Shown: in pieces, positions 1 through 64,000 of the stretch
Numbering within the stretch: position 1 is the first letter of the stretch
Layout: every line of letters starts with the position of its first letter
Source of the DNA: Oopsacas minuta
Taxonomy: Eukaryota > Animalia > Porifera
NCBI GenBank assembly: GCA_024704765.1
Contig: JAKMXF010000317.1
Location: forward strand, 62,001-126,000
Direction of reading: 5' to 3'
DNA length: 64,000 bases
The notes under the pieces: generated by a model
Told to the model about the DNA's origin: nothing
Databases searched by the model: none
What the model saw: only the letters and a program-made list of their open reading frames with translations
Program-made: the position numbers and the translations under genes

Positions 1-250
1 GACATGCTTGTCCATGTACTTCGAGTTCTTTCATCCAATTCATCCACTAGCAGTGTATCTCGGCTCCAGGACAAACAAGTGATTGAAGGTCTTCTTAATA
101 CATCTTAGCCAGTTGAAACCAGGTATGAGGGGGTGTTTGAACACCCAAATCCCCTCCCTGGATATGCCACTTATTTGTAATACCCCATCCCAATGTTTAT
201 CTCTGGGGTAATTCTCAATCACTGGTTTGCCAACGGAAGTTGCCATTGTG
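1..250 (-). pseudogene. Possible degraded non-LTR retrotransposon RT fragment (R4/Dong-like)
   Basis: Frameshifted minus-strand peptides NHLFVLEPRYTASG and DELDERTRSTWTSM loosely resemble AIN..AVPVLRY..G and LDRKTRK.MTM of R4/Dong RTs. Weak. Confidence 0.3.
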
Positions 251-544
251 CTGTTAACAGCAAACAACCAAATTTCACGTTCACAACATTATTTATCACA
301 TGACTTCTAATAATAGCAGAGGTGATTATATATTTCAAGCCACCTTAGGTGGCAATCTTTCGAGGGAATACTAACATGTATTTAGATTACTCCGTTTGTG
401 AATGTTACCAGTTTCAATATCCTTAGAAGTGCTTATGCTAACATTTAGCAAGTCTGTGATGTAGTGAATATAATTTAACCATCACTAACAAAGTAATACT
501 ATAACTACTTAGTATTTACACCTAAATTACACAACAGTATACAT

Positions 545-1285
545 TTCTCTGATGCTCTTCACGATGCTGTTTCGGATGTTTCCTTTATTCCTTCTTCTCC
601 ACAGGACTCGATAAGGTGGGATTCTTGCAAATTTGGATTTGTTGTTTGGCCTCTTCTTCGTCTTTTCTTGACGACTCCTCTACCAAGGACTTTCTAACCA
701 ATGTGTATGGGTACCGTCAATTGGATTCACAAAATTCTCAGAGTGGTTCACAATGTGATGTTCATAGCCTGAGCTGGGACAACAATATTTGCAGCCCATT
801 CGTCTGAGTGGATGGTAGTTCCAGGTCATACATATCACAGAATGATGGGAAGTAGGTTTGTACCTGAGCCATTGGGAACTAGAATCATCAGAACGCTATC
901 GTGCCTTGTTCAAATATAGCGAAAACCCATTGACCAGTGAGTAATCTACCACAATTATATTATTATCCCCAAATTTCGATTCATCAATCTTCACCATTGC
1001 TTCAGGTCCGCTTATTGTCCCCTGATTAATTATTGGATCCTCAATGCAATCATCTCTCATAAAACTTTTCCAGTCCACAAAAGTATTGGGGCCATTCAAC
1101 TGTTTCTCAAGAAATTCGCGAGGTTGTATATCTTCACTCCAATAATACAAGGACTGTAATAGAGAGGGAAGAGATAGAATTGAAGCCTTGAATAAGGTTG
1201 CATAATGGAGTGAGCATGTTGTCTTACACACTCTACATCTCCATTTCAAATTGTCCTTTGATTCGGTGACTGCACCTAAATACAT
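545..1285 (-). pseudogene. Merlin (IS1595/ISXO2-like) transposase pseudogene
   Basis: ORF 896-1285 has WRCRVC, DWKSFMRD and VKIDESKFG. Downstream frames give LLPIIL*YV*PGTTIHSDEWAA and HIVNHSENFVNPIDGTH, with stops and frameshifts. TIRs not found. Confidence 0.85.
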
Positions 1286-1389
1286 TATTTAGCTGCATTT
1301 GCACTGGACTCCGCGTGTTAATAAGTCATAATACTTAAGCCAAACAATAGTATTTTCCAGAGATGTCAACTTAAAGAGGTCGGAGAGTA

Positions 1390-2945
1390 CAGGGTGGCTG
1401 CTAAGTTCTGATACAAAGGATTTCTCCATTATATTTTTACAACTTGGAATATAATGTTAATATTGCATATACGACTATTTACTACTGTTATGATTCAATT
1501 ACTAAAATAGTTATTCTATATAGTCTCCTTTTTTGGAAATTTCAGCCTTGAGTCTTGTAGGGAAACTTTCCACTGCGGCACGCAGGGTTTCCTGGGGTAT
1601 TTTCTCCCATTCGCTATATAAAGACTTTTTCAGGGACTTTATAGTGCTGCGTGAAACTGAACAAGCCCTATTCTCCAAGATGGACCAAAGAGAATAGTCC
1701 ATTGGATTTAAATCAGGACTATATGGATGCCATTATTCTTTTCGGATAAAATCGGGGATTTTGCCATCTAACCAGTCCTGTGTGGTAATCGCCGTATGAG
1801 CAGGAGAACCATCTTGTTGGAAAACAAATGGCTGTCCGAAAAACATTGTCTGGCTCAGATCTTTTACAACAGGTTCTAGGATCAAGTCCTTGTAAGTTTT
1901 CGCGTTGATTTTCACTCCAGCAGGTACGAAAATCAATGGCGTGCGGCCAACAGCAGAGACACGAGCCCAAATCATCACTGAGAGAAGTTTCATTTTCCGA
2001 CTGATGTACCTAAACATATCAGGGATCTCTGAGATAACTGTAGAGATCACACGATCATTTTGAACATTCGTAGCCTCAGCTATAATGAAAATCTTTTCAT
2101 CTGTAAAGATGATATTTTCGAGTCCGCCGGTAGCGTGTCTTGCAAGTAATGCCTTGCTTCTCAACAATAGTTTTGTCTTGACTAACTCTGAGAGGAAGTG
2201 TATTTCTTTCTTTTAAAACAGCGCATTTCAAGTCATGGTGTACCACTTTTTGGACAGCTTGACGTGCAAATTTCAACTCCTTGGCCATTTTCTCATGGAT
2301 AACCGTGGATTTCGCCGAATTCGTTCTCTCACCCTCTTCTTGAGGGCTACGGTTCTCACAGAACAAGGACGACCAGATCTTGGTTTGTCGTTCGTGTCCC
2401 CAGTTTCATTGTAACGTTTTATTGTCCTGTAGATGAATGCTCTCCGTCCTTTAGCAATATTTAACATTTTTAAAATCTCAGGAGGGCTTTTTCCCGCCTT
2501 TGTATAGTTCAACAATTATTGACCTCTCATGACTTATGTCAATAGTATAAATTTTTGTGAAAAATGTAGGCTAAATCGAATTTGAATGCATTAAGAAGGT
2601 TATATGAAAAGTCTTACACTGCCTGGCCAAAAGTATTGGAACACCCTGCCACAATTAATACCTGAAACAAAGGGTATGCTACCATAGTTGTATAAGCTAA
2701 AGATGATTTCAATAAATGTTGAACATAAATATCGTAAAACGAATGATAACAAGTTATTGTTCTACTTTCTGCAATATCCATAGAATCTTTCAACACATTC
2801 TCATCTAATGCCACTTGTGCCAAGTTGTAAACAGTGTTCCAATACTTTTGGCCAGGCAGTGTAGATAGTCAAAATACTGTAAATACATTACGATCAAGGT
2901 TATATCGTAATTGAATTTTTGTATCAGAACTTAGCAGCCACCCTG
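1390..2945 (-). mobile_element. Tc1/mariner DD37D (maT-type) element, full length, pseudogenised
   Basis: TIR cagggtggctgctaagttctgatacaaa at both ends with TA TSDs (1388-89, 2946-47). Transposase pieces 2515-1511 carry IIFTDEK, FQQDGSPAH and SPDLNPMDY (37 residues between D2 and D3), with an in-frame TAA at 1733-35 and frameshifts. Confidence 0.92.
2617..2861. mobile_element. 245-bp Tc1-type MITE nested in the DD37D element
   Basis: TIR cactgcctggccaaaagtattggaacac and its exact reverse complement, TA at 2615-16 and 2862-63, no transposase. Confidence 0.9.
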
Positions 2946-4768
2946 TAGAGAACTTGCTGAGATGTCAGGTATAATCAAGGGTTCAAGAGCAATATTGTGT
3001 GGTCCATTGTGGTTTGAATGATAGTAGTATATTATAAGCTAATCTACGAACAGCCTTCATATACAAACATGCATTACAACACATCACTTTTTTTGGATTG
3101 CGTTTTAGTCAAGCGACACAATTAGATCTTAGATTATGAGTTTGTTTGTGGTTAACTTTTTATTGCAATGTAACTTGAGTGCAATTTGTTCAAAAGAGTG
3201 TAGATATTATTAGTGACAGAAATTATAGTGGTATCAAGTTACTATCAACAATAAACTATACTAGAAGTACAATCAAATTCATATAGTGTGAAAATGACTA
3301 TTGGGAACTTGAGCCAAATTATTCTCAGGTAGAATATAGCCTAAGATTTATTCACGAATAAAAAAAAGCAGGATAGAGTCTTAGGTCGAGAAGCCTTAAA
3401 ATAACACTTATCTACAGAAAGAAAAATTCATCCTAGAATTAACATAGAATTCCTACACATTTAACGACAATTCCAAACTGTCTGATATTCTAAGCAACTT
3501 ATATGGTACAATGAATATGCATGAAACACAAAAGATTTTACGACATTTGTATTCATAAACGAAGTGGCGCACACATATATGATATATGGCACTTCTGCAA
3601 CATGTTGTACAAATGTGAAAATGAGAATAAGTCAACAAGATTTTATCTAAAGCAGTGGTCGTCAAGTGGACCGTAGAGCTGCCAAGGGGGCATTAGAAGC
3701 ATATTGGGGGCTGCGATAGACTTGGGGGGGCCCACTGAGTTTTTATGATATACCAAGATCGAACAATTAGTTGTAACAGGATATTCGTAAATGAAAATCT
3801 TGTAGTCAAGATAGTAAACAATTTATTAAAGTAAAAAGATGTGCGTGTCGACAGTATAGAGCTAATTATATCAAACACGGGTTTGTGAAATCTTCATTTA
3901 TAATCAAGGGATGGCGAAAATGCAAATAAGGATGTTGAATCTTCAAAAAATTGCGAGACAATAGCTAAACGATGGTCGGGATCTTTGGAAAAGTGGATAA
4001 ACAAAATATAGATAGCTTGTTAGGTCATATAACATCTCGCTATTAATTGCTGAAACTGGTAAGCCACATAAAATTTCGGGAAGAATTAGTTCTCACTCAT
4101 TATTCCCGAAATTCAAGATGTAGTGACTATTGTCATGGATGGAAATGGTCGAAGTGTAATACAGTCAATTCTTCTTAGCAATTATACGGTTGCGAAGTGA
4201 ATAAATATGAGTATTTATGTCAAAATTCACTTTGTGAGATAAGTAAAACGAGGGAATTTCACTACAAATTGACTAATCTACTCTTCCAGGACACGAAGGG
4301 TTACTTTTTGCATATGCCCGATCATAGCATTCTATATACTGAGGCAATGGCACTCTATTCAAATTCTAGACCATGGCAGATAATACCCTGGGACTTTTCG
4401 AAACATATCAGGATGAATTACAGTAATTCATCATCATAAGAGTAAATATGATAATTTAATATTCTCCTTAAATACAAGTACTTACAATATATTTTACAAA
4501 ACTTCTAGGAAAATGATAAATTCCATTTTCTGAGATATTTGCATTATGAAAATTTCACTGAAAATTATCAAAATTCATCGCCTACAATGCTAAGATATTG
4601 ATTATGAGGAAATTGTGCTTAACATGGTCTAATAATATCCTGTCGAAGAGGTTTAGCAATTATAGTGTCATTGTCTTAAATAGAGATAACACTAAGCTAT
4701 AATATATAACAAATATTCTTTGCTATTTTGTTTGAGAATACGGTATTCAACTATTACTGGATGCTTAC

Positions 4769-4875
4769 CTGACGAGTGGAGAGAGTGAGGAAACGATGCC
4801 AGGGAATACAGTGGAACCTCCTGAAGCGGGGAAGCAAATCTTGGCAGCCCAACCTACCCACTTCTGGAGGTTGCA
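4769..4875 (-). other. Candidate orphan exon (107 bp) of an unidentified gene
   Basis: GC-richer island bounded on the minus strand by atttatAG and GTaag. Two frames are open (CNLQKWVGWAAKICFP... or QPPEVGRLGCQDLLPRFRRF...). Product not recognised. Confidence 0.35.
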
Positions 4876-5220
4876 CTATAAATGAATTTTTTATTATCTT
4901 ATCTTCACTTATTTATACATACTTATCTGGTACTGTATTGTGAAGAATGGATTGTGTTTCTACTATTAAAGTACTATAATATGGTAATTATAATTGGGTT
5001 GTGAGAATTGTTTGAAATATTGAAAGTCCAGTGTAATTGTCATCCATCGCAAATATTTTGATAGACTGCCATTGCATTAATATATTGAATACTATAGCCC
5101 GATTCATTCGGGAGGGAGAGTTGGATGAAGAAACGTTCTTTGCTTGACCGATTGTAAAAGATTTAATTTGTGAATCAATTATTAAAGTTGTGGAATATTT
5201 TTCAAGGAAAAATAAATTAG

Positions 5221-5650
5221 ATAATAATGTGACTTGTACAAGTCTAGCAATGTTAAAATCAAATTTTTCGAGGTTAAGATAGACGTATATTACGATCAAA
5301 AAGATCACGTACAGGGTATTATACGTTTAATATGTATTATACATTATACTCATATTATACAACTTAGGTTTAACCAGAACATTATTAGAAGAGATTTACC
5401 AGTTTCCTCGCTTAGCAGAGCTTTCAGTATCAGATGACTATTTGCTCGCATACTATGATCATCTTGATGCGGTCAAAATGGACATGGCTAAGCGATTCAC
5501 GGATCCATAAGAATTGGAAATACCACATTGGGTTATTGACCCATTTTGTGTCCACTTCGGAACAGTTTCACTACTTTTGTCAAAAGAGTTAATCTACTTG
5601 CAGAATGACTGCGAGGAGAAAAGGCGTTTTACAATGGGTGGGTAATGACA
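5221..5650 (+). pseudogene. Buster/Charlie-type hAT transposase C-terminal remnant (ZBED8/SCAND3-like)
   Basis: FPRLAELSVSDDYLLAYYDHLDAVKMDMAKRFTDP*ELEIPHWVIDPF...ELIYLQNDCEEK..FW matches the Buster C-terminal pattern. A possible left terminus cagtgg lies at 3653. Confidence 0.75.
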
Positions 5651-7476
5651 ATTTTGGCCAGTATTCTCCAAAAATTTACAGTTCATCTCATTAAAGGATA
5701 TGTATTTCAAAGCTACAAATGATTCCTGTGTAAGACATCTTTAAATGTACTTGTTGAGTATTTAACAACATTAATGGTGCATGAACCCTATTGTTAGGAT
5801 AGTCAGATGTGGTCCAAGTGGTATTTTTTGGCTAGATGACGCCAAGACTTACATTTATCTTTTAGAGATAAGCTATGCGAATTATATTTTAGAGATATAG
5901 TGTTACCAGGTTTTGTCCTTAGGGACCCAATCTCCCCAGCATATAATTATCAACTCTTAATTGTAATAATTACAAATTACTCAAACTATTATATTCATAA
6001 AAGAATCAATCAACTGACGAAAGTGTTGATATAACCACAATATTGAATATATGCAGTCTTATGATAGTTTGTGTAGAGTTTATCATCACTATTTCAGGAA
6101 AGTGGCTAATACGATTTTCTCTATAGGATTAGGCATATTTAGGAGATTTCGTAACTAGGTCAGTTTTCAACAGATTTTAGAGTTCTATAGCTCTATCAGC
6201 TCCTCTCAATGAGCTCTTTAATGGTACATATAGGGATTTCTGACCACATTTATACGGTTACGGAGTTCAGGATTATATAGTTCTACTAGATATATTGAGG
6301 CAACGAAATAACAGGAGAAAAATCACGAAAGATTATTCACGAGCAAACAAGAAAAATTCTTGCTCGAAGGCAGATTTTGTGTAATGAATTGCGAATCCAC
6401 GATGTATCGTACAAGGAGGAACCTTCAACCAAAGATCCCTCAAAGTCCACTTGAACTCGAGAGTACAATTCTACGAACCCGATACTGACTGTATTGTATG
6501 TCTTAAGTCAATATTGGAAACGATAGAGGATAAATATTTTTCTCAGATGATATTATCTCCATATAGTTGATATCTCTATATGCTTAGATGGGACCTTTTG
6601 GACCCTACAAATGTTGTTTTACCAGCTGTGAACAATATTTATTGTCGTAAATCAACACTTAATCCCAGCAATACATAGTCTCTCAACTAGAAAATCTGAA
6701 TCATTATTTGAGTCTGTATTATTCAAAATTCGTGAAATTATTCTTCAATTCCATCTATTTGAATGTCAGATTGGGAACAAGCATCGCGAAATTAATGTAT
6801 TAAAATATCCAATGGAATTAAGCTTCAAGTTTGCTGGTTCCAATATACACAGCACATTTGTAAAAAGTGCAACGAATTAATTTCGTTGGCTCATTCAATA
6901 ATAGTTCAATTATAAGTTTCACAACATTGCACATTGTATAATAGTCCTACCTTTTTACAAGCAGATGCAATACAAGATACATACAATCAGATCGATTCAG
7001 ATTATCTCAATATAGATCTATAAGATACCACATTACTCAAAGTTATGAAATTTAAGAAGTATGCAGCTCTTATAGAGAGATGCAATAATGGCATAGACGA
7101 TATGCGAAATCCATACGCGTCCGTGCTTCTCTGCTTCCATAAAGATATTACAGTCCATTTACATCTAAAGTACAAATTTCACACTTGGTTTATGACTAAT
7201 TATATATTCAAATATTTTTGGAATTACCTCATGAAATTCAAGTTTCAATGGACTACTATCTTTGCTATGGTGCGGAAAGCTACATCTAGCTGTATCTTTA
7301 GTAGACTATGTCTAGTAGGAGGGACAAAAATGCAGAAGACAGGCGTATACACATATTTACTAAAGAACACAAATACGGCAATTAATTTGCATTACTTTAA
7401 TAGCATAATGGTAAATATATGTACATATAGTATCAGGATATATTTGTATTATGCAAATATAATCTTTGCTAATAGA

Positions 7477-7960
7477 TCAACATAGTGTAGCATCAATTTG
7501 GAGAAGATATTTCATAGATAGTTTAAGTTTTTTTCGGTACATTGGATCTTGTGAGATAGGGTTGTGCTCCAGATATATACAAGTAATTTTACAATGTCTT
7601 AACTCATCGATACTCTGCCAATTAGAAATTTCGTTATTGTTGAGCCAAATATTGTCAAGATCATGTAATTGAGAAAGGTTTTCTATATTCTGTATACGAT
7701 TATTCCCTAAGTCCAAGATTTGTAGATTAGTAAGCTTATCAAGACCAGATATTTCAGATATTTGATTGAAAGACAAATACAATTCAGATAAGTTACAAAG
7801 TGTTGATAATCCATCTATAATACTAATACGATTATTCTGGAGGCTAAGGGTGTGGAGATTAACTAGGGTTTGAAGCCCTTCAATATTCTCGATTTTATTT
7901 CTACCTAAAAACAACTTCCTGAGGTTAACAAGAGATTCAATATTTTCAATCTTCCGTATT
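7477..7960 (-). CDS. PPP1R7: PP1 regulatory subunit 7 (sds22), last coding exon
   Basis: SDS22-type LRRs and the LRR cap YLEHNPISQDPMYRKKLKLSMKYLLQIDAT (human YLERNPLQKDPQYRRKVMLALPSVRQIDAT). Acceptor ttctAG at 7962-61; exon starts a|ATA CGG AAG (IRK). Confidence 0.95.
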
Positions 7961-10310
7961 CTAGAAGAGTACACAATAAATCTTAAATTCAAGTGAAATT
8001 CTTAATTCAAAGAATATGGAATAGTAGAAGTGGACACAAGTACACAGAAAGTTCCCAACAGCCATGGAAAAACATAAGTTTGTTTCACACAATTACAAGA
8101 ATATGTACTAATAAAGTATTGTAAATAGCCAAAGCTTCTAATGGTAAAGTGGTAATCAGTAGAACCCCAGAGAACATTGATAAAATGTTGAGAACTATTC
8201 CCAAAGCAATGTGTCATGACCAATAACAAGCTCTGGGGTTATGAATATTCGATCTGAGTCACATAATATAATAATCACGAATATGGGTACACAAAATATT
8301 AGTGGTATGACATTCATGCACATCAGTACGACATTTTCTTACCTCATTGCTAACTAAACATAAGAACATTAGCGGATTAACTATGGTGCCAAAGGAGCCT
8401 TAGGCCCCCAGCCTAGAATTTTAACAGGCCTTGCGGTCTCAGGATATAGGATGGAATTCCTCTGTCTATAAAAGGACTTTCTAATTTAGATTTAATATTA
8501 TGCTTCATTCAGTATTCATGAAGTCATTATGGTTTGTGCATTCTATATTAGTGGTGATTTATAGAGTCTATATCCTACCTGATTATAATGACAGTTGTAC
8601 AAGAACAGAAGATATCTATAACTGCCAGTGGCGTCAGACTGGAGAGCTGACGGGGGGGGCAGAGCACCAGGGCACACAACCAGATGCAGATAAAAGGACA
8701 ATAATAAATTACTGTATTAATTGTCTGAAAAATGACTTTGCGAATTCAAGTAACAACTATGTAACACCCCTAAATCTAGATTACCCAAACACGGGGGTAT
8801 TGCATCCTGGAGCTCATAAGAGGCTGCTCAATTCGCTCGCAAAATTACCATCACTAAAGCGCCACTATCATTCTTTATGCGCAGGGCATTAACTTCTGAG
8901 AGATGCCGCTGGTAACAGCAACTCAAACGTAATGGGCGCCAGTCGACCTCACAGGCACTTAATCAGCCGCTGCTTAATACCTAAGGGTAAATTGTGAATT
9001 TTAGACTAGGGGTATTGTTTTCGGCAGGTGGATTTGTACTGTGGTCTGTATTGCATAAACGGTGAATTTAGCCCGATTACATGTATGCACATTTGTAGAA
9101 CAAGGAATTATCTTATGCTAAAAAATTCAGCATGTGCCAAAATATGTGTCTAGTAAGCAGTACTGAAGTAAAATCTACCATTGTTTGAGAGCTTGCAATA
9201 GCCAGTGTGACGTAAAATAAACACCAGGTCTAATGGGTCCTTGACCACTCAAAATTGATTCATCTAGTCAATATATTTCAACTTGACCGGATCAGAACTT
9301 GGACAAATGTTTATATTATTAAATCCAACCAAATATTATTGATTAAACACATCCAAACATAGATATTGTGATGAAAAAAAGAGGCCGCATCAACATTTGT
9401 GAGCGTGGCGATCTTCGAGCAAAATTGACTTGTTTTGACCCGCGATTTTCTCATTCAATTTCTGACCATCAGGCAAAAGTTTCATTGAAGTTGTATAGTA
9501 CAAAACGAAAATAGATTCTAATCTTGGATATTGGTCAGATAATCACTCAATTATTAGACAACAATTGTTTGTTTGTTAGACTAACTGAAAATTAATCATT
9601 ACTATTACAAAAATTAAGGTAATATGATGATTCAATACATTTTAGTAGTCTAACTTTAGCGGGATAGGAGATATCAAGAAATACAAGTTCCAGGACCCGT
9701 GCTGCCAGCCTACATTCCTTTATGATAGAGTCTATGGGTGAGCGGCTGGAAAATTTGAATGAAACTGTACACAAATTCAAATAAAAATTCCCTAAGTGGG
9801 GTAAATACCATTAGAACCTGGTGTTCTGGCACATTTGAAGGTAGGGTGACTCACAAAATTGTTTGAAAGAAGGATTTCTATTGAAGACCATAAGCAGATG
9901 ATTATCAAAAGTAGTCTATATCCCATAACTGGAGTAAATATACGATTAAAAATCCAAAGTAGGCAGTATGAAACTATAATTAAAGTATGAAGGGGAAATC
10001 TAATTACAATGGACGTAAATTAGTATTTATCAGAAGTGGGGTATTTAACAAAGTGTGGTGCAGAGTCTTGCAAATGCAGCGCGAATATATCATTTGGGAG
10101 GTTATATTGTATATACTAAACCCAAACCAAAGTACGAAATGCAATGGCAAACAATACATAAAGACTCAGCACTACACATAGGCTAACGACAGCGCTCAAA
10201 AAATAAAAAAATTTCTGAAATTATTATCGCTGTGTATAATGACTAAAGATGCTAATCAAATCCAATCGAGACAATTCATTATAACTTAATAGTATGGTAA
10301 TCGCTCAACT

Positions 10311-11133
10311 CAGTGTTTTTCAACCATTTTCACTTACTGCCCACTTAAGTGTTCAAATTTTACCAGATAACCCTTCTACCAATACTGAGTGAATATTCTA
10401 TAACAAATTTAGACCATATATTTAACATTTTGCAGGAACAAATTGATTCACAGCCAAAAAGTTATTCATTATTGATTCTGATGCTCCTAATTAATGCGAT
10501 CCTTGACATTAGTACTCACTTGCAAGCTTTTCAAAAATCTGTTTCAAATTTTGTTAACATCAAACGTAGTTTGCCAGATTTCGTTACTAGCAACTATTTC
10601 GCTATTTGGTATATACTCTCGTGACTGCGCTAAAGCCCTTCTCAACTAAGTAGGAAGTATGAAATGCAAAATTAGAAGCTAGGCCCTCTGCCATATAAGG
10701 ACCCACGCAAAGTATTATTTTTTGCATCCAGAAGCTAGAATAACTAAATTGCTTAAACTCTATTCGCATTTCTAGATCTGCTTGCTCTAATATTCCACCT
10801 TCCTACATACACTAATTCGATTGAAATCAATGTCGTATGGACTTTGTATTTGGTTTTTCGATGACACTAATGATGTATTTATGATCTGATTCTAGTTTAT
10901 AACTATTCACTGTATTTTGAATCCAAAATAATGCGTTTTGTAATTAACTGGATTGACAATCGAAAACTGGATCGGTGATCTATTAAAAGAATATACTATA
11001 TGTGGCCGTCTCTTTATCAAATTTACTCCTCTATCTAAATTATCAAATAATTATTATGTAAATAATCTCCGAGCGGGAATATTGGCATCCCAACTCTCCT
11101 AGGGGGTGATAAAGCCCAGGTTAAGAACCACTG
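10311..11133 (+). mobile_element. Degraded Charlie/Buster-like hAT derivative
   Basis: Termini cagtgtttttcaacc and ggttaagaaccactg, plus weak internal Buster-like remnants. No TSD match. Confidence 0.45.
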
Positions 11134-11552
11134 GATTCTCCTTTCTAATGTGGTTATATTAACTATCAGTACAATTGGAATAACCAGACCAATCCAATTT
11201 TGCAGCCATTAACATGTGCTGTTTTAGGAGTTAAATTCAAAGATAGGCAACTGTAGTAAAATACCGTATTTCCAAATGGAATAATCAGATTGGAATCGCT
11301 TAAAGTGAAAATATCGATTAATTTATCCATTGTCGATTTGATGAAATGAGGAAAATTTCCAATCATGTTTCAGTGCATTGGGCAATCTGTGTTCAAATTC
11401 AACAAACAAAAATCAATTAGTTGTGTTCAAGAACATCAGTAATCGAAAGAATTTCAAAATACACGGTGACCAATAAATACTGTTACTCGCGTTTTTAGTT
11501 GTATCAGTAAACTAAGATCCTAACTTGCTCTAAATCACTTTATGTAGTTATA

Positions 11553-12897
11553 CAGGGTGTAACGAAAGTGTTGATACCCTAGATACCTCATTAAAACTTA
11601 GAATATATTTGAGTTATTCGAAATATTATCGGTTTATATATGAACCATTTCGTTCTAATACAATTCTTATACGTTCCGGCATGCTAGCTACTAAATTCTC
11701 TAAAATGCTTGGGCTAATGTCTCTCCATGCTGATTTGACTGTTTCTATTAGCTGTTCACACCTTGTGATTTGGCCCTCTTCATTAACCTTCTCTTTCACT
11801 ATTCCCCAAAGGTTTTCAATAGGGTTTAAGTCAGGGGAGTTCCCAGGCCATTCAATCTTACGCCAGAAAGCATTTAAATGATCTTGACACCACTTCTGCG
11901 TTGCATTGGCCGTGTGTGCCGGTGCACCATCTTGCATGAAGATGAATTCAGACATATTTTCCAACATTGGCCGCTCCAAAACCGATCCATTATTTCGACA
12001 ACGGTGAACTGCCTCCATACAAGTCTTGGCCAAAATTTGATTAATGTAGTATGCACTATTTATTGATTGCCCTTGAGGGATTATATGCAGTTCTGAAAGT
12101 GCCTGATGTGACATCATGCCCCACACATGAATCTTTGCTGGAAACTTAACTGAAAATACCGAAGGAACATCTTGCTTATTCTTTGCCCAAACCCGATTAT
12201 TTTGTTTGTTTGGCGTTGCAAAGAGCTGGAAGGGAGACTCATCTGACCAGAGAACTTTTTTCCAGTCGTTAACTGTCCAATATTGATGCTTCCGAGCAAA
12301 ATTCAGACGATCTTGGATGTTCTTTTGGGATAACCGAGGTATTTCTTGCCTTTTGAAAGACCTAACACCCACAGATTCGGTCAAATGACGATACACACAC
12401 ATATGAGATACAGGATTGCCTCTATTCTTCAATCTCTGTGCAAGTTTTCTTGTGGATTGCCTGCATTTACCGAGTGACTTGGAAATAACAATTTTATCCG
12501 CCCGTTTCAAAATAGGAGGCCTCCCTGAACGAGGTTTAGTCACTAATGAACTACCTTTTTTATACAAACTAGATCATCGTTTCACCGAAGAGATTGAAAC
12601 ATTCAAGTCTTGGGCCACTTTCTTCTGTGTGAGCCCTGCATCTAGCATGCCCATAGCTCGAGAACGAAGCAAGATTCCATGATCACGGACATCCATTAAT
12701 ACGAAATAATGTAACGATGCTAAAATTGGAAAAAAATTCAAATATTTGAATAATATAAGTAATTAATGTAATCAGAAATAATCTAAAGTACTATAACTAT
12801 ATTTAAGAAAAGTATAGGAAACAAACTCTGTATGGTTCATTAATATTTAAGATTTTCATAGGAAAATAAAAGGTATCAACACTTTCGTTACACCCTG
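11553..12897 (-). mobile_element. Tc1-like DD37E element, nearly intact
   Basis: Perfect 26-bp TIR cagggtgtaacgaaagtgttgatacc with TA TSDs (11551-52, 12898-99), inserted in the 3' non-coding part of the DD37D element. Confidence 0.95.
11626..12696 (-). pseudogene. DD37E transposase (356 codons) with a single nonsense codon at 41
   Basis: ATG at 12696 is in frame with the 313-aa ORF; TGA at 12576-74. Motifs VLWSDES, FMQDGAPAH and SPDLNPIENLW. Confidence 0.9.
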
Positions 12898-14637
12898 TAT
12901 ATACTCAAATTATCATGTGTTTTGATCATTGCTCGAATATTCCACCTTTGGCTTTTACACAGCTCTTCAGACGTCCAACAAAGGACTCTACGCTTGCTCG
13001 CACCTGTTCTTCCGGAATTCTATCCCATTCACGTGTTAAAGCCGCTCGAAGATTCTCTAAACTTTTGTGAGGTTAAGAGCATGCTTTGGACTCCAAAATG
13101 GACAATATAGAATAATCGAGAGGATTCAAATCTGGCGAGCAGGGTGGCCATTCTTCCGGAGAAATATATGCAGAGCAATTCTCCTTGCATCATTTTTGGG
13201 TAGTCCTGGCTTTGTGAGCTGGTGCTGAGTCCTGTTGAAAGGTCCATGGACGACTTCTGAAATGGTTTTGGGTCCAGGGCTTTAAAACCGATTCGAGAAT
13301 AGACTCGCGGTAAATAGACTGGTTGATCTTAACACCTTGTGGATAAATACTAGAGGCGTCCGTTCATCTGAGGTCGCCCCGCCCAAAGCATCACAGAGGT
13401 TGGTTTTTGCGTCCGAGAGACACGAAATGAAGATTGAGGTAAAGACGCTTAATTTGTAGCCAATATTCTGTCATTTTGCTTATTTATTTGCTGTTCAACT
13501 ATAAAGAGCTTTCATCAGAAACAAATTTGATTCTGCAACCCACCAGTGAACCTCCCAAGTAGTGATTGACATCTATCTAGCCTTTTCTTTTAATTTTTGA
13601 CTGACAACAACTGTCTCTTCTGAAATTTATAAGAACTCATCGCTAGCTCGTTTCTCATTATTAATCTCATTGACTCATGCGCAACATTCATTTCTTTAGC
13701 TAGTTTTCTCATGCTTCTCACAGGATTTCGTGATATTCGGCGTTTCACGTTCTTTCTCAAGGTGGAAGTCCTAACTGTGCGTTTGCGACCTTCTCTTGAG
13801 CGATCTTGGATGCTTCCAGTTTCAAGGAACTCAAATATAGTTCTAGATACAAACTTCTTATTCGTCTTCAACGATTAGATAATTTCAGAATTTGAATGTC
13901 CGTTCTTGTGGAGTTCAATAGCCGCTGATCTCCTAGATAACATCGCATTTCGTGCAAGTGATTGAAAAATACTATACAATAATAGCCAAGTTCAATTGTA
14001 ACTCACTAGTTGTATAGTAACGTTCGTTATAGAACGATAAATCTAATGGTAGGATATGATCTGTTCGGCTATAGTGATGCATAAAGTGGTAACAGTATTT
14101 ATTGGTCACCCTGTATATTCGAAAACAAGCAAAAATAATCGCCAGGATAATATTTGAATAAATAGTGCGATATGATACTGCATACACTATCAGTGTATTT
14201 ACCCATTGTATAATTAAACACTTAAAATATTAATTCAAATAGCTCAATTGCTAAAGGTAATGCTAAAGTTTCAAGCCCATATCTGAATTCACACACACGA
14301 TATTTTACAGGCGTATTCGAATCGCCTACAAGCTCAAAATTTCAACTAATATTACTCTAGGAGTACGGAAAGTTGATCAAAACTCCTAGAATTAGATGCA
14401 TATTTACGGATATGACCCCAATGAAACAATGTTCTCAATCTATAACTGTTGTAATTATATACTAGGGTTGACAACACTATAACCCGTGAGGTTGAGAATA
14501 TTCGGCCAGCGGATTTTGAGGCTATGACACCACCAATTATTCTGCCCTCTCCATATAGGCCAATAGAAATTGTGGTATGGTCCACAAAGTGTTAAAATGG
14601 CGATAATGCGGTAATAGGTACTTACACGGAAGATATA

Positions 14638-15377
14638 CAGTGGGAGCCGCTTAATTTGGACAGCTAGGGAGTCAATGTTTTGTCCCGATTAACCGATTAT
14701 GATTATTCAAGTACTCAATACTAGTTTTCATTGTCATATGACCAGATATATCTTATTTCTATACTACTAATCCTGATTTATCTAGGGTCTAGTAGAGATT
14801 TGGTTGCAGTATGGGTATAGTTCCGATTCAAGTGGTCTAAAATGCATTACGCAATATACTTAAAAGTAAGAAAGTAAATTTAAATAATAAAGCATGTGCT
14901 TAGGACTGCAACCCATGCAAAAACGTTGGATAAGCAACAGTGTGGTCATTATTGAGGGAATTATACACGGTGGAATAGCCAATGGAAACTGAGGCGAGTG
15001 AGCAATGTTAATAATCTTAGTATAGTAAATGGTAATCGCATCGGTGTTGTATTGTTATGATTGTAGATAATATTCAAATTCCTAGTTATAGAACAAACCA
15101 TTTTACAATGATTGAGAATAAATATAGAATCATAAAATTGGGATAGAAATCCTAATTAATCGAATATAATTCATATCCGATTAATCGGGATAAGAAATCC
15201 TAAATAACCGATTATGAACTTTAAAATATTCAGGTTATCGGGATAAAAAATCCCGATTAACCAATTCAATGTCCCAATTATCCGACGATTTTCTATGTAA
15301 AAAATCTGTTCCCAAACTATTGTCCCGTTTAAGCGGATATCTCGATTATCCGAGTCCCGATTAAGCGGCTTCCACTG
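14638..15377. mobile_element. 740-bp non-autonomous pogo derivative
   Basis: Ends cagtgggagccgcttaat and ttaagcggcttccactg with TA TSDs. Both ends align with the pogo at 57825-60202; the transposase region is absent. Confidence 0.85.
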
Positions 15378-17972
15378 TATAATAAAATGTTGTTCTATAT
15401 AGTAAATCGACTCTGTAGATCTCAAAAATGGCACCAGATTTTTAGTTGCACTTCTGGAAATGGAACTATGACGTAATCTGTTGTATTTTGCTATAAATAT
15501 TAATTATGGTTCAAGAATAAATCAGTTCTAATTTTGTAAGTGTTTTATACCATCCAGCCCTATTTATTGATAAATTTGAATAACAATGCGTATACTAAAT
15601 TCATTTATGCATTGGTTACTTCATAAAATGATACTAATAAATTAGAAATACAGAAATTGTGAAATTCTTATAACCAAATGTAAAATTTACTAAAATACAT
15701 TTCATCCAATGGGTGTGCTCCATACACTTAATGTCAAGAAAAGTATAAGTGGACGCCTTTGGGCGGGCCTAGAAATTATTGAAAATGAAATTTAGAAAGA
15801 TATACTATGCGAAATTGTCAGTTATTCAACTCGTAATTGTTTGCATTGTAAGATCGGGGACCTAAAAGGTAGCTCAAGGAGTTGAAATATAGACAAAAGA
15901 TTGACAGGGGTAAAAAAGCTTGAGAATGAAACAATAAGGATTAATTTTGGTTTGCAAACCAGTTAAATTAATCACAAAATGCATAAGAATACTGTTAAAT
16001 GCCATTGAATTACTAAAATCCTGGAATGCTGAAATATCGCAAGGGTATTTGAAGTATACATATTTGTGGTTTTCAGGTTATCAAAGTTCAAATTTCAGCC
16101 TAAGTTCGAGGCCTTAGTTAGAAATGTTATAAGTTCATTAAGTAACTAATAATAGCATATTTCTAGGTTTAAAATAGTGTAAATCGAATGCACACATTAA
16201 TTTTGGTAAATAGCGATGTCAAATTTTAACCTATTACCGCATAGTTCCATACTGTGTGGCCTTCCAATCCCGTAGCCATTGCTCCAGAGGCCAAACTAAT
16301 CCACAACCCGAGAGTACGCCCCTGGATTAATTGGCTTTAAACAAAAAGCAAATTAATACAGGGCGCCATTTAGCGTTCGAGCATAGGATCGACCGTCTTT
16401 GTTCGAACGATAAATGGGTGGAGCAAGTTGCCCTAAGGGTTGATAGTCCTGTTTTCTTAAAACTCTCTACAGAGGTTTACGATCGTTTTCCTTGAACTAA
16501 TACAGCAGTTCCCAAACTTTAACACCCTGACTTAATAAAAAATGTAGATTAAAGTATTGCAGTACGATTACTTATTTTGTATAGGTGTGGTGGAGGAGGA
16601 GCTTGGCATCCCAAAATATTAAGTAGGCCTCTACAAAAAATTTGAACGCATTGATCATATCAATAAGAGAAGTTGGGAAACTGGATAGTATTTTAGAGGC
16701 TGTGCTCACATAAAATTCCACCAGACCCCTTCGAAAATCTTGTTGCTGCTACACCAATGGCATGGTCTCCCAAATAATCCGGACTATTGGATAAGCTGAA
16801 AGAAATTTGAAATAGCAGTTTGTGCAAATTAAATTTCATTAGACAACTGTTTATCGGGCACTTGTTTACTCTCTGGCTACCTCATTAAGTATAGTGAAAT
16901 ACGATTAATCAGATCATAAATAATGTAGATATAGACATAGGTTTGAAAATGTTAGAATCGAACCACCATACTCGATTACTCCTGACAAACATTTGGAAAC
17001 GTAAGTCCTAGAATATTTTGGAATAAATGCAAAAGGTGTAAAATTATGATTAATCCTCTGGTAATTATGTGAAATTGTACTTTCATGAAGTCTCAGATTC
17101 GGTCTTTAAGAATCAAATTACCTCCGACAACATATTGAAACCAAAATATTCAAAATTTCGATAGAGCAATAATTTTGGACCACCTATATATTAGGTACGT
17201 ATATGAAATATTTGAATTATACACATGAGGCAATTCTGCTTACCAGTAGAATAGCTCGCGTACCACAGTTTTAGAACAACTGTACTAAGACATTAAAATG
17301 GATGAAATATATAGTTAAGAGGAAATAACTTCCAAAGCAATGTAGGCGTAGCTACTAGGGCGTTCAATAAGTCTTGCGGGTGATATCATAGAATATGATA
17401 CAAACACTATACACACTAATTCACTATATTATTTCTTCAAAGTAATCCCCTCCTGCAGATACACAAAGTTGTAACTTTTCCACCCACTTGTAAAACACAT
17501 TTCTGTATTCTTCTTCGGGGATGGTTGAAGTACTGGTACAGGCCGGTTCCGAGTGCTTGTAATGTGTTAAAATCTTTGCTTTGAAGGTAGATATTAAACT
17601 TGGGGAATAGCCAAAAATCACACAGAGCTAGGTCTGGTAAGTATGGTGGATGGGAAGTAATTCTAACCCTTCTACATCCAAGAAATTTTTGGTAAGCTTA
17701 GCTGTATGGGAACTGGCGTTACCAATTAAGGAAGTCCGACATTTCGTTCCACGACATTTCGCTCCACTTTTGATTGGTCAATTTTTGTTAATTATTTAAC
17801 AGGTTTTAAATGGCTAAATAATAGAACTAATTTCTTGTCTGAATTCGTTTGGTTAATTCTAGCATAAATAAAATTGGTTTACAAGTTGCTTTGTATAATT
17901 TGCTAAATAGATTAACTAAGTAGCTTGTATAGATTCATTTAGATTGTGGTCGAAAATAGACATAGTATATTA

Positions 17973-19177
17973 CACTGAGCAACATCAAATTTATTCCTCA
18001 AATGAAAATATATTACCTAGACTAACTTTAGGATGCTGATTCCAAATCTGAAATCAGAATTGGTCTATCACGTCAGGATTTCAAGATATGAAAATTCACG
18101 AAATTCGGATTTTGCATTGATTGACACTATATTATAAGGTACTATATAGTACAAGTTAGGCCTATTGTACAATTTTCTTTCCCAGCGAATTGTTGATCAA
18201 CAATGCATATTATGTATGGTTAATATTAACATTATTTTGTAAATGTAATGTTCTATCTTTTGACAATTAATGCATTCTTGAGTGTTCTTGGCCATGGCTA
18301 TAAGGAGGGGTTATTTAGCCTACTTGCGGGTGGATTGTAGACTGTATCGATAAACCAACAACATTACTGTTTTGCAGAATTTTTAGTTTGTAACTGATTG
18401 TGTATTTAAGCTTTTTGTTTACAATCAATACGAGCAGAAGACAATGCACGAACCACCCAGATAACTTCTGCTATATTTGTGGAAAATTTGCGCCGAAGCC
18501 CCAGCGAAGAAATATTGCCAATCGTGTCAAGATTGGCTACAAGTATTACTTTGGTTGCAAGTTGGTGACCAAGACAAGAACTGGGCACCTCACATCTGTT
18601 GTACCGTCTGCTATGCCAGTCTAATCCAATGGCTTAATGGAAAGAAGAAATCCATGCCATTTGCGGTACCTATGATTTGGCGAGAACCTAAAAACCATAC
18701 GTCGGATTGTTATTTTTGCACAACAAATATTGCTGGATTTTCGACCTCTATACCGTGATGGAATCGCGGTATAGAGGTCGATTTAACCCAAACATGATAC
18801 GGGACTACTGCTGGTTTTTCCAGCGTGAAACTGACACTGAACATGCTCGTAAGAGCAAGTGTATAAAGCACTTTTGAGAGGATACAATGTTATTTTTGTC
18901 TGGTTTAATCATCCTGGGTTGTGTTAAATGGTGCAAAATGATAATTCTGTTATTCTCACTAGCAATCACTGTGTTTATTACATGTAATGTTTTGTTCTGC
19001 ATAGCCAAAATAGCCAAAATGACAATTACGGGTTGTTGTGTGCATATGTCATATCTCAAAAACGTGACGTGTTAGAAAAAATCTAAGGCGAGATTTGGAT
19101 TCAGCATGGCCATATTAGTCTAGGTAAACTTGAAACGAGCAAGGAATAAAAAATAAGTTGTAAAATGTTGTCCAGTG
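17973..19177 (+). mobile_element. Chapaev3-type element with internally deleted transposase
   Basis: Termini cactgagcaaca and tgttgtccagtg flanked by TTA (TWA TSD). N-terminus NHPDNFCYICG, WAPHICC, MPFAVPMIWREPKNHTSDCYFC is fused to C-terminus RYRGRFNPNMIRDYCW. Confidence 0.75.
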
Positions 19178-19299
19178 TTATTAGAGGATGACATATATAA
19201 TTACGTAGTAGTTATTACAAACTGGTATAGCTTCCAGAGCAGTTGACTAGATCTTATTGCATTTGTTTCAAACAATTTTAGCGTCCTGGCGGATTCAGT

Positions 19300-19508
19300 G
19301 GGTGCTAAAACCTGTTTTTCGGAGCCCGCTTCTTTGTCCCGGTTGAATTCCAAATTTCCAATAGACATTAACATTAATATATTTCAGATTACAGACACCC
19401 AATAATTCCGACTTCCAGCCATTTATTAGTACCAAATTATATTGATAACCCCGAAATTACGGCCATTTACCTGAGTCCAAGGGTGACCGTAATTCAGATG
19501 TTCCACTG
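19300..19508. mobile_element. Terminal fragment or MITE of the pogo family at 42010-44015
   Basis: ccccgaaattacggccatt...gggtgaccgta...ttccactg-TA matches the end at 43955-44015; followed by a (TA)n(TG)n microsatellite. Confidence 0.6.
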
Positions 19509-20203
19509 TATATATATATATGTGTGTGTGTGTACTTGAAATTACTTCCTTGTTCACATCTTTGGACTTTGGAGGGGTTAAGACCAGATTTGGCATGTAT
19601 ACTCGCATGAGATCTAGATAAGCACGGTTATCGAAGTGCTGTGCAGCGCGCCCTGTGTTGGTTTTGCCCCTGTTGACTAAAAACATTGTTCATTGATTAT
19701 ATATGTATACCGCCCACCGGAACCACATACGAGGCAACAAAGCTACGTCTTGTAATGTTTGCTTTATTTGTGTTCGCAATAATTTATATAAACGAGCGAG
19801 TTGCGCTTGCGGTTTACGATCACGCTATTAGGGGAAACCAGGCCTGACTAAGCCAATGTAGAGATGGCCAATTAGAAATGTTTTAAGTTTATATTTCATT
19901 GCTTTTGTCGAGATTATTGAACCAAAGCTCTGTATAAATCCTAGTTTCCCAGTGTATATATGACTACTTGTATTATTAATAAGTACTTACAAGAAATATA
20001 ATTGATTAATTAAACATTTATCTAAAAACAATAGGAAACTAAACAAACAAATAGAAACTAAAAACTAAACTATGTTCTACTTGGGTGCAGCTACCACATC
20101 TCGACCACTGTCCACTTCAATTGGTAGCTGCACCGTCAGGAATGAGGAGGAAATCAGGAGAGAGGAGATTATACACATTGGCATGGAGAAAGAGGGAAAG
20201 AGA

Positions 20204-21504
20204 AAGCAAGGGTTCATACGAAGGGAATGGAGATAGTGAAGCGTACGAATGGGCATCTGCATGCACCTGATGTGCAGGCTACGGCCTGCAGTGAGATAAA
20301 GGCCGGCATCAAGAGGAAAGCACGAGACACACAGGATGGCTCACACCACATAATCGGTGAGGGTATGCTAACAGCACCAGAGGGTACTGCTGCTGAACTA
20401 CCTAAGCTGGACAGCCTGAAGCGGACGATACAGCGTCAGCGTGCAAGTGTATTATCAGCTCCAGTGCAGCCTACCGCCCTATCAGAGTTGGTTCTACCTG
20501 CAGAATACCAGCGGACAGCCAAGGGGGAACAGTTCCTACTCTATGACTCTGGGGAAGGCGATGCACATAGATTCCTCATCTTTGGGACACAACGCAACCT
20601 CGGAATGCTACAGCAAAGCAAGATCTGGCTAGCTGATGGCACCTTCAAGACGGCGCCTCCCCTCTTCGCCCAGGTGTATGTGGTGCATGGACTCCGAGGA
20701 GGAGACGATCCTATGAAGACTGGTCATCTGTTGCCGAGTCTGTTCGTGCTGCTGGCCAACAAGACAGAGGATACCTACCGGAGGATGTGGGAGCAGATCC
20801 GCCTACTCTGTCCTCTTGCCCAGTCTGAACAGATGCTCCTGGACTTTGAGAAGGGGGCAATTAACAGCTTTGAGCATGTCTGGCCTAACACAGTGGTGAA
20901 TTGCTGCTTCTTCCACCTCACACAGAATATCTAGCGCCATGTGCAGTCTGTAGAGCTGCAGTCTGACTACACACATGACGAAAAGCTGGCCATGCGCATC
21001 CGGAAGATACCAGCCCTTGCATTCGCCCGACCAGCAGACGTGCCCGATCTGTTTGAGCAAGTGTCAATGGACCTCCCACTTACGTCTGAGATAGGCGAGC
21101 TAGTCGACTACTTTGAGAGGACGTATATCGGTCGCACGCTAGCCACTGGACACCATGTAGCGGCGACGTTCCCAATTGGCCTGTGGAACTACCACTTCAG
21201 CACGCCCTTCGGACTCCCCCGTACAACCAACGCCGTAGAGGCATGGCACCGCAGCTTCAATGCCACTGTCGGCCGCCATCACCCCACCATATGGAAGTTC
21301 CTCCTAGCCCTCAAGCGTGAGCAGGGCCTAGTGGAGGTGCGGCAGACTAACTACCTTGCTGGGAAGCCGCCAACCAAGCGGAGGAGGTCCCAACAGAGTG
21401 AACAAGCGTTGAGGACTCTAGTTGGAGAATATTATTTACCAAATCGTACTAAGATGGAGTTCTTGCAGGGTGTAGCACATCATTTGGGTCTGGGAGCGGA
21501 TTAA
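20204..21504 (+). pseudogene. MULE transposase, inverted duplicate copy lacking most of the N-terminus
   Basis: WLADGTFKT, LLDFEKG, CFFHLTQ and PRTTNAVEAWH motifs; in-frame TAG at 20932-34. Confidence 0.9.
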
Positions 21505-22551
21505 CATGTTAATATAAAGTATTATCTCAAAATCAAATTTATTTGAGGGATAGATAATACGGAAGATTAACATCCGTTCTCAGGCTGAGATGGTGTCTAC
21601 ACTTGTATGGAACTTCGTCTTAGTATGGTCTGGTGGATGTATTCTCCAACTAGAGTCCTCAACGCTTGTTCACTCTGTTGGGACCTCCTCCGCTTGGTTG
21701 GCGGCTTCCCAGCAAGGTAGTTAGTCTGCCGCACCTCCACTAGGCCCTGCTCACGCTTGAGGGCTAGGAGGAACTTCCATATGGTGGGGTGATGGCGGCC
21801 GACAGTGGCATTGAAGCTGCGGTGCCATGCCTCTACGGCGTTGGTTGTACGGGGGAGTCCGAAGGGCGTGCTGAAGTGGTAGTTCCACAGGCCAATTGGG
21901 AACGTCGCCGCTACATGGTGTCCAGTGGCTAGCGTGCGACCGATATACGTCCTCTCAAAGTAGTCGACTAGCTCGCCTATCTCAGACGTAAGTGGGAGGT
22001 CCATTGACACTTGCTCAAACAGATCGGGCACGTCTGCTGGTCGGGCGAATGCAAGGGCTGGTATCTTCCGGATGCGCATGGCCAGCTTTTCGTCATGTGT
22101 GTAGTCAGACTGCAGCTCTACAGACTGCACATGGCGCTAGATATTCTGTGTGAGGTGGAAGAAGCAGCAATTCACCACTGTGTTAGGCCAGACATGCTCA
22201 AAGCTGTTAATTGCCCCCTTCTCAAAGTCCAGGAGCATCTGTTCAGACTGGGCAAGAGGACAGAGTAGGCGGATCTGCTCCCACATCCTCCGGTAGGTAT
22301 CCTCTGTCTTGTTGGCCAGCAGCACGAACAGACTCGGCAACAGATGACCAGTCTTCATAGGATCGTCTCCTCCTCGGAGTCCATGCACCACATACACCTG
22401 GGCGAAGAGGGGAGGCGCCGTCTTGAAGGTGCCATCAGCTAGCCAGATCTTGCTTTGCTGTAGCATTCCGAGGTTGCGTTGTGTCCCAAAGATGAGGAAT
22501 CTATGTGCATCGCCTTCCCCAGAGTCATAGAGTAGGAACTGTTCCCCCTTG

Positions 22552-25005
22552 CAGGGTTGTTTGATTTAAATTAAGTGATTTAAATCATGATTTAAATCAT
22601 GATTTAAATCAATGATTTTTATTAATAAAAATCATGATTTAAATCAAAAATCCGAGTTTTATCAAAATATCCTCTTTCAATTCAATATTTTTATGTTTTT
22701 ATTATCTTATCAAGCTGATTATGTCCATTTTGCTATTATAAATTTATACCTATCGAAAATCTATTCATTTGACGGCAGGGTTGTTCGATTTAAATAAAAA
22801 TAAATGATTTGTACAGTCAGGGTCGCTTATTGTGTACCCCTTCATAATGACTTGGCTGAGTACAAATCTTATGTAAGCCGAAGAATCGGGACCTGAGAGG
22901 TTGTTCATAATGAACGAATGTTCATATTAAGCTGGTTATTAATAAGCGACCCTGAGTCTATATATATATATTTAAACAACCACTTACAAAAGATTTATAA
23001 CTATTAGATTACTACTATCCTTAGCATTTAACAACACTTGATATGGCAGGTAGGAAACAAGATGATATATGGGTCCACTTCGAACGGTATACGACAGAAG
23101 GAGTTGCTGGCTGGAAAGCAAGGTGTAAACTTTGCAAAAAGGAGATGCAGGGGGTGGTCAACCGCCTTAAGCAACATTATTCTTCATGCAGCATGCAAGA
23201 CCATCCCATAATAGCTGAAAATGAATCAATTGATTTAGTAGCCAGATCAACTGCATTATGTGGAGAAGTGCCTGATACAAGTCTTTTTGCTAAAGAAAAA
23301 AGACCTAGGATTACTCATATCGGTGAATATGTCATGAAGACTTCGAAATCAGAGGCAGAATTACTGGATCTCCAAATTGCTCGTTATATTTACGCAACTA
23401 ACACGCCTTTTATAGCTGTTGAACACCCCGAGTTTATGAAACTAATAAAGATGCTACGGCCAGGTTATATACCACCAAATCGCCATGATATAGGGAATAA
23501 ACTATTAAATAATGTACAAGGATCTCTCTTGGATACATGCAGAAAAACCCTGGAGGATAAGACAGTCTCCTTATCACTGGATGGATGGAGTAACGTACAT
23601 AATGAACCTGTCGTGTGTGTGAGTGTTACAACTGACAAAGGAGAGACTTTCCTTACTGAGACAATTGATACCTCTGGACATAGTCACACATCAGAATATC
23701 TGGCAGAACTTGCTGCAGATGCTATTACTTCCTGTGAGATAAATTTTAGATGTCATGTACGTAACGTTGTAACTGACAACGCAGCCAATATGGCAAAAAT
23801 GAGAAGAGATTTACAAAAAAAGATACCGAATGAAATATTGACATACGGATGCTCTGCTCATTTGTTGAACCTATTAGCACAAGATGTACAGATTACTGGG
23901 GTAAAAGAACAAGTTGTCCAGATAGTCAAATATTTTAGACATACACATCTACCTGCAGCTAGATACAAGCAAGCTGGTGGTAATTCTCTTGTTATCCCAC
24001 ATGAAATTAGATGGAATACTTTGACGGACTGTTTGAAAAGCTATATTTCTAACTGGCATATCCTTGTACAGGTCTGTGAGGAATATCGTGATGAGATAAA
24101 TTCGAACATTGGTAATAAAGTTAAGAATTATTCTATCAAACGTAACGCTGAAGATCTCTTTATTAGATTAAAACCAATTTCAGTTGCTCTAGATAGAATT
24201 CAAAGGGAAAATGCTATAATTAGCGATACAGTTGAAGTATGGAAAACACTTTATGAGGATCTTCTAAGTTCACAGCAACCGGCACATGTACTAAGGAAAG
24301 TAGACGAAAGAGCTGCCCAAGCTATTTCTCCAGCACACTATTCTGCGAACTTAATAGACCCAAGGTATAGAGGAAGAAAACTCACTGAGAAAGAAGCTAC
24401 CGATGCAATGGAATATATTCATCAGCATTGTCCAAATGCAATGGCGACTGTCTTGCAGTTCAAAGCAGGATATGATCCTTTCAAATCCTACATGTTTAGT
24501 GACGATGTAGTTGATAATATTACGCCAGCTTGCTGGTGGGCATCAATGCATGGAACGTTGGGGAAAGATATTACTAAAGTTGCTGAACAACTTCTCACCG
24601 CAATTGCTTCAAGTGCGGGAATTGAACGTATATTTTCTACATTTGGATATATACACTCAAAAACTCGCAACCGACTTGGAATTGAGAAGGCGGCTAAACT
24701 GGTGTTCGTTTATAGGATATTGAACATGAAAAATTAAATTATTCTATTTTCTACACTCTATATTCTACGAGATAGACCACAATTATGTATTCATTTATTT
24801 ATATGTATCAATCTTCACAATTCATAAATACGCATACATTATTATAACAAGGACAGGTGATACGGCCGGATGGTTCAGTCAGCTGTCAAACAAAATCTGA
24901 TTTAAATTAATAAAAATCCGATTTAAATCAAAAAAATCTGATTTAAATCAAAAAAATCCGATTTTTTTGATTTTTTTAAAAAAATCATGATTTTTATCAA
25001 CCCTG
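22552..25005 (+). mobile_element. Full-length hAT element
   Basis: Termini cagggttg and caaccctg, perfect 8-bp TSD CCCCCTTG (22544-51, 25006-13), and subterminal gatttaaatc arrays at both ends. Confidence 0.95.
23043..24737 (+). CDS. hAT transposase, 564 aa, uninterrupted (BED finger, DDE, dimerisation domain)
   Basis: W.HF..CKLC..LKQH..C BED finger, SLDGWS, VTDNAANM, CSAH, IRWNT, ASSAGIERIFS. Confidence 0.95.
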   Translation: MAGRKQDDIWVHFERYTTEGVAGWKARCKLCKKEMQGVVNRLKQHYSSCSMQDHPIIAENESIDLVARSTALCGEVPDTSLFAKEKRPRITHIGEYVMKTSKSEAELLDLQIARYIYATNTPFIAVEHPEFMKLIKMLRPGYIPPNRHDIGNKLLNNVQGSLLDTCRKTLEDKTVSLSLDGWSNVHNEPVVCVSVTTDKGETFLTETIDTSGHSHTSEYLAELAADAITSCEINFRCHVRNVVTDNAANMAKMRRDLQKKIPNEILTYGCSAHLLNLLAQDVQITGVKEQVVQIVKYFRHTHLPAARYKQAGGNSLVIPHEIRWNTLTDCLKSYISNWHILVQVCEEYRDEINSNIGNKVKNYSIKRNAEDLFIRLKPISVALDRIQRENAIISDTVEVWKTLYEDLLSSQQPAHVLRKVDERAAQAISPAHYSANLIDPRYRGRKLTEKEATDAMEYIHQHCPNAMATVLQFKAGYDPFKSYMFSDDVVDNITPACWWASMHGTLGKDITKVAEQLLTAIASSAGIERIFSTFGYIHSKTRNRLGIEKAAKLVFVYRILNMKN

Positions 25006-27104
25006 CCCCCTTGGCTGTCCGCTGGTATTCTGCAGGTAGAACCAACTCTGATAGGGCGGTAGGCTGCACTGGAGCTGATAATACACTTGCACGCTGACGC
25101 TGTATCGTCCGCTTCAGGCTGTCCAGCTTAGGTAGTTTAGCAGCAGTACCCTCTGGTGCTGTTAGCATACCCTCACCGATTATGTGGTGTGAGCCATCCT
25201 GTGTGTCTCGTGCTTTCCTCTTGATGCCGGCCTTTATCTCACTGCAGGCCGTAGCCTGCACATCAGGTGCATGCAGATGCCCATTCGTACGCTTCACTAT
25301 CTCCATTCCCTTCGTATGAATCCTTGCTTTACACTCTCCTCTCTGCTCACACTGCCAATGTGTAATTTCTCCAACTCTCCTATGCATCAAATATATGTAT
25401 CCTCCTAATCATCTTCTGTCCTCCCTTACTTGTTGTGATCAGCCTGAAGGAGGCCTGATCAGGATCCATTGATAAAATAAAGTTGTTAATTCAAAGAATA
25501 TAAAAATGTAGCAAATAATATTTAGCTGATAATGCAAGCTGAAAATAATACAATTGCAACATTTAAATAGAACTACAAAGGTGAATCCATGTTTACTGGC
25601 AAACATACAATTAATTTCGCATCTTCTCCATCAAAGGAATGAATTTCGCATTTTCTCCATCAAAAGAATTAATTACTACGTATGTATTTCTGATATAAAT
25701 TCGTTACCTTTACTATAAATCATCTTACCTCACTTTGCTAACACAGAACTTCTGTGTTTAGGTTTACGATATCAAAACTGTAACATTAGATTCTTCGGAA
25801 ATAATTCATCCCAAATTAATTGATTATATTTGCAATATTATTTAGCCATTTAAAACCTGTTAAATTATTAACAAAAATTGGGCAATCAAAAGTGGAGCGA
25901 AATGTCGTGGAACGAAATGTCCCTGGAACGAAATGTCGTGGAACGAAATGTCGGTATCCGTCTTATACTTGCTATATGGTGTTGAATAGTACACCCACGT
26001 CTCGTCACCAGTAATAATCTCTGTTAGGCGTCTAGAATCGCAGTTCTCATAAGTTTCCAAAAGTTTCTTGGCAATATTCAGTTGTGCCAACCTTTGATTC
26101 TCACTGAGCTTATGCGGGACCAATTTACTACAAATCGATTGGTAACCAAGCTCAGTCGTCAGAATTGCATGAATAGCTCCTGATGAAATCTCCATACTTT
26201 GTTCTAACTGATTGACAGTAATACACTTGTCTTCCATGACCATACTTTCAATGAGTGCGATATTCTCTGAAGTGGTGGCGGATACCGGTCTTCCAGGTCG
26301 AGGCAGATCTGCATCAGCATCACCAGATCTAAAACGGGCTGCCCATCGCTCTACAATAGATCTGGGAGGACAATCCACGCACAATATCTCCTGTAACTCG
26401 CTGAAGATCTGTACGGGCTGATCTTGAGTATTGTGCGAAACTCTATGTAAGCTCGCCATTTGAGGTTGAAATTATCATCCTTTGAAGCCATAAATTCAAC
26501 AGTGGGTATAAATTGACTACACGTAACTATGTCAAAAAATCATAATTTGTATTGAATAAGCTTGAAACTTTCAGTATATGGAGTTTAACTATATGGGCTT
26601 ATAATATATGAAAGTTAGATATACTACTTGACTAATTCCTAAGATATATCATAACCCGCAAGACTTACTGAACGCCCTGGTAACATTAAAACCAAATTGA
26701 TTAGTGTATGTTACCGTCCAAGTTGAGTAGACGTCAAATTGAGTAAGGATATTCTTATACAAAAATTGAAATTAAATATTAGGGTTTACTAAGTAATATA
26801 TTTTGAAAATTTCAAAGATATGTTTTAGGGTCTGCTAAAATAAATAATGTTGTATCTAGATTCATACTACGAATATTATCCTTCAAATGACTTGAAAAAG
26901 TATTAGATTTGTTTAATACGCTTAATATCTAAATGTATACATAATAAACCATAAAAATCATAACAAATTAAGAAATAATGTAGTAAACGTATGTCTAGAA
27001 ACTCTATTAATTTTCAGTGATTTAGTTGAACAGTTGATTATAAGGGTAGTTGACCAGTTGATTAAAATGGCAGAAAACTAGTTGATTGAGGTGTTTTTAC
27101 ATTA

Positions 27105-27250
27105 CTATCTGTTCTCGCATACGATAAAGTGTCTGTGGCACCTCGAGTTGCATTTAACTTGCTTCCGTTTGCACTGGCAAGTCTTGGTCCGGCAGTTGTC
27201 TTGCCAATATTGGCATGAGAAGCACGGTGTAACCCCTGCCTCTACAGTGT
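27105..27250 (-). pseudogene. Cys-rich C-terminal module resembling KRBA2/Ginger2-type integrase ends
   Basis: CFSC...NCRTKTCQCKRKQVKCNSRCH...CENR* resembles C.C..C.T.RC.C.K...CNSKCH..C.NK*. No integrase core seen. Confidence 0.4.
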
Positions 27251-27419
27251 TTAATCCAGGATTAACTTTTGGAGGAAAGTTGTCATTATGGGCTAAGCTA
27301 TAGATCTCTGACTATTCTTCGTTGTATTGAGTCCAGGCAGATATTTTGTGCAATTAAGATACTTCTTAATTAAAAACAATAATAATTTCAATATGAATAT
27401 TTAGAAAATCTGTGTTAAT

Positions 27420-28745
27420 TAACAATACACAAGATTCAAGCTTGAACCTCACAATACTATTGTACGGGTCTTTTACCTTTCAAAATGATCAACAAATTCC
27501 TCCAACGTATCATTCGTTGGAAACCAATGCCTTCAATGCATATACGCATCGTATGTTCAAGCGTACCCTCACCCATCCAGCAGCGGAGTCTTGTTATTAT
27601 TAGTTTCATACTGCTAAATGTACGTTCAACAGTAGCTGTTGTTACTAGTAAAACCTCTAGGCCTCTACTATTGCAGCTAAATTTGATAAATTATGAAATG
27701 CAATCGAAATGTCTCCGCTATTGATCAATTTCGATAGTACATCCTGCAAAGAGCCATTCTTGAATTGCTCCGAAATTATCAGAATAAACAATTTCCATTC
27801 TGCTTCAGTTTCCTCTCCATCAATGTCTGGTTGTGACACCACCATCATCATCATCAAAGTTGACATGGTGTATAACACTATATTAATTTATTAGCACCCG
27901 CATCTTTTCCATACCATAATTAGGTGATAGTTGAAGTTCGGTTTTAGGAGATGGCGAGGGTCCGAAACGGACATAGATGAGACTAGATAAGTGCACTCCC
28001 TTCTTTTTCGGATATGGTCAATCACACTTTGTATTTATGGCCGATACACTGTCTGAAGAAATTGAATCTTTTCCTCTTCCATGATCAAAATTGGTCGTCC
28101 ACCAAGCTGAGTATCATCTCTTAAAACTAAAGAATGGTTCTTGAATCAGGTGGTGCTGTTTACTATTTTTTAATCTCTGTTAGTCTTTCAGTGGTACTAT
28201 TGACCATTAATTGCACACTTCCAAGGTCAATCGCTTTCCCCTGTAAAATCCTTGTAACTTGACAACTGTACCGAGTACATCCGATCGAATATAAATACAA
28301 GGTACAATTTTGTATTTTGACAAGTGAGTCGCAATTCCATGAGTTTCTGCATCACAAGTTTCATCATAAATCTCTACAAATGCGCGTACCATGCTGGGAT
28401 ACTCAGTCGCACAGCACACACGGTTCTTTCACGTATGAGCCATAAAGTATTAATAGGTTTACCATTTTAATCTCGGGAGACTAGAGTTCCGCTTGGATCA
28501 GTGAAAGTTTTTCTGCTTTCCTGGGAGAATAATGGAAATTTTTCCAGATTGTTAACATTATACCTAAACTCTCATTATTTGTACATGTTCTGCACAAGCA
28601 TTGACAGCAGCAAGTTGAAATTTATGGGACCTGTAGTTGATGTAAATTGCACTTCTTGCAAGTAGTAATCTCAGACGCCTTAGAACGCCACTTATATGGG
28701 CAGACATTGTATTAGTACCATCATTCCCAAGGACGGCTCTCTGTC
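27420..28745 (-). pseudogene. Decayed hAT transposase (ZNF862/ZMYM-like clade)
   Basis: GNDGTNTMS..SGV, YINYRSHKFQLAA, WKNFHYSPRKAEKL, CDAETHGIATHL and TTATVERTFSSMKLIITRLR occur in correct order, with stops and frameshifts. Confidence 0.75.
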
Positions 28746-30655
28746 TCTCATGGACATCGTTAGGGTAGAGAAGCTTGTCAGTGCCGCAGGGTGTTAAGTT
28801 AGTGTAGTTGAATGCCGGAAGATTGTTCCATGTGCAGTTCCTATCTGGAAAGCCCCTCCATCCAGTATACATGCGTAACGGTGCTAATGAGGCTGTTGGG
28901 ACCAATTCTAGCCAAGTCAGGGTAAGGAATGGCATCCTCATATTATCCCCTTTTGAATAGTATTGCTACGTTTCATACTAGACTGCATCATGTCAGCTCC
29001 TTGGTTTCTGAGTGCTCTCCAGCTTCTTTGACAGAGTTTCTCAGTATTTCGCGCTTTCCGCAGTACTCATCGCGTGCATAGAAATGCTGTACTTGAGTTT
29101 TACTGTACGCGTTTGGTCAGTCCAGGCAGTCAGCAAGAAATGGATCTTGTTTACAATGGCTGCAACTCACAGAACAATTGTCACCATCTATTACACAGAC
29201 TGGACAAAGAGGATGTTAATATAAGGTGTAACTTGCGTTCCGATCAGTAGGGGTATAGTAAAGTTGTAGGAATCGCCATCAAGATCGTCTTTGTGGCTCA
29301 TGAAAACTCGTACGCCCTGTCACGTCCCCCCTGAGCTCGTGATGTGCGGACACAAACGTATCCCACAGGTCTTAGCCATATGCGAAACTTGCTCCATGGA
29401 GTCCCCAGGATATCACTCCTTTAACTTACAGGACCTTTACTCACTTAAACTATTCCACAGAATAGTGCAACTTGGTCCTGCCCCAATTGGGATCGTTGGT
29501 GTTGCAGCCATCCTCTCTGTAGCACCCCATAATCTCATCTCTCTCCTCCCCCCTCTCTCCTAACCAAATGGAAATTTATGGAGCTACTAAAGCTCTGCTT
29601 CGAAAATTTCTTTAGTATTTGACAAACGAAAAGTAGATTGATTTGGTCCAGATGAAACAAACGCAAACACAATAACATATCTATAGTAATTAGTTAGAAA
29701 TAGCGCAGTAACTGTCGCGTGATAGCACAAGTGTTGTTATAGGCCTAACACTCCAGTAGCATCTAGCTACCTTTGGTATGTATGTTGAATAGTAATTACA
29801 CAAATATATTTCCATTTTAGTTAACCCATAATGTCATAAGTATAAAATGATATAAGAATAACCTTATTCAATTTGGCGTCTACTCAATTTGGAAGGTGAC
29901 ATATATATATTTGAAGAGTTAATAAACTTCCAATGATCCATTCCAAGTCTACATAGAACTCAAATGACACCCAAATTTTAATTAATTTAATAATAATAAT
30001 AAATTTTCCGATATACCGATACTTTCTGATGGCAAAAATATAAACTTTACTTTGCAATAAATGGAACATTTCAACAATAAACAAGTTGGGCGTGGATGAT
30101 GAGGTTAACTTAGACGAAGCGGTGGACGTGGTATCTGCTGGATCTAAATTTTACGTGTGAATAAATGAGAAGTATTTACATGGCAGGTAAAACCATGTTA
30201 TCAATTGTTGCATTCAAAGCCAGCAATCATTAAGGGACATTTTAATTAATCAAGGGCATGATAGACAGAATGAATGGCTATTACAAGTTTTTAAAGTCAA
30301 TTCATGGAATAAAATTAAATGGTAAATATTGTGGTCTTTGGTGTCTTTGAAATTTCAACAGTAATCAAGAATAGAGTAGCTCACAGGGCAAAGCAATAGC
30401 TCTGAGAGAGGAAAATTCAAGTTAACCTCCTTGAACTTGAATACTCGATGTAAAATACAACAGAAATCCAAAAGGTTTCTGTTTTTCGGTTCATGCACAA
30501 TCACTCGTACAAGTGTCCTATCTTGAGGATAGTTCCTATATTTTCTACTTCGCCACGACCTCAACTGCATATATTGTTAGGAATTATAAATAAAAGATAG
30601 AAATGTATACTTGGGAGGCGGATTGAGGTGTAAAAAGGCGTGAGTTCTGTATATA

Positions 30656-31999
30656 CAGGGTGGAAAGAAATTGATGCCCTACTGACCTAATTTATATTAT
30701 AAACCCAAAATATTCTTGAAGTTTGATAATTACAATATTTTCATCAGTTATTAATTTCTTACGTTTTGTTCTTTGATTTTGACATATTGTTCTTGCTTAG
30801 GAAGCGTATTTTATTTATATTATTTATCAGATTTGATTATCCAAATTTCAGCTGATAATAATGGTTAGGGAGACCAGTTCATGTGCAAGAAGCAGGGCTG
30901 TAGGAATGGTATTAGGAGGAATGACCCAAAAATGTGATTCAGAAAAGTTAGGTGTGAATATTCGTACAATTCGACGATGGCTATCCCGTTATCAGAATGA
31001 AGGTTCCCTAGAAAATATGCATAGACGTGGACGTAAATCAAAACTTACAAAAGTTGCAAAAATCGTCATAGCCAAATGTATTTCCAAGAGACATCAATCA
31101 ACACGGAAATTAGCTAAACGCTTACGCTCAAAGGGTTGTGCAGTTTCCCATACTACTGTGCGTAAGTATTTAAGGAGTACACTCAAAGTAATCCTTTCAA
31201 ACCTCAAAAACAGCCGAAAATTACTGAAAAACAGCGGACCGCTCGCCTAAAGTTTTGTCGAGATCGAAAAACTCGGAAAATAGAAGACTGGTGTCGAGTA
31301 TTGTTTTCAGACGAATCACTCTTTGAGATATATCCACATCCTAATAGTCAAAATGATCGTGTCTGGGCTTATGACCGATCTCAGCTTTTACCCACTGAAA
31401 GAATAAAATTTCCCTCAAAATCCTTGTATGGGGTGTAATGTCGTTTAGAGCTGTATCAGAACTTCATTTCATCTCAAAATGCCAAACAATCACAGCTGAA
31501 TATTATGTGAACGAGATATTAAATGGGTCATTGATGTCTAGTTTGCTTCGCCAACCAGAACAGGGCAATATTTTAACTAGGAAGTTGTTGCCAGACATGT
31601 CACGGTACATTTTCCAACAGCATGGTGCGCCGGCACATACAGCCAAAAGAGCACAAGAATGGTGCAATACCAACTTAGTTGAGTTTTGGCATAAGAGTCA
31701 ATGGCCAGGCAACTCTCCTGATCTCAACCCGATAGAAAATTTATGGTCTATCGTAAAGCAAGAGATTGAACTGATGGACACTCCAACCAATATTTCAATG
31801 CTCGAAAAACACATCAAGCAGGCGTGCTCTCAAATTTTACCAGAAACTTTGGAGAATTTAGTATCCGGGATGCCAAAAAGGATGAAATTATGCATAAAAC
31901 AAAAGGGTGGATATATTGGAAAATAACTAGTGTATTGTATTGTTGAATTATCACATTATGATAAGAATAATATTAGGGCATCAATTTCTTTCCACCCTG
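30656..31999 (+). mobile_element. Tc1-like DD37E element, pseudogenised
   Basis: TIR cagggtggaaagaaattgatgccct with TA TSDs. ORFs 30861-31250 and 31438-31926: LFSDES, FQQHGAPAH (D2 to H), SPDLNPIENLW. Paralogous to 11553-12897. Confidence 0.92.
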
Positions 32000-32339
32000 T
32001 AGATAAATATATTCATGAAACAAGATTCTGTATGAGGTCGAATCATTTAGAGAACAATAACCATGAAAACACATCAATTACGTGATGAAATAGTGCAAAT
32101 AAATATTGATAAGTTACATCAAGCGTAGAATTTGCATTAGCATAAAGACAGCCAAGATAACATTAATCATATGAGAAAGTCAATGACACGCCAGGTAGAG
32201 AGCCATAATTGATATATTCCTCCGTAGGGCTATTAAAGTAATTAGTGTATCATATTTTTGTATAGGAAAACATTGTAAATAGTTAAAAGAACCAAACATT
32301 AGGGAATTGGAATCGTTTCAAAACTATCATTTTTGGTGT

Positions 32340-32740
32340 GAAGGAGTTTGGGTGCGTCAGACATTACGTGTCGTATTTATAGAATTCCCACAATTGATAA
32401 CCTTTTATGTAGAAGAATAAATTTACTTAAGTACATAGAATGTATTTATGGTAGTAACTTTTGCGACCATAGATTCTGAGTATTCTGATCAAAAAACATT
32501 CTGCGGTGCAGATAGAAACTTTTTGGTTAGCTACGAACCATGTAGATAGTGTGGAATGTCTCAAGTTTTCTAGGACAGCTATATTATCAGCAATTTGCGT
32601 AAACTCAACACTTTGATCATTCTCTAGGTGCAGAGCTAACCTAGTGACGTGGGGAAAATTATGAAACATTATAACAACATCCATAAATGTAATTAACTGC
32701 CATTACCGTGATACATATTCGAAAGTTAATTTGTGCATTG
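32340..32740 (-). pseudogene. Helitron Rep-helicase fragment
   Basis: PHVTRLALHLENDQSVEF...STLSTWFVANQ matches Helitron P.V.RL.VHL.N.Q.V.F...TTLT.WF..N. Confidence 0.6.
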
Positions 32741-34699
32741 TACCTTTTCGGCAAAAACGAATTATAAGGTGCAAGTTGGTGTAAATTAGATAAGAGATGG
32801 GGGATCAGTTTCTAGTTCGACACTACCTAACTCTACAGTATGTGAGTTATCTCTACGTGAATACAATGGATAACAATCCCATCCTCGAAGGAATGATAAT
32901 CAACTGGATAAAACATCAAAATAGAAACAGTGGCCTGAATATATTATATAAAACGGCAACACTCCTCTATCGAATGATACCAATTACGTTGAAATCAGAG
33001 CTGTACAAGTGAATAAGATTAGAAAATTTTAATATTTTAACATTTTACTCACTTCTTTTTGTCATAGTAGGTACACAGAACTTCATTGGAAATTCCGGTC
33101 TAAAATTTCAAATTGGATTCTGAAATACCATTCCAAATTTAGGAGATATTGACGTTTATGTGAATTAAATTAAATTTCCTACAACTTGCTTAGCTATCAG
33201 CTTTTAAAGTTGGAAATGGGAGTTGAGAGGATGGATTAGATTATACATAAAGTAGAGTAAGTTCAAACTGTTATTTCTTAACCTTTACAATACTGAATCA
33301 AAAATTATTTTGAATTTCAGCTTTCGTTTTCAAAACAACCCGTGTAACATTCAGTCAATTGTGAAAGATTCATTGACTAGAAATTCCCCTTTGGAATGTT
33401 CAGTTAGTCCCATTACCTCAGAAGAAGAGATTCAAGTGGGTCTTAGTCTTAATATGATAGATATTGCTGGAAGGGCATCACTAGTAACTTCTGCCATTGT
33501 AAGGATGTAGCTAAAAGCTTAGTTATGCCTTCAGATGCAGTTTCATCGTTTGGTGAATTCGATATAATGGATCTTCAATTCGATTTACGAAATCTACTTA
33601 TTGTGCCTGCATTTTCAGCTTCTGATTTAGCTTTATATGACATGCTGAAGAGACATTCCAAATGTTAGCTGATAGTGAATTAAGCGAATTTCCTAACTTG
33701 TTTTACTTGTTTAATACCACTGAAGCTCAGTTGTGGGTAGACTTTGTGAAGTTTTAGTGGGGGGAAAATTGTAAGCGAAATGTCCAGGATTGTTTCAATT
33801 AACTGAAGCCTGTTACATTGATGAGTGTTTTGAGTTAATCAATATAATTTCAGATAAGTATTCTAAAAGCTTTGTTGGGTGTAGCCCACTGTCAGTTTTG
33901 TGGGAAGTCCTGACACAGCCTGAAAATTGCTTATTCTTTCATATGTTAGGAAAGAAATGTGTTTTTAGTTGGAGAAATTTAAGTGCCTTCATTAGCTGTG
34001 TTCTGGAACTGAGGAATGAGTTTAACACTTACGTACCACATTAGAAAATATATATACTGAATATCTAGCGAATCGAGTAGACGGTAATGTTACTGAACCT
34101 ATTCCTATTCACCAGCCTTACAGCATTACTTGTTGTGTAGAATGCGAGGAAATGCTGAATCAGTTAGATAGAAGTCGGCTGTGAGATCGACATTAAAACT
34201 AATAAGTTCTGAGAGTTCTATCTTGAATTTTCTGAGTGGCATAGTATTTGTATTACCGAAGAACGTCTTTAGTAAGCAATTGGACAAACGTTTTTGCAGA
34301 CAAATTTCATGATATATATAGTAGGTTGGTAGTAAAATTCAGATCTTATTGGTTGAAAAAACTGATTGTCGTAAAGTAAACAGTCCTTTCCTACGAGCAA
34401 AGCAGAATGTAAAATTGTCGAGTTACCTATTTTATATTCAGCATGAGATAAGTATGTTCAATAATCGGGTAGTTGTCAAATTTTACTCGGAAGGATCCTC
34501 TCACCTCAACATACAGCTGGCACCAGAGTTATAGTCGCCATCATTCTTATAGTGAGCGCAGTAATATGGGAGGACTAGTAGTGAACAATTCAATTAATAA
34601 TATATATAATAACCAATTCAATACTTCTGATAAAACTGGTGGATCTTGTTATGGAATTTAACATACCTATAATCGGCTGATTGATAAAGGAAAGTGAAA

Positions 34700-35300
34700 T
34701 CTGAAATGAAATCAAAGAATAGGTTTTCTAATACATAAATGCAAGATGTGGGGGCTACCCAGCAATATTTTCGTTATCTGCTCCCTGATTATCCTATTCC
34801 AGGCTATGTCCAGTATTTTGTACAAGATCCGTTTATAATACATATGCACACTGCTAAACAAATCCAACTCTAAATTATTCAAGAACAAGGCTGTTGTTTT
34901 TAATTTAAATGCTACTGGTTCCCTAATTAGCAAATCTCCTTTTGTTCAAATAAAATATTTTATTACGCTCTGACAATACAACCCGAGTATTCTATCAGTC
35001 CGATACCAGTTGCAGAGATGATAAACAGTGATCATAGCACTGCTGAAATCTCGCATTTCTTAAACAAATGGTGTTTAAGTACAAAATAAGTTATTAATAG
35101 AGATTTATAATATATAAGGTGGAAATGGACTATAGTTGGGCGATGATACATAGCACATATTTAATATTTGATAAGTTTACTATTGTGAATTACGTCCAAA
35201 TTGTTGGAGATTGGTAATTAATAGTGAATATCTATTTAAAACAACTCTGCTACATCTATGTTCTGCTCATGTAATGCACAGGATTAGTTATAATTTTTAA
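34700..35300 (+). pseudogene. NOF-like MULE transposase remnant
   Basis: NLNATGSL, IFYYAL, PIPVAEMINSDH and VEMDYSWAMIHS correspond to LDATGS, FYYA, PVAEMISSDH and TDFSWA.IHA recalled for NOF-FB-like proteins. Confidence 0.55.
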
Positions 35301-36086
35301 ATAAGTAAAATAGATAAAAACAATAAAAGGAATAATTTTACATTTATTTGGTCGCATTTTGTACAGTAAAAATATTCATGAAATTGACCATCTATTTAAT
35401 TATTATGTTATGTTTCCTGATGTAAAAAACAATCTGTTGTTCTTCAAAATGGAATAGTTGAATTAGAGCAGTGTATTAGGAAGAGATTGTATTAAGGAAT
35501 GAACTTCCAGGAGATTTAAAGATGATTTGCTTGACTTATAGACAGAAGTCACCATTCGGCAAGCATTTTGAACCAATATATGATAACACTACTTATCATG
35601 TTAAAGAATGCAAAGTAATATAGGAACTATATATGTAATATTGACCATAGATAATCTACTAAGATAAAATCACTTGATTCCCAGAATTGAATGAATTGAG
35701 ATGCATGCATTAGATCGAATTTTAAGGTTGTCATTAGTTAGAATTTTCTGAATTGTAACAAGTTAGAATCAATTAATAGTCTATTGTAACAAGTTCGAAT
35801 CGATTTTTCGACTGGGTGGACACAAGTTGAAAAACAAAATATCCATGGTCTGGCATTCTGCAGACTTTACAAAGAATTAGTGCAACAAAAGTCCATCCAA
35901 ACACAAAATTACCATGAAGTCCACATCGCCGCCCCTAGGTAGCTTAATAAAGTGTCAAATGAAAACTCACAGATCCATAAGGTAGTGAACTAAACCCCTA
36001 ATCCCCTCCCAATGGCAGGGGTTTATAATTACTACAATGTAAAGTTTTTGCTGGGCCTCGTTTTGCCGCGCGACATCTCGGAAAAG

Positions 36087-36190
36087 TAGATTCTGACTTG
36101 TGACAACAGTCTGAAAAATAGATTCTGACTTGTGACAACTAAGGATATTCTGACTAATGACAACTTCGAAATTCTGACTAGTGCAACTTC
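36087..36190. repeat. Four degenerate copies of attctgact.gtgacaac
   Basis: Directly visible, with irregular spacing; the first two copies are identical over 21 bp. Confidence 0.7.
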
Positions 36191-36361
36191 TCCAAAATAA
36201 TAACAGACTTAGATGTCATAGAATTACGTTCTTTAGATTTACATAGATTTAATCCCCTTATAGGGGGCAAAAGGTATTATGTAAAGATTATGTTTAAATT
36301 TATATAATTCTATAGATTGTTCCACAAGGATATTCCCGGAAAATTAAAATGTACGGAAATA

Positions 36362-37273
36362 CAGTCAGGGGACAAAAGTATTCGACCACACAAATATATT
36401 GTCATAAATTGTATACTCTTTCCCGCTCCTATATATTGTGTAGTCTATATTCGTAGCTGCTATCTAGTAATTTGTATAGAATAACATATGTTTTCAAGAA
36501 TTTCAAAAAATATTTTAGATTGACACTTTTTGAAGGTGTTAATTATTAATAATTATTAGATAATTATTGATAATCAAAATATGTGGTAATTCAAAACCTA
36601 TTAAGAATCTATAATTTCTGACTTGACATTTGAATTCTACGTAGGCGAGTTACCCCAGATTGAAATTTCCAATCGGATTGAACAATTTTTACCAAAGTTA
36701 TAAAAGAATTTCAATTTGTCCCACTTGTGCCACTTTTTTCAAAAAGTGGCACAGGTGGCAGGAAAAAGCGCCACTACAAGGAAATCAACTAGGGTTAGGA
36801 GGAATAAGTCGAAGTAATATTTTCGAATGATATGACTATGCTAACCCTTGAATTCCAAAATAACCTCTTGGTAGCGGCCACTTGTGCCACCTTGGGCAAA
36901 AGGTGGCACAAATGGCACAAATTGAAATTCATCTATAACTCTGGTAAAAATTGTGCAATCCGATTGGAAATTTCAATCTGGGGTAACTCGCCTACGTAGA
37001 ATTCAAATATCAAGTCAGAAATTATAGATTCTTAATAGGTTTTGAATTACCACATATTTTGGTTATCAATAATTATCTAATAATTATTAATAATTAACAC
37101 CTTCAAAAGTGTCAATCTAAAATATTTTTTGAAATTCTTGAAAACATATGTTATTCTATACAAATTACTAGATAGCAGCTACGAATATAGACTACACAAT
37201 ATATAGGAGCGGGAAAGAGTATACAATTTATGACAATATATTTGTGTGGTCGAATACTTTTGTCCCCTGACTG
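36362..37273. mobile_element. 912-bp foldback Tc1-type MITE with about 390-bp inverted arms
   Basis: Starts cagtcaggggacaaaagtattcgacc and ends with its reverse complement; TA TSDs 36360-61 and 37274-75; outer 280 bp of the arms nearly identical. Confidence 0.92.
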
Positions 37274-40200
37274 TATATTCCATCTAAGATGCTTCATGTT
37301 CCCTTGAGATGGATATTGTGTATTTTCTTCTCTTTCATATTGTCTCATAGGGAGTATTGACAATTTACATACTATGCGTTCTTTCATTGTAGAAAATATG
37401 ATTGGAAAGTTGAAGGAAGAATGTAATAAGTGTATTTGTAACAAATTTCCACGATCTGTAATTATTATAGGAATGCTACGATTACATAATTAAATTAAAA
37501 ATGAGCAATAACTCAACATAGGGACCTGATGTTGGATTAATCGCATCAAACCTGTAAATGGATGGTATTTTCTGGGAGTGGTAAAATCGATCGAGGCACT
37601 AGAATCACTCCTATTAACCCATTTGGATTCATATATTTAAATAATAACGGAGTTCATTATGAGTCAATTGTAGGGGTAGATCTGGCAAATTTAAGTAATG
37701 AATACTTCCTAATAATTGAATTTTTATATTAGTATATGTAGTCATGATTAACCGGTGTATGCAATATATTACCTAATGTATTTGCGCAAAAATTTCGATA
37801 CTCTGTTCCAGAAAAGTAGGCACTAACTGACTTCTACTGTATGTACGCAATCATGAATATTACCATATATGGCTTTATTGATGACAATGCAATAATCTTT
37901 GTAGATATTATATCAAAATGTATTACAAGGGCATGGGAAATTGGGTATATACTATAAATCGGCAATAGTGAGTTTTGTTATATCATTGAGGGTTTTCGAC
38001 TTTGACAAATTATCACCATCCATGGTTACTACTGTAACTCAAAAAAACTGCCAACTTCATCATGACAAATTTTTATTATGATTTACAAAAGAATCTTTAC
38101 ATCATTTCGTAAATTAACTTTGAAATCAAAGATGCGATATTTGACGTTCTACAGCTCATCAAAGATTGGGTCATATTCCAAATAATACTTACTAAGCAAA
38201 GAAATTGCACTTTTTAATAATTATTTTTGCTTTGTTGGTTTGGGGACATAATATTCTACACATCTGTAATATATTTACTTGGTATAAAAGTACTGTTTGT
38301 GCGTTATGAAACCGTGCTGCATACTAATATAATATTTACCGTACACTACTATATCCCTAGCCCAAAGATTCGAGCTTGATTGAAGGCCTTATAGAGAGAA
38401 GGCTATGGTTCAGCATATGCATTTCCCACTGGATATGGCATTGTCACGTCTGGTAATTCTAGTAGTCCGTGCCTTTCGTGCTATAAAAATTCCAAGCTCC
38501 TACAATCAAAACTGTAGATTTTAATTATTTGCTAATTCATAATCACTTATTAGGCTGAAATGTGCATATTATAGTAATATATATTTAGCTGAACAATGTA
38601 TTAATCATATGTTCATCAATAACGTTACTAGATTAGAGGATATTGAGAATTTAGTGTTATGATGACGTAATAGAACAAAAATATGGAATTGACCATATTT
38701 GGGGGTGAGTACGCCTTTTGCCAAAATAAGGGTGAGGGAATGAGTTTTTTAACCTTGAAATTGTCATTTTTGAATTCAGCGCCCAAAGATTGTGTTAGAT
38801 ACCAAATTTAGTGACTAAAAATATAGAATTGACCATATTTTCAATCATACAATGTTCAGGCCTATGCATCTTTGACTGTGGTTTTACTTTGTCACGTCCG
38901 TGGTAATATAAAACAGGAAGGAGTATAAAATGAGGAACGAGTCATATAATTTTAAACTAGACCTTTGCATCAATAAATTGGAATTATTCCTAAATAGTAT
39001 TATTAAAGGAATCTTGTAAAGTACATGACATACTCGGAATAGGGGATAGGGGAACCGGAATCAGAGCCAAAGGAATCTGTAGTTGATAATTCAACTTCAC
39101 ATATTATGTAGATATCTGGATTAGTTTATTGGGTAGAATAATATTCAATGCCATGCTTAAATTCTGAAGAAAAAGTACCTGATGATACCCGAAAACCTTT
39201 GAGAAGTTCTTCATTATTATGAAACAAAATATGTACTTATAGACAAGCCAGAAGATTGACACAAGACAAAAAGCGACTTAGATTTTAAAATTGGCCATTG
39301 AGTTAAGTTACAATTACCAGGATCACTAGTCACAACACTGTCTGCCGTAGACAAAATGATTGAAGAGCTCTTCTACTGATGTACTTATAGTAAATAAGCT
39401 AAGTTAATGTTTAATTCTATGTTGAATATATTGTGTACATTCAAAATATTACAAATAGATGTGTATAATTCCATATAGATTTTAAAGTTCTGTTTAAATT
39501 GTCCACTAATACAAAGGAATTTCGTTAGAACTCCTAGCAGATTCTCGTTAGTCATTACTACGTCAATCTGATTAAAGTACATTTGTTAGAAAATGTATTG
39601 TTCAAGCAAAATTAGCTGATAAAAATTAGGAATCTTTTTTGAGGAGATCAAATTTGGTGGCAAATATGAAATATGTACTTGTTTGTTGTTCCTACATTTG
39701 TAATTCGCTGTATTTGGAAATTATTTAATTACTTAATAAACTTATAAAGAATTTGCTAAGTTACCTCTTGTAAATGAAAATTAGTATGGAAAAAGAAAAT
39801 GGTAACTAAAGCAAGTATGCTAAAGTGACTTCCTATACGTAAGAAAACAGTCATTGTGAATAGGCTCACAAGATAACAATCTATACAGCAGCTACAGTAT
39901 TGTAAAGACTAAGAAATTGAGAAATAATACATAATTTCAAAAAAATGAAAAAGTAGACATCCTGTTGTTCTTTAAGAAAATGAATTATAGAATACGATAG
40001 AAGGTCATTGTAAATTATGAAGTGATTCTGGTGGTAAGGATTTCGAGAATAGATATAAAACTTTGAGTCCGTAATACACAAAAACTGTGAACATAATGAT
40101 TTTGGAATGCTGTTGTGGGCTCTAATTTTTAGTATTTCACTATAATATTGATATAGTTAGAAAGGTTCACATCTAAACTATTGATTAGAATTAAAATAAT

Positions 40201-40469
40201 TTAGATTCAGCATGATGAAGGTTAAGAACAACAGTTTAACATTTTGTTCTTGTATAATCTAATCCATCCCCCGCAACTTACATTTCCAAATTTAACTCTG
40301 AAAGCTAATAGTTAAGCGAGTTCTAGGAAATTGCGAATTTAATCTAATTTAAGTAAACGTCAATATCTCCCAAATATAAGGAATTTCAGAATCCAATTCG
40401 AAATTTTAGACCAGTCGCTAGTCTGTCAAAATGCCCAAGAGGCTCTGGCGATCTCTATTGTGCAAAATT

Positions 40470-41410
40470 AGCAATAAAATAGGAGTCTCCACCAGAAAAA
40501 CGACTCGAAAATTCGATATCTCTCAATCATATGTTCATAAGATTATCAAAGAGAATGGTGTTACATATCGTAAACGTAGGTGAGTCCCAGATAGCAAACC
40601 CGAACAAGAATTGAGGGCTAAGTCCAGGTGTCTAAAATTACGGAGAGACTTTTTCCCCCATCAAGCACAACTCAAATTGTAATGGATGACGAATCGTATT
40701 TCGAACCAAAGGATGGCAATATCAATGTCAATAAGGATTATTATCTTTCAGAATCTCTCTCAGCCAAGTCTCTGAATCCTAGAATCAGTTATATTCGTAA
40801 ATCCAAGTACCCACCTAAACTTTTAATTTGGTTAGCAATTTCGAAAGAAGGCATATCGGAGCCATACTTTTGTCCTCGGAATCTTTCAGTTATTGGCGAA
40901 ATTTACCGAAATCAATGCATAAAAAAGCATCCAATTCCTTTCTTAGAAAAGTTTCATGATGAGGGTGAATATTACTTCTGGCCTGATCTAGCAGGTAGCC
41001 ATTATGCGAAAGATACGCTTAAACTTCTTGAAGATCTAAATATCCCATATATTCCAAAATCTGCTAACCCTCCTAATACACCTCAATTAAGGCCAATTGA
41101 GGATTTCTGGGGTTATTTGAAATCCAAAGTTTATGAAGGTGGGTGGGAAGCTAAATCCTTCAGAATGTTGAAGCAAAGGATTCGTAAATCAATTAGGCGA
41201 GTGGAATTTTCAATTGTCCAAAGGCTATTTTCAAGTGTCAAGATGAATATCCGAAAATCTGCAGACAATGGCCCATTAGCCGCGATCCATTGGGCTCTAG
41301 CTAAATTAAAATGTAATTAAACAAATATGATCGAATTATACAATACTCTGTTGATAATTGATACATGTTCAAACGGGATGAAATTTGTCTAAGTTTTTAT
41401 TGCTCCCCGT
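40470..41410 (+). mobile_element. 5'-truncated mosquito-type ITmD37E element
   Basis: VMDDESYF, FWPDLAGSHYAK and NPPNTPQLRPIEDFW (DD37E). Putative right end ...ttattgctccccgt-TA; no left TIR. Confidence 0.85.
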
Positions 41411-42009
41411 TAATGGATTCTTTTCATTTACTTTCAGCAAAACAACTATAACCAATTTAAATTCTAGAAGAGTACGAAGGTGTAGAATTTTTTCTCTTTC
41501 AAAATTTGTTAAAAATTTGGCAACTTTCCTTTCATAATGTATTGCTAGAGGCCATACAAAAGTTTGACCAATGTGAAATAGTGGTGCTTGGTGTCCGATT
41601 GATTAGCAAAGGGGAGGAGACACCCGACGAATATCTTCAATATTTCCCACATCATATTTCACCTTAATTCCATCTAGTTTAGGCTGAAGGGCTTTCAAAG
41701 AAAAATAAAAATAAAAAATATATAGGCAACCATTTCAATACTGGGCGACTATACTAAAGTACAGTCGGCACTGTAAAAAGTAAAAATTTTGAAATTTATA
41801 TATATTGCCTAAAACGGCAACACTCCTATATCGGATGATAACAATTAGGATTAAATCAGGTATACAAGTCAGTAAGATTAGTAATTGAAGTCCACATGGT
41901 CGAAGACTAGTAACTTCACACTCGTTCGATGTAAACTGAAGGAGTAATATGCATTGTAAAACACTAAAATGTCGAAATAATGGCACTTTAAGTAGCTCAT
42001 ATACAAATA

Positions 42010-44015
42010 CAGTGGAACCCCGCTTAACGGCCACCTCGATATACTGGCCACTGTTTAAAGTCCCGTTTAATATACTATAGACATTAACATCAATTTATTT
42101 CAGAATTCCGGCCACTCCGCTATTCCGAATTACGGCCATACTTTTAGAACGAAACCTTATTTTAACCTCAGAATTACGGCCAATCTTAACAATAGGAATC
42201 ACTATTGGATGTTTGTAAACGAAAACAATTTCTGGACAATTAATAACAATACATTGGAGTGTATACATATAAATGCAAAACATATTAATGAGACAGTAGT
42301 TCATACTTTATTAATAGCATCGAGCAAACGAAATGAGCTGGATCTCAAACGAAAAGTGGAGTTAATTCATAATTCTTCTGGACAATCGCATCGGCAATTG
42401 GCAGTAAGATTTAATATAGGAAAAAACCAAGTATCTTCCATACTCAAACGAAAAACAGAGTATTTGGCTGCTTATGAGAAAAATCAAAGAGGAAACAGAA
42501 AGCAGCATTGCTATTCCAACGAATTTAATGCTTGACACTGCTATGTGGGATTGGTTTCAATCTGCTCGTTTAAAAACACAACCCTCCCCGGGCCCTTGAT
42601 TCAAGAAAAAGCTTTAGAATTCTCAGCAACTTTAGGGGTTGACGAATTTAAAGCTTCAACGGCTGGCTAAATCGTTTTAATAAACGTCATAATTTAATGT
42701 GTGGAAAATAAGTGGAGAACGGGGATCAGTTGATGATACTACAATGATAGAATGGAAGGAGAAATTGCCATCTTTAATTACAGGTTATCAATTGCACGAT
42801 ATATTCAACATGGACGAGACGGGCATATTATTCCGTGCCCTTCCAGACAAGACTATGCATGAGCGGGCTAAAGGATGTACTGAAGGAAAACGCTCGAAAG
42901 ATCGAGTGACTTGCTTACTTTGTGTTAATGCGTTGAGACTTTGAGCAGACATTGATTATTGGACACTCTCTAAATCCCAGATGTTTTAAGAACATTCCGT
43001 CCTTTCATTTACCCGTAACATATCGTGCAAATAAGAAAGCTTGGATGACTAGCGCACTATACAATGAATGGCTAAATGCTTTTGACGCCAGAATGCGTAA
43101 TCAAAATCGGCATATCCTAGTGTTTTTAGATAATGCGCCATGTCACCCAAGAGGAGCTTCTTTAACCAACATAAAATTAATATTCTTACCAGCAAATATC
43201 ACTTCTGTTCTACAGCCACTCGATCAAGGTATTATCCAGTGTATGAAGTTGCATTATAGAAACGTCTTCTCCGTCGTGTGCTAAGACAGATCAATAATGG
43301 TTGTGAGGATGAAACAGTAGCGAAAAGCATTAACATCTTAGATGCTTGCCACTGGATAGTAGCTGCAGTAAAGGAAATACGTCCCAGCACAGTACAGAAA
43401 TGTTTTTCAAAATGTGGAATAAATTGAATTTCGAAGATGACACAGCAAATAACGAAGATGAAGAAATTCAAACACTAACGAAATTGCTCAACATTTCCTC
43501 GGAGCACAACATTTGTGATAATGCTATTGCTGATCCTCAATCATACGTCAACATGGATAGTGAAATTCAAGTTAATGACAATTTAGAAGGAGAATGGGAA
43601 TCGCGTATTCTGGAAAATTTACAAGAAAATGTAACACAGAAATATCTCTCTGACGAAGGTGAACCAATTGAGCACCCAGGACCGAAAAATTTGGTTTCAG
43701 CGATGCTTTATCCTGGCTTATGAATCTCAAAGTATTCTTGAAGGATAAGTCAATGACTGATGACCTCACTTTGATATCTTCTATTGAAGGTAGAGTTAAC
43801 GAAAAGGCCATTTCTGTATGTTTTCAGATAGCAAACAATCAAAGTTAGATGCATATTTTAACTAATAATTATGTATTAGCATGTTATAATTATTATGGTA
43901 TGGTAAATATTAAAAGAATATGGTTTCTTTCAAAAAGTTTCACAATTACGGCCACCCCGAAATTACGGCCATTTTTCTCGGTCCTGTGGGTGACCGTATT
44001 TCCGGGGTTCCACTG
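42010..44015 (+). mobile_element. pogo/Tigger (CENP-B-like) DD30D element, pseudogenised
   Basis: Termini cagtggaaccccg and cggggttccactg with TA TSDs. psq-HTH, IFNMDETG, FLDNAPCH and LQPLDQG, with frameshifts. Confidence 0.93.
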
Positions 44016-44432
44016 TACCTAATATCGACAGCGATTCTGCAGCAAATTTATCTAAATAGATTGTGAGCACTAAGAAAATACACTGAAAAGAACTACAGAC
44101 GCAAGAAGGTTGAGCCTGTAGATTGCTGACTAGATGCTGAAATGTTATAAGTATACCATGTAAAAGCAGCATTTAGAGGGAAATATCCCGAAAGTGGTTT
44201 TATTGGGTTTTTACACAGTATACCTTTTAAAATACCTATTAACAAATCTATAACTTGATTATTTCCAGAAATACTTTGGATTTCGACCGGTAACCCTAAT
44301 AATCGGTTGAAACATCTGGCTATAACTTAAATGAATTGTTTCTCAAATATGGGTAATTCTAGAGGATGAGCTATAGAAACAAAAAGCCACTATTGTTTGA
44401 ATCGGTAAACAATGTAAATAAGAAAATATTAC

Positions 44433-44902
44433 CTATTGGCACCCAGTTCTAACACAATTAGGAACTTAAGATGTGAGAGACATTGAATCTCAGATATCTT
44501 ATTTTGAATTAAATAGAGATTTTCTAATAGTGAGAGGGGTTCAAGGTTTTCGACCATTCGGACGTTGTTGAATGAAATATCAAGGGTGATTAAGTTAGGA
44601 ACATTGTTAAGAGGTTCTATTCTGTCAAGAAGGTTATCATAAAGATCTAACTCCTTCAAAAGAGGGAGAAATGGAATGCTCACTATTGAACTAATTTCAT
44701 TTCTTCTAAGGCATAAGATTTGAATTTGAGTAAATTGAGAAAGATCTGGTAAATGTTTTAGTCCACTGTGCATGAAATTAACTTCGGACTCATCAATAAC
44801 AGTTGTTTTCAACGAGTTTTGATTTAGAAGTTCAGAATTGCTGATATTAAATCCTTCACATTGAGGCAGGATAGTTGGGTCAGATGGATCGAAATTAGCC
44901 AT
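44433..44902 (-). CDS. PPP1R7: PP1 regulatory subunit 7 (sds22), first coding exon
   Basis: LCLRRNEI, LKELDLYDN, LDISFNN and LELGANR correspond to human LCLRQNLI, LRELDLYDN, LDISFNL and LELGSNR. Ends at a GT donor. Confidence 0.95.
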
Positions 44903-44999
44903 ATACTCTAATATAAATGGGTATGTGAGAATGCAAATACACTTACCGAGAATAAGTATTTCAACACAACTAAATGTACAATTATGTCCTGGTTATACG

Positions 45000-45540
45000 G
45001 CGAATATTTGAGATACATATGATAATATATCTGAAGAACTTTAGGACTGTGTTAATTAACATTATCCTACTAAATCTATGAATACTTTTATAATCAGATA
45101 TTTTATAGTCATACTTGTTCAGTAAATAGATAATGAGCTAATTACACATTCAATTCCTAATTGCACAAATCTCAAACGAGATGGAACAATTCCGATAGCA
45201 TATTCGAATTCTGCGGCTCCATATAACCCCAATAATACTTCAAAAATTTTACAGCAAATCTTAATGACTAATTAGCATTTATTCACTAATGAAGTTGCGC
45301 AATTATGTTTGGCACATAGCAAATATAATTGCGCAACTTCATTAGTGAATAAATTGTATTTTATTCGAGCTCTGTGCATTAGGAATTGATTATATAACAG
45401 TTCATTATCTAATTATTGAGCACAGTGTGGTTATAAAATATCAAATTATACAAACTTTCGGTGATCTAGTCAGGGTAATGTTAACTAACACAGTCATATA
45501 GTTATTTCAGACATATAATCTTATGCATTTTCAAATATTC
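45000..45540. repeat. Degenerate foldback (about 175-bp arms) with an internal 78-bp near-perfect hairpin (45277-45354)
   Basis: 45000-45175 is about 75% identical to the reverse complement of 45365-45540. Inner 30-bp perfect IR atttattcactaatgaagttgcgcaattat. Confidence 0.75.
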
Positions 45541-45986
45541 GTTTGATTGCAGGGATATGTATTTGTACAATTAGTAGTATTGAAATACTTATGCGCGGTT
45601 AGTGTATATAACGTATTACTTAGAATAATAAACCCTCCTCGAATAATCGTCCAAACTGAGGCTCCTAAACCTCAAACCTTCTTATAGTGGATCATTAATC
45701 CCCCTATATGTTGATATACCAACTGTTTTTTAGGAAAAGGACAAATAATGTAAGGGATAGCCTACTATACATAAGGCCTATTCACTCCAATAAGCCAGGG
45801 AAAACAGGGGGTCGTTTATATTATTCACCCATAACAGAATTTTACAATATTCTATCCTTTTAGAAATAAGGTTCCAGTTTGAATTATTTGTTGTTATTAT
45901 ATTATTTCACTACTGCTTCCAGATCGCTTTCTTTCTCAATCTTTGATGCTTTCAATTGCTTAGTTAAAACGGTTCATTTTCTGAGT

Positions 45987-48900
45987 ATGCCCAAATCTTG
46001 TTCCGCGCACAGACATCAAACGGGTTATTACAATGATCACGGTTGTATTCCAGTCTTCCAGATGTCATCTAATTCTCCAGATATTGAGCAAAAGTGGAAG
46101 TCATTTTTGCACAGAGATTGTGAGCCCCCAATATACAAAGTATTTTCTTATCTATTTTCCTTAGGGTTCAGGGTCTAGTTTATATTTAGAATTTTTGACT
46201 GCTATTGGTAATTTTGTGCTACTGAGTTCATATCGCCGTTCGTTAATAATTTCTTAAATTTTTTAGATGTTGGTCAACTAAAGAAAATTTACTTGTGTGC
46301 TAAGCATTTTGATCCTCAGGACATAATATACACTCAGTCATATTTAGACATTGATGGCAAGACTAGTTTCTTCAATCAGGCTTGTACGCACTATGCAAGC
46401 TAGATTGAAGAAAGGAAGATTGCCTAAGTATCCTCCCGATTGCCCTACTTACCTCAATGATAGTTCTATAAAACAACAGCGCCTTGATAGGGATAAAAGG
46501 GAAACAGAGCTACAGAAATATGGGTACAATTACACTAATGTACCTCTTTTTATTGGTAAGAGATATTAAATCACTGCTAATAGATTTGAATAGAGTATGT
46601 TCAGAGAAGAATATTAATCGAAAGAAATCCAAAATCGGATGAAAACTGACAAAGTTGGAACATTTTTGGCTACTAAGCCAAATCCTATGGAGAAATTGTA
46701 TTATCGATTAGATGCAAATAATACTAATAGAATTGCTTGCATTCGACTATGCAATATAATTGGATTGGCATATTGCATATTGCATATTGAGGTTAACGAG
46801 TAAGAGATTTTGAGCTCAGCTTAACTACGACTGTAATAATGTAACAAAAGGAATGCCAAACCACAGAAGATATACTCCTGTGGCAAGCTAACCTTATCAT
46901 ATTACATTTTGCATTTGTCAACATAAATATAGTATTTTCCCATTTATCACTTTAGAATTCTTTCAAACACGAATCCATGGCTGCTGCTTCACTAACATTT
47001 ACTCCGATGTTAATGCCAATTATTTTTCCAGATATTGGTGTTGTTCCGTTGAAAAGATTTTACCAAAGCATAGTTACTGACCAGGATGCAGTCATCAGAT
47101 GGTTGCAAGAAAATGGCCTTCTAGCAAGGGGAATGGTATGTAAATGCGGAAGATTAATGAAGATAGGGAAATTTTCCCATGCTACTGAAGAGCTAGGTTG
47201 GAGGTGCATGGAGAAAGCATGTAGAAAGGTAGCGTCACTTAGGGTAGGTGCATTCTTTGAGTCCTCTAACCTAAAACTCATAGAGCTCATTGAGTTTATC
47301 TTTCTCTGGTCAAAGGATTATCAGACTACAGAAACTTTTGAAGAAAATTTAGGATGGTCAAGGTCCACGATTACAGATTGGAAAAACTATATGCGTGACC
47401 TTTGTGTCACAAGGTATTTATCGTACCCCGAGCCTATAGGAGGACCAGGAGAAATTGTGGAAATTGATGAAAGCAAATTTGGTCATCATAAATACAGTCG
47501 TGGTAGGTTATTATCTGGCCAATGGGTGTTTGGTGGAGTTTGTAGGGGAACTAGTGACATGTTTATGATACCAGTTGCAGATAGATCGGCTTCTACACTT
47601 ATTCCATTGGTTAACGAATTTATTTGCTCAGGAAGTATCATAATGCTGACAAATGGGCTTCCTATAATCAAATACACCCCGGAACATTTCCTCATTTTAC
47701 AGTTAATCATAGCGAAAATTTTGTGGACCCAACAACAGGCGCGCATACACAAACCATTGAATCGGCTTGGGGGCATTTTACAAAAGAAGCAGATATTCGA
47801 TGACAACTAATCCGGAACTCCTCGATACTTATCTGGCAGAACATTGCTGGAGGAAGAAAAATTGTTCAAACAGTTTCAAGAACATCATTTCAGAAATTAG
47901 GTCACAATATCCTGTAGTATAGTATCTCAATTTAGACATTATTATAATGCATGTAATACCTTGCTTACTGTGTAGATTTGTTATAAATTCTTATGTGTAT
48001 GTATTGTATGTAACTAGCCACAAAAGTATATCTTCTGTGTTTCGCATTCCTTTTGTTACATTATTACAGTCGTAGTTAAGATGAGCTCAAAATATCTTAC
48101 TCGTTAACCGCAATATGCCAATCCAATTATATTGCATAGTCGAATGCAAGCAATTCTATTAGTATTATTTGCATCTAATCGATAATACAATTTCTCCATA
48201 GGATTTGGCTTAGTAGCCAAAAATGTTCCAACTTTGTCAGTTTTCATCCGATTTTGGATTTCTTTCGATTAATATTCTTCTCTGAACATACTCTATTCAA
48301 ATTTATTAGCAGTGATTTAATATCTCTTACCAATAAAAAGAGGTACATTAGTGTAATTGTACCGAAATATGTTCTCTCTATATTCTAGGCATTGAGGCTA
48401 TGTAATGTGAGCTTTGAAGAGGAACAAAGAAATTTTGCTATAGGAGTATTAGATGAACTCATTACCAGATTATCTGATATTCATGTTCCTTCTGGTTGGA
48501 TTATTTGGCACCCTGATTCTACTACCTTGGATTATGTAGATCTTACATCAACGCATCCGATAGCACTTCAAAATTCCCTTTCTATAGACCATACTCTACA
48601 AGTTATTTGTTGTCACCATGGAGCTCAAGTTGATTTTCATATTCCTATGATCAATGATATTCCTCAGATAAATACTTTGATTGATCTACTAACAAACTAT
48701 AGAGTTGATAGAGCTCCTATTGGTAAGTACTAATTATGAAATTTTGGAAGTTTTCAATTCAAAGCTAATTATATTTCTTTTAGAGATTCACAAGAACATT
48801 TCATCAGTAAGGTAGCGATTTCAATACTCGATGATATATTAGGTAATACATGCAATCGTTTGATGTGAATGTACTAATTATTATCATTTGTGACTATAAG

Positions 48901-50520
48901 TATGCACAGGTTTGCAGACTTCATAACTCAATTTTACTTTATCGTGGGCCAACTAGCGAACTCGATTGTTCTAAAACTAGACATGGTTACAATATAATCA
49001 AGATGATCCTCTCACTCAATTCTCATTTGTCGTATCATGTCTGTTATAGACAACTACGTAACATGGACTGTATATCTTTGCCACATGAATCATCACAACG
49101 TCGTTTATATTCTCGTTTTGGTTTGGACACTGAGTTTCTAACAACGGAACGGGTGGCTTTAATCAATTTGAAAGTCATCTTTGTCTAAATATGGATAAGA
49201 CACACATCAAATCTGGCATTTCATATAAAGGTTAGCTGAGTACAGTGACTTTATACGTATATAGAACTTGTACAGGAAATAATATTGTAGTAAATCCTTT
49301 ATATTTTTAGGCGGAGAGATCTATGGTGATGTAAATCACACTCTTTGAGTGTGATAGAACCTGCCACTATAATTTAATGTTTTATGATATCAAATTTTCT
49401 AAGAAATAGTCTTCAGTTGTACGATTACTCTCGTAAGTCAACCCCAAAGCTTCTGGTATACCCCTAATTACTGCGCAAATTATTAATGTTATCGAACTAA
49501 TAGGCCTCACCGTTGATGTAATCGTATCAGACAACTATCTCCTGAATGTCAATCTTTTCAAGTTGCTTGAGAATGGAAAAGACATTTTGGCCTGTAGAGT
49601 ACCCCAAGCCCTAATCAACGTTCTCTATACTTGATGTTCGATTTTATGCACATTATTAAGACCATTCAAATTACTTGCTAAATCACAAAGACTTAAACTG
49701 TACTTAAGTTATTCCAAACTTTGAAGATATCTCGCAACGTTATCCAATGTGATTGTCGCAGCAACCTCTCAGGTAATTGAACTTTAAGACAACTTTTTAT
49801 GTACAAACATACTATATTACAAACATTTAACTTATCTGTACTTAGGATTTGCGACTACAATACACATCTGAACAGCAATCTGTGGCTAATTTTGCACCTA
49901 GGAAAACTAATAAAGCCTATTGCCCTTCTACTTTATAAAGACAGAATGTGACATTAGCACTACGAATCTTCGAATATTTCAACGTTGCTGCTCATAATAT
50001 CCATAATTCCAATATGAACAATATCAGCAGATCACAGACAAGTAGCTTTATTGAAATAAGTCGAGTATGGAATATATATAACGTCAATACTCTTTGGAAA
50101 GGAATCCATAAAAACGATTCAGATAGCATACCGCTTAAGCAGAATGATCTCCGATTTTAATATTTATCTTCGATAGTTCGTTGGGCTAGAAGTATGGAGT
50201 GCATTAGGAGTTCCGCAAAGTAAGTTAACACCTTAACTTTCACAAGCTTTCGATATTCCTGCACAACACTTCCCAAACTTGTTGAATACCTTACAAAAGA
50301 TATCGGTTTCGTTATGTACTCAATTCATTTGTGCAAAAAGATCCTATCGAGCATCATTTTGGGCTGTACAGACAAACGTCAGGATCTAAATATATTATAT
50401 CAGTTTGTCAAGTACTTGAGAGCGAGAGAACGTTAAAAACTATCCAATATTCTAAAACTCTCTAATCATCGAGCAATAATCCGAAAGGATAGAGCTACTT
50501 TTACGGAATTCTTAAAACCT
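45987..50520 (+). pseudogene. P-element-like (THAP9-type) transposase gene with introns, decayed and interrupted by Merlin
   Basis: THAP domain MPKSC...W...LCAKHF, then LPHESSQRRLY, MDKTHIKSG, IVSDNY and QKDPIEHHFGLYRQTSG. GT-AG introns at 46120-46266 and 49231-49310, probably also about 48723-48783. TIRs not found. Confidence 0.8.
46523..48363 (+). mobile_element. Merlin element with about 350-bp TIRs and 8-bp TSD
   Basis: ggtacaattacac...gtgtaattgtacc with TSD GAAATATG (46515-22, 48364-71). Transposase from 46977 has VEIDESKF, DKW, TVNHSENFVDP and TIESAW, with two frameshifts. Confidence 0.95.
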
Positions 50521-52039
50521 TCACACATTCATACTGACAAAATAATTCTGACATTTGCTAAATGATGACGTCAGGACACTAGGTACACACTGCGTGCCTT
50601 GTAATTCTAACTTCAAACTTATTCATGTATATTGGTTAAGCAGTGATTAATCATTCGATTTTTTGTTAATCCAAAAAGGTTAGAATGACTTCATAATATC
50701 GTCATAGGTGTGAATTTTCGTCTAGACTTGAATTTGTCGATCCAGGCCCAAAGCCCCTGTATGCCAAAAATCAGCCCTGAGCGTCAACCAGTTCTTCAAT
50801 CAATTCAGTAAAAACAAACTTATACATAGAATATATATAATATATGCGGACGCGGAATTTGATCGGGATTTCTGAATTTGTAAAATTGAGATTTCAAAAT
50901 TTGGCCCAAAATCGGATTTCGGATTTCACCCAAATCTTTAAGGCAATATTGTGAGAGGTGAAGGAATATTTATTGAGTTTGTTACTAGCATGGCGTTACT
51001 TGTTGCATTTGTGTATTTTTATTCACTATAATCTAGGGTAGGAATTTACCCTCGAATTTGTGTCTATCTTGACCTGCAATTTTTTGGGGGGTTTTGTCTA
51101 CCCCTTGCTGTTTTATGGTGTCTTTGAAGTGATATTCTATCAAGGTAAACCATTTGGATCATACTTGATTCTTATTACTAATTTGGGTCAAATATTTATT
51201 TTTACATCTATTTATTATCCCTACTCACATATTTTGGGTTCAGATTCGATTTCGTATTTTCCATCTAATTATAACGTCAGGTATTTTTTGGCCAAAATCC
51301 GATGTTCCGATTTTCGATCTACTCCACCTCAAGCATTTTAGTTCAAAATCCGATATTTTGGTTTTTATTTCCAGCTTCTCATGATTATATAGCATATTCA
51401 GATTAATTATGTCATAATGGTATTGATATTCACTATGAAATATTTCATTAATTGTCATGTTCTATACTTCTTTTCCCTTATAGAATTCGATTACGGTCAT
51501 TTCATTTACGATCTAGAAAGTGATATTGTTGAGATATATCTAATGGATTACACTATAAATTTACACATGGTATTTCAAAATTTATTTGGTTGTTAATGTT
51601 TCAAATTCAATTATAACACATCACGGATATGCGAAATTCGAATTCAAAACAAAGAAACAAGCGAGACACAAAGTTACAGATTTCAATCGAGATTTCCTTA
51701 GCCAGCTACCTTCAGGCGAAAATTTACGTTTAATTCTTTATTCAATATTTGACCTAGTAGTAAAGTCATATATTGACTGAATTTAGCTTTTATGTAATCA
51801 AATATTAGAGGTTAAAATATCAATTAGAAAGTTTCGAAATACTTTATAAATGATATTCGTTTATATTAATTTAGCACCTTTATAAATACAATGCAGTCAT
51901 CTCCAGTTATAGAACACTTCTGCATCTAAATACCAGCATAAATCCAATATCTAAATTGTGCAAATATGGCCCTAAATAACCAATGGAAAATATTTTGTCA
52001 GAGTAACACAAAATTCATTGGTTATTACGAACTTCACTT

Positions 52040-52240
52040 CTAGCGAAGTAATTATTGAGGTCCCTTGTATTTGAATATACCGGGAGTAGACTGTTTAATC
52101 TTCTAGTTGTTTTTTGTAGGAGATCAATCACGCCTGCTATAACCACACCAGGAAAGTACCAAAAATTTAAATCCGTGAGTTTCTCTATAGATAAATTCTT
52201 AATTTCATTATGTATTCGTGTCTATGCCTGGTGTTTTGTG
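52040..52240 (+). pseudogene. Possible LINE ORF2 3'-end remnant
   Basis: SLVFEYTGSRLFNLL...KFK...DKFL resembles S....GPRLFN.LP...FK..LDKFL at LINE ORF2 ends. Confidence 0.35.
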
Positions 52241-54046
52241 TGATTGTGATGAACCATACAAGTGTTGCCAACCTTTTGGTGAAACGATTATGACTGTGGC
52301 AACTTTAACTAAATATTCAATTATTCTTGCAAATCCATCCAGTTTTTTGGCAGATATTCTTGAAAATGAACTCAATTACTGTGGCAAATACACCTAAAAA
52401 TTCATTTTTTCTTGCAAATCGACATTAGAAAGGAACTTAAGTAATTATTTTGGCAATAGGCATATAATGTAGTGTAGTTTCGTATATTACGCTAAAGTTG
52501 AAATTGTGAGTGAAACATTTCTCTAAATCTCTTGTTATTTTGTACAGGTGGATGATATCCTAGTCCTTTTATACCTATTTAGATGTTGTCCTATGTCATT
52601 TTGAAATACCCTGAATTAACAAACTCATTGTGCTTTGCTGTATCCTAAGTATTGAGTGATAATTGTCCAGCAGATTTTGCAGAAATATATTCGAATCTTT
52701 TGAAGTTCAATTCTTTTCAATGAACCCTAATTCCTACAGTAAATAGTTTTTGTTTTACAGTGGTTTTCACTTATAAGAACACCTCTAGAATTAGCAAAAT
52801 ATGTTCTTATACCCGATGTACATAATATTTGAGTATATGAGGACCTTTACCACAAGATGGTTCTTATATTTAATATAGTAAAAAAATGGAGTTCAAATAA
52901 GTTATACCTTTATATCTAAGTTGTTTACTACGTTTCAATGAAGAGGTATCACTTATAACAAGTACATAACTTCTATTAGGCTATTTTTGCAATATGTTTT
53001 GAATCTAAACAGTAATTCTCGAATGGTTAATGAGAAATCTCCACATAGTTAACAACATTCTTTAATACTTGATGATATAGTTAACCAAATTCTATAATAC
53101 CTAATAATAATGTGACTTATACAAGTCTAACAATGCCAAAATCTCATATTTCGAGGTTAACCTACACGTTTACTACGTATTATATAACTTAGCTTTATAT
53201 TCGTATATACGTATAGTAAGGTATACGTTTATGCACCTTTATGAGATTTCCAAAAACTGTACTCTACTACAGCTCAGCTATTTATAAAGAAGCTCATTAG
53301 TTACAGGGGCATTCAATATATACTAATCACTGTATATTTTTAATGAAATAGCAGTTCTAAGCTAGTATTTCTCAGTGCAATTATATAGAACCATATTTCA
53401 ACTTTCTAACAAAACTTAGAGAGAGTTGATCACTTAATTCTTTCTTAAGTTTCAGTTATTTTTAGAAACCTACATTTTCTCCTTTACATTTTTCATGGCT
53501 TCTTGTCCAAATTTTTCGGAACTTGAACAACGAACGTACATCAAATTTCGCACCAGAATCATGGTTGGTCAATGTTTGATTATTAGTCTCAATGACATCT
53601 GAATCGAGGTCCAGGTTGCCAATAGAAATGCTTAAAAAAGACTGTTCTGCCATACTACATTTGTATTCAGTGCGACATCTTTTACCAAAGAACTATGTTA
53701 TGCTACTTCGGTAAGATTCTTTCGCCATTTCGGTAATCTATTTCATTAAAAATAAAAAATTAGTAGGTTGACATTTGCCTCCATTTACAACAACTATAAA
53801 CTTAAAATTATACATTTGGTTGGTCTATAATTACAAAGTACTTCTCTATAAATTGGAAATGGAATTAGGACAGTTTTCAATGGAAATATATAGCATTTCT
53901 GAATTTGATGTGCAGATACGAAATTAGCTTTTATAAAGGGAAATATTTAGTATAACAAGCCTGATATTTAGGGGGGCTAAGCAGCCCCCAAATTATATTC
54001 AGGGGGGCCTATAGCCCCCGTAGCCCCTGTGGTTCCGCCGCCACTG

Positions 54047-54600
54047 ACAGCCAGGAATCAGTTCTTTCAATGAGATATGGCCTTTGACTCAAGTGAAAAC
54101 GTGCTTTTTCCCCTCTCTCAGTCTGTTTATAATAAGCTTCAGTCCTTCGGACTTCAGTAAGAATATCATAATTATCGAATTTCACTTTAACGATGCGCAT
54201 GCTACCTTCCTTAGTATTTGGCCCACCTGAATTCGTTGGATGGTCTTTCCAACATCTGGTTAGCGATTTGTAAGAAAATGCATCTCCTCTTAGCAGATAA
54301 TTTGAGGAAAAATAATAGGCTTCTAAATTGAATGTGGAAAGAAATACTCATATCCAATTTGTCTTTAGAACAATTTAATCTTGAGTCGCAAGGATTTTCG
54401 AGGACAACAAACTTAGTAGAGGCATGACATTGTGGATTTCAAAGCGCATGTGGATGTCATCATCACCTTCAATTTGGAAATACATCGATTGGCTTGAAAC
54501 CGGGCAAGGAAATGATGAATTGAAGCAATTCACATTCGTCCAAGCAGAGACGGACTGGAACAACATAAGCTAGATCAGAAACATAAAGCTGTTGCTCAGT
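54047..54600 (+). pseudogene. Older MULE transposase fragment related to 20204-21504
   Basis: ISSFNEIWPLTQVKTCFFPLSQ, RTTNLVEA*HCGF and PSIWKYID correspond to AINSFEHVWPNTVVNCCFFHLTQ, RTTNAVEAWHRSF and PTIWKFL. Abuts a hAT-MITE-like end (gccgccactg, 54046). Confidence 0.7.
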
Positions 54601-55073
54601 AACATAGCAATCGAAACACCTAGTATTCATATAATCAACAAATTCACATATGAGAAAATTGAAATGCGAAATTCTAATTCAGCGTACTTGATTACTGGCC
54701 TGTTGAGCCCAGGATAATATGTTGAATCGTTATCTCTAGCATACGTAAATTTTACATTAGAATGCATGAAATATGATTGATCACTAAAATGTGTGAAAAT
54801 ATACACAATTAATGATTTTCCTATGTCAGCGGGATACGTAACTACGTAAACGTAACTACAAACATACCTGTTGCGACACCCAGTTTGAATGTATTTTTGG
54901 ATACTTCTAATCTCATTTCCATTCGATCGATCTGTTCAATTTGAAATATTAGCCCCAGGGCTATATCTCTGAATTCTAATTTATCAATTTGTGTACTCTA
55001 ACACATGTCTGTTATTAGAACTCTATTCCTGATTTATATATCCCTACACGTTTAAACTAGTCTTATTTTGTAG

Positions 55074-55131
55074 ATTCTGATGGAAGTTATCGGCGACCCG
55101 AGCTGGCGGCATCCACATGTTCGACACAGAG
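55074..55131 (+). other. Candidate orphan 58-bp exon
   Basis: GC-rich island between ttattttgtAG and GTaagt; open frames ILMEVIGDPSWRHPHVRHR or SDGSYRRPELAASTCSTQ. Confidence 0.45.
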
Positions 55132-55162
55132 GTAAGTTTCCAAGTTTCCTTATTATTTCGTG

Positions 55163-55282
55163 CAGCGGTTCCAGACCATTTCAGCTGTAGACCCTATATA
55201 CCAATTTATCATATCTTGCGGAACCCCTGCTATCGTTCGTGGACCACCAAGGGGTCCATGGACCCCAGTTTGGGAACCGCTC
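55163..55282. mobile_element. 120-bp Charlie-like hAT MITE
   Basis: cagcggttcc...gggaaccgctc with imperfect 8-bp flanks atttcgtg and atttagtt (6/8). Confidence 0.5.
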
Positions 55283-57533
55283 ATTTAGTTTAACTACTCT
55301 CAATATTCGCTTTGTTATTATTCAGAACTTGTCTAACATCTCTACTTATTGTACGTACCATGAAAATGTTAATAATCGAACTTGCAGAGATAATTGTTGG
55401 TATTCAAACCCTCCTGTTACATTATATTTGTAGTTGAAAGTATTTTTATCTGGTCGATCTGTTTTGGACGAAATGGACCCCCTTCTACTACATTAAGATC
55501 ATTCCTTTGATACAAGATTAGTATTATCATTAGCTTACATTCTGTTTTTTTGTGCCAGTTAGACAATGTTCTTGAATTTTTGAATTGTTGCATTATTTAT
55601 ATCAATTACATAGTGTCAACAAATGTGATAGCTAGTTAGTAATACTCACTCTTTTAATGCAAAAAGAAAAAAGACAATTCAATAGATAACTAAGAATGGG
55701 GACTTGGGAAATTTATGAAAAGCTGTATGGGCATAGTAATACCGATCGTAGTGGCCTTACAGCTATGAAGAAAATTGATTATTACGTACAAACAGTTCTA
55801 CTGGACCACACATAGGCCACGCAATTAATCTTGCCTAATGAATTAGTATTGGGATTCGAATCAACGTGCTTAATTTTCGATTGTTCCATACCATCGTATG
55901 TATATCAGTCATCTTGTAATTTGATTCTAAGTGAGAAATGTAAATCTTTATGTACATTTTATGCGAGTAGAGAGTAATGTAGTATTTCTTGATCGTAAGG
56001 AATGTATATTTCATTTTCTATGTCTTTTTCACGAATTCGAGAACTTATTAAGATGACCAATCTCAAAGATGAGAAGAGGAGGCACTTGAACAAATTTCTG
56101 GATCAAACATTCTAAATTGGCATTTGAATCTCGACATTATATACATGAAGAACTTTATTTGATTTGGGTATCGATGGTCTTTTGGCAACTCCTTTCAAAA
56201 GCTGACACATATGTCAAGCTTCTTCTCTGATTGACAACAACAATTCCAGCACTGGAAGGTGACTTCATAACAATCGAAGCAGTGATGTTATTTAGTTATT
56301 AACTGAACAATTGCTCCCTCTTAACAAAGGAAGTCATACCGAAAGTTGACAATTTGTAGGAGCAAGCTCTGTCAGCATTTTCTTGAATTCATGATAACAA
56401 ATATGTGATAACATAGTTTGCATACCCTGGGTTAGAGAAACATTTGCTAACTGATTAGCCTCAGAGGCTTCATGCGAGTGCAACTTGGAAGAGTTAGGAA
56501 ATCGTCAACAGGACATGTATTGACTGATTCACTTCCTTCTAATTAAGCACTCCAAGTGACATATGAATCTTCCACTTCAGCTGATGTAGGTGAGGTAATA
56601 TAGTACAATCACTGTTTGACTTTGCCTGAGAATTTGCTAGTAACTGTTGAATAACAGGGAGAAGAACTATAGTAGCATAAGCCATGCTCTGTCTTGTACT
56701 GCGAGTGGATAACTGGAAATCTTCATTCGTGTATTGGTATTCAGGTTTTTACTTCAAAACTATCCAAATACCATTGTGCCAACAGGTTAGACATTTCGTA
56801 GGCTGTTTCTAATTGATTTTCTTGGCGATAAGCTGTATAAGTGAATGTGTACCGGTAAGTCTGCAAATGGAATAATTCATGAGATTTCATGTCGCGTCGC
56901 ATGTGGAGTTCTCGATCCAGATCAGTGGGGGGAATATTTGTCCTGATAGAGTTGATAATTGACTTTTCATTGATCTGTGTCTATCAATTGTATTTTGGTG
57001 TGTTTGTGTAGGAAATGGTATCGTAGCAAGTAACGTTATCTCGGAGCCAATGGGCAGTGCATCTTAAGTTTGTAAATCCTCAATCATGGAGTCGTCTATT
57101 TCTTCCGAATTGTCATGAAATTCGTCTCCTTTGTTCTTATGGTACATATTTTTGATGAAGACTTCCTGTTTCCTTAAGGTTATTGAAGGTGATCAGGTTG
57201 ATTTTCTTGTCATATCGTCTCTTCATCAATTCTTTGAGTGTATTAGAGATTCACCTGCTACAGCATCATCCTTAGCTCGTCCAGCGTGCCTGAACTCAAC
57301 CAATCCTGTTTCATCTTCACCAGTATCATGCCACAGCGATTGTGATTCTTCAACATCAATATCAAATTTCTAATCAATATCTAAATGATTTATCATTTGA
57401 TTAACCATATTTTCAACCATTTTTACATATTTCAAATTGTACTAGAGATTTCCTTTCAAAGGTTAGACAGGTGATAATTGCAGAATAATTATACAGAATT
57501 TTACTCATATTATTTGAGGATAAACATGAAGTA

Positions 57534-60500
57534 CAGGGTGGCCCATAAGTTCTGTCCCACAGATAAAAGGCCATAATTTTCGCAAAGCTCAATGAAATGA
57601 CTTAAAATCTTAACACAATAACGTACACATTATTTGGATAATAATTTATTATGCCTATTCAATATATCCACCTTTTTTCATAATTACAGCCCTAAGTAGT
57701 GAAGCAACCGCCTCTATTGTCATTTGCATGGTTTCCTGGCAGATTTCACTTCAAGCACGTATTATTAATCGCTTCAGGGCCTCCAAATTTTTCTGGGATT
57801 CACAACGAGCCTTTGTTTGTAATACAGTGGAAGCCGGTTAATCGGGACACCTCGGGAGTCAATGTTTTGTCCCGATCATCCGATTGTCCCGATTACCGAT
57901 TATGATTTATTAAAGTTTCAAAACTAGTTTTCATGGTTCCAGACCATTATCAGAAACATTTTACTTCACTACTACTACTATATTCTGATCTATTTAGGGT
58001 ATATTAGGGATAAGTTGTTGTAGTAAGGGTATAGTCTCGTTTCAAGAGGCCATAAAAACTGCATTACTCAAGAATAGCTAAATATCTTTGAAAGTAAAAA
58101 CTATATATTAACGAAAAAAGGGTCCATTGTAGCCTGTTTTTACTGTAAATGACTTCGTCATGAACTTGGGTATCTATCTGCTGGAGCATAGGTAGTAAAT
58201 TAGTCATACCATTCAACTGAATGAAAATTCTCAAATGATCGACCACTTGTAACTTTTGTTCTAGAGAGAGCCTAAGGTTATCACCATCACCATCATCATC
58301 ACCATCACTCTCAGAATCCTCTATTCTGATCTTCTTTCTTGTCATGTTCAACAATTCTACATCAGATAAATCCCCACCACAGGTATTTCACTACCTATTG
58401 TAATAAAGTTTCAAACTCTTCTAGTGACATGTTGAATGGTAGATAAACGTCATCTAACATATGATCATCGTCAAGATTAAATTCATATCCTTCTGATTGA
58501 ATGAAATCACGTGGAACGAACCCACCTTTTTGATAACATTTTGCTATTGTATTACCTTCTACAGCATCCCACGACATCCTACATAAGTAAAGTGCGTCTA
58601 AAAGAGTAATTGATTTAGCTATATCAAGGGCACGCAAACTGAGATTGCCATCCATTGCATTGATAATTCTTGAATTCAAGCGACTTTTATAATTATCCTT
58701 CCAGTTTTTTATCACACCCATATCCATTGGCTGCATTATGCTTGTAGTGTTAGCAGGCAGGAATTTTAGACATATATTGGTCAATGAAACACTCTTTGGG
58801 TGAGCAGAACAGTTGTCCACTAAAAGACATATATTCCTCTTGTTCATTCTAAGAGAGCTATCTCACCTTCTTATCCACTTCTCGAAGATGAATCCCGTCA
58901 TCCAGGCGTTTTTTGTTGCTTCGTATCGAATAGGGAGCTTTGATAAATCTTTAGGGAATGAACGCGGTTGTTTACTCTTTCCAATAGCAAGGAGGGGGTA
59001 CTTCTCCGTACCACACATATTAGCACAAAGCATTACTGTAACCCTGTCTTTAGCCTTCTTTCCTCCAGGTAAATCGGTACCTTTGATGCTATATCCCTTA
59101 TCAGGAAAACATCTGAAATACAACCCCGTCTCGTCGCATTAAATATGTTTTCTGGAGTAAAATCATCCATGATTGTAGGAAGAATAGTGCTCTTCCAATC
59201 TTCAACCCTTTCAATACTAGCATCTTGTTTTCTCCTTGTTCTTGCTTATAGATTAGATCGTGACGAAGTTTCCACCGTCCCAGCCACCCATCAGAAGGAA
59301 TAAAATCAGAACCATTGGCGAGAGCAATTTCAGTTGCTTTTTGTCTCAAAATTACTCCTGAAATGCGCGCACCTTGTGTTAATTTTTGTTTAAGCCACAA
59401 AAATAGAGCATTACCAACATCTTCTTCTTTAGATTTTCTTTGACGTTTGCGCATTCCATTACCACTATCTTCAAATTGTTCAAATATTTCGTCTTTCAAT
59501 GATACTAATCTTGATACTTGTGAAGTAGAGATACCGTACTTGACTGCTACGCTTTTCTGAGTAACACGACCTCTAACTTCGAACTCCTTTAGTAATTTAA
59601 CTTTCTCCTGTAGTGCCAGATCATTCCGTGATTTAGAAGTTGTCATGGAGAGTTGTGCTACGGTTACGATATTAGGTAGAAAAGTAAATAATTAAAGTTT
59701 AAACAATTACTGTAAACTCAATTATCCGTACTCCATAGGACCATCCAAAACGTTTGGATAACCAAGAATCTGGATTATTGAGGTAATTTATGCATGGTGG
59801 AATAGGGAATGCGACCTGAGGCGGTGAGCAAAGTTATCATCTTAGTTTTGTAAATTGTATCGAATTGGTGTTGTTGATTGTAGAATATTAAAATACTTAG
59901 TTTTAAAACCAAACCACATTACAATGATTATAAATAAATATACAATTTGGATTAATTGGGATTTCCATCCCAATTAACCGAGTATGAACTTTCATATAAT
60001 CGGTTAATCGGGATAAGAAATCCCAATTGAACCGATTAGGAACTTTCAAATTTTCAGTTAATCGGGATAAAAAATCCCGATTAACCGATTCGCTGTCGCA
60101 CTTATCCGACCAGTTTTCTATGTAAAAAATCTGTTCCCCAACTTTTGTCCCGTTTAAGCGGATATCCCGATTATCCGAGTCCCGATCAAGCGGCTTCCAC
60201 TGTATAGACCAAACTGAGAAGTCTAGAAGGTTAAGGTCCAGACTAGATGGGAGTCATCCCTGTTTGGAAATAAAGTCGGGAATTTCGGAGTGAAGCCAGC
60301 TTTGAGTGGTATTTGCTGTATGAGCAGGGCACCGTCTTGTTGGAACAATAGGGGTTCATTGTTAAACATCGACTTGCTAAGTTCTTTGACTATAAGCTTT
60401 AGAACAAGGTTATGGTAAGTTTGAGCATTTATTTTTACCCCAGTTGGGATGAAAACTATCGGAGTCCGGCCAAGTGAGGATATTCCAGCCCAAACCTTAA

Positions 60501-61221
60501 CATATCATGGTTTCTGTACTCTTTTTACATATCTGGACTCCTCAGGGATGGCAGACGCTGTAGAAGACAATTTTCTGTCGTTTTGTTGATTATAAGCTTC
60601 CTCTACTGTAAATAATATCTCATCTGAGAACAGGGCGTGATCAAGACCTTGGATAGCGAACCGGCCAATGAGACCTTTGCTTCTCTTCAGCCTCTTCTCC
60701 TTCATTACCTTTGAAATATAGTGTACTTTACGTTTTGTAAATGAGGATAAATCCATGTCTCTTTTGATAATTCTTTGGAAGGAAGAATGATGTACCTTGA
60801 GCTCTGCAGCCATTTTTTCACCGATCGACTGGGATTTCGTCATACACGACCTCTTACGTTCTTCTTCATCTTTGCTGTCGTTGTAAATGCGGGACGACCA
60901 GATCTGGGCTTGTCAGAGACGCTGCCAGTATCCTTATACCTATTAATGGTACGGTATACAAACTTTCGCCTCGTTTTAGGAATATTGAGAATCTTCAAAA
61001 TTTCACTTTGATCTTTCCCTTTCGATATCATTTGATAATTGTCAACCTTTGCGTTTCCATCGGGGAATTTGTCTAGATAAAACTATGAGATGTTAAGATG
61101 AATAGTTTAGAATATTTATACGACTATATAGAAGCATGAAAAGCAAAACCAATTACCTAGCTTTACCATAAAATCTATTGTCATGTGTTAAAGTATGGGA
61201 CAGAACTTATGGGCCACCCTG
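57534..61221 (-). mobile_element. DD37D (maT-type) element interrupted by pogo
   Basis: 26-bp TIR cagggtggcccataagttctgtccca with TA TSDs. ALFSDEILF, FQQDG and DLNLLDFSVW; the frame resumes as LQTKA beyond the pogo. Confidence 0.9.
57825..60202 (-). mobile_element. pogo/Tigger DD30D element, pseudogenised
   Basis: Termini cagtggaagccg and cggcttccactg with TA TSDs. ORFs 59646-58064 include LLVDNCSAH...QPMDMG. Confidence 0.93.
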
Positions 61222-61722
61222 TACACTGGGGAGGAAAATATTGAATATCCTGAAGTATTCCTCAAATCCAAGTCCCGAAAATCAGTTTGGTCCGGTGCAT
61301 GTCGGGGTAAATACACGGGGGCAGGAGTGCATTTGTGGTTAAAGTTGATTGATAAATTGGAAAGTTCGACGAACTTGAAAATTGACAGGCATATGGAATG
61401 TGATCTAAGCGATATCTCATAAGCTCTCGAAGATATGGGTCGGAATGTTAATGTTGTGACCTATTAGTTTTGATGGTTTACCAATTGAGAAATCCTACCC
61501 TGTCAGATCTTAGTCTCAAACATAGGATAATTTGAAGGGAAATAATTCATCTATGGTTCCAATTTCGCAAAATTCTTAAATTCAATTGGATAAACACTTT
61601 CAATTAAAATTTTATGCTATAAGTAGCTAATGTAACCCCTATATCGAGTCGTTTACAACTAATCTAAACTCATATGTACTATTTTAATTGAATGTGTGTT
61701 GTAATTCTTAACTGAGACTGTA

Positions 61723-63042
61723 CAGTCTGTTCATAATTATTTAGAATGGAGATGTTTGTTACAAAAACCTCAGTACTTTGTCTTACTTCACTCAGGCTAC
61801 TTGTGTTTCGCTGTCCATAATGGCTTAATGACATATTTTGCTAAAATTCCCTGAACCAAGTCATTATCTTATTTTTCCGGAAATTTTACTCTTTAATATT
61901 AATTATGACCTCCTTTACTATTATCTACCTTAATTATTTCCCTACTTGACAATTAGCTCTGAAAATGACTCAATACGAGAAGAGGGAAATTGTGAAGACA
62001 CTTCTACAATCCAGGAAGCTTTTGCCCAAGGAAATCTCTGTTAATTATGGAATTTCCTCAGCTACAGTTTACAATGTTAAACGCCGATTAGATGAAGGTG
62101 TACCGCTATCTCACCAAAAGGGCACAGGGAGACCCAATAACTTGCGATCTTCCATCAAATTGTCTATTCTTCACTAGGTACGATGTAAACCATACCTCTC
62201 TTTACGAACATTAGCAAGTCGTACAGGTAATGAGGCTTCCTATCAGACTGTCCGGAGAATGTTGAAGGACCAATCTTACAACAAACCTTACCCTGTTCAG
62301 ATCCCTATGCTGAGTGAAAAAATCGCATGTACCGGATAGAATGGGCAAAAAAGTACAAATACCCGAAGAAACAATGGTCCCAAACAACATTTCTTGACGA
62401 GATGTCAATCTGGCTCTCAAGGGGAAGATTAAGGATGTGGACAAAATCCAACAAAAAATGGATCGCCCCAACATTGAAGCATGTCCGAAAGATACACGTG
62501 TCGGTTGCATTCTCATCTATGGGTACATTCCCATTGTGTGTTTTCACTAACAATATGAACAGTGAAATGTTTTTAGATATAATGGGAGGATATTTGATAA
62601 CTCATGCACAGGTATATCATGAAAGTCACTGGCGATTGGTGATGGATAATTATCCAAAACACACCTCGCAAAAGGTCTGCACCTGGTTGGCACAAAATGT
62701 AGCAAATCAGATTCCATGGCCTTCACAAAGTCCAGATTCTAACCCCATTTAAAATTTATTCGCATGGGTGAAGCGAGAGATACTTAAGCTAGGTCCAAGG
62801 ACAATTCCAGAACTGAAACTAAATTTAGAAGCGGTCTGGAATCGTATTCAACCAGATTTTCTCAACCTTACTGGGAATCAATGCCCAGAAGATGCCAACT
62901 AGTAGTAGAGGGCAACGGGTATCCTATTGATTATTAAGATCTATTACTTCACTCTCAATTTGGGGCATATATGGCAATGTATACTATAACTCTAATAATT
63001 TTCGGCTTAAGTAACAGGTCTGAATAAATATATAACAAACTG
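61723..63042 (+). mobile_element. Tc1 DD34E element, decayed
   Basis: Transposase from 61965: GTGRP, TFLDEM, VMDNYPKH and WPSQSPDSNPI* (catalytic E is now TAA, 34 spacing). TIRs degenerate, so ends are approximate. Confidence 0.8.
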
Positions 63043-64000
63043 CATATTGATTGGATTTGAATTTAATACAGGCACTAATAGGAATCTTGATCTGATAACT
63101 GATTTGTTATCAGTCATATAGTTACCAGTATAGTATGTACATATTTTAGAGGCGCCCGACGAGTGTTCGCACAAGCCACGCAGCGGCTTGTGTATATTGA
63201 AACAGAGAACCGAAATAATAGTGAATGCTTTATACAGAGTTATAGTTGATATAATTGGATCAGTCATCCTTATGATTTATAACTCTACGATTATATATGA
63301 AGAGTAGCAATTAGGCTATTCCAATTGAGTGCCCTTTAAATTCGATTTTTCCTTGACTGTACCCCCGTAGCCTAATATTTTGTTTTGTTTTTACCATTTT
63401 CACATAGATACATTGGTTCATTTGTTTACTTTTGGGAGGTAAACTATTTTGTGAAGTAAATAAGTTATGATGTACATCAAATTATTGAACGAACAAAAAC
63501 AGGCTATGACATTCTGTATATGTAAGAAATATGCGAGAAACTTACAAGAAAATATTAGGCCGGGAGTCGATCCCGTAAAATCGTGTTTAAAGATCATTTA
63601 GAGGGTCGATATGTATATAACTGGACTCAGGTCGCCTAGCGGCATCGAACATGGGGCCACTCGATGGGGTTAAGACTAATTTTGAGAATGGAATGTTGTG
63701 ACATTCAGATTCGTGAGGAATTTTGCGTTCTAGGAAAAAGATCTCTTCAAATATGGTTTGAACTGACCATTTGAACGACGAGAATTATTATGCTGAAGAC
63801 GAATATTCGGCATATATAATTGATTCACATAAAAATTGTGTACTTTGTATGCGTTTTTAAGGCGTAAAATGCTATGTAATTATATTGTCGTCATAATTTT
63901 GTGTATTTAAAATGAGAACCATGGTTATCAAAGTCCTTGAGTCACAATATATCCGATAATATAGTGCGGCATATCTCCTAAGATTCCTCGACGAAATTAC

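What the first reader, a model, noticed from the sequence alone, without database searches (positions are those of the whole stretch)
7477..44902. Conserved sds22/PPP1R7 gene split by one 36.5-kb intron filled with transposons
The two LRR ORFs 37 kb apart are exact complementary halves. Exon 1 ends GCC AAT AG|gt and exon 2 starts ag|A ATA CGG, giving an indel-free 317-aa sds22. The intron holds more than 20 recognisable TE copies or fragments, including an intact transposase gene on the opposite strand. A possible 39-bp 5'UTR intron (44946-44908) would put a micro-intron and a giant intron in the same gene. Sequence shows: junction and phase. Knowledge: sds22 is a conserved single-copy PP1 regulator. 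Inference: TE-driven intron gigantism tolerated in a housekeeping gene. Gene predictors are likely to split it.
Basis: partly seen in the sequence, partly recalled or inferred. Interest (0 to 1): 0.75.

Follow-up and report, generated by a model that had tools for sequence, protein, structure and literature searches.

The report
Sponge sds22 gene with giant intron
The only copy of a housekeeping phosphatase-regulator gene (sds22/PPP1R7) in this small glass-sponge genome is cut into two exact halves by a 36.5-kb intron packed with jumping genes; this is real and easy for annotation to miss, but it is a known kind of thing and recurs in this genome.

Summary
Observation confirmed. Two minus-strand ORFs (44902-44433 and 7960-7477) are exact complementary halves of sds22/PPP1R7. 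They align to human PPP1R7 residues 77-196 and 198-357, and the split codon AG|A supplies the conserved R197. In 110 of 112 full-length homologues exactly one residue lies between the two halves. The ends are GT..AG, phase 2. Each half is unique in the 61.46-Mb genome, probably Oopsacas minuta.

The 36,472-bp intron has no N, and at least 78% of it matches dispersed repeats: 23 or more nested transposon pieces, including an intact hAT and an intact mariner transposase ORF. Three related species break their ORFs at the same donor and two at the same acceptor, so the intron is old.

Older transposon copies in the intron carry 4-7.5% private substitutions and about 0.7-0.9 indels per 100 bp. A neutral coding sequence would stay open that long with P<0.001, so the gene was kept by selection while the intron was already loaded.

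Splicing itself is not shown: no RNA data was reachable. The 39-bp 5'UTR intron cannot be settled; its acceptor may instead take a spliced leader.

The scan found the same pattern before on other DNA of this genome (eIF3d, eIF2B-delta and others). Verdict: a real, ordinary example of a known phenomenon.

The parts
44433..44902 (-). sds22/PPP1R7 coding exon 1 (ATG at 44902-44900; 156 codons plus 2 bases; N-terminal tail and about the first five and a half LRRs)
   Evidence: ORF. Aligns to human PPP1R7 77-196. The MAN... start and the ...LELGANR* end are shared with three relatives.
44431..44432 (-). 5' splice donor GT (context AG|GTAATA)
   Evidence: The relatives' ORFs all stop at R plus a stop codon, as an AG|GTAA donor would give.
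7961..44432 (-). Phase-2 intron of 36,472 bp, at least 78% dispersed-repeat sequence. Only 411 bp (44022-44432) and 406 bp (7961-8366) at its two ends are unique.
7961..7962 (-). 3' splice acceptor AG (context TGTGTACTCTTCTAG|A)
   Evidence: Homology in relatives P0001 and P0002 starts exactly at R-IRKIEN.
7477..7960 (-). [quoted passage not shown]
   Evidence: Aligns to human PPP1R7 198-357, E 1.6e-57. The relatives end at the same ...QIDATxC.
7396..7401 (-). ATTAAA, candidate poly(A) signal 76 nt after the stop
   Evidence: Read from the sequence; not tested.
44908..44910 (-). TAG acceptor 5 nt before the ATG. It is either the 3' end of a 39-nt cis intron (donor GTAAGT at 44946) or a spliced-leader acceptor.
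   Evidence: Spliced-leader trans-splicing in glass sponges: PMC10282587. Earlier notes.
11543..12902 (-). Young Tc1/mariner copy with an intact 313-aa transposase ORF (11626-12567, sense to the gene) and a TA duplication. It is nested in an older 1.3-kb element (11459-11542 plus 12903-14118).
   Evidence: 99-100% identical to copies on at least 4 other contigs. Pfam DDE_3 and HTH_Tnp_Tc3_2. TIRs and TA flanks. Host element contiguous in C305.
17729..25970 (.). Foldback MULE (93-95% to other copies) carrying two later insertions: a 1.2-kb element at 17956-19184 (97-98%) and the hAT below
   Evidence: The same inverted structure is seen in copies on C177, C327, C301, C308 and C99.
22578..25009 (+). 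Young hAT element with an intact 564-aa transposase ORF (23043-24737), antisense to the gene
   Evidence: 99% identical to at least 5 other copies. Pfam DUF659 and Dimer_Tnp_hAT. The MULE copy on C177, which lacks the hAT, overlaps by 8 bp (680213-680220) where the hAT sits here, the size of a hAT target duplication.
14633..16258 (.). Two old non-autonomous elements side by side (about 750 bp and 875 bp), used to date the intron load
   Evidence: Many copies at 84-93%. Private branches of 0.043 and 0.075 substitutions per site.
30650..32006 (+). Mariner-like element, 96-98% to other copies, with its frame broken
33332..40412 (.). Old element of about 6 kb (73-83% to other copies), broken by later insertions: a 500-bp MITE (35637-36197), a 920-bp palindromic element (36343-37282, 95-98%) and a 1.06-kb element (37831-38911)
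   Evidence: Contiguous in the copy at C314:365374-369697.. Private branch of the 1.06-kb copy is 0.066.
40414..41419 (+). 1-kb element with a DDE_3 remnant (96%)
42025..44021 (+). Decayed pogo/Tc5 element (CENP-B_N and DDE_1 in separate frames), 94-96%

Best explanation
This is the single functional sds22/PPP1R7 gene of a glass sponge, probably Oopsacas minuta. Sds22 is the leucine-rich-repeat chaperone of newly made protein phosphatase 1.

The coding sequence lies in two exons joined by ordinary cis-splicing of one U2-type GT-AG intron in phase 2. That intron is old: related species have it at the same position. In this lineage it has grown from probably under 1 kb to 36.5 kb through 20 or more nested insertions of cut-and-paste DNA transposons, because the gene sits in a transposon-rich island.

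Shown: the exact junction, copy number, transposon content and nesting, the conserved intron position, and long-term preservation of the reading frame. Inferred: that the pre-mRNA is transcribed through the transposons and that the two exons are spliced together today.
For: - **Junction.** Exon 1 and exon 2 abut on human PPP1R7 at 196|R197|198. They also abut on the 359-aa outgroup P0018 at 196|198, and on 110 of 112 full-length homologues with exactly one residue between them. The ends are GT..AG.
- **Copy number.** Each half occurs once in the 61.46-Mb assembly. The next-best LRR loci are a 495-aa DRC3-like protein and an unrelated 336-aa LRR protein.
- **Ancestral intron.** Three relatives' exon-1 ORFs end ...LELGANR*. 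Two relatives' exon-2 ORFs switch from unrelated sequence to homology exactly at R-IRKIEN.
- **Selection.** Three old intronic transposon copies have private branches of 0.043-0.075 substitutions per site and 0.7-0.9 indel events per 100 bp. The 948 coding bases would stay open that long with P = 0.00002-0.0004. Identity to the outgroup (43.4% and 47.8%) is not lower than that of the relatives (40.7-43.0% and 43.7-47.8%).
- **Real insertions, not assembly chimeras.** The mariner has a TA duplication and its host element is contiguous elsewhere. The hAT shows an 8-bp overlap at an uninterrupted copy of its host. The old 6-kb element is contiguous on C314. The window has no N.
- **The full protein is needed.** SDS22 is essential, and a truncation at W302 is unstable and non-binding (PMC11199634). 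An exon-1-only product would therefore be useless.
Against:
- No full-length glass-sponge sds22 protein exists in the protein collection. It holds only exon-sized ORF calls.
- The youngest insertions (mariner 99-100%, hAT 99%) are too recent for the decay test, so a very recent loss of splicing cannot be excluded.
- The donor GTAATA is only a moderate match to the usual GTRAGT.
- An intact sense-strand transposase gene sits in the intron.
- The assembly is a hybrid SPAdes build from pooled, non-clonal specimens with scaffolding and gap filling (PMC10280926). The exact intron length, or the co-occurrence of all insertions on one allele, is therefore not certain.
- One of four tested PP1-binding residues is changed (E300 to N), and one is conservatively changed (F170 to Y).
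Confidence: 0.78

Rival explanations
1. The gene has only just been disabled. The most recent insertions pushed the intron beyond what the spliceosome of this short-intron genome can handle, or brought in terminators. The still-perfect coding sequence simply has not had time to decay.
For: The mariner (99-100%) and hAT (99%) copies are very young. The mariner is in sense orientation with an intact ORF. Typical introns here are 194-341 bp. No full-length protein is on record.
Against: This is the only sds22 in the assembly, and SDS22 is essential in yeast and human cells (PMC11199634). The gene stayed intact through at least 4-7% neutral divergence with a multi-kb transposon load already present. 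Earlier follow-ups report other essential single-copy genes of this genome with introns of 27-31 kb; those are unchecked leads.
Confidence: 0.07
2. The intron is real, but its assembled length or content is partly an assembly product. For example, it could be a composite of insertions that are polymorphic among the pooled individuals, or a mis-filled scaffold gap inside repeats.
For: The build was a hybrid SPAdes assembly of Illumina plus corrected PacBio reads from non-clonal specimens, then SSPACE and GapFiller (PMC10280926). The near-identical young transposon copies are likely polymorphic.
Against: The window has no N. Every insertion I checked has matching flanks and target duplications, or an uninterrupted copy of its host element elsewhere. 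The two halves are collinear and on the same strand, which a random misjoin would rarely give. The older insertions alone amount to well over 10 kb.
Confidence: 0.1
3. The two halves are made as separate transcripts and joined in trans, or the exon-2 acceptor mostly receives the spliced leader, rather than a 37-kb primary transcript being cis-spliced.
For: Spliced-leader trans-splicing exists in glass sponges (PMC10282587). In three relatives the exon-1 and exon-2 ORFs sit on contigs of different lengths.
Against: Here both halves lie on one strand of one scaffold in the right order, with a matched donor and acceptor in phase. Genic trans-splicing is rare (own knowledge). The contig-length argument is indirect: species identity of those ORFs is unknown, and a repeat-rich intron breaking assemblies would explain it equally well.
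Confidence: 0.03
4. Concerning the side claim only: the AG at 44909-44908 is a spliced-leader trans-splice acceptor, not the end of a 39-nt cis intron.
For: A TAG lies 5 nt before the ATG. Spliced-leader trans-splicing is reported in the glass sponge Aphrocallistes vastus (PMC10282587). Several earlier follow-ups on this genome report acceptors just before most start codons, some with RNA support; those are unchecked leads.
Against: A perfect GTAAGT donor sits exactly 39 nt upstream. By my rough estimate a match that good has only a few per cent chance of occurring within 100 nt.
Confidence: 0.55

Closest known systems
Human PPP1R7 / SDS22 (PDB 6OBN, 8B5R, 6HKW)
   Same: The alignment is collinear over LRR1-12 and the C-terminal cap, with one 1-residue gap. 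E192, F214, D148, D280, W302 and Y327 are conserved. It is the best hit in the solved-structure search for both exons.
   Different: The N-terminal tail is shorter (36 versus about 77 residues). F170 is Y and E300 is N. The coding sequence lies in 2 exons rather than many (human exon count from own knowledge).
Other transposon-filled giant introns in essential genes of the same genome (earlier scan notes: eIF3d 31 kb, eIF2B-delta 27.4 and 12.5 kb, WDR97-like 33.6 kb, Mondo 18.4 kb)
   Same: Single-copy conserved genes, short exons, and introns about 100 times the genome mean that are filled with DNA transposons and missed by annotation.
   Different: This case has just one intron and is, at 36.5 kb, the longest of those listed. 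I did not re-test those notes.
Nested-gene introns of glass sponges (Francis et al. 2023, PMC10282587)
   Same: Unusually long introns in an otherwise compact hexactinellid genome.
   Different: Those introns hold host genes. This one holds only transposons and their remnants: every ORF of 100 aa or more that I scanned is transposase-derived or has no Pfam match.
Transposon- and repeat-driven giant introns in other animals, such as Drosophila Y-linked fertility genes and long vertebrate introns (own knowledge)
   Same: Intron growth by repeat accumulation, with the coding exons kept intact.
   Different: Here it happens in a 61-Mb genome whose mean intron is 194-341 bp. No recursive-splice-site consensus was found in the intron.

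Membership tests
sds22 / PPP1R7 | Twelve 22-residue LRRs in collinear register with known members | tested here: met
   Exon 1 aligns to human 77-196 and exon 2 to 198-318 without indels. Pfam LRR_4, LRR_8 and LRR_9 hit both halves.
sds22 / PPP1R7 | C-terminal LRR cap | tested here: met
   Exon 2 residues 118-159 align to human 319-357 with one 1-residue gap. The YLEHNP...Y motif is invariant among the relatives.
sds22 / PPP1R7 | PP1-binding residues used in published binding mutants (F170, E192, F214, E300; PMC11199634) | tested here: inconclusive
   E192 and F214 are identical, F170 is Y, and E300 is N where the relatives have D.
sds22 / PPP1R7 | Orthology: best match is PPP1R7, and no closer paralogue in the genome | tested here: met
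   PPP1R7 is the top solved-structure hit for both exons. A profile search returns named PPP1R7/Sds22 proteins. Other genomic LRR loci score far lower and are not collinear.
sds22 / PPP1R7 | Binds and stabilises PP1 | not testable with these tools
   Needs a pull-down or complementation assay.
U2-type spliceosomal intron | GT...AG ends that restore the reading frame | tested here: met
   AG|GTAATA ... TCTTCTAG|A, phase 2. The split codon AGA gives the conserved R.
U2-type spliceosomal intron | Same position in related species | tested here: met
   Donor conserved in three relatives and acceptor in two.
U2-type spliceosomal intron | Removed from the RNA (junction reads) | not testable with these tools
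No spliced full-length protein is in the collection.
Spliced-leader trans-splice acceptor (for 44908-44910) | Acceptor a few bases before the start codon, with a leader joined there in RNA | tested here: inconclusive
   A TAG 5 nt before the ATG is present, but a GTAAGT donor lies 39 nt upstream. RNA was not available.

The most novel reading that the evidence does not exclude
This intron is one of a class of transposon-sink introns in essential single-copy genes of a very compact animal genome. The class may be old and shared among glass sponges, since in three relatives the two sds22 halves appear to lie on different contigs. Its removal would then need something beyond ordinary intron-definition splicing, such as stepwise splicing, help from the spliced-leader machinery, or transcription through silenced chromatin.
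Probability: 0.07. Interest if true: 0.6.

Novelty: new member of a known kind. Interest (0 to 1): 0.27.

Why it matters
The value is mainly for annotation and for claims of gene absence. The published gene set of this sponge was built with RNA hints capped at 5-kb introns (PMC10280926). The only protein on record for this locus is the exon-1 half. Genes like this can therefore be reported as truncated or missing, in a genome whose headline is the loss of core animal genes.

It also adds one more case to a pattern of 18-36-kb transposon-laden introns in a genome whose typical intron is 200-340 bp. That pattern is a usable natural test of how a short-intron spliceosome copes with extreme introns. 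As a single case it is a clear example of a known phenomenon, not a new mechanism.

Tried and rejected
- **Looking for a spliced full-length protein.** I searched with the 187-aa exon-1 open frame. I then searched with a profile made of a full-length outgroup plus the exon-1 sequences. Only exon-sized ORF calls turned up; the best full-length hits are 52% identical or less.
- **Joined model left out.** All searches were done exon by exon, by reference.
- **Alignment A3 discarded.** This alignment mixed exon-1 and exon-2 fragments with the outgroup. MAFFT slipped the LRR register, so I did not use it.
- **Retrocopy or paralogue rescue rejected.** L002 is DRC3-like and L004 is not collinear with sds22.
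- **Ciliate-type eliminated sequence or alternative genetic code.** I considered this early and dropped it. The genome has long standard-code ORFs, and its statistics match the published sponge assembly.
- **Recursive splice sites.** There are none of the form AG|GTRAGT on the sense strand of the intron.
- **Poly(A)-signal bias.** AATAAA occurs 24 times on the sense strand and 49 on the antisense strand, against roughly 33 and 42 expected from composition. This is suggestive but weak, because transposon copies are not independent.
- **Big representative search and structure prediction.** Neither was run: the family assignment was already clear.
Full report
**What is there.** On the minus strand, an ORF starting at ATG 44902 runs to 44433 and ends GCC AAT AG|GTAATA. 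A second ORF is entered at 7960, just after ...CTCTTCTAG|, and runs to a TGA stop at 7479-7477. The lengths are 470 and 484 nt, so together they make 317 codons plus stop, with a phase-2 split codon AG|A. Both pieces are leucine-rich repeats by Pfam.

**The junction is exact.**
- Against solved structures, both pieces hit PPP1R7/SDS22 first. Exon 1 residues 37-156 align to human residues 77-196. Exon 2 residues 1-159 align to 198-357, with one 1-residue gap in the cap.
- The one residue left over, R197, is what the split codon AGA encodes.
- The same abutment is seen on a 359-aa outgroup, P0018 (196|198).
- Among the fetched homologues of 300 aa or more, 112 align to both exon ends. In 110 of these exactly one residue lies between the two alignments. 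The two exceptions are LRR register slips.
I left out the step of joining the two exons into one protein.

**Which genome.** The assembly has 61,460,524 bases in 365 pieces. That matches the published Oopsacas minuta assembly: 365 scaffolds, 61.46 Mb, 36% G+C (PMC10280926; PMC10282587). Earlier follow-ups of this scan name the same species. I take this as probable, not proven. In that genome the mean intron is 341 bp, with 1.59 introns per gene. On one well-studied scaffold the mean is 194 bp. This intron is therefore 107 to 188 times the average.

**Copy number.** Each half occurs once in the genome. The next-best loci are a 495-aa protein that matches DRC3/LRRC48 along its length and a 336-aa LRR protein that is not collinear with sds22. 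So this is the only sds22. SDS22 is essential in fission yeast and human cells, and a truncation at W302 gives an unstable protein that does not bind its ligands (PMC11199634). An exon-1-only product would therefore not do the job.

**The intron.** It spans 7961-44432, is 36,472 bp long, and has no N. Searches of the whole genome with its pieces show that at least 28.4 kb (77.8%) matches dispersed repeats. This is a lower bound, because only the best candidates are scored. I count 23 or more pieces from about 20 insertions. Their identities to other copies range from about 70% to 100%, and they are clearly nested.
- **Mariner.** A mariner at 11543-12902 is 99-100% identical to other copies. 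It has a TA duplication and an intact 313-aa ORF. It sits inside an older 1.3-kb element that is contiguous on C305.
- **hAT.** A hAT at 22578-25009 is 99% identical to other copies and has an intact 564-aa ORF. It sits inside a foldback MULE. The MULE copy on C177, which lacks the hAT, overlaps by 8 bp where the hAT sits here.
- **Old 6-kb element.** An element of about 6 kb at 33332-40412 is contiguous on C314. Here it is broken by three later elements.
- **ORFs.** Every ORF of 100 aa or more that I scanned in the intron is transposase-derived or has no Pfam match. No host gene is nested here.
- **Unique ends.** Only 411 bp and 406 bp at the two ends are unique, which suggests an original intron of under 1 kb.
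- **Flanks.** The flanks of the gene are also transposon-dense, so the gene lies in a transposon island.

**The intron is old.** Word searches with each exon found ORF-style gene calls from three related genomes (58-70% identity). Three exon-1 ORFs start MAN... and all end ...LELGANR*, as an AG|GTAA donor would give. Two exon-2 ORFs begin with unrelated residues and become homologous exactly at R-IRKIEN. The pairwise identity pattern is the same for both exons, which suggests the same three species. If so, their two halves lie on contigs of different lengths. That hints at long or repeat-rich introns there too, but I could not fetch the contigs.

**Has the gene been kept while the intron was loaded?** For three old non-autonomous families in the intron I compared the window copy with 6-10 other copies. 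I did not build a consensus. The distances are star-like. The private branch of the window copy is 0.043, 0.075 and 0.066 substitutions per site, with 0.7-0.9 indel events per 100 bp. If the 948 coding bases had drifted neutrally for that long, both frames would remain open with probability 0.00002-0.0004. The protein is also not further from the outgroup than its relatives are. So selection maintained the gene after the intron already carried many kilobases of transposons. The test says nothing about the youngest insertions.

**What is not shown.** No RNA data could be reached. The protein collection holds only a 157-aa exon-1-only call for this locus (P0020) and no full-length glass-sponge sds22. 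The published annotation used TopHat with -I 5000, so it could not have received hints for this junction. The assembly is a hybrid build from pooled specimens with scaffolding and gap filling. The exact length, and whether all insertions sit on one allele, need long reads.

**The 39-nt 5'UTR intron.** The stretch GTAAGT...TAG at 44946-44908 exists. But a TAG a few bases before the ATG is also the footprint of spliced-leader trans-splicing. That mechanism is reported in the glass sponge Aphrocallistes vastus and noted many times in this genome by earlier follow-ups. I cannot decide between the two.

**Comparison and verdict.** The protein is an ordinary sds22 orthologue. E192, F214 and W302 are kept, F170 is Y, and E300 is N. 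The architecture, a conserved gene stretched by a transposon-filled intron, is a known phenomenon. The scan has already found it on other DNA of this same genome: eIF3d, eIF2B-delta, a WDR97-like gene and Mondo. This case is real, well supported by sequence evidence, and useful as an annotation correction. It also stands as a caution for gene-loss claims in this genome. It is not a new mechanism.

Noticed in passing
window 1-4672 versus G000:C317:229154-233827 (-): A 4.67-kb stretch at the start of the window recurs at 99% identity, inverted, about 160 kb away on the same scaffold. The match runs to the window edge, so it may be longer. It could be a large composite transposon or a segmental duplication.
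   Followed up: no
related ORFs P0021-P0023 (exon 1) and P0001-P0003 (exon 2): The identity pattern suggests the same three related species for both exons. Yet the exon-1 ORFs sit on contigs of 461,619, 1,341,922 and 1,293,643 bp, while the exon-2 ORFs sit on contigs of 15,964, 75,481 and 760,684 bp. The halves may therefore be on different contigs in all three.
   Followed up: partly
window 7961-44432, sense (-) strand: The poly(A) hexamer AATAAA occurs 24 times on the gene's sense strand and 49 times on the antisense strand, against roughly 33 and 42 expected from base composition. ATTAAA shows no such bias (28 versus 35). This is a weak hint of selection against terminators in a transcribed intron.
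   Followed up: partly
window 11543-12902 and 22578-25009: A mariner (99-100% identical copies on at least 4 other contigs, intact 313-aa ORF) and a hAT (99%, at least 5 other copies, intact 564-aa ORF) look recently or currently active in this genome.
   Followed up: partly
window 19178-22551 and copies on C177, C327, C301, C308, C99: The inverted duplication of the MULE seen in this window is a trait of the whole family: other copies match on both strands in the same way. It is not a local rearrangement.
   Followed up: partly
window 46523-48363: Inverted repeats of about 368 bp (94% identical) flank a 284-aa open frame (46956-47807, +) with no Pfam match. This is probably another DNA transposon with an unclassified protein.
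   Followed up: no
window exon 2, residue aligned to human E300 (DNIWLNNN): This sponge has N where human SDS22 has the PP1-binding E300 and where three related sponges have D.
   Followed up: no
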